Source of the DNA: Candidatus Latescibacterota bacterium
GTDB taxonomy: Bacteria; Latescibacterota; UBA2968; UBA8231
Assembly (NCBI GenBank): GCA_965261395.1
Contig: OZ253462.1
Location: 3,968,001-4,032,000, forward strand
DNA length: 64,000 bases
Direction of reading: 5' to 3'
The notes under the pieces are model-generated. The model was not told the origin of the DNA. It did not search any database and worked only from the letters and a program-made list of their open reading frames with translations. A program made the translations under genes and the position numbers. Of the stretch, positions 1-64,000 are shown one piece after another; position 1 is the stretch's first letter, and each line of letters starts with the position of its first letter.

Positions 1-666
1 CTGACAGAGGCCGATGCCGTTTGCCGGGCTGGGAACGAGATCGACCATCTTCTGGTAGTTCTCAACGCTGCTGATAATGCGGGCGATGCCCTGGATCGGC
101 GACAGGGGCGGGTCATCGGGATGCATGGCGAGCTTGACGTTCGCCTCTTCGGCGACCGGGACAACGCGCTCGAGGAAGTATTTCAGGTTGTCCCACTGGT
201 CCTCCTCGGTGACTTCGCCATGCTCGCCTGCAGGGTGGGTCTTGTTGAACTCCTCGAGGTCAAAGCCGGTCACCTTGGCACCGCCGCGCGTCGGGATTTC
301 GGACGACGTGCGAATCACGAAGAGGGTCGGCATCCACGCAGGGCACCATACCGGGATGCCGACCGCCCCCATGTTGCGGATGAACTCGCAGACGACGGCG
401 ATCTCTTCGTCGCGTCCCGGCTGGGCCAGTTTGATCTTCTCCATGGGTGGACGGCTTTCAATGACCGATAGCTGATAGCCGTTTTTCTCGTACTGCGCCT
501 TGAAGCGGGCTAGGGACTGGCGGCTGAACGGCTGCGCTTCGTCGGCGATCGGTTTATCCGGTATCGGCGCGAGGCCGAAGGTGCCGACGGCATGCTCGAC
601 GCCGCATTGGGTGCCGAAGGTCGATACGGCGCTGGCGTCTGGTCCGAGTGCCAAAGCGATTTTCAT
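1..666 (-). CDS. uxuA: Mannonate dehydratase family protein (runs off window start)
   Basis: Manual translation from ATG at 666 gives MKIALALG...WDNLKYFLERVVPVAEEANVKLAMHPDDPPLSPIQGIARII...PSPANGIGLCQ, with the UxuA HPDDPP motif. Absent from the ORF track because its stop lies outside the window. Confidence 0.85.
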   Translation of the reverse strand, partial: MKIALALGPDASAVSTFGTQCGVEHAVGTFGLAPIPDKPIADEAQPFSRQSLARFKAQYEKNGYQLSVIESRPPMEKIKLAQPGRDEEIAVVCEFIRNMGAVGIPVWCPAWMPTLFVIRTSSEIPTRGGAKVTGFDLEEFNKTHPAGEHGEVTEEDQWDNLKYFLERVVPVAEEANVKLAMHPDDPPLSPIQGIARIISSVENYQKMVDLVPSPANGIGLCQ

Positions 667-850
667 ATCTCTTCCTTTCGTTCTGTTTCGAGGATAACGG
701 CGATACTGCTCCGCGATACAGTAGCAAGGGTATTATAGCGGGCGGCCCTTCCTCTTTCAAGGCGGCTTGCCCTGTCTATCCTCAGGGGTATAGATTGACC
801 AGATCAGTTTTCGTCCTCGCGTCTCAACAATACTCAGGAGCCTATTATCC

Positions 851-1891
851 ATGACTGACCCGATCAAAGTCGCCGTGCTGGGCATGGCCCACGATCACTT
901 GTGGGGCAACCTCAGGGAACTAGCCGATCAGGAAGGAGCCCTCCTCGTAGGGGGTGCCGACCCCAACCCCGTACTCCAGGACCGCTTCCGCGAGCGCTCG
1001 GGCTGCGACCAAGTGTACGGCGACTACGAAGCCCTGCTCGACGCGCAAACCCCCGACGCAGTGTTCGTCTTTTCGGCGACTGCGCATCACGCTCCCATCG
1101 TCGAGCTGTGCGCGGCCCGGGGCATTCACGTGATGGTCGAGAAACCCATGGCCGCCACCCTCGAACAGGCCGACCGCATGCTGACCGCGGCCCAGCGCCA
1201 CCAGATTTGTCTGATGGTCAACTGGCCGACGGCTTGGTCGCGGCCCTTGCACACGGCCCACCGCCTCGTCGGAGAAGGGGCCATTGGGCAATTGTGGCAG
1301 CTCACTTGGCGCGGCGGCCACTGCGGCCCCGACGAATTGGGCTGCTCCGACGAATTCTGCGGCTTCCTCTTTGATCCCCAGCTCAACGGGGCCGGGGCCT
1401 TCAACGACTACAGCGGGTACGGTGCCAGCCTGTGCGTCCACTTTTTGGGCCGGCCGCACAGCGTCGTGGCCATGGCCGGCCGCTTGCTCAAGACCCATTT
1501 GCCGGTTGACGACAACGGCATTATGGTGCTGCGCTACCCCGAGGCTCTGTGCCGCTTGGAAATGACTTGGACCGAAGCCGTGCCCCACGTGCCGTCCCAC
1601 GACGTGGTGCTCTACGGCACGGAGGGGACTATAGTGGTGGGGAATCAGGTGACTGTGCATACCCGCCAGAATCGCGAGGGAACAGAGGCGGAGCTCGACG
1701 AATTGTCCGTCTCCGAGCGCAATGCCGCCACGCATTTTCTCCACTGCATCCGCTCGGGCCAGCCGCCCGAGGGCACGACCAACGCTACCCAATCGCGCTA
1801 CGCCCAGGAGATTATGGAAGCCGGCTTACAGGCGGCCACCTCGGGCGTGGAAGTGAGCCTGCCCATTGAGGGCCATTTGTTCCGCGCATAA
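851..1891 (+). CDS. Gfo/Idh/MocA family oxidoreductase
   Basis: N-terminal Rossmann fold, HVMVEKPMA motif, AGGAG RBS upstream. Confidence 0.9.
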   Translation: MTDPIKVAVLGMAHDHLWGNLRELADQEGALLVGGADPNPVLQDRFRERSGCDQVYGDYEALLDAQTPDAVFVFSATAHHAPIVELCAARGIHVMVEKPMAATLEQADRMLTAAQRHQICLMVNWPTAWSRPLHTAHRLVGEGAIGQLWQLTWRGGHCGPDELGCSDEFCGFLFDPQLNGAGAFNDYSGYGASLCVHFLGRPHSVVAMAGRLLKTHLPVDDNGIMVLRYPEALCRLEMTWTEAVPHVPSHDVVLYGTEGTIVVGNQVTVHTRQNREGTEAELDELSVSERNAATHFLHCIRSGQPPEGTTNATQSRYAQEIMEAGLQAATSGVEVSLPIEGHLFRA

Positions 1892-1931
1892 CACGTGATT
1901 CGCTCAATATCTACACTCGACAGGAGACCAC

Positions 1932-2624
1932 ATGACCCCTTCCCACTGGCGCAATATTCTGCACCACGACGACGAACCCGACGAGGCCATGCAACACATC
2001 GACGCCCAGGTCGTTCCGCTGGAGGAGCTGCCCGACGCGGTGCGCCACATCCGCGCCCTGATCTCGCGTTTCGACTCGCTGACCCACTACTGCGCTTTTG
2101 ACAACCTCGACTTGATCGTCCGCGCCATCGGCGAGGGCACCTACGTCGGACGCCCGGCCGTCGATGTGCTCACCCGAGCTTGGGAAATGGACGACCAGCG
2201 CCGGGGTCAGGCCAAGATGTATGTGCAAACTCTGCAAGCTTGGTCTGAAGGCAAGTCTGTGGAAGAAGCTCAGCAGGTGGCTGGCGATTCGGAACTGTGT
2301 GCCGAGTTGTACGGCATTTTGGGTCCGCCTGCAGAGCACAAGGTTTGGTTGGCGGCTTCCTTAGCCCATACCCTCAAAGCCTTCGCCTACGAGGCCCAAG
2401 ACTTGCTCGACAAAGCGGCCGAGGCGGATTTCGTGCACGGGGTTTACCGCGCGGCGCTCGGTCGCGACCCCTCGCCCGACGACTTGCAAAACCGCCTAGC
2501 CGAACTAGCCGGTGGCAAAAGCCGGGATCATTTCATCCGCGAGGTCTTTGACTCGGCCGAAAGCCGCCAGCGCCAACAGTGGCAAGTGCTGGAAAAGCTG
2601 AACGCCGACGAGAATGAGGGATGA
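1932..2624 (+). CDS. Hypothetical protein with C-terminal DUF4214-like segment
   Basis: AGGAG RBS; C-terminal FVHGVYRAALGRDPSPDDL...GKSRDHFIREVFDSAE resembles DUF4214. Confidence 0.6.
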   Translation: MTPSHWRNILHHDDEPDEAMQHIDAQVVPLEELPDAVRHIRALISRFDSLTHYCAFDNLDLIVRAIGEGTYVGRPAVDVLTRAWEMDDQRRGQAKMYVQTLQAWSEGKSVEEAQQVAGDSELCAELYGILGPPAEHKVWLAASLAHTLKAFAYEAQDLLDKAAEADFVHGVYRAALGRDPSPDDLQNRLAELAGGKSRDHFIREVFDSAESRQRQQWQVLEKLNADENEG

Positions 2625-2778
2625 TAGGCGCGGATGATCGCCAAAAGGTGGAGAAATCCTAAAAACAGTGCTCTCTAAAGTGCACTTTATTGTTGCGTAT
2701 ATTAGCTGTGGAACCGCATCGCCTTGCCGCTGGAGACAGCGCAATTATTTTGCAACCTATTCCAAGGAGGGGTTTGTC

Positions 2779-3561
2779 ATGCGTTTAATGAGCTTATTGT
2801 TCAGTGTGGTCTCTATGCTGCTGTTGGCAAATTCTGTTTACGGCCAAGAGAAGAACAGGATTCTCTTTGGATCAGACCGCGATGGCACGCCTGAGATCTA
2901 TGTGATGGATGCAGATGGGGCCAACCTAGTCCGACTCACTACGGATGCTTGGGTGCAGATTTTACCTGTGACGGAAGTCGCTAGCCTTGCTTGGTCCCCT
3001 GATGGAACGAAAATAGCCTTTATAGCAAATCGAGGGGGTGATCGGCGGATATTTGTGATGAATGCGGATGGGACTGACCTCGTTAGATTGACGGATCATC
3101 ACGCTGGGAACGGATCGCCGGTGTGGTCGCCGGATGGACGCCAGATCGCCTTCACATCACGACACTTCGGCAATGATGAGATTTATATAATTGATCCAGA
3201 CGCCAGGGAGCGGCGCTATTTTCGCAAGGATGGGGCAGAAGTGAGCGCAGAGGACTACAATAAACTCTTACCTTTCTTGAAAGGGCAGGTGATTACAGGG
3301 GCTGTGGATCCCCTCAATGTGACCAACCACCCAGCCGATGATGGGTCTCCGGTTTGGTCGCCAGACGGAACCCAAATTGCCTTTACCTCAACCCGCGATG
3401 ACAATGGAGAAATCTTTGTAATGAATGCGGACGGGACCAACCCGATCAACATAACCAATCATCCGGCGGGAGACGGTTCCCCCGCATGGTACCCCATTGG
3501 CGCTATGATAACGAATATTGAAGCAAAGTCGTGGGGACAGATTAAAGCCCAAGCGCATTGA
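2779..3561 (+). CDS. Secreted TolB-like (PD40 repeat) beta-propeller protein with C-terminal SWGQIK tail
   Basis: AAGGAGG RBS before ATG 2779; signal peptide; repeated WSPDGxxIAF and EIFVMNADG motifs. Confidence 0.85.
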   Translation: MRLMSLLFSVVSMLLLANSVYGQEKNRILFGSDRDGTPEIYVMDADGANLVRLTTDAWVQILPVTEVASLAWSPDGTKIAFIANRGGDRRIFVMNADGTDLVRLTDHHAGNGSPVWSPDGRQIAFTSRHFGNDEIYIIDPDARERRYFRKDGAEVSAEDYNKLLPFLKGQVITGAVDPLNVTNHPADDGSPVWSPDGTQIAFTSTRDDNGEIFVMNADGTNPINITNHPAGDGSPAWYPIGAMITNIEAKSWGQIKAQAH

Positions 3562-3649
3562 CGAGAGAGAATATCTATTTGCTGCAACCGCGCGAGGGCC
3601 TGAAGCAGGGTCGCATCACCCCGCCGAGTGGGTGAAAGAGGAGTCGGAC

Positions 3650-4558
3650 ATGGGCGTTTTCCCCGATGCGGCCCTGCGCCGGACGGCCGCGGCCTTTGAC
3701 GGCCGCATGGGCTGGCATCTAGAAGACCTAGCTACTGGCCAGGTGCATCAGTACAGAGCTGACGAGCGCTTTCCCACGGCCTCGGTCATCAAAATTGCCG
3801 TATTGGTCGAGTTGTTCCACCAGGCCGAGGTAGGACGGCTGTCGCAGGACGACCGGCACCGACTGCGGGGCGATATTTCAACGCACGGCTCGGGGGTGTT
3901 GCAAATCGCCCGCGACGAGCCCGAGTTGACCCTGCGCGACTACGCCCGCCTGATGATGGGCATCAGCGACAACATTGCCACTGATTTCCTCATGGGGCTG
4001 CTGGGGCTGGACCAGATCAACGCCACCCTCGACCGATTGGGCTGTGCCAATGTGCGGGCCACCGCGACCATGGGCCGCTATCACTACCGCATGGTAGGGA
4101 TGGACGAGATGCCCACCAATCGGGCCAACGATGCAGTGTACAGAGAGCGGGTCAGCACTCGGGGCCTTGACTACGGCAGCGTGTCCTTTGGGGATTCGCT
4201 GGAAAATAACGTGGCCGCCCCCGGCGAGTTGGCCTCTTTATTGGCGGCTATGTACCGCGGACAGGTCGTCAGTGCGGCGGCCTCCAAAGCCATGATCGAG
4301 TTGCTCAAAACCGGCCGGGATACCCGCATGATCCGGCGCTACCTAAAGCCGGATGTGGTGGTGGCGCACAAGTACGGCTCCAGCGGTATCATCAAAGGGG
4401 ATGCTGGCCTCGTGTTTTTGCCAACAGGGCCCTTGGTCGTGGTGGCCTTTGCCCTAGCCCGCAGCGACGGACCCGCCGCTGCCGAGGCCATTGCCCAGGT
4501 CACCCGCTTGGCCGTGGAGGCGCTGGCTCTCGAGTGCGCGGTGGACAATAGCAGTTAG
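3650..4558 (+). CDS. Serine hydrolase, class A beta-lactamase-like fold
   Basis: FPTASVIK (SxxK), SDN and HKYG motifs; GAGGAG RBS before ATG 3650. Confidence 0.8.
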   Translation: MGVFPDAALRRTAAAFDGRMGWHLEDLATGQVHQYRADERFPTASVIKIAVLVELFHQAEVGRLSQDDRHRLRGDISTHGSGVLQIARDEPELTLRDYARLMMGISDNIATDFLMGLLGLDQINATLDRLGCANVRATATMGRYHYRMVGMDEMPTNRANDAVYRERVSTRGLDYGSVSFGDSLENNVAAPGELASLLAAMYRGQVVSAAASKAMIELLKTGRDTRMIRRYLKPDVVVAHKYGSSGIIKGDAGLVFLPTGPLVVVAFALARSDGPAAAEAIAQVTRLAVEALALECAVDNSS

Positions 4559-4599
4559 TGGGGGACCATGCGATTCAGTTTTTACCCTAGGAGGGACTC

Positions 4600-5430
4600 G
4601 TGATCATCGACACTCATCTGCACGTGTGGAGCGACGACGTGGAGCGCTATCCCTTTGCCGAGGGCCGGACTCAGGTCGGCGGTGGATCCGTGGAATTGCT
4701 CAACCAGACCATGGACGAGGTCGGGGTCGATAAAGCGGTCATTGTGCAGCCGATCCACTATTTGTTCGACAACCGGTACGTGGCCGAGTGTCTGCGTCGC
4801 TTTCCGGGCCGCTTTGCCGCCATTGGCTTGGTCGATCCCAAGGCCCCAGACGCGGCCGACCGACTGGAAAAGTTTGTGCGCGAGGACGGTTTTGGCGGCT
4901 TGCGCATTCACTCGTCGCGGCTCGACCATCCCGCGGAATGGGCCGCCCCCGACCAAGATCCGCTGTGGCGGCGGTCGGAGGAACTGGGCACTTGTTTTAT
5001 TGTCCACGGCCCGGCGGCCAATCTGCCCCACCTGGAGCCCATCATCGGCCGCTTTCCCGAGGTGCCGGTAGTGCTGGACCACATCGGCGGGGCACCGACT
5101 GATGAGGAACCTCCCTTCCCGCTGTTGAGCCACGTACTCGACCTGGCGCGCTTTCCGAGGGTGTACGTGAAATTCATCCCGCAGGCGCACAAGTCCGAGT
5201 TGCCCTTTCCGCACGCGGATACGTTTCCCACCTTCCGCCGCATCTACGATGCCTTTGGGCCGCAGCGGCTGATGTGGGGAACCAATTTCCCCGGCGTAAT
5301 GAAAGGGGTGGGGTACGGGCCGGCCCTGGAGATGTTCCGCGACCACGTCGATTTTCTCACCGACGACGACAAGGCGTGGCTCTTCCACCGCACGGCTTTG
5401 CAGGTGTGGAGCTTTGCAGGAGCGGAGTAG
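4600..5430 (+). CDS. Amidohydrolase family protein (Amidohydro_2)
   Basis: IIDTHLHVW, VLDHIG, FGPQRLMWGTNFP. Confidence 0.9.
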   Translation: MIIDTHLHVWSDDVERYPFAEGRTQVGGGSVELLNQTMDEVGVDKAVIVQPIHYLFDNRYVAECLRRFPGRFAAIGLVDPKAPDAADRLEKFVREDGFGGLRIHSSRLDHPAEWAAPDQDPLWRRSEELGTCFIVHGPAANLPHLEPIIGRFPEVPVVLDHIGGAPTDEEPPFPLLSHVLDLARFPRVYVKFIPQAHKSELPFPHADTFPTFRRIYDAFGPQRLMWGTNFPGVMKGVGYGPALEMFRDHVDFLTDDDKAWLFHRTALQVWSFAGAE

Positions 5431-5587
5431 TCGCCAACGGAAAAACTTCTTGCTCCAAGCGGTCAGTTCGGCACAAAGCCGACTCGGTAGCAGGGCACAG
5501 AGGTGGCCATTGCGCGTCGGTTTAATCGGGCGGATATTGATCGGGCGTACTCATCCGTTAAAAACGCTTTTAAGAGGAGGAAACCGT

Positions 5588-6892
5588 ATGAGAATGCGGA
5601 TGCTCGGGCTGGCGGCGGCCCTGCTGCTAGCGGTGCAAATGGGTGGTGCCGAAGAAAAAAAGATTACTATCTGGTGGGCGCAATGGGATCCGGCCGCGGC
5701 GCTACAAGAGCTGGGTCACGAGTTCGCCCAAGAGACCGGGATTGCCGTCGAGGTGTACCAGATTCCCTGGCCCGCTTATCAGGATCAAGTCTTTCTCAAT
5801 TTCGGCAACAAGCAGACCGATTTCGACATCGTCGTCGGCGACAGCCAGTGGATCGGCCGCGGCGCGACTAAAGGGCTGTATCTGGAGCTGACCGATTGGC
5901 TGCCTCAAGCCGTTGATATGGGTGCGATTCATCCGCGGGCCGCGCGCTATTTGTGCGAATACCCGCCGGGCAGCAGCCGGTTTTTCGCCGCGCCCTGCCA
6001 GACGGATGCCATTGGCTTTGTCTATCGCCGCGACTGGTTTACAGACCCCACCGAGCAGGAAGCGTTTGCCGCTCGCTACGGCAGGCCGCTCGCCGCGCCC
6101 GACACGTGGGAGGAATTCCGCGACGTGGCCGAGTTTTTCCACCGCCCGGAGCAAAAGCGCTATGGCTGCTCATTGCTGACGGGCCGCGGCTACGACTCCA
6201 TCGTCATGGGCTTTCAGCCCTTTCTCTGGGCTTGGGGCGGCGCTTGGGGCGACCCGCAGAGTCACAAGGTGCAGGGCCACCTCAACACCGAGGGGGCCGT
6301 GGCCGGGCTGGAGTTTTTCAAGTCCCTGCTGCAATTCACGCCCGAAGGCGGCACAAATGCCGATTACTTCTTCAACCTAGAGGCTTTCTCCAACGGCTCC
6401 ACGGCCATGGTCTTGGACTACTTTCCGTTTTATCCGGGCATCGTCGCCAGTATGGGCGATCAAGTCGGCTTCTTCCAGGTGCCGCGCCACGGCGACATGC
6501 GCGTGATCTCGCTGGGCGGACAGGGCTTTAGCATTTCGACTAAGACCACGCCGCAAAAGCAGGAATGGGCCAAGCAGTTTATCGCGTGGTTTTCCCAGAC
6601 CGCCATTCAGGAGAAGTGGATAGCCTATCCCGGCTCGTTCACGGCCAATACCGAGTTGCTGGCGAGCGCGGAATTTGCCGCGGCCGCGCCGTACAACGCC
6701 GTGTTCGCCGCGTCGCTGGATCACTTGCAGGACTTTTGGAACGTGCCGGTGTACAACGAGCTGTTAGCTGCGGCCGTGCGCCACTTAGGCGCGGCCCTCG
6801 ACGGGACGAGCGCGAGTGCCGATGCCTTAGACGCGCTGGCCGCTGAACACGAGATGATTCTGATGGAAGCGGGCCTACTAGAGATGGAATAG
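5588..6892 (+). CDS. Sugar ABC transporter substrate-binding protein
   Basis: GAGGAGG RBS, signal peptide, PDTWEEF motif, first gene of ABC operon. Confidence 0.85.
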   Translation: MRMRMLGLAAALLLAVQMGGAEEKKITIWWAQWDPAAALQELGHEFAQETGIAVEVYQIPWPAYQDQVFLNFGNKQTDFDIVVGDSQWIGRGATKGLYLELTDWLPQAVDMGAIHPRAARYLCEYPPGSSRFFAAPCQTDAIGFVYRRDWFTDPTEQEAFAARYGRPLAAPDTWEEFRDVAEFFHRPEQKRYGCSLLTGRGYDSIVMGFQPFLWAWGGAWGDPQSHKVQGHLNTEGAVAGLEFFKSLLQFTPEGGTNADYFFNLEAFSNGSTAMVLDYFPFYPGIVASMGDQVGFFQVPRHGDMRVISLGGQGFSISTKTTPQKQEWAKQFIAWFSQTAIQEKWIAYPGSFTANTELLASAEFAAAAPYNAVFAASLDHLQDFWNVPVYNELLAAAVRHLGAALDGTSASADALDALAAEHEMILMEAGLLEME

Positions 6893-6900
6893 GGGGCGGC

Positions 6901-7797
6901 GTGAGGGGTAGTACGGGCCGGTGCCGTGATTGGACGCCATATGCGTTTGTGGGACCGGCCTTCATTTTGCTCATTGGCGTGAATGTCTTCCCACTGCTAT
7001 ACAGCATCGCGCTCAGCTTCACCAATGTGGACTTGGTCGGTGGGGCGTGGAAGTTCATGGGGGGATTCAACTACGCCGTGGCGTTCAAGTATGCCCAATA
7101 CGGGGCTGCGCTGCGGACGACCGCGCTCTTTGTTTGCGTGGCCGTGGCCGCGGAACTGGTTTTGGGCTTTGCTTTGGCGCTGGCGCTCAAAGATCGCTTC
7201 AGCGGCCGGGCGTTTGCGCTGACCGCACTTTTGGTGCCGATGATGTTGCCGTCGGCCGTGATTGCGCTCTTTTGGAAGCTGGTGCTCAACGGGCACTACG
7301 GCATCCTCAACCAATGCCTCGGCGCGCTGGGGCTGGGCCAACCTCAGTGGATTACCGATCCCGACCTCAAGCTGCTGTCGATTTTGCTGGTTGACGTGTG
7401 GATGTGGACACCGTTTATGATGCTGATCGCGCTGGCGGCGCTCAATGCCATCCCCGGCTATCTGTACGAGGCCGCGGCCATTGACCGGGCCTCGCGGTGG
7501 AAGGTCTTCCGCCGGATTACCCTGCCTTTGTGCGCGCCGCTTTTGGGGCTGGCTGTGCTGCTGAGGGCCACGGACGCGCTCAAGCAGTTCGATTTGGTCA
7601 TGGCCATCACCGGTCCCAACGATCCCGCGACGCAAACGGTGAGTGCACTGCTCTATCAGGTGGTGTTCCGCGACGGCAAAGTGGGGTTGGGCGCGGCGTA
7701 TTCGTACGTGGTGCTGGTGCTGGTGCTCGCGCTGGCCAGTGTGTTTGTGCGCTACATGAGCGGGGTGCAGCGGCGCGAGGAGGCCGGGGCACAGTGA
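6901..7797 (+). CDS. Sugar ABC transporter permease
   Basis: Hydrophobic helices; EAA loop YEAAAIDRASRWKVFRRITLP. Confidence 0.9.
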   Translation: MRGSTGRCRDWTPYAFVGPAFILLIGVNVFPLLYSIALSFTNVDLVGGAWKFMGGFNYAVAFKYAQYGAALRTTALFVCVAVAAELVLGFALALALKDRFSGRAFALTALLVPMMLPSAVIALFWKLVLNGHYGILNQCLGALGLGQPQWITDPDLKLLSILLVDVWMWTPFMMLIALAALNAIPGYLYEAAAIDRASRWKVFRRITLPLCAPLLGLAVLLRATDALKQFDLVMAITGPNDPATQTVSALLYQVVFRDGKVGLGAAYSYVVLVLVLALASVFVRYMSGVQRREEAGAQ

Positions 7798-8657
7798 AGG
7801 CGCTGCGGATCGCCTTTGTCGGGGGCTATTTTTGCGCGGCCATGCTGCCGCTGATATGGCTCTTGCTGACCTCGTTTAAGACGCGGGACGACAGTATTGC
7901 CGTGTATCCGAAGTTCGCGCCCACTTGGGCCAGTGAGGTCGCGGCTGACGGAATCTACTTCCGCGCCAATCTCGACGGCTACCGCCAACTGGCCGCGGTG
8001 TACGCCGGCGGGGATCACGCCTTTTTCCACTACTTGGGCAACAGCTTGGTCATTGGCCTGCTCAGCACTTTGTGCTCGGTGCTGATCGGCACTTGCGCGG
8101 CCTATGGCTTTAGCCGCTTTGCCATCCCCGGGGGGCGAGACTGGCTGTTCTTCATCCTCTCGACGCGCTTTTTGCCTCCCCTCGCCGTGGTCGTGCCGGT
8201 GTTGATGATGTATCGCGAATTCGATCTCCAGAACAGTCACTTGGGATTGGTGCTGCTGTACACGGCGTTTAACATGTCGCTAGCCGTGTGGCTGATGAAG
8301 GGCTTTATCGACGAAATACCTACGGCGTACGAAGAGGCCGCGTTGGTGGCTGGCTATACCCGCTTCCAAGCCTTCCGCTTGGTCGTCCTGCCACGGGCCG
8401 TGCCCGGGATGGCGGTAACTGCGGTGTTTTGCCTGATTTCGGCGTGGAACGAGTACGGGTTTGCCATGACGCTCAACAACCAAAAGGCCGTTACGGTGCC
8501 GGTTTACTTCGCTGGTTTGCAGGGCAATGTGTCGGGCTTGCCGTGGGCACAGATCAGCGCGGGAATGCTGATTTTTGTCGCGCCGATCATCGTCTTTACG
8601 GTCTTGGTGCGCAAGCATCTGCTGCGCGGCGTCACCTTTGGGACGATCAAGCGATGA
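7794..8657 (+). CDS. Sugar ABC transporter permease
   Basis: GTG overlapping upstream stop; EAA loop EEAALVAGYTRFQAFRLVVLP. Confidence 0.9.
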   Translation: MKALRIAFVGGYFCAAMLPLIWLLLTSFKTRDDSIAVYPKFAPTWASEVAADGIYFRANLDGYRQLAAVYAGGDHAFFHYLGNSLVIGLLSTLCSVLIGTCAAYGFSRFAIPGGRDWLFFILSTRFLPPLAVVVPVLMMYREFDLQNSHLGLVLLYTAFNMSLAVWLMKGFIDEIPTAYEEAALVAGYTRFQAFRLVVLPRAVPGMAVTAVFCLISAWNEYGFAMTLNNQKAVTVPVYFAGLQGNVSGLPWAQISAGMLIFVAPIIVFTVLVRKHLLRGVTFGTIKR

Positions 8658-8818
8658 GCCGCTGGTTGGATCGCTGCGCCCTCGTGGGCATGGTCGCCGG
8701 CGTGGGATTGATGCTGCAACCGTTCTGGGGGGTGGGGCTGAAGTATGGGTTTTTTGTCGCGATCGTCTGCACGCTGTTGCACGTTGTAACTTCGCGTCGG
8801 CAGATGGACGAGCCATGA
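8654..8818 (+). CDS. Small two-helix membrane protein (54 aa) within ABC operon
   Basis: ATGA overlaps with both neighbours; hydrophobic MSRWLDRCALVGMVAGVGLMLQPFWGVGLKYGFFVAIVCTLLHVV. Confidence 0.65.
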   Translation: MSRWLDRCALVGMVAGVGLMLQPFWGVGLKYGFFVAIVCTLLHVVTSRRQMDEP

Positions 8819-9855
8819 GCTTTCTCGAGTGCCGGGATTTGGTCAAGACCTATGCCGACGGCACGCGCGCGGTCCGGGGCATTGACTTGCGCTGCGACGC
8901 GGGCGAGTTCGCCGTGCTGTTGGGGCCTTCCGGGTGCGGCAAGACGACTACGCTGCGGATGGTCGCTGGCCTCGAAAAGCCTACGGCCGGGCAGATTGTG
9001 CTGGCCAGCGCGGACATCACCGATCACTCGCCCGCCGAGCGGGACGTGGGGTTTGCGTTTCAGTTTTACGCGCTTTATCCGCACCTGAAGGTCGAGGACA
9101 ACATTGGCTTTCCGCTGGAGAGCATGGGATTGAATCGTCGGGAACGTCGGCAGCGGGTGGCCGACATTGTCGAGCGGTTGGGGCTGGGCGCGTTGGTCGG
9201 GCGCTATCCTCGGCAGCTATCGGGTGGCGATCAGCAGCGGGTGGCCTTGGCGCGGGCCATGGTGCGGCGGCCGCAGATCTACCTGATGGACGAGCCGTTG
9301 GGCACGCTCGACGCGGATTTGCGGCTGGAGATGCGGGAGATGATTCGTGCCCAGCAGCTCGACGCTGGGATCGCCACCTTGTATGTGACCCACGACCAAG
9401 AGGAGGCCATGAGCTTGGCCGATCAAGTGGTGGTCATGGACGAGGGCCGGATTCGCCAGAGCGGGGCTGCGGCCTTGGTGTACGACCAGCCGGCTGACCT
9501 GTTTGTGGCGCACTTTATTGGCAGTCCCAGCATGAACTTCATTAGCGGGGAGGTCCGCGAGGACTGTTTTGTTGCGCTTGGGTTGGTTTGGCCGCTGGCC
9601 GAGCGGGTGCGGCCGGGGCCAGCGACGCTAGGGGTGCGGCCGGAGTTCGTGCGGCCGGCTGACGAAGCGCGGCTGCGGGCTGAGGTGGTGCGCGACGAAT
9701 ATCAAGGCGCGTGTCGCCATATCCACTTGCAGGCTGAGTGCGGTCGGCTGGTCATGCGGGTGGCCGATCGGGAGTGGGTGGCTGTGGGTGCGGCCTTGGG
9801 CTTAGACTTTGCTCAGGCGCTGTTGTTTGATCCGACGAGCGGCAAGCGGCTCTAA
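8815..9855 (+). CDS. Sugar ABC transporter ATP-binding protein
   Basis: GPSGCGKTT, LSGGDQQRV, MDEP, VTHDQ. Confidence 0.92.
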   Translation: MSFLECRDLVKTYADGTRAVRGIDLRCDAGEFAVLLGPSGCGKTTTLRMVAGLEKPTAGQIVLASADITDHSPAERDVGFAFQFYALYPHLKVEDNIGFPLESMGLNRRERRQRVADIVERLGLGALVGRYPRQLSGGDQQRVALARAMVRRPQIYLMDEPLGTLDADLRLEMREMIRAQQLDAGIATLYVTHDQEEAMSLADQVVVMDEGRIRQSGAAALVYDQPADLFVAHFIGSPSMNFISGEVREDCFVALGLVWPLAERVRPGPATLGVRPEFVRPADEARLRAEVVRDEYQGACRHIHLQAECGRLVMRVADREWVAVGAALGLDFAQALLFDPTSGKRL

Positions 9856-9857
9856 AA

Positions 9858-10886
9858 ATGTCCTGGTTGCAGCTAAAAGAAGTGACGCGGCGCTTTGGTA
9901 AGGCCGAGGTCTTGTCTGGCATTGACCTGTCGCTGGGGGCCGACGAGATGCTGGTGGTGCTGGGGCCGACCGGCGCGGGCAAGACCACGCTGCTGCGGAT
10001 CGTCGCCGGGTTGGATGCGCCCGACGTCGGACAGGTCGAGATGGACGGCGAGGAGGTGACGCACTGGCCGCCGGCCGACCGCGACATTGCGTTTGTCTTC
10101 CAGCACTTTGCGCTCTATCCCGACTGGAGCGTGCGGCGCAACTTGGAATTTCCGCTCAAGGCACCGCGTCGGCAGATGACGGGCGACGAGATTGACCAGC
10201 GCGTCGGCTGGGCGGCTGAATTGCTGAAGATCGAGCGGTTGCTCGACCGGCCGGCGGCCCGCCTGTCGGGTGGGGAAATGCAGCGGGTGGCCATTGGGCA
10301 GGCGATTGTGCGGCGGCCGCGGCTGTTTCTCTTTGACGAGCCGCTGACCAATTTGGACGCCAAGCTGCGGGAGTCCCTTCGCTTAGAGCTGGCCCTGCTG
10401 CGGCAGGAACTGGGCATCCCGGCGATCTATGTGACCCACGACCAAGCCGAGGCCCTGTCTATGGGCGATTCCATCGCCGTGCTGGCCGAGGGGCAGATTT
10501 TGCAGCAGGGCAGCCCGGAGGTCATTTATCGCCAGCCGGTCTCGCCCGTAGTGGCGCGCCAATTGGGTCAACCCGCGATCAACATTCTCAGCGTCGAGCG
10601 GCGCGGGGATGCGTGGATTGGCCCGAAGGAAGCCGAGCGGATGCCAGCGCTGAGCGGCGCGGGGGAGATGCTGCTCGGCGTCCGGCCGGAGGACATCGCG
10701 CCGGAAGGGGGGGCCGTGCCGGGGGTGGTACGCGTCGTCGAGGACGCTGGAGCCGCGTGGATTTTATGGGTGGATTGGGCCGGGGCGTCCATCCACATCA
10801 TCGCGTCTAAGGAACGGCGTTTTGCCCCGGGAGAGACCGTGTATCCGCGCATTGACGCGGAGCGGGCGCTGCTCTGGCCATGCTAA
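9858..10886 (+). CDS. Sugar ABC transporter ATP-binding protein
   Basis: GPTGAGKTT, LSGGEMQRV, FDEP, VTHDQ. Confidence 0.92.
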   Translation: MSWLQLKEVTRRFGKAEVLSGIDLSLGADEMLVVLGPTGAGKTTLLRIVAGLDAPDVGQVEMDGEEVTHWPPADRDIAFVFQHFALYPDWSVRRNLEFPLKAPRRQMTGDEIDQRVGWAAELLKIERLLDRPAARLSGGEMQRVAIGQAIVRRPRLFLFDEPLTNLDAKLRESLRLELALLRQELGIPAIYVTHDQAEALSMGDSIAVLAEGQILQQGSPEVIYRQPVSPVVARQLGQPAINILSVERRGDAWIGPKEAERMPALSGAGEMLLGVRPEDIAPEGGAVPGVVRVVEDAGAAWILWVDWAGASIHIIASKERRFAPGETVYPRIDAERALLWPC

Positions 10887-10914
10887 CTGGAGAGGCTTAA
10901 AAAGGAAGGCACTT

Positions 10915-12795
10915 TCAGTACGCCGCATACACGACGCCGGTTTGCTCGACCTTTTCCTGGTCGGTATTGGCCCAAACCCGATACAGGTAAATCCCCGGCG
11001 GCACCAAACCGCCGGCCTCGTCCCGACCATCCCACGCCCGCTCATACTCGCCGATCCCATCCGCGCCTGAATACACCTGCCGCACCCGGCGACCCGACAA
11101 ATCCCACACCTCCACCGCTACCTGCGCACTACCTGTAATCTCCAAGATGTCGTAGTAGATGCCTACCACGTCGTTGCGGCCATCGCCATTGGGCGTAAAA
11201 ATGGTCGGCTCGACTCGCGCCTGCAACAGCTCCTGTCCCTGCGCGGCGGTGACCACCGACACCCGGTTGCCCTCGTATTTCGCCGTAGCGTCCCCCGCAT
11301 TGACCCCCTGCGGTACCTCCAAAGGCCGGCCGCTGTCCGACACCTGCGCCGCAAAGATAGCCCCGTAGCGCAGCACCTGTGCTGCGAAGTCGACCTCGAC
11401 CAGCGTCCCCGAGTCCCGCTCCTCGAGGCGCGGGAAACTGACCGCCAGCCGATGCGGCTCCTCGGCTTCCACCGCAAAGGCCACGGGCACGTCGCCGATG
11501 CGCACCGCCTCCACCGCGTTGATGATCGAGGAGGTCTCAATTTCCAGCCGGTCAAAACCGACATCGCCCGGGTGAATCGTCGGCCGCAACGCATAGGTGA
11601 AGGACGATTGCTGCCCTACTTTTGCTTCGACAGGCCAGACCTCGCCCACTAGGTTCGTCGCCACCGGCTCGGAGGCACGCAACTCCACGAAACCCACCCG
11701 GCCGCCGGCGTTTTCTTGCGGCAGAAAATCGACCTTGAACTGGAAGTAGCGTCTGGGGCTCGCCGACACTACCGGAGTGCCGCTGCTGTCGGCAAAGTCA
11801 TAGGGTGCCGACCAGAAGGTCCAGTGGTCGAGGTCGTGGGTGATGCCGGCCTTTTCGTTGACTTTGAGGTCGTTGTAGCCGGCGCGACTCACCTCGATTT
11901 TGCCGCCGCGGCCGGTGAAGCGCCAGAACGCGTCTGCATCGTTGTCCAGGCCGCTACGGGTTTGGATGAGGACCTGGGCTCCGGGCTCCTGAACTCCAGA
12001 CCAACGCAGATCGCCCCAGGCCATGGGCCGCTCGAAATCGATGACATCGGAAATATAGGTGGCGTGTTTGACGAACCCCTTGGCGTAGACTTCTATCTCG
12101 TTCACTTCCCAGTCCGTGTTGTGCTCGGCCAAGGCCACTTGGACGAACTCTACTGCCTCGTGCGGTGGGATGGGAATGTCGAGGGTTTGCTTCCGGTTGT
12201 CTCGCACCTCGACAATCCAGGGCGATTTCGGAGGAACGGTGCCGTAGTTAACTATGGGTAGCGGGCCGATGTGGACGCGGAGGATCCCCACGGTTCGGCT
12301 CGGCTCGGTCAACCCGGATATCACCCGAATCCGGTCGATGGTGTAGAGACCGCCTAGGAAGATATTGGCCGTGCCCCCCCGCCCGAAATCGTCGGTGCAA
12401 GCCCCGGATATGATGCTGTGTTCGGCGCACAGATACTTTTCCGCCAGCCAGAAAGTACCCGTGTCCCCATCCCATACCTCTACATTTACATCGGCTCTTA
12501 AATACGCCCCTCCCCGCTCTTCGATCCCGGGTGCTATGTTGAAGTCTGGATTGCGTTTGAGGGGCTGGATACCGGCACTATCCACGGCTAAGTCAATGGT
12601 TTCCCCATGGGGTTCGGCATCGAAATCCATCCAGCTCAACTGTCTGAAGTCCACCCCGACCCGGCCTTCCTCAGGGGGTTTGGGCTGATCTTCACCGCCG
12701 AACCGGTAAATGGCCAGACCCGAGGCCGGGCCGGCCCAAAAACCGAGCGTCGAAGAAAAAACCCAGACTAGGGAAAGGAATCGTGCCATTTTCAT
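10915..12795 (-). CDS. Secreted protein with C-terminal FlgD Ig-like domain
   Basis: Signal peptide; C-terminal FTPNGDGRND...WDLSGRRVR...WDGRDEAGGLVPPGIYLY. Confidence 0.8.
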   Translation of the reverse strand: MKMARFLSLVWVFSSTLGFWAGPASGLAIYRFGGEDQPKPPEEGRVGVDFRQLSWMDFDAEPHGETIDLAVDSAGIQPLKRNPDFNIAPGIEERGGAYLRADVNVEVWDGDTGTFWLAEKYLCAEHSIISGACTDDFGRGGTANIFLGGLYTIDRIRVISGLTEPSRTVGILRVHIGPLPIVNYGTVPPKSPWIVEVRDNRKQTLDIPIPPHEAVEFVQVALAEHNTDWEVNEIEVYAKGFVKHATYISDVIDFERPMAWGDLRWSGVQEPGAQVLIQTRSGLDNDADAFWRFTGRGGKIEVSRAGYNDLKVNEKAGITHDLDHWTFWSAPYDFADSSGTPVVSASPRRYFQFKVDFLPQENAGGRVGFVELRASEPVATNLVGEVWPVEAKVGQQSSFTYALRPTIHPGDVGFDRLEIETSSIINAVEAVRIGDVPVAFAVEAEEPHRLAVSFPRLEERDSGTLVEVDFAAQVLRYGAIFAAQVSDSGRPLEVPQGVNAGDATAKYEGNRVSVVTAAQGQELLQARVEPTIFTPNGDGRNDVVGIYYDILEITGSAQVAVEVWDLSGRRVRQVYSGADGIGEYERAWDGRDEAGGLVPPGIYLYRVWANTDQEKVEQTGVVYAAY

Positions 12796-12813
12796 CGGCG
12801 TTCACTCCGCAAA

Positions 12814-14289
12814 TTATTGAGCGGCATAGATAGCAAATAGTCTGGCGCGGTCCAGGTACACTTTGGCCTTGAGCCCCCCTCGCATTTGTGAGACCATCTT
12901 CTGTTCGAGGCCGCCCGCTTTGATCCCGTCCGCGCCTTGCCGATCGCCTTTCCATTGTACCCGGTATTCTGTTTCATCGGCCGAGAAGGGTATGCAGTCG
13001 TCGCGGCCAAAACCCGGCACGACCCGGTCAAACGGATCGACAAGCTCCACTTGCAGTGAGCCGCCGCTGGCGTCGGCGTTGATCCACAATGCGTGGGGAT
13101 CAATGTTCAGTGGAACCGTGGTCGCGACCCCCTGAGCGTCCGTCTTCAGACAGACTAGGCGATCCTTGGCGATCTTTGCCAGATTGATTCCCCGCTGGAG
13201 TTCCTCGCCGCCGCGTGGGGGCTCGCCGTGCAGGTCATTCGAGCCGCCGTGATAGACCCATATCTCCTCGCCCCGGACAAAAGGGGCATGCGGGGGATAG
13301 ACACTTCCACAATCATAGCTGCCCCGGGGGCCGCAGAGCAGAATTGGTTCGCGGTTGCCCGCCCGATGCCAGGTGCGACCGTCCTTCGAGTAGGTCAACT
13401 GAACGTCCATCTGGTTCATCCATGCGGGCATCCAATCTTCGATCTGGTTCTGGGCGATCCACCCCTCGTGGAGCGTGTGAAACACGGACAGGAAGCCGAT
13501 GCGCAAGTCGCGATACGCCAGCGAACTCATGCCGTAAAACTCGTGGTCCTGGGGGGGATCGAGTTCATCGGGGGCGACGATGATCTGGCGCGGGGTCCAG
13601 TTTTCAAAATCATCGCTCTCGGTCATGCAAATGATGCGCACGTTGGGCCGGCCCCGCAGATAGACGACGTAGCGGTGGATTTTGGCATCCCAATAAGCGA
13701 CCAGATGGGTGTCTGATCCCTGTGGGATGACCGGGTTGAGCCAGTGTCGGGGCACGTCCCAATGGATCCCGTCGGCAGAATACGCCACGCAGACCGGCTG
13801 GACAATGCCGGCGAATATCATGTCGCCGCTCTGGAACATAAAGAGCATCTTGTAGCGCTTGGCTGGATCTGTTTCAATGGGGTCTTTCATAACTCCGGTC
13901 CCAGCTCCCCACCTGAAGAATGGAAAGACTAGGTTATTCTCTTTGCTGCCGCCGTCCTCGAAGAGATTGAGGACGGGTTTTTCCCAGTGGATCCCGTCTT
14001 GGGAGACGGCATAGGCCAGTCCGTCCGCCTGGTCACCGCGCGCTTCGCTCAATTTTCGGCCCACGCCGTACCACATCTTGAAGATGTTTTCGTCGTCGTC
14101 GTACAGGACATTGATGTAGCTGCCGATCAGCCACTCATCTTCCCAGGCTCGATCTTTCTCGATCAGCGGTTGTGGCGAAACCTTCTTTGCGGGTACGACC
14201 CCTTGCACGACACCGTCGAGACTTTCGATAGACGCATCGTCAATGAACAAAAAGGCCGATTTCTCGTCCGTCATGTTATTTCTCCTCAT
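12814..14289 (-). CDS. Five-bladed beta-propeller glycoside hydrolase-like protein (GH32/43/130-like)
   Basis: Repeated SxDGxxW blades (SQDGIHW, SADGIHW, SDDFENW, SKDGRTW); FKMWY; start may be 14274. Confidence 0.65.
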   Translation of the reverse strand: MRRNNMTDEKSAFLFIDDASIESLDGVVQGVVPAKKVSPQPLIEKDRAWEDEWLIGSYINVLYDDDENIFKMWYGVGRKLSEARGDQADGLAYAVSQDGIHWEKPVLNLFEDGGSKENNLVFPFFRWGAGTGVMKDPIETDPAKRYKMLFMFQSGDMIFAGIVQPVCVAYSADGIHWDVPRHWLNPVIPQGSDTHLVAYWDAKIHRYVVYLRGRPNVRIICMTESDDFENWTPRQIIVAPDELDPPQDHEFYGMSSLAYRDLRIGFLSVFHTLHEGWIAQNQIEDWMPAWMNQMDVQLTYSKDGRTWHRAGNREPILLCGPRGSYDCGSVYPPHAPFVRGEEIWVYHGGSNDLHGEPPRGGEELQRGINLAKIAKDRLVCLKTDAQGVATTVPLNIDPHALWINADASGGSLQVELVDPFDRVVPGFGRDDCIPFSADETEYRVQWKGDRQGADGIKAGGLEQKMVSQMRGGLKAKVYLDRARLFAIYAAQ

Positions 14290-14307
14290 GAAGTGTCTGC
14301 AACATTT

Positions 14308-15147
14308 CTAAGTAGTCCAGGTCACGGGGGGTGGATTGACGCCGTACTGCTCGGCCCAGTCGATCAATGCTTGGGGTATTTCGTCGACGTTGCGATAGCC
14401 GCCCAAGAGCTGCCCGTTGATGTCGTTGGTCGTCCGCTGCAATACCCGTTGGTCCGGTGGATCGAGATATTGATCCGTCTTCATCCAGCGGTAGGCGTAG
14501 CCGTAGATCACCACCTTTGAGGTGCGCTGGCTCAAATTGGGGGCCGCCGTGTGGAACGTGCGGTTTTCAAAGAGGATGGCGTCGCCGGCGTGCAATAGCG
14601 GATCGACCACTGTCGGCGGATCGACCGCGTCTGCGGGAATGGCTAGGGGCGTCTCATTGCGATGCGTACCGCGGGCCATCATGGTCATGCCGGAGTTGGG
14701 TTTGGCAAAGTCGGTCAGGCAGTAGCACACCTTTATGCCGAGGCGCGGCAAGCCGGCTTGTCCCAGATCTTCGGCAATGCCAATATCGCGATGCCAGCCG
14801 CGCCTCGGAGCTGTGGTGTGCGGATCTTGGGGTTTTTTGTAAATCAGCGAGGCCGAGTGGAGTTGGATATTGGGCGAGAGCAACTGCACGATTAAGGGAA
14901 CGGTTGCCGAGTTGGAGACGAGTTGGTCGAAAGCTTCCTCTTGGACGACGCCCTGGCGCAATTGCATCTGGATCTTTGCTGGATCGTCGAGGAACGATTG
15001 CAGCAAGCGATCGCTTGCGCTGGTCAGGCCGGCCACGGTTGCGGCATCGATGGCTTGCGGGATAATGAGAAAGCCGTCGGCCTCAAAAGCGCGGCGCTGC
15101 GCGTGGGTCAATGGGACGAATTGCATTTTTCTCCCGAGTTGAATCAC
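14308..15147 (-). CDS. Phytanoyl-CoA dioxygenase family protein
   Basis: FEADGFL, WHRD iron ligands, AGDAILFENRTFH. Confidence 0.88.
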   Translation of the reverse strand: MIQLGRKMQFVPLTHAQRRAFEADGFLIIPQAIDAATVAGLTSASDRLLQSFLDDPAKIQMQLRQGVVQEEAFDQLVSNSATVPLIVQLLSPNIQLHSASLIYKKPQDPHTTAPRRGWHRDIGIAEDLGQAGLPRLGIKVCYCLTDFAKPNSGMTMMARGTHRNETPLAIPADAVDPPTVVDPLLHAGDAILFENRTFHTAAPNLSQRTSKVVIYGYAYRWMKTDQYLDPPDQRVLQRTTNDINGQLLGGYRNVDEIPQALIDWAEQYGVNPPPVTWTT

Positions 15148-15266
15148 ATCGGCATCCTATTCGCCTCCAAAATAGGGCCTAACTATCCCCCAACCAACTT
15201 TTCCTGAAGGGAAGGACACCAGGAGTTTTCAGACAGCTTCTTAAACTCCCGGTGCGGTCTCGGTAT

Positions 15267-16334
15267 CTAGCGCACCACTACTTGCCCCACTTTGACGCGG
15301 CGCGCAGTGCCCTCCGGCCCCTGGACGGTGAGCACGACCGTGTATTCCCCGGCTTCTTTATACTGATGTATGGGATGTTGTTCGGCAGTAGTGGTGCCAT
15401 CGTCAAAATCCCACGACCAAGAGGTAATGGTGCCGTAGGAAAGGTCTTTGAAGGCCACTAATCTGCGTTCCATATCCACCACTTGGAATTCCCACTGCGC
15501 TTCGAGCGGCTCGCGCAAGTGACTCGCGAGCGGCATGAGCCGAAAGGCGCACAAATTCGAGGCGTTTGAGTCCATGCGGGTCTTGTGGGAGAGATTCCAG
15601 AACCCCTCGTATGAACTATTGTTCTCGTCGTAGTCGAGCACGGCCCACGACAGTCCGATGAGGGCATTTTCCACCAGCTTGGATACTACCGCTCGCTCGG
15701 GGCCCTCATAGGGGGCGTAGTCAAAAGGGGTGATCCAAAATTCGAGCACCAGCCGGCCACTTTCGCCCTCGGCAAAATCGTAGGAGTACGCGTGGTTGGC
15801 GTAGGGCAGCCGGCCGATCCACGGCTGACAGCCCCAGACGAAAGCCCAATCCCGGCCCGCTCCAGGCGGCGTGAAAATGTGGTAGTTCTGCGCGTGTATT
15901 CCCTTAAACGCAAAGTGGCTGTCCCACTCATCTAATTGGGGGTTGTGGATGTTGGGACCACCCGAGCGGTCCGCATCGACGGCGACTTCAAAAATATCCC
16001 CGCGACGGTAGTGCATGTTCCAGTAGTCATCGTGGGCTTCATAGAGGAAATAGAGCCGGTTTAAACCATTAACCCAGCCCACCCGCACGGCGACGTCTAG
16101 GTCTTCGAGGTCGTGGTTGGTGCCTTTGCCCTTGACGGTTTCCGCGAGTTCCTCGGTGCCAATTACATAGGATTCGGGTACGATCTCCCAGTCGTCGGTC
16201 TGTCCATCAATGCGGGGTATCATAGTGGGAGGGAACTGGAAGATCGCGAACTCTTTGTCGGGACGTTCAAGTGCTTGGGCAGGGGAAAGGGTCAACAGAG
16301 CCAGTCCTAGGAATCCAGCCAGATTTCGCTTCAT
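15267..16334 (-). CDS. Secreted PKD domain-containing protein
   Basis: Signal peptide; PRIDG N-terminal sugar-binding-like motif; C-terminal SWSWDFDDG...HPIHQY...GEYTVVLTV PKD signature. Confidence 0.8.
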   Translation of the reverse strand: MKRNLAGFLGLALLTLSPAQALERPDKEFAIFQFPPTMIPRIDGQTDDWEIVPESYVIGTEELAETVKGKGTNHDLEDLDVAVRVGWVNGLNRLYFLYEAHDDYWNMHYRRGDIFEVAVDADRSGGPNIHNPQLDEWDSHFAFKGIHAQNYHIFTPPGAGRDWAFVWGCQPWIGRLPYANHAYSYDFAEGESGRLVLEFWITPFDYAPYEGPERAVVSKLVENALIGLSWAVLDYDENNSSYEGFWNLSHKTRMDSNASNLCAFRLMPLASHLREPLEAQWEFQVVDMERRLVAFKDLSYGTITSWSWDFDDGTTTAEQHPIHQYKEAGEYTVVLTVQGPEGTARRVKVGQVVVR

Positions 16335-16514
16335 ATTGGAAAATCCTCCACAGTGGGGTTGGGTATAGCGGCGGAAATTAAACGAAAACGCCTAAGTACA
16401 CGACAGTAGAAGCGGTATGAGATACTCTCTTTGTGTTCAAGGGTTTTATGCAGCGCTTCGCACGACTTCCCGGAAAACACCATACCCGCCTTTATTATCA
16501 AATCGCCTTTAGGC

Positions 16515-16634
16515 CGTAAAGCCCCAGCCTTTAGGCTTGGGATATAAGGCTGTGCTTTAGCCCCTCTTTTGCTACCTTCCTCTTGCCCTAATTCTCTGCT
16601 TAGATATATCTATGGTATGCGCAAGACGTTCAAA
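16515..16634 (+). mobile_element. Remnant left end of an IS200/IS605 (tnpB) element
   Basis: Subterminal hairpin AAGCCCCAGCCTTTAGGCTTGGGA, then ATG 16617 encoding MRKTFK (TnpB-like start), after which similarity ends. Confidence 0.55.
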
Positions 16635-16645
16635 TTGGTAGGGTC

Positions 16646-18592
16646 GTGGTCGCCAACGCCCATCCATTGACCCCGTCCCCCGTCCGGCCGCTCTGGGCCT
16701 TGTCCGCGGGGACGGCCTTGAGCGTTCTAGTCGCTTTTTGGGGGCCCTATAATAGCTTGGTGGTGCGCGGTTCCTACCTGACTATTGACTTTACCACCGC
16801 GGCCGCAGTTTTCCTGCTGTTTTTCCTCGCCCTGTTCGTCAATGGTCTGCTACGCCGTTTCCTCCCCTACCTAGCTCTGTCTGCGGGGGAACTGGCCATT
16901 GCCTATGTGATGGCGGCCATTTCCTGTTCTATATGTACCATGGGGCTGACCCTGTACCTGATTCCCATCCTGCCGGCGATTTCCTATCTGGCCTCCCCCG
17001 AAAACCAATGGGCCGAACTCATTCATCCCTTTGTGCCGCACTGGCTGGTGCCCCAAGGCGAGGACGTCATCCGCGGCTTTTACGAGGGCATTGCCCGCGA
17101 CCAGCCCATTCCTTGGATGGCTTGGATCCGCCCCCTGCTGAACTGGCTGCCAGTCTTGTTGGGCCTGTACATGGTCATGATCGCGCTGGCCATTCTCTTC
17201 CGCCGCCAGTGGATCGAATACGAGCGCTTGGCCTATCCCCTGGCCCAACTGCCCCTGGTGATGGGCACCCAGCAGCCCGGTCGCGCCCTCAATCCCTTTT
17301 TTCGCAGTCCGGTGATGTGGATCGGCTTTGCCGTCCCCTTCATCGTCACTTCGCTCAACGGCCTCAACGCCTACTTCCACTTCATCCCCCGCATCGTCCT
17401 CAACACCAGCGTACCCGTCTTCCACGGCATGGAGGGCCTGACCATCAACCTCAGTTTCCCCATGATGGGCTTTGCCTACCTCATTCACCAGGAAGTGGCG
17501 CTCAGCGTCTGGTTTTTCTATTTGCTGGGCTACGCAGTCAAAAACTATTTCAGCGTTATCGGCCTCACCCGCACCCTCGACCTAGATATCTACACGCAGA
17601 GCGATGGCGGCCCGATCATGGCCTTCGTCCAGTTCGGTGCCCTCATGGCCTTGGTGGGCCACACCCTGTGGATCGCCCGTCGGCACCTGCGGCAGAGCTG
17701 GAAGGCGGCCCTGCATCCGGAAATCGCCTCCAGCGACGACTTTTCGGCCCGGGCCGTTTATCTGCAACTATTTCTGGGCTTGGCGCTGATGACCGGATGG
17801 TTTATTGCCATCGGGGTGCCTTGGTGGGCCGCCCTTAGTTTTGTGCTGATGGCTTCGCTCACCTTTCTGGGCATCACCCGCATTCTCTGCGAATCGGGCT
17901 TGGCCGCCACCCGGGCTCAATTGATCACCCCCACGGTGGTCCGCAGTTTTTTCGGTACCCAGGGGCTGGGTGCCCCCGGTACCATAGGCGTGCTTTCCTT
18001 CGGCCAGGTGTGGATGAGCGATGTGCGCACCTTTGTCATGGCTGCGACGGCCAACGGCCTCAAGCTGACCGAATCGATCCGCAACAAGGGCTTGGTCCTG
18101 GGCAGCATGATACTGGCAGTGGTCCTGAGTCTGGGCGTATCGGTGTGGACGACCCTATACTACGCCTACGAGAGCGGTGCCAACAACGCCAATACTTGGT
18201 TTTTTCTCAACGGCCCCCGCTACACCGTTGACTTTGCGGCCAATTATCTGCGCAATCCGGCCGGACCAGATTATAGCGGCCTAGGCCTGATGGCTTTGGG
18301 CGGGGCGGTCATGGCCGTCCTCTACTGGATCCGCAGTCATCTGCTGACCTTCCCCATCCACCCCATAGGCTGGGCCGTCTCGCAGATGATGCTGACCCGC
18401 CACATCTGGTTCAGTGTCTTTTTAGTGTGGCTGTTCAAGGCCGTGCTGATGCGCTACGGCGGCCCCCGGGTGCTCAAGGCAGTGCGGCCTTTTTTTTTGG
18501 GGCTTATCCTCGGTCAATTCGCCGTTATCGCTTTTTGGCTGATCGTCGACCTGATCACGGGCGAACAGGGGCACGGGCTCTACTGGGTATGA
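16646..18592 (+). CDS. Polytopic membrane protein, DUF6785/DUF6784-like
   Basis: Many TM helices; RRQWIEYERLAYPLAQLP and PIHPIGW...RYGG...PFFLGLILG motifs. Confidence 0.75.
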   Translation: MVANAHPLTPSPVRPLWALSAGTALSVLVAFWGPYNSLVVRGSYLTIDFTTAAAVFLLFFLALFVNGLLRRFLPYLALSAGELAIAYVMAAISCSICTMGLTLYLIPILPAISYLASPENQWAELIHPFVPHWLVPQGEDVIRGFYEGIARDQPIPWMAWIRPLLNWLPVLLGLYMVMIALAILFRRQWIEYERLAYPLAQLPLVMGTQQPGRALNPFFRSPVMWIGFAVPFIVTSLNGLNAYFHFIPRIVLNTSVPVFHGMEGLTINLSFPMMGFAYLIHQEVALSVWFFYLLGYAVKNYFSVIGLTRTLDLDIYTQSDGGPIMAFVQFGALMALVGHTLWIARRHLRQSWKAALHPEIASSDDFSARAVYLQLFLGLALMTGWFIAIGVPWWAALSFVLMASLTFLGITRILCESGLAATRAQLITPTVVRSFFGTQGLGAPGTIGVLSFGQVWMSDVRTFVMAATANGLKLTESIRNKGLVLGSMILAVVLSLGVSVWTTLYYAYESGANNANTWFFLNGPRYTVDFAANYLRNPAGPDYSGLGLMALGGAVMAVLYWIRSHLLTFPIHPIGWAVSQMMLTRHIWFSVFLVWLFKAVLMRYGGPRVLKAVRPFFLGLILGQFAVIAFWLIVDLITGEQGHGLYWV

Positions 18593-18693
18593 AAACGGCC
18601 CAACGCAAAAGCCCTCCTGAGCGGCAGCTTCAATAATAATGAAGAGGATCTACCAGTGGCACCCTACCTCTCCCAACAGAAAGGAGTTCGGAA

Positions 18694-20592
18694 ATGGATA
18701 CACGGCTGGGCGCGGCCAAACATGTTAGTACGCCGTGGGCCTTGCGCCGCTATCAGACGCTGGCGGAGTGGGAGCAACGAGCGGCGGCGATCCGCCGGCA
18801 CATTCTCGTCTGCACGGGATTGTGGCCGCTGCCGGAGAAGACGCCGCTCAAGGCGCAGGTTTTTGGGCGGATTGAGCGAGAGGGCTATGCGGTGGAAAAG
18901 GTCTTTTTCGAGAGCCTGCCTGGCTTCTTTGTCTGTGGCAATCTGTACCGGCCGCTGGGCGAGGGTCCTTTTCCGGCGCTTGCCTGTCCGCACGGCCACT
19001 GGGGGCGAGGGCGTCTCGAAAACACTGAGCTGGGGTCGATTGCTGGCCGCTGCATCAACTTCGCGCGGCAGGGCATGGTGGCCTTTTCGTACGACATGGT
19101 CGGCTATAACGACAGCGACCAATTCGTGCATCGGGAGATTGGGGGGCGGCGCGAGGCCCTGTGGGGGATCGGCGCGTTGAGCTTGCAACTGTGGAACAGC
19201 ATTCGGGTGATTGACTTCCTCGCATCGCTGGCGGATGTGGATGCCGAGCGCATTGGCTGTACGGGCGCGTCCGGTGGGGGGACGCAGACCTTTTTGCTGA
19301 TGGCGGTTGATGAGCGGATCAAAGCGGCGGCTCCCGTCAACATGGTCTCGGCCTTTATGCAGGGCGGCTGTCGCTGCGAGAATCAGGGGCACTTGCGGCT
19401 GGACATCAACAATGTGGAAATCGCGAGCTGCATGGCACCGAGGCCCTTGTTACTGGTGTCGTGTACTGGCGACTGGACGGCGAACACGCCGGAGGTTGAG
19501 TTCCCGGCGGTGCGGGCGATCTACGGTCTCTACGGGGAGCGAAACAAGGTGAGCGAGGTCCAGATAGACGCCGAGCACAACTACAATAAGCCGAGCCGCG
19601 AGGCGGTGTACGCGTTTTTCAAGCGCCATCTGCTCGGTGGGCAAGGACGGGTCGCCGAACAGCCGTTTGCCGTGGAGCAGGACGAGGATTTGCTGGTGTT
19701 CAACGGGCGTGAGAAACCAGCCCATGCGCTCGGCTCGCAGGGGATCTTCGCGGCCGTGATCGCCCGCAGCGAGAAGCAATTAGCAGCGCGGTTGGCATCA
19801 GCTCGCATCCATCGCTTCCAGTGGCAGACGCGCCCGGCACTGGCGAATCTGCTCGGGGTGGATGCCACGCCTCAAGTAGCGGTCGAGAGCTTGGGCTTTC
19901 GCCGGGAGGAGGGCTATGTGGCCGAGGAACTGGTCTTGGGGCGCGTGGGCCGAGGCGAGCGGGTGCGCGCGATGTTTTTTCTTCCGCGTGGTCCTCGAGG
20001 CAAGGTGCCAGCGACGCTTATTGCCGATGCGCATTGGGCAGACGATGCGCCGGGTGCGTTGGCGCAGGGCTTGTTGCAGGCGGGTGGGGCCGTGCTGGTC
20101 GTCGCTCCTTTTCTGGCTGATGGCGCTGAGCGGGAAGGGCACGACGAGGAGGATCCCCTGTACCACACCTACAATCAGGCGACGATGGCCTGTCGGGTGC
20201 AGGACATCCTCACGGGTCTGGCCTATCTGGACCAGCACCTGCGCGTGGGCAAGCGCCACCTCGTCGGCCAGGGCGAGGCTGGCATCTGGTGCTTGTTTGC
20301 ACGGGCGCTGACAGATGGCGTCAGTAGCACCGCGGTGGACTGGGGCGGCTGCGATTTAGGAGATGACGAAGCGTGGAGCGGAGCGCTTTTTGCGCCGGGG
20401 ATTCGCGCGTTGGGCGATGTGCGGACGGCACTGGCGTTGTGTGCGCCAGGGCGGCTGTTGGTGCATGGGGCCGGGGAGCATTTCCCGGAGCGCATCGCCA
20501 AGCGATGCTACCGCGCGGCGGGCAAGGGAACGCAGCCCGTGGTCGAGGCTGAGGGGATGAGCGAGGATGCGATTGTCGATTGGATCAGCTAA
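18694..20592 (+). CDS. Acetylxylan esterase-like alpha/beta hydrolase
   Basis: CPHGHW; IGCTGASGGGTQT nucleophile elbow; HNYN; second degenerate hydrolase domain. Confidence 0.8.
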   Translation: MDTRLGAAKHVSTPWALRRYQTLAEWEQRAAAIRRHILVCTGLWPLPEKTPLKAQVFGRIEREGYAVEKVFFESLPGFFVCGNLYRPLGEGPFPALACPHGHWGRGRLENTELGSIAGRCINFARQGMVAFSYDMVGYNDSDQFVHREIGGRREALWGIGALSLQLWNSIRVIDFLASLADVDAERIGCTGASGGGTQTFLLMAVDERIKAAAPVNMVSAFMQGGCRCENQGHLRLDINNVEIASCMAPRPLLLVSCTGDWTANTPEVEFPAVRAIYGLYGERNKVSEVQIDAEHNYNKPSREAVYAFFKRHLLGGQGRVAEQPFAVEQDEDLLVFNGREKPAHALGSQGIFAAVIARSEKQLAARLASARIHRFQWQTRPALANLLGVDATPQVAVESLGFRREEGYVAEELVLGRVGRGERVRAMFFLPRGPRGKVPATLIADAHWADDAPGALAQGLLQAGGAVLVVAPFLADGAEREGHDEEDPLYHTYNQATMACRVQDILTGLAYLDQHLRVGKRHLVGQGEAGIWCLFARALTDGVSSTAVDWGGCDLGDDEAWSGALFAPGIRALGDVRTALALCAPGRLLVHGAGEHFPERIAKRCYRAAGKGTQPVVEAEGMSEDAIVDWIS

Positions 20593-20613
20593 CCACCAAC
20601 AAAGGAAGACGAC

Positions 20614-21672
20614 ATGGCAGAAAAGTACCGAGTGGGCATTATCGGCTGCGGCAGCATTGCCAACTACCACATGAACGGCTGGAATGGGGTGGACCAAGTC
20701 GAGGTGGTGGCGCTGGCCGACCCAGTGGCTGTGGCGCGAGAGGAGTTCGGCCAGCGGCATGGGATCGCCGAACGCTATGAGGATTTCCGCCAGATGCTCG
20801 ACGCGGAGGCGCTCGACATCGTCTCGATTTGCACTTGGCACAAGTTGCACGCGCCGATGACGATTGCCGCCTGTGCGCGCAAGCCCAAAGCCGTGCTGTG
20901 CGAAAAGCCCATGGCGACGAGTCTGGGCGATTGCAACGACATGCTAATCGCCGCCCAGCGCAATCGCGTCAAGCTGGCCATTGCCCATCAGCGCCGCTTC
21001 AATCCGGCGTGGACTTTGGCCAAGGAACTAGTAGCAGAAGGGGCCATCGGCGAGGTGCGGCAGGTCAACGCACGCGGCGGACAGGGCTTGCTCAACGATT
21101 GCTCGCACCTGTTGGACATGATGCGCTACGTGATGGGCGATCCACAGGCCGTGTGGGTGATGGGCAATATCGAGCGCAAGACCGAGCGCTTTGAGCGCGA
21201 CATCCCCATTGAGGATCGCAGCTTGTGCGTAGTGCAATTCGACAATGGGGCCATCGGCCAGCTTTTGCAGGAATTGGCCGGCCCGAACTACCAAGGCGGG
21301 ATTTTCTACGGCTCGGAGGGCATAATTGAACTCGACGAGAGCAAGGTACGGCTGCTCAACAGCAAGACTGGCACTTGGGAGGAGCGTCCGGGCGAGGGCG
21401 AGGACCCCAGCGTTGGGCAGCAGCGCGAGATCGTGGAGTGGATCGAAGGCAAGGTCGAGCATCGCGGCCAAGCGGAAAACGGCCGGGCAGCAGTGGAAAT
21501 CATCATGGCCACGTACGAGTCGGCGCGGCTACACGAGGTGACCGCGCTGCCTTTGCGGACGATGGCTTCGCCGCTGGAGGTGATGATCGAGGCGGGGGAT
21601 TTGCCGGTAGAGCGCCCGGGCCGCTACGACATCCGCGCCTTCCTGCTGCGCGGCGAGGATATGCAGCCATAG
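20614..21672 (+). CDS. Gfo/Idh/MocA family oxidoreductase (left flank of island)
   Basis: GIIGCGSIA, LCEKPMA. Confidence 0.92.
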   Translation: MAEKYRVGIIGCGSIANYHMNGWNGVDQVEVVALADPVAVAREEFGQRHGIAERYEDFRQMLDAEALDIVSICTWHKLHAPMTIAACARKPKAVLCEKPMATSLGDCNDMLIAAQRNRVKLAIAHQRRFNPAWTLAKELVAEGAIGEVRQVNARGGQGLLNDCSHLLDMMRYVMGDPQAVWVMGNIERKTERFERDIPIEDRSLCVVQFDNGAIGQLLQELAGPNYQGGIFYGSEGIIELDESKVRLLNSKTGTWEERPGEGEDPSVGQQREIVEWIEGKVEHRGQAENGRAAVEIIMATYESARLHEVTALPLRTMASPLEVMIEAGDLPVERPGRYDIRAFLLRGEDMQP

Positions 21673-21764
21673 GACCAGACGAAAATTGAGACCCATAGGA
21701 GAAAGGTGATGGCGGACTCTCTTGCCGACCAGATTGTGCGAAAGGTCGGGCCGGCCGCCAGTCT
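21451..21764 (+). repeat. Direct repeat A copy 1 (gfo 3' end, intergenic, brxF 5' end)
   Basis: Ungapped alignment to 36710-37023, about 20 mismatches in 314 bp by manual count. Confidence 0.95.
21670..21686 (+). repeat. 17-bp fragment of the 2OG oxygenase 3' end at the island left boundary
   Basis: TAGGACCAGACGAAAAT is identical to 45507-45523 and has one mismatch to 46810-46826. Confidence 0.75.
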
Positions 21765-22191
21765 TTATAATCGTCTGGTGTTGGTCGTCGCACCGGCAGG
21801 CGCAGGCAAAACCACTGCGTTGCAGGATGTGCAGAATCGCACTGGTGCGCCCTTGGTGAATGTCAACCTTGAGCTTTCGCGCCGGATGCTGGAACTGACC
21901 GAGCGCCAGCAGGCCTTGCAGCTACCTCGTCTTCTTCAAGGGATAGCCAGAGTCAGCAATAGTGGCGATGAGACCATCCTACTCGACAACATCGAAGTCA
22001 TATTCGACATTAGTTTGCAACAGGATCCGCTTCGGCTACTCCAGGGACTCTCTCGCAATAAGACTGTGGTGGCCGCATGGAACGGCACCATCGTTGACGA
22101 TTATTTGACCTATGCCGCTCCGGGGCACCCGGAGTACAGACGCTATCCGATGCGTGATTTCCTGGTAGTAAGCCCAGAGATGACGATATGA
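21709..22191 (+). CDS. brxF: BREX-3 P-loop protein BrxF
   Basis: [49 protein letters not shown]...[10 protein letters not shown]; first gene of the BREX-3 layout. Confidence 0.88.
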
Positions 22192-22225
22192 AACCAGCAA
22201 ATTCTACTGTAAGAGAGCAGATGCG

Positions 22226-25200
22226 ATGAAATACGGGGACCTGATCCAATTTGAACCTATTGAGTCCGTGATCCAGTTGCGGGACGCCAACGAAGCCACT
22301 GCCGCCCGGCGGCTTGTCGAGACCTACGTCATCTCCGAGGAGATGGCAGAAAAGCTGACGGGCTTGGTTCTTCCCCAGTTGCAGTTCGATCAGCCCACTG
22401 ACAACAAGGGGCTTCTGGTGGTGGGCAACTACGGCACGGGTAAATCCCACCTCATGTCGGTGATCTCTGCACTTGCGGAGAATCCCGACCTTGCTTCCAG
22501 CCTCAACAACGCCGATGTGGCGGCTGCTGCCGGAAAAATCGGTGGCCGGTTCAAGGTGGTCCGTACCGAGATCGGAGCCGCCACTATGTCCCTGCGAGAC
22601 ATCCTTGTGGCGGAACTGGAAGAGCAGCTTGGTGTGCTGGGAGTAAGCTACAACTTCCCCTCCGCCGATCAGGTAGTCGGCAATAAACGCTCCTTTGAAG
22701 AGATGATGAGCGCGTTCCACCAAGAATTTCCAGACCACGGTCTGCTGCTCGTGGTGGACGAACTGCTCGATTATCTGCGTACCCGCAGGGACCAAGAACT
22801 CGTCTTGGATCTGAGCTTCCTCCGTGAGATCGGCGAGGTTTGTAAAGACCTGCGATTCCGCTTCATAGCCGGCGTCCAAGAAGCCATTTTCGATAGCCCC
22901 CGCTTTTCCTTCGTGGCCGACAGTATCCGCCGTGTGAAGGATCGGTTCGAGCAAGTGCTAATTGCCCGTAGAGACGTCAAGTTCGTGGTGGCGGAGCGGC
23001 TGCTCAAGAAGACAGGCGAGCAACAGGTCAAAATACGCGAATACCTTACGCCCTTCGGCAAATTCTATGGCCAGATGAACGAGCGCATGGATGAGTTCGT
23101 CCGACTCTTTCCGGTGCATCCCGATTATATAGATACCTTTGAGCGGGTGAGCGCTGTGGAGAAGCGCGAGGTGTTGAAGACACTCTCTCTGGCCATGAAG
23201 AAAATGCTCAACCAAGACATGCCAGACGACCATCCCGGGCTTACTGCCTACGACACCTACTGGACTAACCTCCGTGAGAACCCCTCGTTTCGCGCCGTAC
23301 CGGACATCAGGGCGGTCATCGACTGTAGCCAAGTGCTGGAGTCCCGCATCCAGCAGGTGTTCACGCGCCCGGCCTATAAGCCCATGGCACTGCGGCTCAT
23401 CCATGCCCTTTCGGTGCACCGGCTTACCACTGGCGACATCTACGCCACCCTAGGCGCAACGGCCGAGGAGTTGCGGGACGGGCTTTGCCTGTATCAACCG
23501 GGTATTGAGGAGTTGGGCGGCGATCCCGCCGCCGATCTGCTCTCTCAGGTGGAGACCGTCCTCCGGGAAATTCACAAGACGGTCAACGGTCAATTCATTT
23601 CATCGAACTCGGACAACCGGCAGTTCTATCTCGACCTGAAGAAAACCGACGACTTTGATGCGCTGATCGAGAAGCGTGCCGAGAGTCTCGATGACTCCCA
23701 GCTAGACCGTTACTACTACGAGGCTCTGAAACGGGTCATGGAGTGTACGGACCAGACCTACGTCACTGGCTACAAGATCTGGCAGCACGAGCTGGAGTGG
23801 CTGGAGCGGAAGGCAGTACGGCAGGGGTATCTCTTCTTCGGCGCGCCTAACGAACGCTCCACCGCCATCCCACCGAGGGACTTTTACCTCTATTTTATTC
23901 AGCCCCTTGATGCGCCGTATTTCAAGGATGAAAAAAACTCCGACGAGTTATTCCTACGGCTCACCAACATGGACAGCGAGTTCCGCACGGCACTCGGAAA
24001 CTACGCTGCGTCTCTGGACTTGGCTTCCACTTCATCGGGGCACGCCAAGTCCACCTACGAGTCCAAGTCATCCCATTTTCTGCGGGATTTGGTGCAGTGG
24101 CTACAAAAGCATACAACCGACGTTTTCGAGGTCGCCTATCAGGGGCGTTCTAAGTCGCTCACCGAATGGGCCAAGGGTAAGTCGATCCGGGAACTGTCCG
24201 GCCTCGGCTCCCATGAGCGCATCAATTTCCGCGACTTGGTCAACACTATCGCTGGAGTTTGTCTGGAAGCGCACTTTGAGGATCAGGCACCTGAATATCC
24301 CTCCTTCTCGGTGCTCATTACGGGGACCAACCGGGACCAAGCCGCCCAGGACGCACTGAGGGCCATCGCCGGCCAAAACCGCACCAAACAGGCGACAGCA
24401 GTACTGGATGCCCTACAACTGCTCGACGGCGAACGCCTCAATCCTGACAAGTCCAAGTACGCTAAACACATCCTCGGGCTGCTCGAAAAGAAGGGCCATG
24501 GGCAGGTGGTCAATCGCTCCGAATTGATCCAGGAGGACAAGGGGGTGGAGTACATGGATAAGGATCGTCAGCGTCTGGAGCCTGAATGGGTTGCTGTCGT
24601 CCTAGCCGCGCTGGTCTATTCCGGCGATCTGGTTCTCGCCATTCCGGGCAAGAAGTTTGACGCCACCGGCCTGCCGCAATTGGCAGGGACTAGCGTGGAC
24701 GAACTCGCGCAGTTCAAGCACATTGAACGGCCCAAAGACTGGAATCTGCCGGGTCTCAAGGCCCTATTTGAACTGCTCGGTCTCACGCCCGGCTTGGCAC
24801 AGCTAGTCACCCAGAACGAGGAAGACCCGGTCCGACAGTTGCAGAAAGCCATTTCCGAATCAGTGGAAAAGCTGGTGCTCCTGCAGCAGAGCCTGCAACG
24901 CGGTCTGATTTTTTGGGACCGGAACCTGTTGGCCGAGGAAGAAACACAGAAATTCCGCGCACGGCTCGATGAGACTAAGACCTTCCTAGAAACGCTCCAG
25001 GTATATACTTCGCCCGGTAAGCTCAAGAATTTTCGCTACGACGCTCAAGAGGTCGCATCTCATCGGGAGGGGCTCGATTCCCTAGCTGAGATCGAATCCC
25101 TCCAAGGACTAGTGGCCGATCTCGGCACTACTGCGTCCTTCCTCTCCACCGCCGAGGCGGTGCTGCCTGAGAAACACGAGTGGGTGAACAAGACGAAAGA

Positions 25201-25951
25201 GGCGCGTGATGAGGTTCTCGCCCAGCTCGGCGATCCAGACCAGCGCGGCGCAGACTTCCGCCAGCAGATCCAGCGCAAATTGGCTGACCTCAAGACGGAA
25301 TATCTACAGGTATACTTGGGGTTACATGCTAAGGCGCGGTTAGGCGTGAACCACGACAAGCGCAAGATCGAGCTGATGAACGACGAGCGGCTCAAGGTGC
25401 TGAAGAAGCTATCTACTATTGAGTTGATGCCGCGCCAGCACCTTACCGATTTTCAAGATCGACTAGCTGGATTGGAGAGTTGCTTTATCCTCACAGAACA
25501 AGAGATGGACACCGCGCCCGTCTGTCCGCATTGTGGCTTCAAACCAAGCGCGGAGCCGACTATCACTCCTACGGGAACGGTGCTGGACGATTTGGACGAC
25601 GAACTGGATAATCTGGTGGCCAACTGGACCCAAACGCTACTGACCAACTTGGAGGACCCGACTACAAAGGGCGACCTAGACCTGCTCAAACCCGAATCCA
25701 AGAAGCTGGTGAACGGCTTCATCGATAAGCGGGTCCTGCCGGATGAACTCGACCAGGACTTCATCCACGCCTTGGGCGAGGTGCTTTCCGGGCTCCAGAA
25801 GGTACCGGTCAAGACCGCTAACCTGCGCGCTGCCCTGCTCTCCGGCGGTTCACCGGTAACGCCGGTGGAAATGAAGAAGCGGTTCGAGGAGTACCTGGAC
25901 GAACTCACTAAAGGCAAAGAGCCCGACAAGGTAAGGATCGTGCTGGAGTGA
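22226..25951 (+). CDS. brxC: BREX-3 large ATPase (DUF6079, BrxC/PglY equivalent)
   Basis: [18 protein letters not shown] start, GNYGTGKSH Walker A, VVDE Walker B, C-terminal CPHC; operon position. Confidence 0.85.
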
Positions 25952-25955
25952 ACAC

Positions 25956-27806
25956 ATGACGCAGGATGAACTGATAGAACTGCTCAACGCTCATGAATGG
26001 CGCGATGTTGAGTTCAAGGAAGCGCAACGCGCCGTGCCGCGAAATGCCTATGAGACGGTATCTGCTTTTGCAAACACCGAGGGCGGTCATCTTGTGTTCG
26101 GCGTCAAGAAGAGCGGGCAGGACATGGAGATAGTCGGCGTTCTCGATGTCGATAAAGTGCAGAACGAGTTCCTGACTACGTTGCGGCAACCCGACAAGAT
26201 AAGCATGGTGGTGGATGTTCGGGAGGGACTGCACAAGTACGACGACTCGGATCTGCTTATCTTCTACGTGCCTGAAGTGCATCGTTCGCACAAGCCCGTC
26301 TTCCTGAACGGGGATATTCGCCGCTCGTTCGTTCGCAGCGGAGGAAGCGACATTCGCTGCTCGGACAACGAGCGGGATCGATTTCTCATGGACGCGGCGA
26401 TGGAACGATATGACGGCCAATCTGTCAATCTTGACTTGAGTACGGCGCTCGACTTGGAGAGCATTAAGTGGTACCGGAGGACTTATGAAGGACGGCCGGG
26501 GAACCTATCCTATGCAACGCTATCCGACACGGAATTCCTCAACGAGATGGGCTTGCTTGTTGAACAGCACAGCCAAGTATCTCCATCGCGCGCAGCTATT
26601 CTTTTGTTTGGCACCAATGCGGCCTTCCGACAACTTCTGCCACGTCCTGTAGTGGATTGCCAGCGATTTGCGCTGGCTCGTGACAGGGCCGATGCTGGTG
26701 AACGCTGGAATGACCGACTTGTGCTCGACGAGAATCTCATCCGCACTTGGCAGTCCCTTGTCGATTGGTACCAGAGGTTCGCGGAAACGCCGTTCCGAAT
26801 TGATCCCACATCTCTGCAGCGAGATGATACGCCGCCGGACTACCGCGCCTTTCGCGAATCAATGGTCAACCTTCTCATCCACCAGGATTACTCCGATCAT
26901 TCTCGTAAGGCGAGTATCCGCCACTATACCGACCAGACCGTTTTCTGGAATCCCGGCGATGCCTTCGCCACCGATGCTGACCTACTCGAACCTGGTGAAA
27001 AGGAGGTTCGCAATCCCCGAATCGTGACTGCTTTCCGGCGCATCGGGCTGAGCGAGAATGCCGGATGGGGACTGCGCGATGTCTTTCGCAACTGGCAGCA
27101 GTTGGGCTACGTTCCACCCACTATTGCCAATATCAAGAGACACAAGTGCTTTGAGCTTATCCTAAGAAGAGAAGAACTTCTGTCAGAGCAGCAGATTCTT
27201 TTTCAGGCAAGCCTCGGCGTACAACTCACCGACGAACAGGCAAGATTATTCGCATTTGGCTGCCGGGAAAAGACAATCACGCTTTCGCAGATCAAGGCCG
27301 TAACGGGTCTTGCAGGACCGGATGCCATAGAGCTTACCGACGCTTTGGTCACAAAAGTACTCTTCAGAACCATCGAAGCCGACAGAAATTACGCCTTGGC
27401 TGAGCATCTGAAGGATCGGTTTCGTCAAACTGACCAAGCTGCTGACCAACCTGATGCACGGGGTGAGGACTTGGTCACTGTACAAGTGCAGCCCAAGCCG
27501 CCCGACTTGTCCACTGCACAAGTTCATCCTTTGACAGAGTTGTCTGCAACACACTGGAAAATCATTGATTTATGCGATGTGCCCCGTCGTCTGGCCGATA
27601 TTCTGGAAGCTCTTGGCGTGACCAATCGAGGTTATTTCAAGGAACACCACCTTAATCCGTTGATTAAGTCTGGGATTGTGGCAATGACCAACCCGGAGAA
27701 ACCCCGGGCGTCGAACCAGCAATATGTCATTACAGGAGCGGGAGCCCAACTAAAGGCACGGCGCATGTCGGGAGAAGATGACCGAAGTAAGGACAAAGAT
27801 GGCTAA
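25956..27806 (+). CDS. AlbA_2 (Schlafen-like) + HATPase_c_4 + winged-helix protein inserted in BREX operon
   Basis: VEFKEA, SAFANTEGGHLVFGV, RESMVNLLIHQDY, RNPRI...ENAGWG, C-terminal MTNPEKPRASNQQY. Confidence 0.8.
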   Translation: MTQDELIELLNAHEWRDVEFKEAQRAVPRNAYETVSAFANTEGGHLVFGVKKSGQDMEIVGVLDVDKVQNEFLTTLRQPDKISMVVDVREGLHKYDDSDLLIFYVPEVHRSHKPVFLNGDIRRSFVRSGGSDIRCSDNERDRFLMDAAMERYDGQSVNLDLSTALDLESIKWYRRTYEGRPGNLSYATLSDTEFLNEMGLLVEQHSQVSPSRAAILLFGTNAAFRQLLPRPVVDCQRFALARDRADAGERWNDRLVLDENLIRTWQSLVDWYQRFAETPFRIDPTSLQRDDTPPDYRAFRESMVNLLIHQDYSDHSRKASIRHYTDQTVFWNPGDAFATDADLLEPGEKEVRNPRIVTAFRRIGLSENAGWGLRDVFRNWQQLGYVPPTIANIKRHKCFELILRREELLSEQQILFQASLGVQLTDEQARLFAFGCREKTITLSQIKAVTGLAGPDAIELTDALVTKVLFRTIEADRNYALAEHLKDRFRQTDQAADQPDARGEDLVTVQVQPKPPDLSTAQVHPLTELSATHWKIIDLCDVPRRLADILEALGVTNRGYFKEHHLNPLIKSGIVAMTNPEKPRASNQQYVITGAGAQLKARRMSGEDDRSKDKDG

Positions 27807-30603
27807 ACATGACGACAGTTCATCTCTGTTCCCGGAAGCCCATACCGCCAAACCGCAGGGGCCGGTGGAATGTCTGGGCATGACCTTTGAAAACGACGAG
27901 ACGCGCCGGGAGTATTTCCTGGGGAAGCTGCGCGAAAAGCTCAAGGACTCGGAGTTTCGCAAGATCGAGGGATTTCCTATTGGTGAGGACGAGGATATCC
28001 TAGTACTGTCCGATCCGCCGTATTATACCGCCTGTCCGAATCCGTTTATCGAGGATTTCATCAAGCACTATGGAAAGCCGTATGATTCAGAGACGGATGA
28101 TTACCGGCGAGAGCCGTTTGCTTCGGATGTGAGCGAGGGGAAGAACGACCCAATTTACAACGCTCACTCATACCATACCAAAGTTCCGCACAAAGCTATC
28201 ATGCGGTACATCCTACACTATACGGAGCCGGGAGATGTGGTTTTCGATGGATTCTCCGGTACAGGGATGACCGGTATAGCCGCACAATTGTGCGATGACC
28301 CAAGTACTCTCGCTGCGCTTGGGTACATACCTAAATCCAATGAAGAGCTTTTTGACGAGAACGGCCAAATCGTCGGAAGAAAGGGGCTTCGAAGAACTAT
28401 TCTAAACGATCTCTCCCCAGCAGCAACGCTTATCGCCGCTGGTTATAACTTAACGAGATTTCCCGAATCATATTCCAAACTCGCTACAGAGTTGCTGAAG
28501 AAGTTCAATCGTGAATATGGATGGATGTACCAGACTACGGATCCCAAATCAGGGGACGTATGCGACATCGATTTTACTATTTGGTCCGAGGTGTTTAGTT
28601 GTCCGCACTGCGCCGGTGAGTTGGAATTCTGGACACTGGCATACGATACCTCATCCGGGACAATAGTTGATAATCCCATTTGCCCACACTGCTCTTCCGA
28701 AGTCTCGAAACGAGACCTTATACGCCGTACATCGAAATACTACGACAAGGCTATTGGGGAAACCCGTACTAGGCAGATTCTCAAACAGGTTGAAATCCAT
28801 TATCGACACCGAGGGAGGAAAAAGAAAAAGTCTCCTGACGAAAATGACCTTCAGGTACTAGCGAAGATCGAACAGATGCTGGAGGAGATTGACTATCCTA
28901 CCGAACTAATGATGTTCACACCCGAAGGCGAAGAATGGGGTGATCTCTATCGAGGCTACCACGCGGGCATAAGTCGGGTTCACGATTTTCACCTTGTACG
29001 CCAACTCGTTGCTTTCTCCATTCTTTGGCGTAGCGCTGACGACCTGCCATCAGAAGAGGCAAAACGCCTGTGGCGGTTTACACTCCAGGGCATCGCCGTG
29101 AGCTTCACGCGGCGCAATAGGTTTTTGAAGAACGCATACTCCCAGGTTAACCGTGCGCTCAGCGGCACGTTGTATATCGGCTCAACTGTAAGCGAGCCGA
29201 GCCCGACCTATGTCCTGACCGGAAAACTGAAACGCTTCAAGAAGGCTATTCCATCTTCGGAACGTGAGACGATAGTCACAACTCAGTCATTGGCATCCGT
29301 GCTCGTCCCAGACAACTCGGTCGATTATGTTTTCATCGATCCGCCATTTGGAGACAACCTCCCCTATGCTGAACTAAATTTCCTATGGGAAGCATGGCTT
29401 CGCGTGTTTACGAAGGCAACGCAAGATGCCGTAGTTAGCGGAACGCAGGATAAGGACTTGGCGGTTTATACCCTGATGATGACCTCCTGTCTGAAGGAGG
29501 TCTATCGACTGCTGAAACCTGGTCGCTGGGTGACAATCGAGTTCCATAATTCAAAAAACGCCGTCTGGACCGCCATCCAAGAGGCTTTGGGAAAAGCGGG
29601 ATTTATCATTGCCGATATTCGCGTTCTCGACAAAGGAATGCTGACTAAGAAACAGCTCAACGCCAACGCCGTTAACAAGGATTTGGTCATCTCCGCCTAC
29701 AAGCCTAACGACGGTTTTGAGAATCGCTTCAAACTGAGAGCTGGAACGGAAGACGGTGTTTGGGATTTTGTGCGTACTCATCTAAATCAACTACCAGTTT
29801 TTGTCTCCAACAACGGTCAAGCTGAGGCCATTGCCGAGCGCCAGGACTTCCTACTCTTCGACCGCATGGTGGCCTTCCATGTTCAACGCGAAGAAACGGT
29901 TCCTTTATCTGCTGCCGAGTTTTACACAGGTCTGGAACAGCGGTTTCCCCTGCGTGACAGTATGTACTTCCTGCCCAATCAGGCTGCCGAGTACGATAAG
30001 AAGCGAATGACGGTCAGGGAGGTTCTCCAGCTTCAACTTTTTGTTTCTGACGAGGCATCGGCTATCCAGTGGCTCAAGCAGCAACTCACCAAGAGGCCGC
30101 AGACCTTCCAAGACATCCATCCGCAATTCTTGAAAGAGATCGGCGGCTGGCAGAAACATGAAAAGACCTTGGAGCTTTCCGTACTGCTTGGAGAAAACTT
30201 CCTGCGCTACGACGGCAAGGGCGAAGTCCCCAGCCAGATTCACAGCTATCTTTCGTCGAACTTCAAGGAACTCCGCAACTTAGCCAAGGACAACCCATCG
30301 CTCAAGGCCAAGGCCAAGGATCGCTGGTATGTACCCGACCCGAACAAGGCCGGTGACCTAGAGAAGCTGCGCGAACGAACCCTAATACGAGAATTTGAAG
30401 AGTACCAGGAATCCAGACAGAAACGCCTGAAGGTGTTTCGTCTTGAGGCCGTTCGGGCCGGATTTAAGAAGGCATGGCAGGAACGCGACTACACTACTAT
30501 AATAGCTGTCGCAGAGAAAATTCCGGAGACGATCCTCCAAGAGGATTCGAAGCTCCTCATGTGGTATGACCAAGCGTTGACGCGCACGGGAGAGGATGGA
30601 TGA
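27799..30603 (+). CDS. pglXI: BREX-3 DNA methyltransferase PglXI
   Basis: YHTKVPH, FDGFSGTGMTG (SAM binding), two CPHC, DYVFIDPPF catalytic motif, C-terminal LLMWYDQA. Confidence 0.85.
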   Translation: MAKHDDSSSLFPEAHTAKPQGPVECLGMTFENDETRREYFLGKLREKLKDSEFRKIEGFPIGEDEDILVLSDPPYYTACPNPFIEDFIKHYGKPYDSETDDYRREPFASDVSEGKNDPIYNAHSYHTKVPHKAIMRYILHYTEPGDVVFDGFSGTGMTGIAAQLCDDPSTLAALGYIPKSNEELFDENGQIVGRKGLRRTILNDLSPAATLIAAGYNLTRFPESYSKLATELLKKFNREYGWMYQTTDPKSGDVCDIDFTIWSEVFSCPHCAGELEFWTLAYDTSSGTIVDNPICPHCSSEVSKRDLIRRTSKYYDKAIGETRTRQILKQVEIHYRHRGRKKKKSPDENDLQVLAKIEQMLEEIDYPTELMMFTPEGEEWGDLYRGYHAGISRVHDFHLVRQLVAFSILWRSADDLPSEEAKRLWRFTLQGIAVSFTRRNRFLKNAYSQVNRALSGTLYIGSTVSEPSPTYVLTGKLKRFKKAIPSSERETIVTTQSLASVLVPDNSVDYVFIDPPFGDNLPYAELNFLWEAWLRVFTKATQDAVVSGTQDKDLAVYTLMMTSCLKEVYRLLKPGRWVTIEFHNSKNAVWTAIQEALGKAGFIIADIRVLDKGMLTKKQLNANAVNKDLVISAYKPNDGFENRFKLRAGTEDGVWDFVRTHLNQLPVFVSNNGQAEAIAERQDFLLFDRMVAFHVQREETVPLSAAEFYTGLEQRFPLRDSMYFLPNQAAEYDKKRMTVREVLQLQLFVSDEASAIQWLKQQLTKRPQTFQDIHPQFLKEIGGWQKHEKTLELSVLLGENFLRYDGKGEVPSQIHSYLSSNFKELRNLAKDNPSLKAKAKDRWYVPDPNKAGDLEKLRERTLIREFEEYQESRQKRLKVFRLEAVRAGFKKAWQERDYTTIIAVAEKIPETILQEDSKLLMWYDQALTRTGEDG
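30504..30603 (+). repeat. Direct repeat B copy 1 (pglX 3' end)
   Basis: Ungapped alignment to 37026-37125, about 15 mismatches in 100 bp. Confidence 0.9.
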
Positions 30604-33200
30604 TGGTGAATAAGAACATCTTCAAAACCGACTTTATCAAAAAAACCACTCCTAGCGATCCAGAGACGCTGTTTCTCAGCTTACGAGGACGAGCTCTAGA
30701 GATTAAACACTTGTGGTCCCACCAAGCTGATTTATTGAGAATTTATCACCAAGAATGTTGTAATATACGTAATGTGGCTGTGGAACTCCCTACCGGAGCA
30801 GGGAAGACGCTTGTAGGATTGCTGATCGCAGAATGGCGCCGTCAGTCTCTTGGTACTCGTGTAGCCTATCTTTGCCCCACTATCCAGCTTGCTCGACAGG
30901 TCGGCTCTCAGGCAGATGCTTATGGGATTCAAGCACATGTGTTGGTTGGAAAACAGAGTGATTACCCACAGAGAGAATTTAACGAATATCAATTGGGTCA
31001 CTCTATCGCAGTAACCACCTATAGCGCGGTTTTCAATACCAATCCTCGAATAAAGGATGCCCAGACTTTGATTCTGGACGATGCTCATGCAGGCGAGAAT
31101 TTCATGGTCAGTATGTGGTCAGTGGAAATATTACGTTCAGACATTTCGGGGACCTACCACGCTCTCGTAGAACTTCTACGTAATGAATTGGATTCAGGAT
31201 TTTATTCAGATATTTCAGAGCACACTGACTGGAACCCCACAAAGGCTGGCATAATCGAACTGGTCCCTGCTACTTCAATCCGTAAACACGCAAATGCGAT
31301 TAGAGATTTACTTGATGGGATTCTACAAGAAAATCGATCTCCGAGGTATGCGTGGAATGTTGTCAAAGATCATCTTGCAGCCTGTAACTTTTTCATTTCT
31401 TGGAATTCAATTCTCATCCGACCATTCATCCCGCCAACTCAAACTCATGCCCCCTTTTCGCAAGCAAGTCAACGAGTTTATATGTCGGCGACTCTGGGGG
31501 CTGGTGGGGAATTGGAACGTATTACGGGTGTCAAGTCAATCAGGAGATTGCCACTTCCCGCAGGATGGGACAGGCAAGGCAGCGGACGACGGCTATTTCT
31601 CATCCCTGAACTTGGGATGCCCAATGAGGAGATGATCAAAGTTGTAGAAGGTGCGGTACAGAAGTTTGGCCGAAGCCTCATTCTCGTACCGAGTCGATAT
31701 GACTCTGAAGGAACAGAACTGGTCAACGCCGTTGAGCAATTAGATATTGAGATTCTCCGTGCTTCTAACATAGAGAATAGCCTTGAGCCATTTCTGAAAA
31801 ATGAGAAAGCAGCTCTGCTGCTTTCTCGCTACGATGGTTTAGACTTGCCAGATGAAGCGTGTCGTCTGCTTGTAATTGGCGGCCTGCCTAGTGGAACGAA
31901 TCTACAAGAGATGTTTCTGTGGGCCAAAATCGCGGCGTCTTCTCTATTGAGAGATCGCGTGGTAACACGCTTTACTCAGGGGGTCGGTCGCTGTACACGC
32001 TCTGACAATGACTATGCGGTTGTATTCTTGATCGGGCGGCGGTTGGTTGATTTTATTCTAAAAAGTGAAAATCGTCGCATTTTGAATCCCGAGCTACAAG
32101 CGGAACTTGAATTCGGTATAGAAAACTCAAGAGACAAAAGTGTCGAAGATTTTAAAAACTTGTGGAAAGCGTTCTTGTCAATGGGTGACGATTGGGAATA
32201 CGCAGAGGATGCGATACTCACCCTTCGTGATAATTATTCTCGTCACAATGATCCGGTATCACAACAACTAAACTCTGTCGTTGCTGACGAGGTTGCATAT
32301 CTCTATGCAATTTGGTCTGATGATTTTGAGGTCGCACTTGAATATGCAAGAAAGGTCGCAGACGCACTCGATGGCGATGAAGTAAAGGCATATCGGGCTT
32401 GGTGGTACTACCTCTCGTCCGAAGCCGCGATGGCTCTCCATGAGGCCACTAAAGAGGAAGCCTATCAAGACACCGCTCGCGATTTACTGAAACGTGCCTC
32501 AAGATGTTGTATCGGCGTCAGTTGGTTTGCACGTTTAGGGCGGTCATTGGGTCCGAAGTACGAAACGCCAGAAGTTGATGAGATGTCTGCGGTAGCTGTG
32601 GAGACAATCCGGGAATATTTGGCTAATTTGGGTGCTGTTGGAGGGCAGTTTGAGAAAAAACTCAGCCAGGTCAAGGAGAATCTCCAGTCCACTAACCACA
32701 AGGCATTTCATCAAGGTCTCAAAGGACTCGGCGAGATGCTGGGGTTCCAGGCAGAATTACCTGAAGGGAATGCTGCACCTGACTGCATTTGGTCCATTAG
32801 AAACCTCGTCTATGTTGTACATGAGGCGAAATCAGAACACACGTCAAAGGAGCCGATAGGCGTCAGGGACATCCGACAGGCTCAAAGCCATGCCAAATGG
32901 ATTCGTGCTAATCGGAAATGTGAAGCCAATACCGAGGTTTTGTGTCTAATTGAAAGTCCTCGCACGACAGTTGATCAAGAAGCCATTGTTCACGCTGATT
33001 CTCTTCGCCATATCACACCTAGACAATTGAAAGAAATCTTTGATAAAATCGCTGCAATTCTCCGTCGAGTTAGGTCGAAATTGGTCGATCTCAGTGACGA
33101 GAAAGTTCTTGAGGAACTGTTCCGCGAGCTATCAGAAGGCAACCTTGTTCCTAGGCAATTACTGGACCGTCTATCCCAGAAGCTAGTCAAAGACATGTAA
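30600..33200 (+). CDS. Hna-like SF2 helicase with C-terminal PD-(D/E)XK nuclease
   Basis: ELPTGAGKT, DDAH, MSAT, QGVGRCTR helicase motifs; C-terminal APDCIW...HEAKS; visibly more AT-rich than flanks. Confidence 0.7.
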   Translation: MMVNKNIFKTDFIKKTTPSDPETLFLSLRGRALEIKHLWSHQADLLRIYHQECCNIRNVAVELPTGAGKTLVGLLIAEWRRQSLGTRVAYLCPTIQLARQVGSQADAYGIQAHVLVGKQSDYPQREFNEYQLGHSIAVTTYSAVFNTNPRIKDAQTLILDDAHAGENFMVSMWSVEILRSDISGTYHALVELLRNELDSGFYSDISEHTDWNPTKAGIIELVPATSIRKHANAIRDLLDGILQENRSPRYAWNVVKDHLAACNFFISWNSILIRPFIPPTQTHAPFSQASQRVYMSATLGAGGELERITGVKSIRRLPLPAGWDRQGSGRRLFLIPELGMPNEEMIKVVEGAVQKFGRSLILVPSRYDSEGTELVNAVEQLDIEILRASNIENSLEPFLKNEKAALLLSRYDGLDLPDEACRLLVIGGLPSGTNLQEMFLWAKIAASSLLRDRVVTRFTQGVGRCTRSDNDYAVVFLIGRRLVDFILKSENRRILNPELQAELEFGIENSRDKSVEDFKNLWKAFLSMGDDWEYAEDAILTLRDNYSRHNDPVSQQLNSVVADEVAYLYAIWSDDFEVALEYARKVADALDGDEVKAYRAWWYYLSSEAAMALHEATKEEAYQDTARDLLKRASRCCIGVSWFARLGRSLGPKYETPEVDEMSAVAVETIREYLANLGAVGGQFEKKLSQVKENLQSTNHKAFHQGLKGLGEMLGFQAELPEGNAAPDCIWSIRNLVYVVHEAKSEHTSKEPIGVRDIRQAQSHAKWIRANRKCEANTEVLCLIESPRTTVDQEAIVHADSLRHITPRQLKEIFDKIAAILRRVRSKLVDLSDEKVLEELFRELSEGNLVPRQLLDRLSQKLVKDM

Positions 33201-33254
33201 ATCACGGTGGTGAAGGAAGCAAAGACAGGAAGGGATGGGAATAAAACTTGAGGA

Positions 33255-35294
33255 ATGAATGAATACCAGATGGTAAAAAATGGACTCACGAGTAACTGGC
33301 GTGACCAGATTCTCCGCGAATTCACGCCCAACGTAGCCCGTCTGACACTGGTCGCCGACCCTGACGGGCTACTTTTGGAAGAAGGCATTCTTGCGGGCAT
33401 ACGCGAGCGAGGATTTGAACTGATTCCGTTCGAGGATCATATCGCCTTTCGGTATGCCTACGAGACCAAGTTCCGTTCCCGTTGGGATCGAGGCGAGCAA
33501 ACAGAACTGGTGGTCGTACTGCACTCCGAGGCCCGTGACCTTAATAGCTTGCCATACGACCTGCTTCAGGCTGGTCGTCGGCTGTCATTCAGCTTGGGCG
33601 AGATTTTCCCCAACCTGAGCTATCCGGTTGTGGCCGCCTTGGACCGGCGAGACTTGGACGCGCTGGACGATGCCCAAGAGCAGTACGCGCCCGATGTGCT
33701 GGGAGACAACGCGACCATAAAATTTGTCCTGCGGCATGTCTTCGATATTGAGCCTGAACTCATCAAGGAGCCATCCGATTTGTTGCGCGTGCTGCTGCGC
33801 CGCCATCACCGAGAACAGCGGGTTCCGGCTTTGTTGGACGAGCGATTTGTCCAGTTGCTTCGCCAGCAGCATGGCTTTGAAGACTGGCCACTCGAAACGA
33901 TCATTTCAGACCGGCAGGCATTTTTCGCCTTTCTCCAAGAACGCTGGCCCATTTTTCTCGACCGGGCAGCGAGCGAAGAAGGTCTCGGCGTTCGGGAGCG
34001 CACGGAACCTTATGCTTTAGAGTTTTCCGGCCCTACGGATTTGCCATTCGATCACGACGATATCCGTATTTATATAGACAACCTGTTTCTTGAAGGACTG
34101 CTTGAAGCCGTTCCATACGAACAGGCCGAATCGTTGTCAAAGCCTTGGCTCGTTATTGGCATCCGAAGGGATGAGCAGGCGGACCGAGAGCGCCGCGTGG
34201 ATGGCCTGCTCTGCACTTTGGCCTCCACTATTCCGCAAGAGGATGCACAACACGACGATTGGTTCCGCTTTGCCAAGACTTGGGCCGAACTGGTGGCCTT
34301 ATCTATGGAATCGGATGCGATTTTGCCAGAGCCTGTACGTCAAAAGATGGAGACGTTGCAAGCACGAATTGACGATGCACTTGTATCTTGGCTGGCAAAC
34401 CGCTATGCGGGATTGAGCAGTCTGCCGCCAGTTCCGCCGGTCATGCTGCACCACATTCCCCGTTTCCTTGCTAGGCATGTCAAGGATGCCAAGGAACACA
34501 AGGTGGCGTTCGTCCTAGTAGATGGCCTTTCGCTAGATCAGTGGATCGTCGCCCGCAAGGAGCTTGCCAAGCAACGCCCCGAGTACCGTTTCCGAGAGCA
34601 CGCGGTGTTTGCTTGGATACCCACCATCACCTCGGTTTCGCGCCAGGCAGCCTTTGCCGGCAAGCTACCTAGCTACTTTCCAAACAGTATTGACACCACG
34701 AACAAGGAGCCAGCCTTATGGACGAAATTTTGGGTGGACCAAGGGCTGACACAGCAAGAAGTCGGATATGCCAAAGGGCTTGGGGACGGTGCACTGGATC
34801 GCGTAGAGGAGATGATTGCTCGACCACGGATGCGCGTCGTTGGTTTGGTTGTTGACAAAGTAGATAGGATCATGCACGGCATGGAGCTTGGCACTGCGGG
34901 GATGCACAATCAAGTTCGGCAGTGGGCCAATCAACCGTTCATGGGGAACCTCATTGACCTGTTGCTGGATAATGGATTCCGCGTCCACCTATCTTCGGAT
35001 CATGGAAACATCGAAGCCGCCGGATGCGGGCGACCTACCGAGGGCGCAGTTGCAGACCAGCGTGGTGAACGGGCGCGCGTGTACTCCAATTCAGTGCTGC
35101 GGGGCCGAGTCAAAGAGCGATTCCTTGACGCCTTGGAATGGCCGTCGATTGGGCTGCCGGAAGACTATTTACCTCTACTGGCTCCTGGCCGTTCTGCATT
35201 CGTCCATGAGGGCGAACGCCTTGTCGGCCATGGTGGCGCATCGCTTGAAGAACTCATTGTCCCCTTTGTGCAGATCGACAGGAGGGGGCCATGA
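33255..35294 (+). CDS. pglZ: BREX-3 phosphatase PglZ
   Basis: WRDQIL...LTLVADPDGLL N-terminus; VDGLSLDQW, PTITSVSRQA, SSDHGN, HGGASLEELIVP. Confidence 0.92.
   Translation: MNEYQMVKNGLTSNWRDQILREFTPNVARLTLVADPDGLLLEEGILAGIRERGFELIPFEDHIAFRYAYETKFRSRWDRGEQTELVVVLHSEARDLNSLPYDLLQAGRRLSFSLGEIFPNLSYPVVAALDRRDLDALDDAQEQYAPDVLGDNATIKFVLRHVFDIEPELIKEPSDLLRVLLRRHHREQRVPALLDERFVQLLRQQHGFEDWPLETIISDRQAFFAFLQERWPIFLDRAASEEGLGVRERTEPYALEFSGPTDLPFDHDDIRIYIDNLFLEGLLEAVPYEQAESLSKPWLVIGIRRDEQADRERRVDGLLCTLASTIPQEDAQHDDWFRFAKTWAELVALSMESDAILPEPVRQKMETLQARIDDALVSWLANRYAGLSSLPPVPPVMLHHIPRFLARHVKDAKEHKVAFVLVDGLSLDQWIVARKELAKQRPEYRFREHAVFAWIPTITSVSRQAAFAGKLPSYFPNSIDTTNKEPALWTKFWVDQGLTQQEVGYAKGLGDGALDRVEEMIARPRMRVVGLVVDKVDRIMHGMELGTAGMHNQVRQWANQPFMGNLIDLLLDNGFRVHLSSDHGNIEAAGCGRPTEGAVADQRGERARVYSNSVLRGRVKERFLDALEWPSIGLPEDYLPLLAPGRSAFVHEGERLVGHGGASLEELIVPFVQIDRRGP
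33288..33368 (+). repeat. Direct repeat C copy 1 (pglZ 5' end)
   Basis: Aligns to 41173-41253 with 5 mismatches in 81 bp; last ~50 bp identical. Confidence 0.92.
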
Positions 35295-36037
35295 ACGGCC
35301 GGCAAGCCCAGATTGGCTTCAGTCAACGTATCCGACTTGAGTGGTTCGAGCAGACAGCTAATATGATACTGGCTGGAAACGATAAGACTGCCATCAACGA
35401 CTCTCTGCAAGCTCTTCTGGAAGATAAGATCTCAGTAGGCGGTCAGGCCGTCAGAGGCGGCAGGGAGAAAGTGATTACCATCCTGTTGAAGACTTGGTTG
35501 ACCGTACCTCGTGAATTAGAGACGCTGCGGGACGAGGGCTTGGACATCTTCCAGAGGCTACCTCGTAAAGAACGCATTGTTATTCACTGGGGCATGGTCT
35601 TGGCAGTCTATCCGTTTTGGGGTGCAATCGCCGCTGATACTGGCAGGCTTCTACGCCTACAGGGCACAGCCGCAGCAGCCCATGTTCAGCGACGGGTCAA
35701 GGAGCAATACGGAGAGCGCGAAGCCGCGTCACGGGCTGCCCGGCGTGTGCTTCGATCATTCATCGATTGGGGAGTTTTGAACGAGACGGGGGACAAAGGC
35801 GTCTATGCCCAAGGGGAACAGTACTCCGTTGAGGAACCTAGGCTTATCGCCTGGCTAATGGAGGCGTCTCTCCGCTCCCGTGTGCATAGGGCTGCCGCCA
35901 TTAAGGATCTGCTCGAAAGTCCAAGCATCTTTCCGTTTCAATTAGCCCACATCTCAGCCGAGCAGGTGGCGTCCCTATCCCCTCGCTTAGACATCCTACG
36001 ACACGGTCTGGATGACGATCTGGTGATGCTACCGTGA
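35291..36037 (+). CDS. brxA: BREX-3 BrxA-like protein
   Basis: ATGA-coupled to pglZ, terminal position of the type 3 layout; IGFSQRIRLEW, HWGM...YPF, YGERE..SRAARRVLRSFIDWG. Confidence 0.65.
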   Translation: MNGRQAQIGFSQRIRLEWFEQTANMILAGNDKTAINDSLQALLEDKISVGGQAVRGGREKVITILLKTWLTVPRELETLRDEGLDIFQRLPRKERIVIHWGMVLAVYPFWGAIAADTGRLLRLQGTAAAAHVQRRVKEQYGEREAASRAARRVLRSFIDWGVLNETGDKGVYAQGEQYSVEEPRLIAWLMEASLRSRVHRAAAIKDLLESPSIFPFQLAHISAEQVASLSPRLDILRHGLDDDLVMLP

Positions 36038-36116
36038 CTACCGGACAAGTCCCCAAGTCCACTTCAGCGATACCAGACAACGGATAAGGGCGAACCAACT
36101 TCGGAGATAGGTAGTC

Positions 36117-36494
36117 ATGTCGAGACTCGAAACACCCCTCACACGACGCTATTGGCGAGAGATCGGCGGCACCCTGATAGAGGAGTTCCCGGCCGTCCGT
36201 TCTGGCCCGAATCAAGGTAGGAGATTGCTTGATGGCGTCGTGCTCTTGGATTCTCCACACTTGATTGCGAACCATCGGGAAGTTGAAATCGAGAATCGAG
36301 ATATTGTGGTGATTCAAACAAAGGCCAGCCGACTGGGCATGTATCTCCTGGGTCAGGCGCTATTCTCGCGACATCTGATGATGCCGTTTCGGCCCAGTAG
36401 CGTAGACACGGTTGCAATTTGCACCAAAGGTGATGCCGTGCTGGAACCTTTGGCTGCGGAATATGGAATAAAGGTGGTGGTGTACCAGGACTAA
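36117..36494 (+). CDS. Small putative PD-(D/E)XK-fold nuclease
   Basis: RRLLDGVVL...IVVIQTKASRL...LLGQAL resembles the D...(E/Q)xK...GQ pattern of NucS/Mrr-like nucleases. Confidence 0.5.
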   Translation: MSRLETPLTRRYWREIGGTLIEEFPAVRSGPNQGRRLLDGVVLLDSPHLIANHREVEIENRDIVVIQTKASRLGMYLLGQALFSRHLMMPFRPSSVDTVAICTKGDAVLEPLAAEYGIKVVVYQD

Positions 36495-36709
36495 CTCAGC
36501 AGGCGTGCCGAGGTCTTGTCGGTCTCTTCGGCCTGCACGCTCGGGGCTTGGTGCGATACGGATTGAGGTAGCGACAGGCCATCAAACCGTATTGGGAGTC
36601 CTGCCGAAGAAGCCGCAAACCCTCTTCAGGGAGCTTGTCCGGCCCGTGCGAGCGTTTATCGCCTTGACAGAGAGTCCAAAAAAGAGGCTTTATTTTCCTT
36701 ATACTCGAT

Positions 36710-37023
36710 AAGGTCGAGCATCGCGGCCAAGCGGAAAACGGCCAGGCGGCAGTGGAGATCATCATGGCCATGTACGAGTCGGCGCGACTACACGAGGTGC
36801 CCGCGCTGCCTTTGCGGACGATGGCTTCACCGCTGGAAGTGATGATCGAGGCAGGAGATTTGCCGGTAGAGCGCCCAGGCCGCTACGACATCCGCGCCTT
36901 CCTGCTGCGCGGCGAGGATATGCAGCCTTAGAACCAGACGAAAATTGAAACCCACAGGAGAAAGGTAATGGCGGACTCTCTTGCCGATCAGATCATGAGA
37001 AAGGTCGGGCCGGCCGCCAGTCT
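36710..37023 (+). pseudogene. Direct repeat A copy 2: orphan gfo 3' end plus truncated brxF start (ATG 36968)
   Basis: About 94% identical to 21451-21764; brxF similarity stops after 18-19 codons. Confidence 0.92.
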
Positions 37024-37025
37024 AA

Positions 37026-37125
37026 AGCTGTCGCGGGAAAAATCCCGGAGACGATCCTCCAAGAGGATTCTAAACTCCTCATGTGGTATGACCAAGCAAT
37101 AACACGAATGGGAGATGAGGCATGA
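37026..37125 (+). pseudogene. Direct repeat B copy 2: orphan pglX C-terminus
   Basis: Encodes AVAGKIPETILQEDSKLLMWYDQAITRMGDEA* versus AVAEKIPETILQEDSKLLMWYDQALTRTGEDG*; its stop overlaps ATG 37122. Confidence 0.9.
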
Positions 37126-39890
37126 AAGAGTGGGGCTGGAACGGTGCGCGTTGGTGGAAGTGTGATTTTCACACGCATACCCCGGCATCCAACGATTATG
37201 GGAAGGGCCAGAAGCAGACGGCTCTTCAGGAGCGATCCCCCAAGGAATGGCTGCTCGACTACATGCGTGCCGGCGTTGATTGTATTGCGATCACAGACCA
37301 TAACACCGGGGCGTGGATCGACGTACTGCGAAACGCCATGGAAGAGCTGATAGAGGATGGCCATTCAGATTACCGCAAACTGTATATTTTTTCTGGAATG
37401 GAAATCTCTATATCTGGCGGAATCCATTTGCTTGCGATTTTCGATCCTTCAAAGACATCTTCGGACCTTGACGCCCTTCGAGGCGCAGTGGAGTATGGAG
37501 GAACGCCGGGGCAAAGCGATGACGTCACACGCAAGGCGTTCGTCGACGTAATCAACACAGTCACTTCAGCCGGAGGTATAGCGATCCCTGCTCACGTGGA
37601 TGAGGAAAGTGGGCTTTTTCATCGACAGAAGGGGAATACACTAGATCAGGCATTGAACTGCAAAGATATCTTCGCCATGGAGTTGGTGGACCCAGCGTCT
37701 GAGAAACCACAGCTTTATATTGACAAAGGCCTACGCTGGGCTGAAATCCTTGGTTCAGACTCCCATCATCCTTCCGGTGTCGCGGGACAGTCATATCCGG
37801 GCAGCCACTTTACTTGGGTCAAGATGGGGTCGCCCAGCGTGGAGGGATTGCGGTTAGCCTTGTTGGACGGAGAGCTTTCCGTACGTCGGTCCGACCAGGA
37901 TACGGATGACCCAAACGAACACGCACCGTTGGTGTTGGATTCTATTGAGGTTTCGCAAGCGCGCTACATGGGTTGCTCCCAAATCTTCACTATTGGGTTC
38001 AACCCATGGTTCAACGCTATCATCGGAGGCCGAGGCACAGGTAAATCGACTGTTGTCGAGTTCCTTCGTACTGCCCTTCGACGGGAGGCTGAATTGCCGG
38101 AGACGTTGCAACCGGAGTTCGAACAGTATAACCGAGTCTATCAAGACCGAGAAGACAGCGGACTGCTTACAGAAGATGCTGCCATCCGAGTGATTTGCCG
38201 AAAAGACAGCGACCGGTTTCGCGTCCAGTGGAATAAGGCCGGCGGCCTTGAACCTATTGAACAAGAAGTGAATGGACAATGGCAGCGCGCAGAAGGCGAT
38301 ATTCAGCAACGATTTCCCGTGCGAATCTACAGTCAGAAGCAAGTGTTCCAACTCGCCAGAACTCCGCTTGCGTTGCTTAAAAATATCGATGAGGCCCCAG
38401 AGGTTGGTTACCATTCTTGGTCTGAAAAATGGAAAGTGCAGGAAAGCCGCTTTCTTTCTCTGCGTGCTAAGGCTAGAGAAATCAAGGTCGGTCCTGGCGA
38501 GGAGCAGCGTCTTCGGGGAGAGCTGGACGACGTGGAACGAAAACTGGCGATTTTTGAACAGTCGGGACACACCGAAATCCTAAAGTCCTTCCAAAAACGG
38601 AAACGCCAGCAGCGGGATGTCGAGGTATGGGAAGAAAGCTGGACTGGCGTGGGAGAGCAGTTGCGCGAAGTCGCGGCTGAAATAGTACCGGATCTGCTGG
38701 ATGAAACTTCTTTCGACTCAGATGCAGCGTCAGACAATGAATTGCAGAGACGTGCTGCTAAGACGCACGACCATCTAAACAAAATCCGCAAAGCGGTCGA
38801 AGTGCTTGCATCGCAAGCGGATGACATTGTCATCGAGTGGCAGAAAAGCAGGGATGAGTCGTCTTGGAAACAGAGCGTTGAGGCTGCCGCGCAAGCCTAC
38901 CAGGAATTGACAGAGAATCTGTCCCGAGAAGGGGCTGGCGACCCTGCGGCCTACGGCGAACTTGTACAGCGTCGGCAAGTCATTGAGCAACGGCTTTCGG
39001 AAGTGGACGAACGTAAAAAACAGGTTGATGATCTGAATAATCAGGCAGATGCACACTTGCAGCATTTGCTGGAAATTCGCCGGGAGTTGACGGCGTCTCG
39101 TCGATCATTTCTCAATTCCGTCCTAAGCGACAACCCATATATCCAGATACAGGTCGCCCCTTATGGTGCCCGCGAGACGGTCGAAAGCGAGTTTCGCCGA
39201 TTGCTCCAAAGAGAGGATGGGACGTTTGAGAAAGACATTGGATCGCCGAATGACGGGGGATTGCTTGGCGAACTTTATGAGCAGGATGCCGGTGCCGAGG
39301 TGATTGAAGAGAATCTTTTGAACATCAAGACCCGTGTCACAGAGATCGCGTTGGGTGAATACGGCACGGGAACAGTGGCAGATCGGCGTTTTGCCAACCA
39401 TGTAGGCAATCTCCCGCCTGAAGCTATTGATCGCCTTGACCTGTGGTTTCCAGAGGATTCTTTAGAGGTCCAATACAGCGCAAGGGGCGATGGACAGCGT
39501 TTTCGCTCAATACAAGAAGGTTCGCCTGGTCAGAAGACCGCAGCGCTCTTGGCGTTTCTGCTTTCCTACGGAAACGAACCACTGATCTTAGACCAGCCGG
39601 AGGACGATTTGGACAACCACCTGATCTACGGTTTGATCGTGACCCAATTGCGGGCGATCAAACGCCGTCGGCAGGTCATTGTGGTCACGCACAACGCGAA
39701 TATAGCCGTCAACGGTGACGCCGAATTGGTAGTAGCCCTCACAGCACGCGGCAGGGAAACGCAGAAAGAGTGCGAAGGCAGCCTGCAAGAGCAACAGGTG
39801 AGAGAGACCATTTGTGCAGTGATGGAGGGTGGTCGTAAGGCCTTTGAGGATCGGTATCGCCGCATTGCGCTGGAAGGACGCTATGTTTAA
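37122..39890 (+). CDS. PHP domain + ABC/SMC-type ATPase (TrlF family, Ppl-like defence protein)
   Basis: PHP motifs DFHTHT, ITDHN, PAH, GSDSH; GGRGTGKST, coiled coil, SPGQK, LILDQPEDDLD, VTHN. Confidence 0.85.
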   Translation: MKEWGWNGARWWKCDFHTHTPASNDYGKGQKQTALQERSPKEWLLDYMRAGVDCIAITDHNTGAWIDVLRNAMEELIEDGHSDYRKLYIFSGMEISISGGIHLLAIFDPSKTSSDLDALRGAVEYGGTPGQSDDVTRKAFVDVINTVTSAGGIAIPAHVDEESGLFHRQKGNTLDQALNCKDIFAMELVDPASEKPQLYIDKGLRWAEILGSDSHHPSGVAGQSYPGSHFTWVKMGSPSVEGLRLALLDGELSVRRSDQDTDDPNEHAPLVLDSIEVSQARYMGCSQIFTIGFNPWFNAIIGGRGTGKSTVVEFLRTALRREAELPETLQPEFEQYNRVYQDREDSGLLTEDAAIRVICRKDSDRFRVQWNKAGGLEPIEQEVNGQWQRAEGDIQQRFPVRIYSQKQVFQLARTPLALLKNIDEAPEVGYHSWSEKWKVQESRFLSLRAKAREIKVGPGEEQRLRGELDDVERKLAIFEQSGHTEILKSFQKRKRQQRDVEVWEESWTGVGEQLREVAAEIVPDLLDETSFDSDAASDNELQRRAAKTHDHLNKIRKAVEVLASQADDIVIEWQKSRDESSWKQSVEAAAQAYQELTENLSREGAGDPAAYGELVQRRQVIEQRLSEVDERKKQVDDLNNQADAHLQHLLEIRRELTASRRSFLNSVLSDNPYIQIQVAPYGARETVESEFRRLLQREDGTFEKDIGSPNDGGLLGELYEQDAGAEVIEENLLNIKTRVTEIALGEYGTGTVADRRFANHVGNLPPEAIDRLDLWFPEDSLEVQYSARGDGQRFRSIQEGSPGQKTAALLAFLLSYGNEPLILDQPEDDLDNHLIYGLIVTQLRAIKRRRQVIVVTHNANIAVNGDAELVVALTARGRETQKECEGSLQEQQVRETICAVMEGGRKAFEDRYRRIALEGRYV

Positions 39891-41139
39891 CAGCCCGGAA
39901 GAACTGTTGCAGAAGATACGCCTTGGAGAAGATACTTCGCTGGAACTCAAGGCCGTCCGGTTCAGGGGCGACCGGGTTTCCGGTCCTGGTCGCGATGAGT
40001 TGGCCGACGAGTTGGCAGCTATCGCCAATACTCACGACGGTGTACTTGTCTTGGGCGTAGACGACAAGACGCGAGACATCATAGGCATTCCGATAGACCA
40101 CCTTGATGCTGTCGAAAGCTTTGTCTATGAGATTTGCAATGAGAGCATCACGCCGCCAGTCCATTTTCGTTCTTTCCGTATGCAGCTCCCTGATGCCACG
40201 GGGAATCTCCGGTCCGTGCTCAACGTAGAAATCCCACGCAGCCTTTTTGTCCACAGGAGCCCTGGAGGATATTTCTTTCGGCAAGGAAGTTCAAAACGAG
40301 AGATGCCGCCCGATTATCTGACACGGCTGTCCCAGCAACTAAGCCAAGTTCGGCTGATTCGATTCGAGGAACAATCCGTGCCGCAATCGAGCAGGGACGA
40401 CTTATCCGAAAAGTTGTGGGCCAACTATATAACAAGATCTGATGAATCCGCGGGTATCGTGCTCCTTAAACGCGGTCTTTTGTCGAAGGAAGAAAGCGGG
40501 GCCGTCCGGGCTTCGGTTGCTGGCATTCTGGTCTGTTGCGAGGAGCCAGAGCGTTTTTTGCCTAATGCCTATATTGAAGCCGTGCGCTATCGCGGAAAAA
40601 AGCGGGATTCCAATTATCAGATAGACGCCCAAAAAATTCGCGGCCCGCTGAATCGACAGATCGAACAAGCTATGACCTTTCTCAGGAAAAACCAGACGGT
40701 CTCAGCCGTAAAAATTCCGCATCGGGTCGAAGTGCAGCAGTTCAGCGAAAGAGCGGTTTTTGAAGCGATTGTCAATGCTGTGGCTCACCGCGATTATTCC
40801 ATTTTCGCCTCGAAAATACGGTTCTTCATGTTTGAAGATCGGTTGGAAATCTACTCGCCAGGTACTCTCCCGAATACCGTGACCATTGACAGCATCTCCC
40901 TCCGTCAGGCTACCCGAAACGAACTGATTACCAATCTGCTTACAGAGACGCCAGTGGCGGGAACGGTCGGCGATGTGGGACGTAGTTTTTACATGGAAAA
41001 GCGAGGCGAGGGTGTTCCAATCATTTTTGACGAGAGCGAAAAACTTTCCGGAAAGAAGCCTGTTTATCGACTTATTGACGACTCCGAACTGCTACTGACC
41101 ATTTTTTCGAGGGGCACGGAACGTGCGGATGAGCACTGA
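39883..41139 (+). CDS. AlbA_2 + HATPase_c_4 (RecG-C-like) protein
   Basis: GEDTSLELK, AAIANTHDGVLVLGVDD, EAIVNAVAHRDY, EIYSPG, RNELI, MEKRGEG. Confidence 0.85.
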   Translation: MFNSPEELLQKIRLGEDTSLELKAVRFRGDRVSGPGRDELADELAAIANTHDGVLVLGVDDKTRDIIGIPIDHLDAVESFVYEICNESITPPVHFRSFRMQLPDATGNLRSVLNVEIPRSLFVHRSPGGYFFRQGSSKREMPPDYLTRLSQQLSQVRLIRFEEQSVPQSSRDDLSEKLWANYITRSDESAGIVLLKRGLLSKEESGAVRASVAGILVCCEEPERFLPNAYIEAVRYRGKKRDSNYQIDAQKIRGPLNRQIEQAMTFLRKNQTVSAVKIPHRVEVQQFSERAVFEAIVNAVAHRDYSIFASKIRFFMFEDRLEIYSPGTLPNTVTIDSISLRQATRNELITNLLTETPVAGTVGDVGRSFYMEKRGEGVPIIFDESEKLSGKKPVYRLIDDSELLLTIFSRGTERADEH

Positions 41140-41172
41140 TGTAAGCGGTCGGTATTTAGGATCGGATGCACG

Positions 41173-41253
41173 ATGAGTAACTGGCGCAACCAGATTCTTC
41201 ACGAATTCACGCCCAACGTAGCCCGTCTGACACTGGTCGCCGACCCTGACGGG
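41173..41253 (+). pseudogene. Direct repeat C copy 2: orphan pglZ start
   Basis: ATG-initiated MSNWRNQILHEFTPNVARLTLVADPDG, then abrupt junction into the antisense strand of the sialidase-fusion gene. Confidence 0.9.
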
Positions 41254-43462
41254 GCACCTGTTCTACCGACCCGTGCCAGAAGGCGATCCGCTCGCGCTTC
41301 CACGTATAGGTAATGGCCATGCCGACTTGGGTGGGGATGATCGCCGGATAGGAGTACTCGCCGTCGGCGGTTTCTAAGTCCAAGCGGCGCGGCCACGTCT
41401 GCCCATTGTCCGTTGAGAGTAGGATCGACAGCGGGGTGCGCGTGCGCTCCACCGGGTTACAGACGAGGGCGAGGGTGCCGTCGTGGAGGAGGGCTACGTC
41501 GAGGCCGCTGTTGTTGTTGGGCAGGTCCGTCGGATAGAGCGGCGACCAAGTTCGCCCACCGTCCGCTGAATCGCTGCGACCGATCCGCCCGCAGGTGCTG
41601 CGGGCCAGCAGATGCACCTGCCCTGGGGCCGATTCCCACAGCGTCGGCTGGATCGCGCCGCGGCCGGTAAAGAGCGAGCGGTCGCGCACTATGAGATCGC
41701 TGGCCTGCCAAGTCGCGCCTCGGTCCGCGCTGCGATCGACAAAGACCTCCCATCCATCCCTTTCCAGCGAGGCCCCGGCCAGCCACGTGCCGTCGGCGAG
41801 CACGAGGAGCTTGTTTTTGACCGGCCCGCGCCCGCCCCGGTCGCCCGGCACTAGTGCTCGCGGCTCGGTCCAAGTTTGGCCGTCGTCGGTCGATTCTATC
41901 ACCCAAGTCTCCCAATCGGCTATCCGCTCGCCCACCTTGAAGAACAGATAGACGCAGCCGTCGCCGCTGGCGTGGAGCACCGGATTCCAGTGGGCGCAGT
42001 CCCGCACCTTGGCCAAGCAGCGCGGGGCCGACCAACGTCCGTGCCGGCGCTCGGCTCCCCAGATCCCGACATCCGCGCGGCCCTCGCGGGTGCCACCAAA
42101 CCACGCGGCGAGCAACGCGCCGTTTTTGAGCAGCACCAAGGTTGAGGCGTGGCACTGGGCGAAGGGCCGGTCGTCGGCAAAGAGGTGCTCGCGGATGTGG
42201 ATCAAGTGGCGCAGGTAGTCTCCGTAGGTGGACAGATCGAGCGACTGGCCGCCGGCCTCAATGGCTTGCTGGATCGCGGCGAGGGGTGCGTCCTGCAAGT
42301 CGCGCCCATCGCGCTGGCAGATCCGCGCCGTCGTGCCGGCCGCAAAGCCCATCTGGGCACAGGTGGCTTGGATGCGGAAGGAACTCATGGCCATCTGGTC
42401 GCCCGCGGCCGAGCGCCCGGCTACTAGCAGATTAGCGGATCCTTTGGGCACTAGACTACGCAGTGGGATGTGATACGGCTCGACCATGGTGGTAATGCCC
42501 GTGCCGGCGCGCTCGACGCGGTCGGGCCAGTGGTAGTCGAGATGGTAGGTGCCCACTGCCACTGCGTCGGGGAAAGTGCAGGCATGGGTGACGTCCTCCT
42601 CGGTCAGGAGATATTCGCCGACAATGCGCCGTCCCTCGCGGGCACCGATGTGCCGGGAGACCGAGGCGAGGACGTGGGTGTCGAGTCGGGTGCCGCCGTA
42701 GCCCTTCGTCTGCAAGTAGTAAATCAGACCCATCATCTGCCGCCGCGCATGTAGTTCGGCGCGGGACAGGCTCTGGCCATCGGCCGCGTCAAACCCCACG
42801 ACCTTCATCTTGACTTCGACCTTGCCGGAGGGGAAGACGTGCAAGGTGGTCATGGGCAGGGCCTCGTCGTCGTCCCAAGTCGGGCAGCCCGGCGGCAAGA
42901 AGGGGACGACGGGTCGGCCGGTGTCCCACAGCACAAAGTACAGGCTCATGGGCAGTTGTTTGTTGGCCCCTTCGTGGATGGTCGCAAACCCGGCCGCGTG
43001 GGCTAGGGCGCAGTCGCCGGTGGCATCGACGACCATGCCGGGCCGGAACTCGATGCGGTCCGAGGCGCAGGCAACCTCGACCGAGGCGATGTGCCCGCCA
43101 GCGCGTTGCGCCGTCAAGGCGCGGGCGTGGAAGAGAATTTCGACGCCGGCTGCGGCGACCATTTCTTGCAAAAAGAAGGCGCACAATTCCAAGTCGTACG
43201 CACGGCGGTCGGCGAGCGGGTCGTACTCGGCGATGAGGTTGTGCTGGGCCAAGGTCGCGACGAGGCGGGCAAAAGGGGGGTTGACGCGCTGGCTGTCGCC
43301 GCAAAAACCAGCGACGCCCCCAGCCGTGCCTTGGCCTCCCAAGACATTGGCCGGCTCGACAATGGCAACGGTGGTGTCGGGCGTTTTGGCGGCGAGCGCG
43401 GCAAAGGTGCCGGCCATGCCGCCGCCGAGGACCAAGGTGTCGATGGGGCGGGTGATGGGCAT
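41207..43462 (-). CDS. FAD-dependent oxidoreductase fused to BNR/sialidase-like beta-propeller
   Basis: GGGMAG, DATGD, REGRRIVG, PYHIPLRSL; then CHAST and Asp-boxes STDDGQTW, SADRGATW, SADGGRTW, STDNGQTW, EYSYP. Confidence 0.85.
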   Translation of the reverse strand: MPITRPIDTLVLGGGMAGTFAALAAKTPDTTVAIVEPANVLGGQGTAGGVAGFCGDSQRVNPPFARLVATLAQHNLIAEYDPLADRRAYDLELCAFFLQEMVAAAGVEILFHARALTAQRAGGHIASVEVACASDRIEFRPGMVVDATGDCALAHAAGFATIHEGANKQLPMSLYFVLWDTGRPVVPFLPPGCPTWDDDEALPMTTLHVFPSGKVEVKMKVVGFDAADGQSLSRAELHARRQMMGLIYYLQTKGYGGTRLDTHVLASVSRHIGAREGRRIVGEYLLTEEDVTHACTFPDAVAVGTYHLDYHWPDRVERAGTGITTMVEPYHIPLRSLVPKGSANLLVAGRSAAGDQMAMSSFRIQATCAQMGFAAGTTARICQRDGRDLQDAPLAAIQQAIEAGGQSLDLSTYGDYLRHLIHIREHLFADDRPFAQCHASTLVLLKNGALLAAWFGGTREGRADVGIWGAERRHGRWSAPRCLAKVRDCAHWNPVLHASGDGCVYLFFKVGERIADWETWVIESTDDGQTWTEPRALVPGDRGGRGPVKNKLLVLADGTWLAGASLERDGWEVFVDRSADRGATWQASDLIVRDRSLFTGRGAIQPTLWESAPGQVHLLARSTCGRIGRSDSADGGRTWSPLYPTDLPNNNSGLDVALLHDGTLALVCNPVERTRTPLSILLSTDNGQTWPRRLDLETADGEYSYPAIIPTQVGMAITYTWKRERIAFWHGSVEQVPRQGRRPVSDGLRWA

Positions 43463-43591
43463 AGGGGCATCCGTTTGTTGGCGGGAATGGGAGTAATATA
43501 CGCATTCAGGAGGGCAGAGAGCAGACGGCGGCGGGGCGTTTGGCACTATTCAACGCCCCGTCTTCCTAAGACACTTATAGAAACCGCGCAG

Positions 43592-43654
43592 GGTTTGTCC
43601 GCTGACATGGCGAAGAAGAAGGCCAGCACGACGCGGCGGCGCTGGCGCGTTAGG
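43592..43654 (-). pseudogene. 63-bp fragment of the 2OG oxygenase near-3' region
   Basis: Matches 46831-46893 with 3 mismatches; encodes LTRQRRRVVLAFFFAMSADKP. Confidence 0.9.
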
Positions 43655-43826
43655 GAAAAAAATTCAACTCTTAATTTTTTCACGCAACGGACATTCCCTG
43701 ACCGCTTGAAACGTATATTCATCGGAGATAGTTGGAGCCGTGCTCCCAACCGAGGCAATCCACAAGGCTGATCGACGCCAATGCTTCTAAAGCGAGCCAA
43801 TTACCTACTTACCGGAGGATATCCCG

Positions 43827-45416
43827 ATGCGCGGTCTATCTTATTTCTTATTTTCTCTTTTCCTCCTCTCCTGCTCACAAGAGCTGCCTCTTTCCTCAGA
43901 TTCCCCCAGCGCTGCTGCATCTAAAGAGGCGAATGATGCGCCAGAAGGGTCGATAGCAGTCCATCCGGCCGGCAAAGTCACTGACGCCGACTGCCCCTTG
44001 TGCGGCTTCCTTGGCGATGACGAGCACACCATCCCCGAGGGGCAGGGTGGGCATACGGCACCGGAAGAAGAAGAGGACGAGGAGACGGAAGAAGAGGACG
44101 AGGAGACGGAAGAAGAGGACGAGGAGACGGAAGAAGAGGACGAGGAGACGGAAGAAGAGGACGAGAATGATCGGGCCGCGCTGGTCGCGCTCTATGAGGC
44201 AACCGGCGGCGACAACTGGCATTCTAACAGCAACTGGCTCAGTAGTGCTCCCCTAAAGGACTGGTATGGCGTTGATACGAATTCAGAGGGCCGGGTTACG
44301 AAATTGTGGGTGCATGAGAATGGCTTGCGTGGGTGGCTACCATCCGCATTGGGCAATCTCGAAAAACTGGAAGAGCTATGGCTAAGTGGCAACCAGTTAA
44401 GTGGGTCGATACCGCCTCAATTGGGACAACTTGCCAACCTGCGGGAAGTATATATCCGCTGGAATCGGTTCACCGGATGCCTTCCCCAAGCGTGGCAGAC
44501 GATCGAGGAAAATGATTTTGAAAGCGTGAGTCTTTCCTTCTGTGGCGATACGGCTGGCTCGTCAGACTCGGAGCCAGACTCGGGGCCAGATCCAGACCCG
44601 AAGCCAGATCCGGAAAAGGTCGGCTCTTCCGGCGCATTCCAAATCGAATTGGTCTATCGGAGTTCTATCTCCTCCAAGGAAAAGGTCCTTCTCCGGCGAG
44701 CAGCGGATCAATGGGAGGAAGCTATTACGGGCGATCTGCCCGACATCAGTTTTGTGTCTTCCCCTTATGATAAGTATATCTGGGACGTCGGAATGCGGGT
44801 GACCGTCACGGATGTAGTAGACGATGTACGCATTTTCGTGGGCTCGGGCACCTTTACGGGCTTATCTATGGCGGGTAGAGGAGGGGTAATCTCGGTACGG
44901 TCCGAAGGGAAGTTGCCGATCCTAAGTATCCTCGATATTTCCCCTTTCTTGTTCGGATATGACGACGATGATCTCTATAGGGTGATGCTCCATGAGATAG
45001 GACACTGCTTGGGGTTTGGAATCGTTTGGGAGGACTTGGAGCTTTTGCAGCACAATTACTTTTTTGGTGTGATGGCGCGACGGTGGTTTGATGTCTTGGG
45101 CGGTTCAAGCTATCGCGGGGAGAAAGTTCCCACTGAACCAGGGGGTGGCCATTGGCGCACATCCGTTTTTGGCGACGAACTGATGACCACTCGTCCGGTG
45201 AGTCCCTACAGGGCTCCCCTCTCAGCCATCACGATCGCTTCGATGAACGACATAGGCTACGAAGTCAACTTGGACGTCGCCGAAGAGTATAAGGTGCCTA
45301 GCCCGTCGGCGGCTAAGCCCGTGGCCGACGAGACTTGGCCGGGCTGCCAGATTCTCCACCAATCCATCGATGTCGTCGCCGAAGACGGGCACATTTTGGA
45401 CACCATCGACCCCTAA
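43827..45416 (+). CDS. Lipoprotein with acidic repeat, LRR domain and leishmanolysin-like (M8) zinc peptidase
   Basis: GGAGG RBS; lipobox LLSC; DRAALVALYEATGG LRR cap, LWLSGNQLSGSIPPQLGQL; HEIGHCLGFG, HW, ELM. Confidence 0.85.
   Translation: MRGLSYFLFSLFLLSCSQELPLSSDSPSAAASKEANDAPEGSIAVHPAGKVTDADCPLCGFLGDDEHTIPEGQGGHTAPEEEEDEETEEEDEETEEEDEETEEEDEETEEEDENDRAALVALYEATGGDNWHSNSNWLSSAPLKDWYGVDTNSEGRVTKLWVHENGLRGWLPSALGNLEKLEELWLSGNQLSGSIPPQLGQLANLREVYIRWNRFTGCLPQAWQTIEENDFESVSLSFCGDTAGSSDSEPDSGPDPDPKPDPEKVGSSGAFQIELVYRSSISSKEKVLLRRAADQWEEAITGDLPDISFVSSPYDKYIWDVGMRVTVTDVVDDVRIFVGSGTFTGLSMAGRGGVISVRSEGKLPILSILDISPFLFGYDDDDLYRVMLHEIGHCLGFGIVWEDLELLQHNYFFGVMARRWFDVLGGSSYRGEKVPTEPGGGHWRTSVFGDELMTTRPVSPYRAPLSAITIASMNDIGYEVNLDVAEEYKVPSPSAAKPVADETWPGCQILHQSIDVVAEDGHILDTIDP
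44067..44165 (+). repeat. Perfect 21-bp tandem repeat (4 full + 1 partial) encoding EEEDEET
   Basis: GAAGAAGAGGACGAGGAGACG repeated. Confidence 0.95.
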
Positions 45417-45505
45417 GACATGCAAGCCTAGCTAGGTTCAATTGATCTGAACAGGAGGATTGTGAACGCAATTATTTAGTTCCAATCCATCCGATCAGAG
45501 TCCCT

Positions 45506-45546
45506 CTAGGACCAGACGAAAATCGTCGGTTTGTCCGCTGGCATGG
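45506..45546 (-). pseudogene. 41-bp fragment of the 2OG oxygenase 3' end including stop
   Basis: Encodes MPADKPTIFVWS* versus native MSADKPEIFVWS* (46809-46849). Confidence 0.85.
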
Positions 45547-45742
45547 ACTTCCGGGTCGATCTAGTCCCTGAAAGGTTTCATTCATGGGTTGTGCCCGATA
45601 CAGCCGAACCCCGCACGGCCCCGTCCTCCCCGCTGTGCTGCCGCCTTGGCATGGATATTGCGATTGCAATTAGGAACGGACGTTACGCGGTCGGCTTCCC
45701 CATAGACCCGACCCGTCCCCTCAACCATCCAAGGCATTGTTT

Positions 45743-46618
45743 ATGACCGAATTCGATACCATCTCCAAACACCTCATCCACACCTACCCGGCTGACTTCG
45801 CCCGCTTTGCCCTTCAGCACGACGACCTTGAGGTGCTCGACGTCATCGACACCGAGCAACCTACCGTCGAGGCCCACCGCACCGATAGCCTCATCCGCGT
45901 GCGCGTCGGCGACGAGGAAGCCTTGGTGCATCACGAATTTCAAACCACCGATAGTACCCCGCCCATGCCGCGCCGCATGGCGGGCTATATCGGGCGCGGC
46001 ATTGAGCAGCACGGTCAGCCGATCTACTCCAGCGTCATCTATCTGCGCCCAGCGGCCGGCCGCACCGATCCGGGGCACTATATCCAAGAGCGGCACGGCT
46101 TCCGCGTCTTGGTGCAATACCAAGTGATTCGGCTGAGTGAATTAGACGGCCAACACATTCTCGACGGGGGACATTCGGGCTTGCTGCCGTTTGCACCGTT
46201 GATGCAGCGGCCGGCCGGGGTGGATGCGGAGGCATGGCTGCGCCAGTGTGTGAACCGGGCGCAGCAGGTGCCGATGGAAGAGGTGCTCAAAGCCAATTAT
46301 CTGGCCGATCTTGCTATTTTGAGCGGGTTGGTGTATAGATTAGAAACGATTATGGCCATCATCGCGGAGGAGACCATGTACGAATCGTCGGTAGTGCAGT
46401 ATTTCACGGAAAAGGGCATTGAGCAAGGCATTGAGCAAGGGATCCAAGAAAGCATCCAAGAAGTGTTGGCCCTGCGCTTTCAGCCGGAGGATATGCACCC
46501 GTTGGCCAGCCGCATTGGGGCCATTGACGATGTGCAGCGCCTCAAGCAGTTACATCGGGCGGCCGTCCAGATGCCCAATCTCGAAGCCTTCAGGTGCCTG
46601 TTAGACACCGACGAGTAG
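45743..46618 (+). CDS. Rpn/YhgA-like PD-(D/E)XK nuclease
   Basis: FDTISKHL, RTDSL, HHEFQT, MPRRMAGY, LLPFAPLM, EKGIEQGIEQG repeats. Confidence 0.8.
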   Translation: MTEFDTISKHLIHTYPADFARFALQHDDLEVLDVIDTEQPTVEAHRTDSLIRVRVGDEEALVHHEFQTTDSTPPMPRRMAGYIGRGIEQHGQPIYSSVIYLRPAAGRTDPGHYIQERHGFRVLVQYQVIRLSELDGQHILDGGHSGLLPFAPLMQRPAGVDAEAWLRQCVNRAQQVPMEEVLKANYLADLAILSGLVYRLETIMAIIAEETMYESSVVQYFTEKGIEQGIEQGIQESIQEVLALRFQPEDMHPLASRIGAIDDVQRLKQLHRAAVQMPNLEAFRCLLDTDE

Positions 46619-46808
46619 GCCCGCCGCGTACCTCAATGACTCAGTTTGAAATCTTACGTAAAGCGGCGTGGAGCTTCTCCAAGAGGCGAGGATTCAGCTA
46701 TACCAAAGCCTGCTTGCCGAACAAGGCCCGTTGCACGGTCTGAAGGCCGCGAGAGAATCCATCCCCGCCCGCTGCGCTAGGCAACCTTATCCTTTCTTTT
46801 TTGAAATC

Positions 46809-47657
46809 CTAAGACCAGACGAAAATCTCCGGTTTGTCCGCCGACATGGCGAAGAAGAAGGCTAGTACGACGCGGCGGCGCTGGCGCGTTAGGCGCTCTA
46901 CTTCGTGGATGTTTTCGGTGCAGAAGAAGTAGAGATCGCCCGGCGTCAGGCGAACTTGGACGCGGGGGATGCGGTGTTCGTCGACGTACTCGGCGAAGCG
47001 GTCTTGGCGCAGGACTTCCTCGACTTGGGGTTGGGTGCCCCAGCAGCGGTAGATAAAGGGTTCGTCGGCGCTTGCTTCATTGCTGGTCTGCAAGCACAAC
47101 ACCCCGGCGAACTGGCGCTGGAAGTCGGCGACTGCGTATTCGTAGCCGGGGCGGGAGCGCTTGGCGACGGAGTCGTAGTGGGGCCTGTGGCCTTCGGCGG
47201 CGTGATACATGCGGAAGATAGCCGGGCCGTAGAGCCGCCCGTCTGGTTCGCGCGCGGTTTGTACTACTTTGCCCTCGGCCAGATCGGATAGGGTCGAGTA
47301 CATCGTGCGCACTGGGTCTGCAAACCCCTCGAAGAGCGTGGCGAATAACTCGTGGGTGTGGGCAGCGTGGGTGAAGAAGGTGTCTGGATCGGCTCCGAGC
47401 CGTCCGAGGCTGGTGCCCAAGTCGAGATAGGGGCCACCGCTTAGCTGGGAAGCTTGACCCACGGTGGCCGGATCGAAATAGCCCCGCTCTTCAAAGCGGC
47501 GCATCAAGTCGCGGCAGTGATCGGGCGGGTAGGCACCCCGCAGGACCACGGCGGGGACGTCGCCGGCGGCTAAGGCGGTGAGAGGGCGGGGCAGGCTGTG
47601 CAGGAGAGCGGCCGTGCTGCGGCCTTCGACGGGTGTCCAGGCGTTGGGCTGGGTCAT
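46809..47657 (-). CDS. 2OG-Fe(II) oxygenase superfamily protein (right flank of island)
   Basis: PHYD (HxD), PGDLYFF, NIHEV, RVVL. Confidence 0.75.
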   Translation of the reverse strand: MTQPNAWTPVEGRSTAALLHSLPRPLTALAAGDVPAVVLRGAYPPDHCRDLMRRFEERGYFDPATVGQASQLSGGPYLDLGTSLGRLGADPDTFFTHAAHTHELFATLFEGFADPVRTMYSTLSDLAEGKVVQTAREPDGRLYGPAIFRMYHAAEGHRPHYDSVAKRSRPGYEYAVADFQRQFAGVLCLQTSNEASADEPFIYRCWGTQPQVEEVLRQDRFAEYVDEHRIPRVQVRLTPGDLYFFCTENIHEVERLTRQRRRVVLAFFFAMSADKPEIFVWS

Positions 47658-47714
47658 GGGAGTCCCTTACGGATAATTGTAATAATTCGTGTCAACTCAT
47701 TGTGAACGTGTTGG

Positions 47715-48758
47715 TTATAGAACAACCTCTCGACCTATACGCGCCGATTCGTAACAGGCATCGACGACCATTTGCAGGTTGAGTAGCTGGCGGGCGTTCT
47801 GCATGTCCCAAGGTTCGCCGGCGCGGAGTTGGGCGATGAGGGTGGTGTCTTGGGTGTGGACGCTTCTGCCCCAGTAGTCGCCGTCGAGTTGGGGCGTCTG
47901 ATCGACGATCTCGCCTTCGACATCGACTTTGACCGCAAAGGGCTCGCCGGTGATAGTGGCTCGGGTAGTGGTCAGCTCAAAGCTGTGGAAGTTGGTCACC
48001 TCGCTGCACCAGTTGCCCTCCAAGGAGTAAAAGGTGCCGTTGTCAAAGCGGACGAAAGCGCTGATGAGGTCTTCGGCGTCGTAACGCGCGTGGATGGCGG
48101 CATCGACCTTGGGTCCGCGCTTGCCGGGGAAGAGGCGGCGGGTGGCCGCACTGACGGTGAGCGGATTGGGCGAGCCGCCGACCCACATCGCCAAGTCGAG
48201 CGTGTGGACCAGGGTCGAGGCGAGGACTCCGCCGCCGGAAGTAGCTAGGTGGTAGTGCGGCCCCCAGACGGGCGGGTCGTCATGGCAGCCCCACGCCTTG
48301 GCGAACACGGGCTCGCCGATGGTGCCACCTTGGACTAGGTCGTGCAAATACCGCGAACTCGGCATATAGCGCATGTTGGTGCCGAGCTGGACTTGTAGCC
48401 CGGTCTCCGCGGCCTTGGCGAGGACGGCTTCGGCCTGCGCGGCATTCATCATAAAGGGCTTTTCGCACAGCACGCAGGCCCCGGCGTCGAGGCTAGCCAA
48501 CGACATGGCCTCGTGCGTGTTAGGCATGGTGGCGACGATAACCAAGTCGAGGTCGCCGGGCGCGAGCATGTCCCGGTAGTCTTTGGCCGCGCGGGCTGCG
48601 GGCCAGAGCTGGCAGGCGGCGTCGAGGCGCTCGTCGTCGAGGTCGCAGACGGCGGCAATCGTCGCTTGGTCCGCGCCCAATGCCTTGATACCGGCAAAGT
48701 GGACGTTGGCTTGGGTGCCGCAGCCGATCATTCCAATGCGCACGGCGCGATCTAGCAT
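47715..48758 (-). CDS. Gfo/Idh/MocA family oxidoreductase
   Basis: GMIGCGTQA, LCEKPF, SGGGVL. Confidence 0.9.
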   Translation of the reverse strand: MLDRAVRIGMIGCGTQANVHFAGIKALGADQATIAAVCDLDDERLDAACQLWPAARAAKDYRDMLAPGDLDLVIVATMPNTHEAMSLASLDAGACVLCEKPFMMNAAQAEAVLAKAAETGLQVQLGTNMRYMPSSRYLHDLVQGGTIGEPVFAKAWGCHDDPPVWGPHYHLATSGGGVLASTLVHTLDLAMWVGGSPNPLTVSAATRRLFPGKRGPKVDAAIHARYDAEDLISAFVRFDNGTFYSLEGNWCSEVTNFHSFELTTTRATITGEPFAVKVDVEGEIVDQTPQLDGDYWGRSVHTQDTTLIAQLRAGEPWDMQNARQLLNLQMVVDACYESARIGREVVL

Positions 48759-48874
48759 GGATAGTTCCTTTCTTTTGGTAGCTCAACACAGGTTTTCGGC
48801 GTATAATGTCCCTCTGAATACGTAGAGCGAAACCCAACCGGCGTCAAGGTGCCGGACAAACGCGAGGCTTGACT

Positions 48875-50125
48875 ATGCCACAACAGGTAGATGTGCTGGT
48901 TATCGGCGGCGGAGTAGTTGGTATCTGCGCGGCGCATTTTCTCCAGCAGCAAGGCCGCGAGGTCACTGTGGTTGAAAAGGATGTGGTCTGCGCCGGGAGT
49001 TCGTACGGCAACGCCGGGCTGATTGTGCCCAGCCACAGCGTACCGCTGGCCGAGCCGGGGGTTATTGCCCAAGGCTTGCGGTGGATGTTCGACCCGGACA
49101 GCCCCTTCTACATCAAATGGCGCTGGGACCGCGATCTCGTGGCTTGGCTCTGGCAGTTCCGCAAGGCCAGCACCATGCGGCGGGTGCGGCAGGCCATGCC
49201 GCTGTTGCGCGACATGCACTTGGAGAGCTTTAGGCTCTATGAAGCACTGGCTGCGGAATTGGATTTTGCCTTTGGGCACGAGGGCCGGCTTTTGCTGTGC
49301 AAGACCGAGCAGGGGCTTGAAAGCGTCCACGAAGAGGCCGAGCTGATGCAGGAGGTGGGGATCGAGGTGGAAATGCTCGATGCCGAACAGGTGCAGCAGC
49401 GCGCTGCCACAGTGGAATTGGACTGCGTGGGCGGTGCTTTTTATGCGCAGGACGCCCACTTGGACCCAGCGCGTCTGGTGCGCGCCTTGGCCGCGCGCTG
49501 CGTTGAGCGCGGGGTGCAGCTAAACGAGAAAACCGAGGTCTTGGGGTTTGGCAAAAAAGGGCGTCGCGTCCAAGTGGTCGAGACGACGCGCGGGGATTTT
49601 GCTGCCGCCGAAGTCGTGCTGTGCAGTGGGGCGTGGTCGCCGGGCGTGGCCCGTGGGCTGGGCCTGTCCCTGCCGGTGCAGCCGGCCAAGGGCTACAGCG
49701 TCACCGTCCACAAGCCGAGTTCGTGTCCGGCGGTACCGCTGATGTTGGTGGAGGCCCGCGTTGGTACCACCCCGATGGGAGACAAGCTGCGCTTTGCCGG
49801 TACGCTCGAACTGGCGGGCATGGATACGTCGATCAACCGTCGACGGGTCGCCGCGATTGTCAATGCGGTGCCGCGCTACGTACCGGCGTGGACGCCGGAT
49901 GCGTTAGAGCTAATCGAAGTGTGGCGGGGCCTGCGCCCCTGTACGCCGGACGGCTTGCCCTTTTTGGGGCGGGCACAGGCGTACGACAATCTCACGGTGG
50001 CGGCCGGGCACGCCATGGTTGGGGTCTCGCTGGGGGCGGTGACCGGGGCGGTGACCGCGCGCGTGGTGCAGGGGGAGGAGCCGGGTTTTGATCTGAGTTT
50101 GTGCAACGTGGATAGGTTCGGATAG
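48875..50125 (+). CDS. D-amino acid dehydrogenase-like FAD oxidoreductase
   Basis: IGGGVVG, SYGNAG, PAKGYS, WRGLRPCTPDGLP, AAGHAM. Confidence 0.88.
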   Translation: MPQQVDVLVIGGGVVGICAAHFLQQQGREVTVVEKDVVCAGSSYGNAGLIVPSHSVPLAEPGVIAQGLRWMFDPDSPFYIKWRWDRDLVAWLWQFRKASTMRRVRQAMPLLRDMHLESFRLYEALAAELDFAFGHEGRLLLCKTEQGLESVHEEAELMQEVGIEVEMLDAEQVQQRAATVELDCVGGAFYAQDAHLDPARLVRALAARCVERGVQLNEKTEVLGFGKKGRRVQVVETTRGDFAAAEVVLCSGAWSPGVARGLGLSLPVQPAKGYSVTVHKPSSCPAVPLMLVEARVGTTPMGDKLRFAGTLELAGMDTSINRRRVAAIVNAVPRYVPAWTPDALELIEVWRGLRPCTPDGLPFLGRAQAYDNLTVAAGHAMVGVSLGAVTGAVTARVVQGEEPGFDLSLCNVDRFG

Positions 50126-50134
50126 GAGGATCAG

Positions 50135-51598
50135 ATGCGCTACGCACTGGGCATTGACTTGGGCACGGGAAGCACCAAGGCCGTCCTCATCGACGAGGCA
50201 GGAGACCTCATCGCTAGGGGGCAGGCCGAGTATCCTCTCTACAAGCCGCATCCTGGGTGGGTCGAGCAGGACCCGGAGGAGTGGTGGCAAGCGCTGTGCG
50301 CGTCTGCACGTCAGGCACTCGCCGATATTGACCCAGCGCAGGTCGCCTGCGTCGGCTTGTCGGGGCAGATCAACGGCGCAGTATTTGCCGACAGCGCCGG
50401 ACAGCCCCTGCAGCGGGTGCCGATCTGGCTCGACCACCGCTCGCAAGCAGAGTGCGATTGGGCCGAGCAGCGCGCGGGGGACTTGCTGCGGGAGCGGACG
50501 CTAATGCGGTTGGGGCCGGTTAATACCCTAGCAAAGGTACTATGGGTAAAAGACCATGCGACAGATGTTTACCAGAAAAGCCGCTGGATGCTGCTGCCCA
50601 AGGATTGGCTGCGCTACCGGCTCACCGGACAGATAGCAGCAGAGGTGTCGGATGCCTCGACAACTGCGGCTTTTGATCTGCACGAGCGCCAGTGGTCCGG
50701 GGAAATCCTAGAGGCATTGGAAGTCGATATCGAGCTGTTCCCGCCTTTGGTTGATTCACCGGACGTAGTCGGGGCCATAACCCAAGCAGCTGCCGAGCAG
50801 ACCGGGCTGGTGGCGGGCACGCCCGTCGTCGCTGGCGGCGGGGACATGCCTTGCATGATCCTCGGTGCCGGGGTCATTGAGCCGGGCATTATCAGCTTGG
50901 GGATCGGCACGGCGGCGCACGCCACGGCTTTTGCCGAGACGCTGGATCCACGGGCCTTTGACAAACTCTGGCCGATGTGCCACCCCATCCCCGGCAAATA
51001 CGCTTGGCTGGGTTGCTCGTTTACCGGGGGGGCCTCGCTCAAGTGGTTCAAGGAGGAGTTCGGGGGTAGCTACGAAGAGTTAACCGAGGCTGCGGCTGCG
51101 GTTCCCGCCGGTGCCGAGGGGGCGTTTTTCATGCCTTGGCTCGAAGGAAGGGCTACGCCGCGTCCCGATGCCCAAGCCCGCGGGGGCTTTGTCGGGCTGT
51201 CGCTGGCGCACACGAAGGGGCATCTGGTGCGGGCCGTACTGGAGGGGGTCGTCTTCGACTTGCGGCACTCGCTCGACTGTTTCGCTGAAATCGGCTTGCC
51301 CATTGACGAGCTGCGGATCGGCGAGGGCGGTTCGCACTCGGAGGTATGGCGGCAAATCCAGGCCGATATTTTGGGGCGCGACGTGGTGCGGATCGCCACT
51401 GACGATCTGTCGGCGATAGGGGCGGCGTTGTTGGCGGGCATTGGCGGCGAACTCTATGCGGATTTTGCCACCGCTTGCCAGCGCACGGTCAAGTTGGCCG
51501 AGACGGTGCGCTGCGACCGGGAGCGGGTCGAATACTACCGACGGGCTTTTGAGCGCTACCGGGCGCTCTATCCGGCCTTGCGGGACTGGTATTCTTGA
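50135..51598 (+). CDS. xylB: Xylulokinase-like FGGY carbohydrate kinase
   Basis: GIDLGTGSTK, EQDPEEWW, PKDWLRYRLTG, SDAS, GGGD, RAVLEGV. Confidence 0.75.
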   Translation: MRYALGIDLGTGSTKAVLIDEAGDLIARGQAEYPLYKPHPGWVEQDPEEWWQALCASARQALADIDPAQVACVGLSGQINGAVFADSAGQPLQRVPIWLDHRSQAECDWAEQRAGDLLRERTLMRLGPVNTLAKVLWVKDHATDVYQKSRWMLLPKDWLRYRLTGQIAAEVSDASTTAAFDLHERQWSGEILEALEVDIELFPPLVDSPDVVGAITQAAAEQTGLVAGTPVVAGGGDMPCMILGAGVIEPGIISLGIGTAAHATAFAETLDPRAFDKLWPMCHPIPGKYAWLGCSFTGGASLKWFKEEFGGSYEELTEAAAAVPAGAEGAFFMPWLEGRATPRPDAQARGGFVGLSLAHTKGHLVRAVLEGVVFDLRHSLDCFAEIGLPIDELRIGEGGSHSEVWRQIQADILGRDVVRIATDDLSAIGAALLAGIGGELYADFATACQRTVKLAETVRCDRERVEYYRRAFERYRALYPALRDWYS

Positions 51599-51675
51599 TG
51601 TCCGAAAGGAAGCGAGCTTGCCATGACACTGTGCCCATTAAGACTGTGAATAATTGGAGCAAAAGGTAATATCGC

Positions 51676-52965
51676 ATGATTACGCAAATTGAGATCGGGG
51701 GCTACCGGCTTCTCGGCGAGTTTAAGGCAGACTTCAATCCGCTGACTGTGGTGATCGGTGCTAATGCCGTCGGCAAAAGTACGCTGGTTGATTGTCTGCA
51801 ACTGATTGCCGAGTGCTGCGAGCATCCGCTAAATACCGCGATTGGTTGGCATCATGGGGCAGCATCTCTTCTTACCTCAGGTAAAAGGAATAGGCAGTTG
51901 ACTTGGAAAATCACTTTTCATAAGCCTGCCGGATGGAATGTTATTCCGTTGGAGCAAGGAAAGTCCTTGATGTACGAGGTCGTTCTCCAAACTGATGCAC
52001 TGGGCCAGATGCACCCGCAATACGAGGTTCTCAGGAATCGAGAACCAATACAGGGGCATAGGGAACCCTTCAAGTTTCTGGAGGCAACCCCGCACCAGCG
52101 ATACATATTCGACAAAAAACGAGACCAACTGATACCGTTTGATGAAGCGCAACCTTTGTCCGCTGTCGTCCGCGATGCTGATTCAGCGGCAGCCCCTCCG
52201 AGAAGCAGACAGATAGATGCACAACAAGAGGCCGCGCTGCTGCTGTCACAAATTCGCTTCATCAACGAGTTCCCCATTCCTTCTTGGGGGCGCATTCTAT
52301 TGGCGAGTATGGCGTTCTATCCGGGTTTCGATGTGACACGATCTTCCCCGCTCCGCACCAAGGCCGCCGAGATCAAACCGGATACTGCATTATCATCCAG
52401 CGGCGACAACTTGGGGACCGTGCTGCACGAAATCCTGACCCGATATGATTACCGTTCAGCAGCAGAGGAGTTACGTGATTTTCTGCGTGTGGCCTATCCC
52501 GCATTTGAGGAAATTCACTGCGATACCACGTATGGAACACCACCGCAAGTGCTCGTCCGGGTGCGCGAGCGAGGCATGTCCCGATCTATGGAGCTATGGG
52601 AGCTATCAGACGGCATGCTACGTTTCCTCTGCTTAGCGACAGCGCTGCTAAATCCACAGCCGCGGCCGCTGGTGGCCATCGATGAACCAGAATTGGGCTT
52701 GCATCCCGGCCTGTTGCCGATTGTCGCCGAAATGATCAAGACAGAGGCGGAGCGCACCCAAGTGATCGTGACGACGCATAGCCCGGACCTGCTCAACTGC
52801 TTCGACATAGCCGATGTTGCCGTGATGGCGCGCAATACAGATGAGGCAAAGGTCGCGTGGCATCGTCCCGCGAACCGCGAGACGCTTGTGCAAATGCTAA
52901 AAGATGTTGCAGGCGGAACCTTGGGAGACCTTCACCGCTCCGGCGAACTGGAGGCCGGCGCATGA
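51676..52965 (+). CDS. AAA_21/AAA_15 ABC-type ATPase
   Basis: GANAVGKST, LSDGMLR, IDEPELGLHP, TTHSP. Confidence 0.88.
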   Translation: MITQIEIGGYRLLGEFKADFNPLTVVIGANAVGKSTLVDCLQLIAECCEHPLNTAIGWHHGAASLLTSGKRNRQLTWKITFHKPAGWNVIPLEQGKSLMYEVVLQTDALGQMHPQYEVLRNREPIQGHREPFKFLEATPHQRYIFDKKRDQLIPFDEAQPLSAVVRDADSAAAPPRSRQIDAQQEAALLLSQIRFINEFPIPSWGRILLASMAFYPGFDVTRSSPLRTKAAEIKPDTALSSSGDNLGTVLHEILTRYDYRSAAEELRDFLRVAYPAFEEIHCDTTYGTPPQVLVRVRERGMSRSMELWELSDGMLRFLCLATALLNPQPRPLVAIDEPELGLHPGLLPIVAEMIKTEAERTQVIVTTHSPDLLNCFDIADVAVMARNTDEAKVAWHRPANRETLVQMLKDVAGGTLGDLHRSGELEAGA

Positions 52966-53648
52966 AGGTGTGGATTTTTGTGGAAGGGAGTTCGGACGTT
53001 AGGGCCCTGTCGGCATTGTTGAACGGCTGGAAGCAAAATCTCAGCACTAAAGGCTGGGGCATTCAGCTAATACCTCTTGAAAGCAAGTCCAAATACTTCA
53101 GAAAAATTGGCTCAAGAGCGACCGAGAAACTGGCAAATGATGCACACGACCTCGTTGTCGGCTTACCCGATCTCTACCCGAATAGGGATTATGCGGATAC
53201 GGAGTACAAGCACAACAATCTGCAAGAGTTGCAAGGCGTTCAAACACGTTTGGTGAAACAGCACTTGCAGCAGCAGATGGGCAGACGGGCTGATGTTGAC
53301 AGTCATATCGCGCATTTTTATGCCAGCGCGTTGAAACACGACTTGGAAGTGCTGCTCCTTGCAGCGACGAGTCAACTTCAGTCTCGACTCAATATGTCAA
53401 ACAGGCCTAGCGGCTGGCGGCGACCTCCAGAAAATCAGAACCAAAACAAGCCCCCCAAAAAAATCGTTGAGGAACTCTTTCGGAGACATATCGGGCGGCC
53501 CTATCGAGAAATTGTGGATAGCCATGCCATTCTCAGCAAAGCAGATTTGCGAGAGGTGGTGTTTGACGAGCACGGGACAGTACAATGCCCGGTATTTCGT
53601 GCTATGATCGATTGGATTGGTAAGAAGACCGGTGTACCCGGGTATTGA
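52962..53648 (+). CDS. DUF4276-like (TOPRIM-like) partner protein
   Basis: ATGA-coupled to the ATPase; IFVEGSSD, LPDLY, HDLEVLLLA, PENQN..KPP, QCPVF. Confidence 0.75.
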   Translation: MKVWIFVEGSSDVRALSALLNGWKQNLSTKGWGIQLIPLESKSKYFRKIGSRATEKLANDAHDLVVGLPDLYPNRDYADTEYKHNNLQELQGVQTRLVKQHLQQQMGRRADVDSHIAHFYASALKHDLEVLLLAATSQLQSRLNMSNRPSGWRRPPENQNQNKPPKKIVEELFRRHIGRPYREIVDSHAILSKADLREVVFDEHGTVQCPVFRAMIDWIGKKTGVPGY

Positions 53649-53858
53649 ACGATGGGATCCTTCCTATAGATTCCGTGAATCCTGCTCCTTAACGCAACAC
53701 TTGGCTAAGCAACGCATATCCAACCCCCACTAGCGTCCTGACTAAACTCACTTTGTTCTCGCCGGTTGCTTCCAGTGGGGAGGTGAGTTCTGGGCCTACT
53801 TGGGCGTACGACGAGGTGTCTGGCGCGTTTAACTCTTACTTGAGGAGATCATACGATC

Positions 53859-54935
53859 ATGGAGAACTATAACAACGAACGGGAACACGACATGTGCCTG
53901 ATTTCTTTGGTCGGAGCACTGGACGAAGCGGGTCGGCTCGACATATTCCGAGACGCCTTTCGGATCGAAGAGGATCTTGGACCATTGAAGTATGCGCTCC
54001 ACAGAAAAGCCTTCGATATAGAATTGGAATTCGCCAATCTATCTGTTGCGATCGAAACAAAGGTCCACTCGGATGAGGGCGGAAGATGGTCGCCGCCGTG
54101 GCAGACAGAACGCATCGCCGAGCAGCGAAGAGAAGTGAATGGACTGTGTTTCTTCATTACCTATGGAATTTCCGAATTCTACACGAAGCCCTACGAGCCG
54201 GGGCCCGCATCTCCGGAGTTTCAGCACATTCCGCTGGACAGAATGATCCATCTAGTTGAGTCGTCTCTAGCGGCTCTTCCGCAGATCGGACAGAGCACCG
54301 ATTCAGTCGAGTGGCTGCGGCTCATGAGGCTCGAAAAGGAGAAACGCGAGAAGGCTCAGGAACTCCTGCATTCGTTCGCACAGTTCCGTACGCGTTATCT
54401 CGAGGTCCATGGAGAGAACGACTTTCCCAGAGGCCGCGTAGCGTTTTCCGCTCCCGAGCTAGCTTTTCCCGTCTTTTCGAAACTGATGGAGCATTGGGAC
54501 AGGTCGAAGTATGTCGCTAAATTCGGACGGCTCGCGATCTATCCCATTGCCCGGGGATTTTCTCCGGTTGTGGACTCCATCCTCAATTTCTGGGAGATAT
54601 GGGATGAGGGCCCGGCACTGGCCCCGGACCTCGTTGGGTCTGAACGATACCTGTACCTCGAAGTCAACGAGGACTTTAATCTCAATCTGAAGCTGGACGA
54701 GGGGCAAGCTGGGCCGGACGAGGAACAGAAAGAAATGATCTGGGAACGCCTGTGTGGTGCTAGGTGGCCTTCGGGCGTGAATGCGTGCCGCCGCGATTAC
54801 CGGCAGAATTCTCGGGTGTTGTACGAGGTAGATTTCGGGTTTCTGGCGAACGTAGACTGCCTGTCTGAAGTGGTGAGCAACCTCGGCCGCACGCTTGAAG
54901 TGATCTTTGGCTCACTGAACAATGACCGTGAATGA
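53859..54935 (+). CDS. Hypothetical protein with N-terminal PD-(D/E)XK nuclease-like motif
   Basis: GAGGAG RBS; FDIEL...AIETKVHSDE. Confidence 0.6.
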   Translation: MENYNNEREHDMCLISLVGALDEAGRLDIFRDAFRIEEDLGPLKYALHRKAFDIELEFANLSVAIETKVHSDEGGRWSPPWQTERIAEQRREVNGLCFFITYGISEFYTKPYEPGPASPEFQHIPLDRMIHLVESSLAALPQIGQSTDSVEWLRLMRLEKEKREKAQELLHSFAQFRTRYLEVHGENDFPRGRVAFSAPELAFPVFSKLMEHWDRSKYVAKFGRLAIYPIARGFSPVVDSILNFWEIWDEGPALAPDLVGSERYLYLEVNEDFNLNLKLDEGQAGPDEEQKEMIWERLCGARWPSGVNACRRDYRQNSRVLYEVDFGFLANVDCLSEVVSNLGRTLEVIFGSLNNDRE

Positions 54936-55012
54936 TCGGCGATGGATTGAGGGCACCGGACTTGCGACGACCGTCCGCCTTGGGCCACTCGCCCGCGACT
55001 AATGGCAGCGTC

Positions 55013-56236
55013 CTAGTCCTCAATAAACGGCCCTTCCTCCTGTAACCTCTTGAGGACGCGGGCGTAGTCGGCGGAGCCGTCGTCGGTCCAGTACTCAAAG
55101 TTGAGGCCCTGGAGGCGACCTTCTTCAGTGCCGGTCAGGCGGTTGATATTGGGGCTGCCCAAGCTGTAGGCTTTATGGCCGCCGGCAAAGTGCAGCACGC
55201 CGATGTAGTCGTAGCTGGGCAGGTGGGCGCGGGCGGCGGCTTGAGCTAGGGCTTCTTCGTCCACTTCTACGCCTAGCCCCGGGCCTTCGGGCACAGGTGA
55301 AAAGCCCTCGACGACTGGGATCTTTTCGGCGATATCGGACTCGAACTGGTCGTCTATGTTGATGGTGTGGGCCGAGGCCGTGGGCAGGACGGCCGCTTGG
55401 TGCAGGGTGAGGGCTTTCATCAGGGTATTGCCGCATTGCTGGATCAGGCACTGGACATTGGCCTTGCCGTAGGCAAAACCCGAGGTCAGGGTGTCGCCGA
55501 TGCGTCCGCCAATCATGTAGATATCAGCGACCCCGCAAATCACTTCTTGGATGCCGCCCAATTGGGGGACGTGCATGACGAGGGGGATTTTGGTCTTCTC
55601 GCGCAGGGTGCGCCAGCCGTCGATATCGCTCCACACCAGCGGGTCTTCGATAAATCCGACGATCGGCGATTTTTCCAGTTCGGCGACGATGGGCAGGATT
55701 GTGCCCAGCGTGCGGTTGTGGTTGAGATCCCAGTGCAGTTTGAAGCCGGGCGGTGCTACTTTTTCCGCCGCGCGGGTCTGCTCGATGACGTCGTAGCGGG
55801 CGTCCGAGTGCATTTTGAAGACGCGGTAGCCCTGATCGACAGCGCGCTGGATCTCCCCGGCGAAGACGTCGGGGGGGCAGGGGCGGGTCCAGGCGGCGCA
55901 GGGGACGGCGTCGCGCACTTTTTGCCCCATCAGTTTGTACGCGGGCACACCTACGTGTTTACCCATCAGGTCGTAGAGCGCCATGCCTAAGGCCATGTGG
56001 AAATTGTTGAGCAGATAGTCGAAAGGGTTGGTGCCGATGAGCGCGTCAATCTCGGCTTGGGGTACGGGAGCGGGATTGTCTTCGTAGTCGCCGTAACCGA
56101 CTAATCCATTGTCGCCGTGGACTTTAACCACTAGATGTTGATCCATGTCGTACATGCGCATGCGGCCGGCGTGATTGTCGTAGCGCTTGGCTAGGGGCAT
56201 GGCGATGGGGATTTGCTCGATGTGGGCGATTTTCAT
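55013..56236 (-). CDS. Mandelate racemase/muconate lactonizing enzyme family protein
   Basis: GLVGYG, MALYDLMGK..GVPAYKLMG, FKMH, DLN, IEDP, VPEGPGLGVEVD. Confidence 0.88.
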   Translation of the reverse strand: MKIAHIEQIPIAMPLAKRYDNHAGRMRMYDMDQHLVVKVHGDNGLVGYGDYEDNPAPVPQAEIDALIGTNPFDYLLNNFHMALGMALYDLMGKHVGVPAYKLMGQKVRDAVPCAAWTRPCPPDVFAGEIQRAVDQGYRVFKMHSDARYDVIEQTRAAEKVAPPGFKLHWDLNHNRTLGTILPIVAELEKSPIVGFIEDPLVWSDIDGWRTLREKTKIPLVMHVPQLGGIQEVICGVADIYMIGGRIGDTLTSGFAYGKANVQCLIQQCGNTLMKALTLHQAAVLPTASAHTINIDDQFESDIAEKIPVVEGFSPVPEGPGLGVEVDEEALAQAAARAHLPSYDYIGVLHFAGGHKAYSLGSPNINRLTGTEEGRLQGLNFEYWTDDGSADYARVLKRLQEEGPFIED

Positions 56237-56433
56237 GGGAAGCTCCTGTTATTGGAAAAAGTACTGCAAGCGGGCTGGCCTTGGGACGGAACTAAGCCCT
56301 CGATATCCAGATGAATTTTTGTGCAGAGCGGCTTGGCCTCCAATAATTGACTTGGGTGGTGGCCTGTCAAGGTGGTGGCCGCGTATATTAGGGCGACGCT
56401 GAATACCTGCAATCATCCCGCATTGAGAAAACC

Positions 56434-57744
56434 ATGATCCAACTCGCCACGTTCGAATCTGACGTTACGCCGCCGCTGGGCCATCCGCTCTGTGCGGGGT
56501 GGTATCCACCGGCCAAGGGCATCGCCGACCCGCTGTCCGCCTTGGGACTAATTTTAGTGCCGGACGATCAATTGCCGATCGTCTTGTGTGCCTTGGACTG
56601 GGCCGAATTGAGCAACGGCGATTACGACCGTTGGCGCGGGGAACTGGCTCAGGCTGTGGGCACCGAGGCCGAGCGGGTGGCCGTGCACTGTATCCACGCC
56701 CACGATACGCCCTGGCCCGACCGCGATGCTCAGGACATTCTCGACGCCCACGGCTGTCCCAATGTCATTATGGCTGGCAATTGGGCCGAAAAGGTGCGGG
56801 CCGAAGCGGCACAAGCGGCGGGCGAGGCTATGACAAGGCTGCAACCCTGCACGGATATTGCGGTGGGTCAGGCCAGGGTCGAGCGGATCGCCTCCAATCG
56901 GCGGGTAATGGGGCCAGACGGCAAGGTGGCCGGGGTGCGCTGGACCCAGTGCCGCGATCCTCAAATGCGGGCCGCTCCCGAGGGCGTCATTGATCCCATG
57001 CTAAAGACGATTGGCTTTTACCAAGGGGAGACGGCCTTGGCCCTGTTGCACTACTATGCCGTCCATCCCACCAGCACGGACGGCACCGGGCTGGTTACGC
57101 CCGAATTCGTCGGCTTGGCGCGCAACCGCCGCAAGGCGGAAAGCAATGTGCCGCACCTATACTTCACCGGCTGCGCGGGCAATGTCACTGCGGGCAAGTA
57201 CAACGACGGTATAGCCGACAACCGAGAGTTGTTCACCGAGCGCGTCCACCGGGCCATGGTGGAGGCGGAACAGGGTAGTACGCGGCAGCCGCTGGAGCAT
57301 GTGCGCTGGACGGTCGAGCCGGTGCGGCTGCCGCCGAGGGAGGATATGACCGAGGAAAGCCTGCTGGCGCAAATCGCCTCGGCAGCCACCGGGGCCAAAG
57401 TGCATAGCAAAGCCGCTCTTATGCTGACGTATCTGCGCCGCCGCGAGCGGCCCATTCCGATTACTTGTTTGCAACTCAACGACCGGGTGGCGGTGGTCCA
57501 TTTGCCGGGCGAGATCTTTATCGAATACCAATTGCACGCGCAGGCGAGTCGCCCGGACGCCTTTGTCGCCGTGGCGGGATACGGGGATTTGGGGACCGGG
57601 TATATAACCTTGGCGAGTTCCTTTGCCGAGGGGGGATACGAGCCAGTGGACGCCTTTGTGTCGGGGCGGTCGGAAAAAATCGTGCGCGCCGCCATCGAAA
57701 AGGTCCTACAGGGCCGGTTTAACCAGCGCACGGAGACGACCTGA
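56434..57744 (+). CDS. Neutral/alkaline ceramidase-like hydrolase
   Basis: DVTPPLGHPL, HCIHAHD, YAVHP, GCAGN, LPGEIF, GGYE. Confidence 0.7.
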   Translation: MIQLATFESDVTPPLGHPLCAGWYPPAKGIADPLSALGLILVPDDQLPIVLCALDWAELSNGDYDRWRGELAQAVGTEAERVAVHCIHAHDTPWPDRDAQDILDAHGCPNVIMAGNWAEKVRAEAAQAAGEAMTRLQPCTDIAVGQARVERIASNRRVMGPDGKVAGVRWTQCRDPQMRAAPEGVIDPMLKTIGFYQGETALALLHYYAVHPTSTDGTGLVTPEFVGLARNRRKAESNVPHLYFTGCAGNVTAGKYNDGIADNRELFTERVHRAMVEAEQGSTRQPLEHVRWTVEPVRLPPREDMTEESLLAQIASAATGAKVHSKAALMLTYLRRRERPIPITCLQLNDRVAVVHLPGEIFIEYQLHAQASRPDAFVAVAGYGDLGTGYITLASSFAEGGYEPVDAFVSGRSEKIVRAAIEKVLQGRFNQRTETT

Positions 57745-57793
57745 GGCGGACCCTCATGACAACGCAGGCAATTGACGAGAACGGGAGAAAAGG

Positions 57794-59116
57794 ATGATGC
57801 GCGACTTGCTGGCCGGAACCGGTGGTGCCCGGATCACTCCACCAATCGGCTTCCCCATGGGCGGGTACGGTGCCCGCGACCACGGGGCCGAGGGCGTACA
57901 CGACCACCTCAACACCCACGCCCTGTTCCTCGACGACGGCTCGACCCAGGCCGTGATCATCGCCAACGACCTGCTCGGCATGCGGGCGGAGCAGGTCGCT
58001 GGCGTGCGCGAGATGGTGCACGCGGCGACGGGGGTGCCCGCGGCCCACGTATTCCTCGCCTTCTCGCATACGCACGGCGGTCCGCTGATGTACTCTGACT
58101 TTTCGGCGCTGGGGGAACAGGTTTCCACCTACATCGACGCGGTGAGCCACTACATGGCCGGTGCCGCCCTGCAGGCGGCCACCTCGGCGGTGCCCGTGCG
58201 CTGGGGCACGGGCCGTCATCCGCTGCAGGTCGGCGTCAACCGCCGGGAGCGACAGGCCGATGGCACGACCCGCATCGGCGTCAACCCCGACGGAGCGGTG
58301 GCGCCTTGGGTTGACGCGGTGTGGTTCGAGCGCGACGACGGCGGTCCGCTGGCGGTGATCTACCAGCACGCGGCCCACGGGACCTGCCTAGTGAACGACA
58401 ACTACCTGTTCACAGCCGACTGGATCGGCTACGCCATGCAGTTGATCGAGTCCCAACTGCCGAGTGTGACGGCGCTGTTCGTCAACGGCTGTGCCGGCAA
58501 CATCAACCCCCATCCGCGCGGCACCTTTGCCCTTGCCGAGCGCCACGGTACTAGGGCCGGTGCCGCGGTGCTGCAGACGGTGTTGGACCGAGCCGACCTG
58601 AGACGGGGCGGCCGGCTGCGCTGTGCCCGGCACGCCTTTGAGCTGCCCCTCCAGCCCATGCCGTCGCAGCAGGAGTGCGAGCGCGAACTGGCGAAGTGGG
58701 AACCGGCCTTTCGCCAACTCAAGGGCGAGCACCACCGGAACTGGCATGTCTGCCGCCATTACTTTGCCGCAAAGGAGCGGGTCGCGGCGTGTCAGAGCGG
58801 CTCGGTGGCCACGGGCTTGCCCCTAGAACTGCAGGTCGTGGCCTTGGACGACGTGGCCCTCATTGGCCTGCCGGGAGAAATTTTCGTCGAGACGGGGCTG
58901 GCCATTGCCGAGGCATCACCCTTCTCCTTGACCCTGCCCGTGGGGTACGCCAACGGCTCCATCGGATACGTGCCGACGAGTGAGGAGGTGCCCTACGGAG
59001 GGTACGAGGTCCTCGATGCGCGGGCGTGCCACCAGGGGCGCTTTCTGCGCGACGACGCGGATCGGGTCCTGACCGCCGGTGCGTTGCGGGCGCTGGAACT
59101 GGCTGCGGCGGAGTAA
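57794..59116 (+). CDS. Neutral/alkaline ceramidase-like hydrolase
   Basis: ITPPIGFPMGGY, GVHDHL, SHTHGGP, GCAGNINP, PGEIF, GYANGSIGYVP, GGYE. Confidence 0.75.
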   Translation: MMRDLLAGTGGARITPPIGFPMGGYGARDHGAEGVHDHLNTHALFLDDGSTQAVIIANDLLGMRAEQVAGVREMVHAATGVPAAHVFLAFSHTHGGPLMYSDFSALGEQVSTYIDAVSHYMAGAALQAATSAVPVRWGTGRHPLQVGVNRRERQADGTTRIGVNPDGAVAPWVDAVWFERDDGGPLAVIYQHAAHGTCLVNDNYLFTADWIGYAMQLIESQLPSVTALFVNGCAGNINPHPRGTFALAERHGTRAGAAVLQTVLDRADLRRGGRLRCARHAFELPLQPMPSQQECERELAKWEPAFRQLKGEHHRNWHVCRHYFAAKERVAACQSGSVATGLPLELQVVALDDVALIGLPGEIFVETGLAIAEASPFSLTLPVGYANGSIGYVPTSEEVPYGGYEVLDARACHQGRFLRDDADRVLTAGALRALELAAAE

Positions 59117-59121
59117 GTTGC

Positions 59122-60297
59122 ATGGATTATCTCGCAGCGCTCCTGGCCGGCGTTGAGGGCCTGAGACCGCGGCTGCCGGCCATCTCAGAGGCCGCCGACC
59201 AGGTCGCCGGACGCTTGGCGGCGGACGGACGACTATTGCTGGCTAGTGCGCGGCCGGATTTCACGTCGGAGGGGTTCGTCCGCTCCGGTGGGCTGATGCT
59301 GGCCGAGGAGTGGACATCTGAGACGGCGCTGTCGCCGAATGACGCGGTGATCCTCGGCTGGTCGGGTGCCCCGCCGGACCAGGAGTTGGAGTTGTTGCGG
59401 GATCTGCGTGCCTCGGGTGCCCTGATCGTCGGCATTGGGCCGGCCGCGTGGGCTGGGGCGGATTCGCAGTTGGGCGCCGACCTATTCCTGGAGAGCTCGA
59501 TCCCCCTGCCAGAGGCAGTGACCGCTCCCTTCGGCGGCGAGAGCTACCCGCTGATCTCCCTGCAGAATCTAGTCGTACTGTGGACCTTCACTGGTGAGGT
59601 CGTGGCCGCCTTGACTCGGATCGGGCGGATGCCTGCCATGTATCAGAGCGTGCTGGTGGCAGGGGCGAGGGATCGCAATGCCCGGTTTGCCGACTCGCGT
59701 TTCCACCAGACACACCAAGTGCCGGCGATTCCTCCGGGACAGGTTGGTGGGGAGTATCTAGACGCAATCGGAGAGATTCTGCGCGCTTTGATCGAGGAAG
59801 AGGCGAGGGCGATCGAGCGCGTCGGTGCGGTCTGCGCCGAGGTCTTCGATGCCGGCCGCGTCATCCATGCGGGGATGATCTCACACTTTCCCGTGCATCA
59901 GCACGGAGCGCCGGGCGATCCGCTGTACATGCGTCGCCTAGGCGCGCTCGATGGGGAGTCTCCGTCGAGCGCCGAACTCGAGCGCGAGCTGCAGTTAGGG
60001 GATCTGTTCTTCTTCCTCGGATACTACCGACGGCCAACGCAAGCTTACCGGGCCGCGCGCCGGGCGGGTGCGCGGATCGTCGAGGTGATCGCGGGGGACG
60101 GAGCGGACGGCCCGCCGCAACCGGATTACGTCATCCGGCCAAAGTGGCCCTTCGGCGATGCGGTGACGCGGGTGCCGGGGTACGACGTAGAGATCTTGCC
60201 CAGCTCAGGGATCGTGCAAGCGGCGATTTACTGGGCCGTGGTGGCGTCGATCTGGCAGGAGCTCGCCGAGCGGTCCGCGTCTACTCGTATTCTGTGA
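59122..60297 (+). CDS. Hypothetical protein, possibly tandem SIS-like domains
   Basis: In operon; two alpha/beta halves, RSGGLM, MPAMYQSV, ILPSSG. Confidence 0.55.
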   Translation: MDYLAALLAGVEGLRPRLPAISEAADQVAGRLAADGRLLLASARPDFTSEGFVRSGGLMLAEEWTSETALSPNDAVILGWSGAPPDQELELLRDLRASGALIVGIGPAAWAGADSQLGADLFLESSIPLPEAVTAPFGGESYPLISLQNLVVLWTFTGEVVAALTRIGRMPAMYQSVLVAGARDRNARFADSRFHQTHQVPAIPPGQVGGEYLDAIGEILRALIEEEARAIERVGAVCAEVFDAGRVIHAGMISHFPVHQHGAPGDPLYMRRLGALDGESPSSAELERELQLGDLFFFLGYYRRPTQAYRAARRAGARIVEVIAGDGADGPPQPDYVIRPKWPFGDAVTRVPGYDVEILPSSGIVQAAIYWAVVASIWQELAERSASTRIL

Positions 60298-60304
60298 GGT
60301 AGAA

Positions 60305-61381
60305 ATGGTAAACAGCACGGAGACAACAACAGTTCAGCTCGGCAGCGGAGAAAAGCTGACGATCGAGGTATGCGAGCCACCCTTTCCCGGCGGAGAGCAC
60401 AGCCTCTGCTGGTGGGGGGATATTGCCGCTGACCTGATGGGAGGGAACCTGCGACCTTGGCTGTACACGCCCTATTACCTAGGGAAAATCGACGGAGAGG
60501 TGGTGGGCTACATGGGCTGTCAGACCCCCGCGGATACGCGCGAGGTGGGGCTCGTCGAGTTCGTCTGGACTGCCGAGGCGCATCGGCGCAAGGGGATCGC
60601 TTCGCTCTTGCTTGGCCGACTCGTGGAGGAGTTCGCGCAGGCTGGGGGGTTGGCTCTCTACCTGTGTACGGCCAACCCCCATGCCGGCAGCCTGTACGAG
60701 CGCCACGGATTCCGCTATTTCATCGGAGATGGGATGCGCTACTTGGCACCCGGTGCCAGCGACTTTGACCGCGACTACCTCGATGGCGGCGGTCCGGCCG
60801 AGGTTCGCGACGCCACTTGGGCCGATTTGCCGGGGGCTTCAGTGCTCTACAACCATCCCGAGCCGAGGTGGATCGTCAAGGACTACCTGAGCCAGAGTTT
60901 TCGCGACACCCGCTACGAGAGTCACTTTGTGAAGACCTTGCGGCGCTTAGAAGATCGGCGGGGGTTCTGCCTCGCGCTGGAAAACGCCAAGCGCCGCGTG
61001 GTTGGTCTGGCCACGGTCGAACGGCGGGAGACCTTTGCCGAGCAGCACACGGGCATATTGAGTTTTCGCGTGGCACCGGCCTTCAGCGGCCAAGCCGCGG
61101 ATTTGCTCGGTGCGGTGGTCGAGCGGTGCGCGGCCTTGGATATCACGGTCCTGCATGTCTATCTGGCGGACTGCGATGCCGATCAGAAGCAGCTACTTGC
61201 GGAAGCGGGATTCGGCGAAGAGGCGCGCTTTAAGGGGCGGCTGTGGGTCGATGGGCGGTACGTGGATATGGTCGTGTACGCGCGAACCATAGCGCAGACG
61301 GCGACAGCTCTTTTCGATGAGGGCTACTACTACGGCGGGCGCAAGGACTGGCAGCGAGTGCGCGTCGCCAGTGCCGACTAA
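60305..61381 (+). CDS. Tandem GNAT acetyltransferase
   Basis: VWTAEAHRRKGIA, LYERHGF; second RimJ-like domain ending AGFGEEA...YVDMVVY. Confidence 0.82.
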   Translation: MVNSTETTTVQLGSGEKLTIEVCEPPFPGGEHSLCWWGDIAADLMGGNLRPWLYTPYYLGKIDGEVVGYMGCQTPADTREVGLVEFVWTAEAHRRKGIASLLLGRLVEEFAQAGGLALYLCTANPHAGSLYERHGFRYFIGDGMRYLAPGASDFDRDYLDGGGPAEVRDATWADLPGASVLYNHPEPRWIVKDYLSQSFRDTRYESHFVKTLRRLEDRRGFCLALENAKRRVVGLATVERRETFAEQHTGILSFRVAPAFSGQAADLLGAVVERCAALDITVLHVYLADCDADQKQLLAEAGFGEEARFKGRLWVDGRYVDMVVYARTIAQTATALFDEGYYYGGRKDWQRVRVASAD

Positions 61382-61422
61382 CCTATTGTCGCCGTGTGCT
61401 TTAACCGCTATATATTATTGGC

Positions 61423-62559
61423 TCAAGCGATTTTATTCTTCTCGATATAATCCCAGTTGATATTCATCCCCAGCCCAGGCCGTTGGGGGACGTGGACAAA
61501 ACCCTGCTCGTCCATCAGTTCGCCGTGCTCGTGCAGCCAAGGGGCGGGCTGGTCGAAGTCGATGAAGGGGTGTAACAGGCCGCGTTCGTAGAATTCGCCG
61601 TTGTGCATGGCGCACAGGGCGTGCAGGTTGCCGGGGCCACCGCCGTGGATTTCGCAGCGCATGCCAAACGACTCGCACAGATGCACGGTTTTCATCAGTG
61701 GGGTGAGGCCGCCCACGTCGCCCACGCCGCAGCGGCTGATATCACAGGCACCGGCTTTGATCCACTCGGCGCGCACGTACATTTTGCCCTCGCAGGTCTC
61801 CGGGCCGCAAATCGGCAAGCTGGTCTGCTCGCACAGCCAGATGTAGGACGACATGCTGTGTTCGTCCATGGGTTCTTCCATCCAGTAATAGTCGAGCTTT
61901 TCTAGTTCCTTGGCTAGGAATAGGGCGGCCTCGCGGTCGTAGTAGTGGTAGGGGTCGAGCATACAGGGCACGTCGGGACCGACCACCTCGCGCACGGCGG
62001 CGCAGGCTTCAATGTCGCGCTTGGGGTCGGGCGCGCCGGCGTAGGGCGGTTGCCAGGTGTGCAATTTGAAGGCGGGGTATCCGCGCTCCATGCACCACTG
62101 GGCGTAATTGGCGTAGTCCTCGGGAGTGGCTAAGCCGCCTTTGAGGTCGTCGCCGCACATGGTGGAGGCGTAGGCCGGCACTTTGTCGCGCAAGCCGCCC
62201 AATAGTTTGTACACGGGTTGATCTAGGGCGCGTCCGGCCAGGTCCCACAAGGCTAGGTCAACGGCCGTGAGCACTTGGTCGGACAGCGTGCCCATGTTGA
62301 GCCGCTGGCGATGGTTGAGGTCGCGCCAGATTTTTTCGCGGTACAAGGGGTCTTCGCCGACTATGGCGGGTTTGACAATGCTGTCTATGGCTTGGGCATT
62401 AGCGCCAAACCAGTACCCGGAGACGCCTGCGTCGGTGTCTATTTGCAGCAGGGTTTGGGTGGTTTCGCGCTCGGGGCCGGGATGGCCGTGGCCGTCGGAG
62501 TCGCGCACGGTATTGGTGATGGTTTTGAAGCGGATGGTCTCTACTTGGGTGATTTTCAT
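61423..62559 (-). CDS. Mandelate racemase/enolase superfamily dehydratase
   Basis: AVDLALWDLAGR, FKLH, MLD, WMEEP, GPE, PQRPGLG. Confidence 0.9.
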   Translation of the reverse strand: MKITQVETIRFKTITNTVRDSDGHGHPGPERETTQTLLQIDTDAGVSGYWFGANAQAIDSIVKPAIVGEDPLYREKIWRDLNHRQRLNMGTLSDQVLTAVDLALWDLAGRALDQPVYKLLGGLRDKVPAYASTMCGDDLKGGLATPEDYANYAQWCMERGYPAFKLHTWQPPYAGAPDPKRDIEACAAVREVVGPDVPCMLDPYHYYDREAALFLAKELEKLDYYWMEEPMDEHSMSSYIWLCEQTSLPICGPETCEGKMYVRAEWIKAGACDISRCGVGDVGGLTPLMKTVHLCESFGMRCEIHGGGPGNLHALCAMHNGEFYERGLLHPFIDFDQPAPWLHEHGELMDEQGFVHVPQRPGLGMNINWDYIEKNKIA

Positions 62560-62718
62560 GCGTCGTCCTTTCGCGGATGGCGATCTTGGTCGCCGGTGAT
62601 AAGCAATCGTAAATCATTCATAAGATAATCCGCAGATGGACGCAGATGGGCGCAGAATAGTAGAAACAAGACGATCCGCATCTCGAATCGTTCAAGTCAT
62701 TCGGGATTGCTATAGTAG

Positions 62719-63435
62719 TCAAACCCCGCTCTCTGCAATTAGTCGCCCGACAATCTCCACGGACCGCTCCATGCACTCCCGCCCGTATGCGGCGCTGGCG
62801 TCGCGTGGGTCTTGGCCGCCGACCCCTTGCGGCCACACGCTCCGATCGGCAGACAACCGCCCGAGGTCCACCAAATCCTCCCGATAGTGCATCACCAGCG
62901 ACGTTTCGTTACGCGCGGCGTGGTCCATTTGGCTTTTCCATTCTCGCGCTACTTCATCCGTAACTCCCGCCAGCTTGAGGCCGAAGCGCTGTTCCCGTTC
63001 GGCCAGAGCTTCGCGCCAAGCTCTGCGGCTCGGCCCGTGTCCGTCGGCGAATACAAATTTGAAACCCGCGCGCTTGATTTGCTCTAAGATCGCATCGACT
63101 AGCATTCCGAAAAGCCCGTTCGACACCCAGTAGCAACTACCGTCTAGTTGCCGGTGGGGCTCGGTGCTGTCGGCGTAGTCCATGCCCTGGAGCACTTCGC
63201 CCTCGCCGCGGTCCCACGCCCGATCCGGCCCAAGGTGAATTGGCGGCATGACGATCCCGCCAAAGCGCTTGGCGCACTCGATCATCAGCTCTTCGCTCTG
63301 GATCGCGTCGCTGCCCAACGGCAAGTGCTCGCCGTGCCATTCGAGTGTGCCCAGCGGCAGATACGCCACCGGCCTAGCCGCCAGCCGCTGGCGAAATTCC
63401 CACGGCAACAAATCGGAATATCTGACCTTTTCCAT
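62719..63435 (-). CDS. Creatininase family protein
   Basis: PLGTLEWHGEHLPLGSD, DGHG, DHAARNETS. Confidence 0.9.
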   Translation of the reverse strand: MEKVRYSDLLPWEFRQRLAARPVAYLPLGTLEWHGEHLPLGSDAIQSEELMIECAKRFGGIVMPPIHLGPDRAWDRGEGEVLQGMDYADSTEPHRQLDGSCYWVSNGLFGMLVDAILEQIKRAGFKFVFADGHGPSRRAWREALAEREQRFGLKLAGVTDEVAREWKSQMDHAARNETSLVMHYREDLVDLGRLSADRSVWPQGVGGQDPRDASAAYGRECMERSVEIVGRLIAESGV

Positions 63436-63448
63436 GGACCTTTCTCCT

Positions 63449-64000
63449 TCAATGTTGCGAAATTCGATAGCCCGGTCGTTCCGGCTTGAACAAATCGGGA
63501 TTTAGCCTAACGCCCAAGCCGCTGCCTTGGGGCAGATTCACATATCCGCCGTTGATTTCCACCTCCACGTCGATCAGTTCTCGATACACCGTTTGGATCT
63601 GCGCCCGCACGGTTTCCTGATAGCAGCAATTGGCTACTGCGGCTCCCACGTGCAAGCCGGCAAAGAGCGTCAGCGGGCCGGTGCAGTCGTGCATGCTGAC
63701 CGGCACATTATAGGTCTGCGCTAGGTGGGCGATCCGCGCGGTCTCGGAAATCCCGCCGACCCAGGTCGGGTCAATCATCACGTAGTCGGCGGCTTGGTGC
63801 ATCAGCACGGAGTTGTAATCGGCCCGGCTCAACAGCATCTCGCTTACTGAGATCGGCATCCGGCTCTGGCGGCGGAAGTCGGCGACTGTGTCGAGGTTGT
63901 CCATCTTGATCACGTCTTCCAGCCACAGCGGCGCGACTTCGCGCAGGGCCTCGGCAATGCGCAGTGCCGCTGGGAGCTGGAAATGCGCGTGGCCATCGAC
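63449..64000 (-). CDS. Mandelate racemase/enolase superfamily protein (C-terminal part; start beyond window)
   Basis: Frame open to window end: DGH...WLED...SVSE...WVGGISE...HDCTGP...GSGLG. Confidence 0.85.
   Translation of the reverse strand, partial: VDGHAHFQLPAALRIAEALREVAPLWLEDVIKMDNLDTVADFRRQSRMPISVSEMLLSRADYNSVLMHQAADYVMIDPTWVGGISETARIAHLAQTYNVPVSMHDCTGPLTLFAGLHVGAAVANCCYQETVRAQIQTVYRELIDVEVEINGGYVNLPQGSGLGVRLNPDLFKPERPGYRISQH

Follow-up and report, generated by a model that had tools for sequence, protein, structure and literature searches.

Genes and repeats between gfo and FAD-BNR

The window, a stretch of 64,000 nucleotides from a Candidatus Latescibacterota bacterium, carries two unequal BREX-3 copies in tandem between two convergent core genes. 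Copy 1 spans 21.7-36.0 kb; copy 2, at 36.7-41.25 kb, is a skeleton that would be the leftover of a former BREX-3 allele. The features are as follows.

20614-21672, plus strand: gfo (GFO/IDH/MocA oxidoreductase; Pfam), left core gene
21451-21764, plus: arm A1, gfo tail, 33-nt spacer, and first brxF codons
21706-22191, plus: brxF, BREX-3 P-loop protein (PADLOC BrxF, 9.5e-75; NCBIfam BREX_3_BrxF)
22226-25951, plus: brxC (PADLOC BrxC, full length; Pfam DUF6079)
25956-27806, plus: gene with Schlafen/AlbA_2, HATPase_c_4, and Fic-like_C (Fic_C) domains (Pfam), in the brxC-pglX slot
27778-30603, plus: pglXI methyltransferase (PADLOC PglXI)
30504-30603, plus: arm B1, last 33 codons of pglXI
30600-33200, plus: DinG-like SF2 helicase (PDC-S28), copy-1 cargo (PADLOC, Pfam, and NCBIfam searches)
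33255-35294, plus: pglZ, BREX-3 type (PADLOC PglZ; NCBIfam BREX_PglZ_3)
33288-33368, plus: arm C1, PglZ residues 12-38
35291-36037, plus: brxA (PADLOC BrxA, 4.4e-100)
36038-36094, plus: short segment after brxA, which also adjoins gfo in the BREX-less genome G009
36117-36494, plus: orf125, hypothetical protein, conserved at the hotspot in 5 congeners
36495-36709, no strand: unique 215-nt spacer, up to the abrupt left boundary of arm A2
36710-37023, plus: arm A2, relic of gfo tail, spacer, and ~18 brxF codons
37026-37125, plus: arm B2, remnant of the final 33 codons of pglX, not in frame with the brxF head
37122-39890, plus: TrlF/Ppl-type PHP and ABC/SMC-like ATPase, intact (NCBIfam TrlF_fam_ATP; PADLOC Ppl)
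39829-41139, plus: TrlG-like AlbA_2 and HATPase_c_4 protein, intact (Pfam), overlapping the trlF end
41173-41253, plus: arm C2, 27 residual codons of the PglZ head, joined to the truncated 3' end of the following gene
41207-43546, minus: FAD-oxidoreductase/BNR gene (FAD-BNR), right core gene, native last codons and stop lost

BrxF, BrxC, PglXI, PglZ (type 3), and BrxA of copy 1 are encoded in that order in one co-oriented cluster. All five are full-length PADLOC matches, and the NCBIfam BREX_3_BrxF and BREX_PglZ_3 scores lie above cut-off. The true start of pglXI is probably slightly downstream of 27778; among congeners, amino acid identity of PglXI is merely 58-64%. The slot ORF matches no BrxHI or BrxHII model, no BrxHII was recognised among the window ORFs scanned, and tblastn found none in the same-genus loci compared; the same profile library did recognise true BrxHII in L037, L051, and L061. 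Copy 1 is thus predicted to be an intact BREX-3 locus that lacks BrxHII and carries two embedded accessory genes. A reading made earlier from the sequence alone (the sequence-only reading) had called it a full BREX-3, which holds for the five core genes but not for the complete canonical type.

The first accessory gene (25956-27806, between brxC and pglXI) had been passed over in that reading. The second, in the pglX-pglZ slot, had been described as an Hna-like helicase-nuclease. It is indeed a helicase, but the label is corrected to DinG-like PDC-S28, a PADLOC profile of which it covers positions 13-843 of 846 with its residues 14-865 (E 1.6e-122). Its 5 PADLOC matches at E<=0.001 include no Hna name, in a library that may lack an Hna model, and its C-terminal ~380 residues match no Pfam domain. 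A PDC-S28 helicase lies directly 3' of pglX in all 10 metagenome loci with upstream sequence.

Three collinear direct repeats, A, B, and C, recur in the same order in copy 2, as first noticed in the sequence-only reading; their lengths of 314, 100, and 79-81 nt are far above chance. Identity is 93% for arm A (21451-21750/36710-37009, a longer alignment reaching 21764/37023), 85% for arm B (30504-30603/37026-37125), and 95% for arm C (33290-33368/41175-41253; outer bounds 33288/41173). The longest identical runs are 50, 26, and 52 nt, respectively. The arms are not homogenised, and their differences fall mainly at third codon positions: 9 of 12 in the gfo part of arm A (9 synonymous and 3 non-synonymous codons) and 11 of 15 in the pglX tail that forms arm B. 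By this pattern of substitution, the arms are diverged alleles rather than decayed recent duplicates.

Copy 2 lacks all that would lie between A and B (now 2 nt apart) and all that would follow C, and in each copy the cargo begins at an ATG overlapping the pglX TGA, at 30600 and 37122; both points had been read correctly from the sequence. The copy-2 cargo, proposed there to be a PHP-ATPase followed by an AlbA_2 protein, is borne out by profile matches. TrlF scores 639 bits against NF045780 (TrlF_fam_ATP; cut-off 350) and matches PADLOC Ppl over its full length (E 4.5e-143), while its 568.9 bits against NCBIfam Ppl_antiphage fall below the curated cut-off of 1000. Both cargo ORFs are full length against their homologues, and the Ka/Ks of TrlF versus that of locus L017 is 0.24. 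No separate small trlR-like regulator ORF lies upstream of trlF, where there is only the relic of brxF head and pglX tail. In a consensus scan of 36000-41400, promoter and terminator sites were no more frequent than in shuffled sequence. Contigs from RNA libraries cover parts of the skeleton; such cover does not demonstrate transcription.

The flanks are those of a variable site. The gfo orthologues are 95-97% identical in amino acid sequence in 10 congeners, and what lies between gfo and FAD-BNR ranges from ~18 nt in all (G022) or a 58-nt remnant (G009) to an LRR gene (G010) or a BREX-3 locus with an empty slot (G020). Judged by its contents, the region between these convergent genes serves this Latescibacterota genus as a defence hotspot. 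The orf125 product has no Pfam, PADLOC, or NCBIfam match; an atlas search returned only hypothetical clusters, with weak leads to NucS_C and XisH at 0.84. Neither the genome nor the compared loci gave an informative match to the spacer at 36495-36709. At the right end, the FAD-BNR ORF now ends within the antisense of arm C2, and the join shows a 3-nt microhomology (GGC). All 10 relatives compared have the native FAD-BNR stop 13 nt left of the start of homology with the window. Since the gene here has lost that stop and its final codons, the right junction is taken to be an ordinary deletion; an exact island border, of the kind that would hint at site-specific recombination, was considered for this end and rejected.

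Full and gutted loci among relatives

Close TrlF homologues define 21 loci for comparison, and a TrlG-like partner adjoins the TrlF homologue in 20 of them. Four of the 21 (L017, L018, L021, and L037) are full BREX-3 loci with TrlF and TrlG between pglX and pglZ. L065 is a further full BREX-3 with the pair in this slot, and L067 reads TrlF-TrlG-BrxHII-pglZ, its upstream part being cut by the contig end. The skeleton from 37038 to 41253, including pglX tail and pglZ head, aligns collinearly with L017, at nucleotide identities of 89.6% and 90.5%. Arm B2, however, matches the L017 pglX tail at 75 of 100 positions versus 85 of 100 for B1; as B2 is no nearer to L017 than to B1, the exact parental allele appears to be unsampled.

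Seven of the 21 loci retain BREX remnants only (L020, L024, L025, L027, L032, L033, and L036). In L027, from Bryobacterales, brxF 1-63 runs into pglX 797-937, and pglZ 13-93 into brxA 194-247. L024, from Spirochaetes, keeps brxF 1-35. L020 and L036 belong to another family and share a context, but L020 retains pglX 887-922 and pglZ 13-130 whereas L036 retains pglZ 13-56 alone, so that 118 PglZ residues are left in the one and 44 in the other. Six of the 21 loci with at least 1.5 kb of flank on each side have no arms at all. Arm-bounded skeletons, which the sequence-only reading had proposed to seek among relatives, are therefore found in several lineages, with differing breakpoints.

Similar remnants surround other cargo. 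At the hotspot of G029, from the same genus, a brxF head (to window-equivalent 21827) is joined to a pglX tail (from 30477) and followed by a different, three-gene module, whose first ORF shares 81% identity with the one that opens the slot of the full BREX-3 in G018. A three-gene module in L037 (GHKL ATPase / DUF4325 / PIN) was considered as the same module and rejected, its first ORF being only 22% identical. In G011 and G012, the gene of the brxC-pglX slot survives alone, accompanied by 58 nt of brxC tail and by the head of pglX. Additive scars are present elsewhere too. G018 has another gfo tail 3' of brxA, and in L037, L033, and L025 stacked cargo modules have an extra, diverged pglX tail between them; the extra tail in L037 matches the end of its own pglX at 141 of 167 positions and keeps the ATGA overlap with trlF, and the one in L033 has internal stops. 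The expectation of variable defence cargo in the pglX-pglZ slot is thus upheld, and it now extends to six cargo types.

Origin of the skeleton

The sequence-only reading had preferred a stored, swappable cassette and had offered as its simpler alternative a second BREX allele trimmed down to its cargo. It is the alternative that is strongly supported, by source loci, varied breakpoints, and a right endpoint inside the 3' end of the neighbouring gene. Together, the source loci, the recurrent gutting, the diverged arms, and the clipped FAD-BNR gene indicate that the skeleton is a decayed second allele. Very likely, two diverged BREX-3 alleles came to lie in tandem and the second was gutted to TrlF/TrlG, the arms being its scars. 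The whole looks like ordinary turnover at a defence hotspot rather than a purpose-built swappable cassette.

The steps can be sketched as follows. Ancestral copy 2 would have held the TrlF/Ppl PHP-ATPase and the TrlG-like Schlafen protein in its pglX-pglZ slot. The tandem arrangement probably arose by additive, one-sided recombination that duplicated the gfo tail, either with one side joined by homologous crossover and the other illegitimately or through a single crossover of a circularised fragment. One illegitimate deletion would then have run from brxF codon ~18 to pglX codon ~909, and a second would have extended from pglZ codon ~39 until four codons short of the FAD-BNR stop, leaving TrlF/TrlG directly behind the old operon 5' end. 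From this position, the module may still be expressible as a stand-alone defence of the abortive-infection type. Arms A, B, and C would be scars left by these events and not handles maintained for recombination. Both the order of events and the additive mechanism are probable rather than certain, as they are reconstructed from the present arrangement. A BREX-less haplotype in public contigs (joint 21668->36039) retains orf125 and A2, and so the gfo-tail duplication may be older than the gain or loss of copy 1; if it is, the history may be more complex than one event. A contig joint at 21488->37030 is also listed, with short sides of 29-34 nt.

It is unlikely that TrlF/TrlG instead travels through the population with short pglX-tail and pglZ-head flanks and recombines through them into any resident BREX-3, which would give the arms a role in horizontal spread though none within a genome. 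This would fit the pglX-tail remnants that accompany cargo in the stacked arrays of L037, L033, and L025, the arm-bounded TrlF/TrlG without a BREX core in another family and other phyla, and the closest TrlF homologues, which lie outside the genus (68-83%, against 42% for the best same-genus match). However, plain decay of full loci predicts the same pattern. The breakpoints are idiosyncratic, the L033 tail has internal stops, and the six well-flanked loci are armless, while the arms beside the gfo tail show that the ancestor was a full locus in this hotspot. A broader version, decidedly unlikely, makes BREX-3 a recombinase-free platform with the pglX 3' end and the pglZ (or brxHII) 5' end as handles and the skeleton as a local TrlF/TrlG reservoir; modules would then be added, stacked with pglX tails as "punctuation" (L037, L033, L025), or re-donated.

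The stored cassette itself, in which the skeleton is a silent or alternative donor, gene conversion through B and C swaps cargo, and A-A recombination excises copy 1, is highly unlikely. Its arms share order and orientation, and their identical runs could just support RecA-type recombination; slot cargo does differ between lineages, and the BREX-less haplotype with TrlF/TrlG co-occurs in public runs. Yet the arms lack the homogenisation seen in repeats that recombine often, and arm length is unconserved, as L020 and L036 show and as the armless loci show further. Nor does the skeleton appear silent by design, with intact cargo behind an operon 5' end. Excision through A-A had been predicted, but the BREX-less joint observed is not the A-A product. 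As to the predicted gene conversion, no B-B or C-C joint occurs among the 15 joints listed of 23, an insensitive measure in contigs, from which rare variants are lost. Of the 15 larger ORFs scanned from 16.6 to 45.4 kb, none matched a recombinase, integrase, or transposase family. Slot cargo turns over between lineages, and there is no supporting evidence for swapping within a genome.

An assembler could in principle have stitched a BREX-3 haplotype and a skeleton haplotype in tandem, since the source is a metagenome-assembled genome and public runs hold at least two haplotypes (joints 21668->36039 and 33664->41253/4), but this is extremely unlikely for a genome in a single 6.55-Mb contig, with an independent RNA-library contig (36051-36747) crossing 36709/36710 by 38 nt, a DNA contig (36141-36739) with zero mismatches, and comparable structures in other closed genomes (brxF head joined to pglX tail in G029 and L027, repeated gfo tail in G018). 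Depth in run X1, summed over all organisms, is ~180-270 for the skeleton, close to BREX-3 (~115-145) plus the BREX-less joint (83), as expected if both haplotypes carry the skeleton. This population check used public assembled contigs, not reads, and parts that they leave uncovered carry no evidential weight. Of the three junctions at which the sequence-only reading would have detected a chimera, 36709/36710 is bridged, and 37023/37026 and 41253 are unbridged among the contig rows listed.

As a decayed allele, the skeleton is a clear, scar-dated example of defence-locus turnover. The large BREX core is lost repeatedly and small embedded modules (TrlF/TrlG, the Schlafen-like gene, and the three-gene module) survive, apparently behind the old operon 5' end. 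The pglX-pglZ/brxHII junction of BREX-3 emerges as a highly variable cargo slot, with six types in one phylum. For annotation, short pglX, pglZ, or brxF fragments flanking a gene pair can serve as markers of a former BREX-embedded defence module.

Comparison with known systems

Defence-island hotspots show polymorphic content between fixed core genes, junctions with little or no homology on one side, and partial gene remnants. Polymorphism, junctions, and remnants of this kind, which also typify homology-facilitated illegitimate recombination, are common to the locus here. It differs in being additive: the resident relic is kept and the anchor tail is duplicated, instead of replacement.

Silent cassettes and shufflons, such as pilE/pilS and phase-variable hsdS, consist of truncated copies with short homologous flanks beside an expressed locus. 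The skeleton likewise adjoins a live locus with short shared flanks. Here, however, the flanks are diverged and unhomogenised, no recombinase is present among the ORFs scanned, and the "silent" copy is a whole module, probably expressed, with no relation to the copy-1 cargo.

Ppl is a single-gene anti-phage system that has been validated as a defence system. The window TrlF shares with it a full-length PADLOC match and the architecture of a PHP domain with an ABC/SMC-like ATPase. It departs from Ppl in falling below the NCBIfam cut-off and in having, nearly always (20 of 21 loci), a Schlafen-like partner.

Copy 1 has BrxF, BrxC, PglXI, PglZ-3, and BrxA in the order of type 3 BREX (brxF-brxC-pglXI-brxHII-pglZ-brxA) and differs from it in having no BrxHII match in the ORFs scanned. 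According to the main text of PMC12839542 (NAR 2026), BrxHII is present in 77% of type-3 taxa and missing in 23%. That auxiliary or backup effectors are embedded in BREX is already published: the same text describes embedded proteins of the composition Schlafen + minimal-kinase + wHTH and ABC-ATPase modules as widespread BREX-linked effectors, and the embedded genes here correspond to these. The term "PHP" is absent from the main text of that paper, its supplements lying outside the search, so TrlF/TrlG as BREX-3 cargo may be undescribed; a literature search on Ppl and the PHP domain likewise returned nothing specific to BREX embedding.

A parallel in gene content is the TRL operon, trlR-trlF-trlG, of Photorhabdus laumondii. 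In the available part of its description (bioRxiv 10.1101/2020.06.02.129163), the core is a large protein whose annotation is histidinol phosphatase (PHP), followed by an AlbA_2 and HATPase_c_4 protein, and the phenotype is temperature restriction of growth. As far as that description goes, the window pair shares this two-gene core, and its second member has both Pfam domains of TrlG. There are three differences: the window module is without trlR, with a pglX remnant upstream instead; the TRL phenotype is restriction of growth temperature, not phage defence; and the module here and in its relatives is embedded in, or derived from, BREX-3. A poorly understood Photorhabdus operon is thereby linked to BREX-3.

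Gene map, repeats and junctions

The source genome assembly is a single contig of 6.55 Mb. Family scans with PADLOC, Pfam and NCBIfam gave the following map of an intact BREX-3 locus (copy 1) and the BREX-3 remains beside it (copy 2, the skeleton); gfo and FAD-BNR are the left and right core genes of the site.

20614-21672: gfo
21706-22191: brxF
22226-25951: brxC
25956-27806: embedded AlbA_2/HATPase_c_4/Fic_C protein (Schlafen-like), between brxC and pglXI
27778-30603: pglXI
30600-33200: DinG-like helicase, cargo of copy 1 (PADLOC PDC-S28, E 1.6e-122)
33255-35294: pglZ
35291-36037: brxA
36117-36494: orf125, no family match
36710-37023: A2, gfo tail and about 18 brxF codons, first part of the skeleton
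37026-37125: B2, last 33 pglX codons, 2 nt after A2
37122-39890: TrlF/Ppl PHP-ATPase (NCBIfam TrlF family, 639 bits, cut-off 350; PADLOC Ppl, 4.5e-143)
39829-41139: AlbA_2+HATPase_c_4 protein
41175-41253: C2, 27 PglZ codons, last part of the skeleton
41207-43546, minus strand: FAD-oxidoreductase/BNR gene (FAD-BNR), convergent

The three collinear direct repeats described in the sequence-only reading are present: arm A (gfo tail and brxF head; 21451-21764 and 36710-37023, about 93% identical, with edges sharp in the alignment), arm B (pglX tail; 30504-30603 and 37026-37125, 85%) and arm C (pglZ head; 33290-33368 and 41175-41253, 95%). As that reading also had it, the ATG of both cargo ORFs overlaps the pglX TGA. 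Its "full BREX-3" holds for brxF, brxC, pglXI, pglZ and brxA, but BrxHII is missing, and its "Hna-like helicase-nuclease" is PDC-S28/DinG-like, with neither Hna nor BrxHII among the family-scan hits of the copy 1 helicase. No close homologue of this helicase was found in 60 relatives (best 29%). PglXI is only 58-64% identical between congeners, compared with about 90% for BrxC, PglZ and BrxA (loci L038, L049 and L050), and aligns at about 80% only over the N-terminal ~450 nt and C-terminal ~1.1 kb, a pattern that looks like exchange of the specificity region.

Deletions account for the junctions of the skeleton. Measured from the start of homology to the window, the native FAD-BNR stop sits 13 nt further left in 10 of 10 relatives; thus, the window gene has lost its last codons, and its ORF extends 47 nt into the antisense of arm C2 before ending. 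At this right join, 3 nt (GGC) are common to both parents. The brxF head and pglX tail are out of frame, with a short fusion ORF that terminates 19 nt short of the trlF ATG. On its left, A2 begins abruptly, next to a unique 215-nt spacer.

The gfo tails of A1 and A2 differ at 12 positions, 9 of them third codon positions (9 synonymous and 3 non-synonymous codons), and the pglX tails of B1 and B2 at 15, of which 11 are third positions. The excess at third positions indicates that the two copies diverged as functional genes, each in its own lineage, which makes the arms diverged alleles. The trlF gene is intact (Ka/Ks 0.24 against L017, a BREX-3 locus with the same cargo). Within trlF, a same-length diverged variant of segment 37318-37690 co-occurs in public sequencing runs X1 and X5, and the skeleton aligns with L017 except at the overlapping stretch 37316-37514, which suggests a mosaic or hypervariable patch.

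The gfo/FAD-BNR hotspot in congeners and populations

The orthologous site was fetched in 13 same-genus regions, 10 of which contain both gfo and FAD-BNR. The space between these convergent genes is a hypervariable hotspot.

Contents of the site in congeners (G numbers denote genomes)
G022: about 18 nt between gfo and FAD-BNR
G009: 58-nt remnant, window 36038-36094
G002: 0.7 kb of other sequence
G001: 2.5 kb of other sequence
G010 (L045): LRR gene
G021 (L041), G011 (L042), G012 (L044): only the brxC-pglX slot gene and orf125
G029: brxF head joined to pglX tail, then a three-gene cargo, then orf125
G020: complete BREX-3, pglX-pglZ slot empty
G007: BREX-3, slot empty; fetched region without FAD-BNR
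G018: BREX-3, slot with three small ORFs, second gfo tail after brxA; fetched region without FAD-BNR

Relative to the empty sites, the insert is all of the window from about 21682 to 41252. In G011, G012 and G021 the BREX core is gone and the Schlafen-like gene (25956-27806) stands alone. It is complete in the first two, with a 58-nt brxC tail still attached and, in G012, a 20-codon pglX head as well; in G021 it is reduced to its C-terminal part. Here, for the second time at this hotspot, cargo has outlived BREX.

Several smaller elements accompany the site. The product of orf125 is 88-90% identical in five congeners, where the gene adjoins FAD-BNR, and has weak atlas leads only, to small PD-(D/E)XK-like proteins (NucS_C and XisH, 0.84). 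An LRR gene (43827-45416) lies beyond FAD-BNR in the window and between gfo and FAD-BNR in G010, and is therefore apparently another movable module of the hotspot. A 17-mer starting at the gfo stop, TAGGACCAGACGAAAAT, has four copies in the window (21670-21686, 36929-36945, 45507-45523 and 46810-46826; 0.06 expected); elsewhere in the genome, allowing up to 2 mismatches, there is a single additional match, a loose one with 2 mismatches. A 63-nt element (43592-43654 and 46831-46893) follows some of these copies and also lies at island borders in G018, G007 and G010. Both may have arisen by local duplication of sequence downstream of gfo and may mark where modules begin and end.

Public assembled contigs from four runs were aligned to 21350-41349; some runs holding the stretch are labelled sponge metagenomes. 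A joint of 21668 to 36039 (depth 83 in X1, 5 in X5, 21.6 in X6) represents a BREX-less form with orf125 after gfo. A second, 33664 to 41253/4 (79.8 in X1, 7.5 in X5, 8.1 in X15), is a relic with a longer pglZ head beside FAD-BNR, and a third, 30596 to 33284 (11.5 in X1), is an empty slot. In X6, helicase bins have depths of 0.3-18 versus 35-130 for the rest of BREX-3; the slot cargo is therefore polymorphic in nature. In X1, skeleton depth (~180-270) approximates BREX-3 depth (~115-145) plus that of the BREX-less joint (83), depth summing all organisms, which fits two haplotypes, both with TrlF/TrlG. One RNA-library contig carries the gfo tail, ~210 other letters and then 36051-36747, and so bridges 36709/36710 by 38 nt.

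Origin of the skeleton

A scan for close TrlF homologues (one genome per species) yielded 21 loci at 62-83% identity, 20 of which have an adjacent AlbA_2 partner. In four (L017, L018, L021 and L037), a complete BREX-3 locus carries TrlF+TrlG in its pglX-pglZ slot. Two more came from the phylum survey: L065, of the same kind, and L067, in which the contig breaks off upstream of TrlF-TrlG-BrxHII-pglZ. Collinearity between the skeleton and L017 (89.6% and 90.5% nt) begins in the pglX tail, takes in both genes and lasts until arm C ends. Seven loci (L020, L024, L025, L027, L032, L033 and L036) retain BREX remnants only, each with its own breakpoints: in L027 (Bryobacterales) brxF 1-63 is joined to pglX 797-937 and pglZ 13-93 to brxA 194-247, and L024 (Spirochaetes) retains brxF 1-35. 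L020 and L036 share a genomic context and retain PglZ 13-130 and 13-56, respectively, which points to erosion. No BREX remnant is present in six of the 21, each flanked by 1.5 kb or more of sequence on either side, and in four others one flank is too short for a verdict. With G029 and a public contig linking 22234 to 30458 added to these seven gutted loci, loss of brxC-pglX with retention of the first codons of the operon and the downstream cargo is repeated and independent.

Other interrupted or paralogous genes were seen. A Ppl/TrlF paralogue (41% identical) lies elsewhere in the source genome (G000:C1:5063340-5066135), with similar paralogues in several congeners. The pglX gene is interrupted in L068 (G113) by a DDE_Tnp_1_4 transposase (2658-4022) and in L018 by a 510-aa opposite-strand ORF with no family match (6447-7979, minus). 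In L073 (G137), 5918-7926 is a BREX-3 relic in which BrxHII residues 35-324 are joined directly to PglZ 544-676, followed by brxA.

Together, the full and the gutted TrlF/TrlG loci strongly favour what the sequence-only reading had offered as its simpler alternative, a second BREX allele trimmed by deletion with its cargo retained; arm-bounded skeletons do occur in relatives, with differing breakpoints. The skeleton is thus best regarded as what decay has left of a second BREX-3 allele, with an embedded TrlF/TrlG that outlived the core, and arms A, B and C as probable deletion and integration scars. Beside the skeleton, in this recombination hotspot, lies a BREX-3 that is intact but has no BrxHII. 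We infer that the tandem arose by one of two additive routes: a homologous crossover on one flank with an illegitimate join on the other, or integration of a circularised fragment by a single crossover. By either route the resident relic would stay in place next to the incoming DNA, the tail of the anchor would be duplicated, and the left edge of A2 would be abrupt, as observed. The gfo tail repeated after brxA in G018 is a scar of like kind. In L037, L033 and L025 a second, diverged pglX tail lies between stacked cargo modules; that of L037 matches its own pglX end at 141 of 167 positions and keeps the ATGA overlap with trlF, and that of L033 has internal stops.

The other proposal, that the skeleton is a stored cassette exchanging cargo with copy 1 through B and C, with excision through A-A, is unlikely, and nothing supports it. 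The arms have not been homogenised since they diverged (longest identical runs 50, 26 and 52 nt for A, B and C), and no B-B, C-C or A-A product is among the 15 joints listed of 23, in contigs that are insensitive to rare variants.

Slot cargo and known systems

The slot was surveyed in 168 phylum genomes, 16 with type-3 PglZ, and by genome and metagenome scans. Six cargo types were counted at this one slot. Where it is not empty, it contains one of the following: the PDC-S28 helicase of the window; TrlF+TrlG (L017, L018, L021, L037, L065, L067); the three small ORFs of G018; an Mrr_cat-STAND NTPase (L064, L066); an OLD-like ABC ATPase with a 342-349-aa partner (L070 and L068 by scan, L069 and L071 by matching ORF sizes only); and BrxHII alone (L072). 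In metagenome loci the helicase directly follows pglX in 10 of 10 with upstream sequence; in five of the 10 it is followed by ~2.9 kb and then pglZ, the ~2.9-kb gene being BrxHII in both of the two scanned.

In a 2026 survey BrxHII is reported in 77% of type-3 BREX taxa, and many auxiliary or backup effectors are described as embedded in BREX core loci, including Schlafen + minimal-kinase + wHTH proteins in at least 1017 taxa and OLD-ABC modules (PMC12839542). The term "PHP" is absent from the main text of that paper, whose supplements may list PHP modules. The PHP-ATPase/AlbA_2 pair of the window corresponds to the core genes, trlF-trlG, of the TRL operon in Photorhabdus, where loss of TrlG, an AlbA_2+HATPase_c_4 protein, is described as allowing growth at 36 C (bioRxiv 10.1101/2020.06.02.129163). 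By analogy, this phenotype would fit a growth-arresting effector held in check, and TrlF/TrlG may follow the logic of an abortive-infection module. The recurring patterns, namely embedded cargo that repeatedly survives, pglX tails left as scars in stacked arrays and the diversity of cargo at one slot, fit known principles of defence-island turnover.

Follow-up and report, generated by a model that had tools for sequence, protein, structure and literature searches.

The window analyzed in this study, a 64,000-nt stretch at positions 3,968,001–4,032,000 (3.968–4.032 Mb) of contig OZ253462.1, belongs to the 6,549,484-base genome of a Candidatus Latescibacterota bacterium (GCA_965261395.1). In this window, a 25-kb stack of several gene blocks, one of them an Rpn-like putative transposase, is located between gfo (20614–21672, + strand), which encodes a GFO/IDH/MocA oxidoreductase (Pfam PF01408, 8.8e-25), and the gene for a WelO5-like 2OG/Fe(II) oxygenase (46809–47657, − strand; PF22814, 7.9e-20), the source of the tail scars described below. 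Open reading frames (ORFs) were identified simply by taking the longest frame, and Pfam domains in the 22 main ORFs (16.6–50.1 kb of the window) were accepted at E ≤ 0.001.

The block next to gfo is a probable BREX type 3 island (island A, 21706–36037, + strand). BREX type 3 comprises BrxF, BrxC/PglY, PglXI, BrxHII, PglZ and BrxA, encoded in one operon. Five of these six matched PADLOC models strongly in island A: BrxF (21706–22191; 9.5e-75), BrxC/PglY (22226–25951; BrxC, E = 0, 2050 bits), PglXI (27778–30603; E = 0, 1339 bits), PglZ (33255–35294; E = 0, 1025 bits) and BrxA (35291–36037; 4.4e-100), all on the + strand. The DEAD/DinG-like helicase at the BrxHII position (30600–33200, +) matched PADLOC PDC-S28 and DinG-like models, not a BrxH model, and an extra gene (25956–27806, +), encoding a Schlafen/AlbA_2 ATPase, lies between those for BrxC and PglXI. 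Islands approximately 90% identical to island A were found in two relatives, G018 and G020. A small module (36102–36513, +) with a 125-aa ORF (36117–36494) that matched no family follows; it is also present in G011, G012 and G021.

A second BREX island begins on its left with a 314-nt repeat (36710–37023, +; 93.6% identity to 21451–21764 by pairwise match), which consists of a gfo 3′ fragment (36710–36931), a copy of the oxygenase tail (36929–36945) and the first 59 nt of brxF (from 36965). The last 100 nt of pglXI (37026–37125, +; 85% to 30504–30603) come next, fused to the brxF fragment via an internal deletion. A gene for a Ppl/TrlF-family anti-phage ATPase (37122–39890, +; PADLOC Ppl, 4.5e-143; NCBIfam TrlF, 2.2e-191, above cut-off, and Ppl_antiphage, 1.7e-170, below cut-off) occupies the slot taken by the helicase in island A, and is followed by a gene for a Schlafen/AlbA_2 and HATPase_c_4 protein (39829–41139, +; Pfam) and by the first 79 nt of pglZ (41175–41253, +; 94.9% to 33290–33368), the right stump of the island. 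The second BREX copy has been gutted and contains the Ppl/TrlF and Schlafen-like genes.

At 41253, a junction with a microhomology of about 4 nt marks the end of the stump. The adjoining gene (41207–43546, −) encodes an FAD-dependent oxidoreductase with a BNR (sialidase-like) domain (FAD-BNR; PF12831, 6.9e-75; PF13088, 8.8e-73); the antisense pglZ stump now takes the place of its native 3′ end (779 aa versus 740 aa in six relatives). It is followed by a leucine-rich repeat (LRR) protein module (43658–45505, +; ORF 43827–45416, Pfam LRR) and by a multi-copy element (45547–46630, +; ends by alignment) of the Rpn-like type (recombination-promoting nuclease/putative transposase family), for which tblastn detected seven copies in the genome (63–100%). 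Its ORF (45737–46618, +) matched NCBIfam TIGR01784 weakly (1.8e-5; 24.7 bits versus a cut-off of 52.1; residues 221–248 only) and had no Pfam match even at E ≤ 10; the nearest Atlas clusters bear the name Rpn family (score 0.97, a language-model match). The block order of the original prediction (BREX, skeleton BREX plus FAD-sialidase, LRR-peptidase, Rpn) thus stands with the exception of the peptidase, which had weak matches only (E about 0.002–0.003), and with the Ppl/TrlF and Schlafen-like genes added inside the gutted BREX copy.

Tail scars of both flanking genes

Pairwise matches confirmed the four predicted pieces of the oxygenase tail, all on the + strand. Scar 1 (21670–21686) corresponds to the first 17 nt of the tail and abuts gfo; because the gfo ORF ends at 21672, its stop codon (TAG, 21670–21672) overlaps the scar, as had been noticed. 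Scar 2 (36929–36945), again the first 17 nt, lies inside the 314-nt repeat and is therefore no independent scar: it entered, or was duplicated, along with the segment that begins the second BREX island. Scar 3 (43592–43654) is cut on both sides and covers oxygenase codons at nt 23–85 from the stop (60/63 identical to 46831–46893). Scar 4 (45506–45546, 41 nt; 36/41 to the native 46809–46849) breaks off precisely where the Rpn-like element begins.

The proposed core of these copies, the 13-mer ACCAGACGAAAAT, occurs four times in the window (21674, 36933, 45511 and 46814, all + strand), against a chance expectation of 0.03 from shuffles, none of 100 of which reached four copies; scar 3 does not contain it. 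The whole-genome search suggested by the original prediction found four forward matches, all at this locus, and no reverse match, and the reversed-pattern control had no match in the whole genome. The 13-mer is thus locus-specific and not a dispersed repeat. The idea that the scars are copies of one host gene only proved too narrow, because 3′ fragments of gfo recur as well, in eight lengths (19, 26, 40, 93, 127, 140, 207 and 222 nt). Microhomologies at the junctions measured 1–6 nt.

The gfo–oxygenase interval in related genomes

We compared 24 genomes of the same genus, all of them, like the source genome, metagenome-assembled according to their record titles. Orthologues of gfo were present in 15 (89–97% aa identity) and of the oxygenase gene in 19 (88–93%; one partial). 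All 13 relatives with both genes on one contig have them flanking one interval of −4 to 17,278 nt, whose cargo varies from genome to genome. An empty site, as foreseen for this comparison, was found in G006, in which the two stop codons overlap (interval, −4 nt). In G003 and G008, which have lost gfo, 3′ remnants of gfo of 35–40 nt and 90 nt, respectively, lie against the oxygenase stop. These arrangements support the prediction that gfo and the oxygenase gene were ancestrally adjacent and convergent, and indicate that their stops overlapped (TTAG). At the position of scar 1, G004 retains 68 nt and G018 77 nt of the tail, and scar 1 itself is a trimmed remnant of the ancestral junction.

Extra tail copies, in one orientation, were observed in 9 of the 13 relatives, in addition to a 35-nt junction piece in G012. 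The right ends of the tail copies lie approximately 9, 15, 17, 35, 37, 41, 48, 68, 74, 77, 79, 85 and approximately 165 nt from the stop. In G010, the LRR module lies on the opposite side of FAD-BNR, and the match (89–90%) extends through scar 4 to 45546. A full-length FAD-BNR homologue occupies the interval in 10 of the 13 relatives, stumps are present in G004 and G013, and only the empty G006 has none. This block is the commonest resident of the interval in the relatives, and not a late addition. The proposal that the 25 kb accreted in steps, each leaving a tail copy, does not hold for every copy, given the origin of scar 2.

Consistent with the original prediction, none of the 22 main ORFs here matched a Pfam domain of integrases or transposases (E ≤ 0.001), nor did any of the 76 ORFs in the intervals of 12 filled relatives. 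Across the genome, Phage_integrase was detected three times above the cut-off and once weakly (3.61, 4.23, 5.68 and 5.76 Mb), always outside the window, and resolvase (serine recombinase) not once.

Proposed insertion with long target duplication

In G018, a 13.6-kb BREX island is located between 284-nt direct repeats of the gfo/oxygenase junction, which differ from each other at 2 positions; compared with the empty junction in the sister genome G006, they differ at 22 of 284 positions. Near-identical repeats with such lineage-specific changes fit in-situ duplication, Campbell-type insertion from a very close donor or later gene conversion at least as well as import. Restriction–modification (RM) systems have been described to insert with long target duplication (Furuta, Abe and Kobayashi 2010, PMC2853133, which lists Nobusato et al. 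2000, Gene 259:99, as reference 37 for the same phenomenon). The definition given there asks for direct repeats of more than 30 bp that are single-copy at a related empty site, an insert of less than 20 kb free of other mobile elements, and R and M homologues. The G018 island shares with the inserts described there its size, the lack of mobility genes and flanking direct repeats, tens to hundreds of bp long, of which the empty site in a relative has one copy; the repeats vary in length and often span the start or stop of a flanking gene. In the window itself, the outermost repeat pair is only 17 nt, and the 314-nt pair bounds island A. As for R and M, BREX has the PglXI methyltransferase and no restriction gene, and the other blocks have neither. 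We therefore regard these inserts as events of the same type that carry different cargo and fall outside the definition of PMC2853133 itself; in this sense, the G018 island appears to be an insertion with long target duplication.

Events of this type recur throughout the genome, and many of the repeat pairs bound defence systems. With filters of our own choosing, and in this genome only, 53 isolated direct repeat pairs were counted versus 1 inverted pair. Tandem paralogues contribute to the direct-pair count. For 22 of the 53 direct pairs, one of the two repeats includes the 3′ end of an ORF that is intact and lies outside the segment. The cargo of 20 repeat-bounded segments, with no integrase domain in 70 ORFs, includes Hachiman, PsyrTA, SoFic, HEC-03B, type II RM and GmrSD-like genes. 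Three of five segments tested (L094, L095 and L097) have clean empty sites, with a single copy of the repeat (>30 bp), in 8 to 13 or more relatives; the other two were complex and showed no clean empty site.

The cargo of L095 was present in none of 30 relatives, indicating a recent event. The cargo-side repeat copy, together with about 60 nt upstream, carries predominantly non-sister alleles (14 to 7); upstream of that tract, the ratio is 10 to 25. In the displaced copy, sister alleles predominate (10 to 4), and the polarity was the same at all four sites where the two copies differ. This pattern, from one locus with few informative sites, favours homology-anchored illegitimate recombination. 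Shared ancestral polymorphism could mimic such an allele switch.

Discussion

As a whole, these observations led us to infer that foreign blocks enter the junction by insertion with long target duplication, without a site-specific recombinase. Linear DNA from a relative would pair by homologous recombination inside one flank gene; the incoming piece would carry the intact 3′ end of that gene, followed by cargo, and its far end would be joined illegitimately, at a microhomology of 0–6 nt, in the 3′ region of the same gene or just across the junction. Because the intact end would arrive with the cargo, the old end of the resident would stay behind as a scar, and because the genes overlap, only events that rebuild both ends would survive, so that scars would always be gene tails. 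Later rounds would stack new blocks. The scars could then act as out-of-register landing pads for homologous recombination, giving a tandem second BREX island and a permuted module order, and microhomology deletions would trim blocks and scars. That gfo and the oxygenase gene enclose a hot spot of recombination in a single Candidatus Latescibacterota genus, filled in this manner, is in our estimation somewhat probable. The order of events is uncertain because the species tree, built on 4.6 kb adjoining the hot spot, is largely unresolved.

Homology-facilitated illegitimate recombination, as it occurs in naturally transformable Acinetobacter and Streptococcus pneumoniae, likewise uses one homologous anchor and a microhomology at the other end and needs no recombinase. 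In its classical form, resident DNA next to the anchor is replaced or deleted; in the present case, by contrast, the illegitimate joint would fall within the anchor region, with a duplication as the result. ComEC and DprA are present in the genome, and were also found in non-competent controls.

SCC and pseudo-SCC at rlmH and tycheposons at tRNAs are integrase-dependent islands at gene 3′ ends. The original prediction had named, besides homology-facilitated illegitimate recombination, which our data favour, an att-like core in the oxygenase tail (ACCAGACGAAAAT) on which a recombinase acts in trans. The tandem islands found at the 3′ ends of tRNA, tmRNA or rlmH genes would be the model for such a site, with the enzyme encoded at another locus. 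The 13-mer is indeed unique to the locus, most tail copies start at the stop codon in a shared orientation, and all except scar 3 contain it; integrase-dependent defence islands with 14-bp repeats at a gene 3′ end are known (PMC12595487). The tmRNA islands with IntY described there resemble the present locus in their defence cargo, their insertion at a gene 3′ end with restoration of the gene, their arrays punctuated by partial 3′-end copies and some cargo-only members without integrase. Unlike our locus, they have a fixed core (14–15 bp in the examples given) and a tyrosine or serine recombinase. Here, the right ends of the tail copies are scattered over 12 or more positions between 9 and about 165 nt from the stop, which argues against a fixed att site with a single crossover core; scar 3 lacks the 13-mer, the ends of gfo are duplicated too, the G018 repeat covers parts of both genes, and about 50 repeat-bounded segments sit at unrelated targets. 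Since, moreover, none of 13 loci holds a recombinase and the genome has only three clear tyrosine and no serine recombinases, we consider an att-like site very unlikely. An alternative that we regard as rather unlikely is a Campbell-type cycle, in which cassettes excise as circles between repeats and re-insert by a single crossover in the junction copy that they carry. The invade–amplify–release idea for RM systems in PMC2853133 states a hypothesis of this type, and single crossover would account for the two whole-junction copies around the G018 island, the two BREX islands in tandem in the window, and the opposite order of the LRR and FAD-BNR modules, each beside a tail copy, in the source genome (G000) and G010. 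However, such a cycle leaves the origin of the first duplication unexplained, and the foreign allele tract at L095 begins about 60 nt outside the repeat, which a circle carrying only the repeat cannot produce. No circular or excised form was seen in public contigs, which were too short to show one.

Rpn proteins of Escherichia coli promote RecA-independent recombination, and Rpn-like nucleases might cut near the junction and promote such joining, or the Rpn-like element might itself be the vehicle. The stop of scar 4 at the element recurs as the same junction in G021, Rpn-like genes or remnants are found in the intervals of G002, G004, G011 and G022 (adjoining a scar in the latter two), and the genomic copy at 5282749 lies within a 49-nt direct repeat pair. 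A search of the flanks of the seven copies, however, detected a repeat at none but the one in the window (the 600 nt of left flank searched did not reach the 49-nt repeat at the 5282-kb copy), so that at most two of the seven are flanked by repeats; no Rpn-like gene is present in the cargo of most filled relatives or of the clean events L094, L095 and L097, and the assignment itself depends on the below-cut-off HMM match plus the language-model match. We judge a role of this kind to be quite improbable. Stacking of strain variants of the variable region in tandem by a metagenome assembler could be suspected, since all the genomes are metagenome-assembled and public runs contain co-existing variants (a 282-nt deletion form, and the FAD-BNR start joined to the oxygenase stop). 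Against this, comparable scars are present in 13 or more assemblies made independently, and different species share some of them at orthologous junctions; the repeat copies are 6% diverged with abrupt ends at non-homologous DNA; and contigs of three public runs, each from a different study, cross the scar 4/Rpn junction with no mismatch (one run may be the source). An assembly artefact is therefore extremely improbable.

The insertions described here differ from the published RM cases in several respects. The 2000–2010 descriptions, in their account of long target duplication, give no known mechanism for it, whereas the allele-polarity test here points to one-sided homology, in an uncultured phylum. 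The blocks at this junction comprise BREX, Ppl, Schlafen-like and non-defence genes, with Hachiman, PsyrTA, SoFic and HEC-03B plus RM elsewhere in the genome, and several events are stacked at one junction, with scars of both flank genes. It is a tentative possibility, which we hold to be doubtful, that the genomes of this genus are almost without integrases and that long-target-duplication insertion via one-sided homology is the main entry route of defence systems of all kinds (BREX, Hachiman, PsyrTA, SoFic, RM and others) and of host-interaction genes in the genus. If so, the donor, the anchor and the joint of every event could be read from the stacked gene-tail scars; if it applied beyond the genus, it would account for the filling of integrase-free defence hot spots between core genes in bacteria generally, and a mechanism left open since 2000 would be settled.

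Integron cassette arrays are strings of promoter-poor cassettes with a recurring short element between them, and possess intI, attI and folded attC. The blocks in the window form a similar string. Unlike integrons, they appear to lack intI, attI and folded attC, and an integron was rejected because the window encodes no tyrosine recombinase and what recurs between the blocks is the coding sequence of flank genes.

Different cassettes between the same two core genes are also a feature of the minimal mobile elements of Neisseria and the core defence hot spots of Pseudomonas, in which exchange is ascribed to homologous recombination in the flanks. To our knowledge, these have been described without duplicated ends of flank genes. 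Unlike those cassettes, the scars at the gfo–oxygenase junction record additions rather than simple replacements.

Related genomes carry different cargo between gfo and the oxygenase gene

Among 24 same-genus genomes, all metagenome-assembled Candidatus Latescibacterota, oxygenase orthologues were found in 19 (88–93% aa) and gfo orthologues in 15 (89–97%). The two genes lie on one contig in 13 relatives, and in all 13 they are convergent and bound one interval, the length of which ranges from −4 nt to 17,278 nt, versus 25,136 nt in the window. The interval is empty in G006, where the gfo TAG and the oxygenase TAA have two bases in common (TTAG). An empty site with abutting stops had been predicted. 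The original prediction was right in taking gfo and the oxygenase gene as ancestrally adjacent, with stepwise accretion between them. In G003 and G008, which are smaller genomes without gfo, a gfo 3′ remnant of 35–40 nt and 90 nt, respectively, abuts the oxygenase stop.

As also foreseen, the cargo differs among relatives: BREX in G018 and G020; Schlafen-like genes in G001, G011, G012, G013 and G021; LRR proteins in G001 and G010; DUF2971 genes in G009 and G021; a SIR2-like gene in G021; and a ParA-like gene in G001. Of the 13 relatives, 10 have a full-length FAD-oxidoreductase/BNR gene (FAD-BNR) and 2 more have stumps of it, and its usual partner is a PQQ dehydrogenase–ankyrin gene. Since FAD-BNR occurs in most relatives, usually with this partner, the pair is a long-standing resident of the interval and no late cassette; in the source genome, G000, the PQQ gene was lost at a deletion joint (43591/43592). 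Module order varies as well, being gfo, tail, LRR, tail, FAD-BNR, oxygenase in G010 and FAD-BNR, tail, LRR, tail, Rpn, oxygenase in G000, where “tail” denotes a copy of the oxygenase 3′ end. In the flank-gene tree, 10 of the 20 inner forks are open, and its star-like shape lends support to no particular order of insertion. None of the 76 ORFs in the 12 filled intervals of relatives carried an integrase, resolvase or transposase domain (E ≤ 1e-5), consistent with the proposed array without an integrase.

The window contains two BREX islands in tandem

Genes of the window were assigned with Pfam, PADLOC and NCBIfam. The gfo ORF (20614–21672, plus strand) is directly followed by a 17-nt tail scar, which its TAG overlaps, and then by a BREX island, probably of type 3 (island A, 21706–36037), encoding BrxF, BrxC/PglY, a Schlafen/AlbA_2 ATPase, PglXI, a DEAD/DinG-like helicase, PglZ and BrxA. 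After a small module with one 125-aa ORF comes a 314-nt repeat (36710–37023) of the sequence at 21451–21764, with 93.6% identity, in which 222 nt from the gfo 3′ end are followed by the 17-nt tail and by 59 nt from the start of brxF. It is followed by the last 100 nt of pglXI (85% to island A), a Ppl/TrlF anti-phage ATPase gene, a second Schlafen-like gene and the first 79 nt of pglZ (95%). These parts, previously described as a skeleton BREX, are a second BREX island (island B) of a different allele, which was gutted via an internal deletion and truncated past the pglZ start. The tail copy at 36929 is confirmed, but it is no scar in its own right and forms part of the left end of this second island, within the 314-nt repeat. 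The slot between PglXI and PglZ (30600–33200; 37122–41139) is itself variable: in island A it houses the helicase and in island B Ppl with the Schlafen-like gene, G018 has three small ORFs there, and in G020 it is empty. In both window copies the gene downstream of pglXI overlaps its stop by the same 4 nt.

Next to the pglZ piece lies FAD-BNR, on the minus strand, with its native 3′ end replaced by the antisense strand of the pglZ stump. Its ORF is 39 codons longer than the 740-aa form of six relatives (41207–41253). Beyond it are a 63-nt tail piece lacking the first 22 nt of the tail (43592–43654, matching 46831–46893 at 60/63), an LRR protein gene and a 41-nt tail piece (45506–45546, matching 46809–46849 at 36/41). 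The latter abuts exactly the left end of a 1.08-kb Rpn-like element, of which the genome has 7 copies; a 178-nt spacer then leads to the oxygenase gene (46809–47657, minus strand). Within the LRR gene, an acidic stretch rich in Glu and Asp is specified by a 21-nt tandem repeat of five to six units (44046–44171). The sequence immediately preceding this gene (43673–43781) recurs at six other genome sites with 72–97% identity; it may be a small repeat element, or an upstream region common to the members of a paralogous gene family.

Four copies of the 13-mer ACCAGACGAAAAT are present in the window (21674, 36933, 45511 and 46814), always on the plus strand, where shuffles lead one to expect 0.03 copies; four copies were reached in none of 100 shuffles, which bears out the tail copies as a real feature. 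All four of its matches in the whole genome (6.55 Mb, single contig) fall within this locus, and neither the opposite strand nor a reversed-pattern control gave a match across the 6.55 Mb. The motif is therefore not a dispersed repeat.

Both flank genes contribute scars

The clearest single insertion is that of G018, where two 284-nt repeats, each composed of the last ~207 nt of gfo and the first ~77 nt of the oxygenase tail, enclose a 13.6-kb BREX island. The repeats are the empty-site junction duplicated on both sides of the island. They show 2 differences between them and 22 of 284 from the empty junction of G006, which is the sister of G018 in the flank-gene tree (support 100/99). The 17-nt scar that G000 and G020 have beside gfo resembles the G018 form from which ~200 nt have been deleted at a 2-nt microhomology.

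Additional tail copies were found in 9 of the 13 relatives, with a 35-nt junction piece also in G012. They have one orientation throughout, and most begin at the stop codon. Their right ends lie at ~9, 15, 17, 35, 37, 41, 48, 68, 74, 77, 79, 85 and ~165 nt. Some scars are orthologous between species (G009 and G021 have a 79-nt copy in common, G000 and G021 the 41-nt copy with its Rpn-like element), and even allowing for these there are at least 12 distinct tail junction positions. The longest tail scar seen is a decayed oxygenase fragment of ~146–166 nt (78% identity; 13772–13917 of the G021 locus L036), placed between two cassettes.

The original prediction derived all scars from the 3′ end of one host gene. 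This holds for the oxygenase tails, but gfo 3′ ends have been copied as well: 222 nt in G000 and 207 nt in G018 are duplicated; fragments of 140, 127 and 93 nt follow a Schlafen-like gene in G013, G012 and G011, respectively; and further pieces measure 40, 26 and 19 nt. In G011, a 35-nt tail is directly followed by the last 19 nt of gfo, which is the permuted joint that a junction duplication should leave at its inner edge.

The same long-duplication style recurs at the next junction rightward of the oxygenase gene. The divergent intergenic region at 48737–48870, between a second GFO-family gene (47715–48758, minus) and a DAO oxidoreductase gene (48869–50125, plus), is doubled in several relatives around inserts of about 280 nt or 1.1 kb.

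Repeat-bounded segments are found throughout the genome

Self-comparison of the G000 genome yielded 964 direct versus 26 inverted repeat pairs (35–450 nt, 0.2–40 kb apart), many of the direct pairs falling in repeat-protein arrays. When pairs were restricted to those with at least 88% identity, 40–400 nt long, 0.5–30 kb apart and isolated from other pairs, 53 direct pairs and 1 inverted pair were left. Many of the 53 enclose small defence systems. As read from the table of pairs, 22 of the 53 have a copy that takes in the 3′ end of an intact ORF outside the segment; in two of these 22, at 4996724 (segment L097) and 5214777 (segment L094), the left copy covers the 3′ ends of two convergent ORFs, and both of these repeats are single-copy in relatives. 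The cargo of 20 such segments (70 ORFs) included no integrase, and four ORFs in three segments were parts of IS transposases. PADLOC identified in segment cargo, among others, Hachiman, PsyrTA, SoFic, HEC-03B, type II RM pairs, a GmrSD-like gene and caspase with PDC-S02.

Five segments were compared with 30 same-genus genomes in a search for empty sites. Three are clean insertions, relatives having a single repeat copy with abutting flanks: L094 (Hachiman; 262-nt repeat) with at least 13 empty relatives, L095 (an RM-like block; 192-nt repeat) with at least 8, including the sister species, and its cargo in none of the 30, and L097 (156-nt repeat) with at least 10. No clean empty site was found for L096 and L098, where relatives share sequence past the repeat or miss one flank. 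The insertion mode is not peculiar to the gfo–oxygenase locus, which is one case of a genome-wide pattern.

Alleles at L095 point to a homologous anchor and an illegitimate joint

At L095, sites separating the sister species (G022) from another species (G001) were used to follow the polarity of the insertion. In the upstream part of the flank gene, G000 is sister-like at 25 sites versus 10, whereas from ~60 nt ahead of the repeat, and on through it, the other allele prevails (14 versus 7). The displaced repeat copy, beyond the cargo, is again sister-like (10 versus 4), and wherever the copies differ (4/4 sites) the cargo-proximal copy is foreign and the displaced copy resident. Such a pattern is expected if a linear donor recombines homologously with the flank gene and its far end is joined illegitimately within the paired region. 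These few sites at one locus favour homology-facilitated illegitimate recombination, the better of the two mechanisms put forward originally, and make it a fairly probable source of the duplications. A linear donor fragment would be anchored in the flank gene by homologous recombination, and its other end would be joined illegitimately within the anchor region, giving a duplication rather than a deletion; selection for intact flank genes would filter the products. Junctions in the window have 1–6 nt of microhomology where both parents could be guessed. The genome lacks Ku and has ComEC and DprA, the presence of which is no proof of competence.

An att-like site used by a recombinase in trans, the other mechanism considered, would require site-specific recombination at ~50 different targets. 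Phage_integrase has three matches over the cut-off and one weak match in the G000 genome, none of them within the window, so that only three tyrosine recombinases are clear, and the genome has no resolvase or serine recombinase; this makes the site-specific explanation implausible. Integration of a Campbell-type circle, or duplication in situ, fits the two near-identical 284-nt junction copies of G018 equally well, but a Campbell circle carrying the repeat alone cannot put foreign alleles outside the repeat, as seen at L095. A link between the Rpn-like element and scar formation is suggested by its exact abutment with the 41-nt tail piece (scar 4) and by Rpn-like genes or remnants in the interval of five relatives, adjoining a scar in three (G011, G021 and G022). 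Against it, flank repeats occur at just 2 of the 7 genomic copies (the window copy and one at 5.28 Mb), the clean events elsewhere in the genome contain no such gene, and the family label comes from a below-cut-off match and a language-model match. That the element makes its own target duplication was rejected, since a flank search found a repeat at the window copy alone of the 7; the 600-nt left flank examined in this search stopped short of a 49-nt pair that surrounds the 5.28-Mb copy. The latter is a truncated copy (5282749–5283486) inside a segment (5281592–5283565) bounded by the 49-nt direct repeat (92%).

Under homology-facilitated illegitimate recombination, existing scars would offer additional homology to later incoming DNA. 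If an incoming gfo–BREX piece paired not with gfo but with the gfo fragment that ends island A on the right, it would append a second island rather than replace the first. We infer that scar-mediated pairing of this kind could account for the tandem BREX islands and the shuffled module order. The tandem BREX repeat copies are 6% diverged, about the between-species distance.

Relation to insertion with long target duplication

Many anti-phage systems occupy variable spots between conserved genes, without mobile-element genes nearby, and the route by which they reach such spots is an open question. Insertion with long target duplication was reportedly first described in a paper of 2000. The gfo–oxygenase locus matches this type of insertion as described for restriction-modification systems (PMC2853133). 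Inserts of this class are under 20 kb and without mobility genes, are bounded by direct repeats of 46–423 bp that are single-copy at empty sites and often cover the start or stop of flanking genes, and have no established mechanism (PMC2853133). Among the titles listed in a literature search outside subscription journals, none linked long target duplication to defence systems other than restriction-modification, and title-level searches on defence systems combined with target duplication, direct repeats, illegitimate recombination or integrase found no report of such events.

The locus is thus a case of an already named, mechanistically unsolved insertion mode, which is here extended from restriction-modification to a broad range of defence systems. 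It provides an unusually complete series, from the empty site through a single clean insertion to stacks of up to four blocks with scars from both flank genes, in a genome with ~50 similar repeat-bounded segments and almost no integrases. A homologous anchor with an illegitimate joint inside it, under selection for intact flank genes, would be a concrete and testable mechanism, and for each event the donor and the direction can be read from the scars.

Structural variation at the scars in public sequencing runs

Contigs of four public runs were aligned to 35800–47200; most are under 1.5 kb, too short for long-range order. They cover all 30 bins of this region in three runs. With 31 letters required on each side, contigs of three runs, each from a different study and one of them possibly the source, cross the junction of scar 4 and the Rpn-like element without mismatch; the other junctions, among them those at 36710 and 43654/43655 with 30 letters on one side, had at most 30 letters on one side and were not counted. 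A variant without 36748–37029 (282 nt), in which little of the gfo fragment is left and the tail and brxF stub are missing, is well supported in run X2 (255-letter side) and weakly in X19 and X1. Other variants (43463–46808) share with G010 a direct joint between the FAD-BNR start region and the oxygenase stop. With matches accepted from 93%, these structural variants may belong to other strains or species; they show that structural variation at the scars is ongoing.
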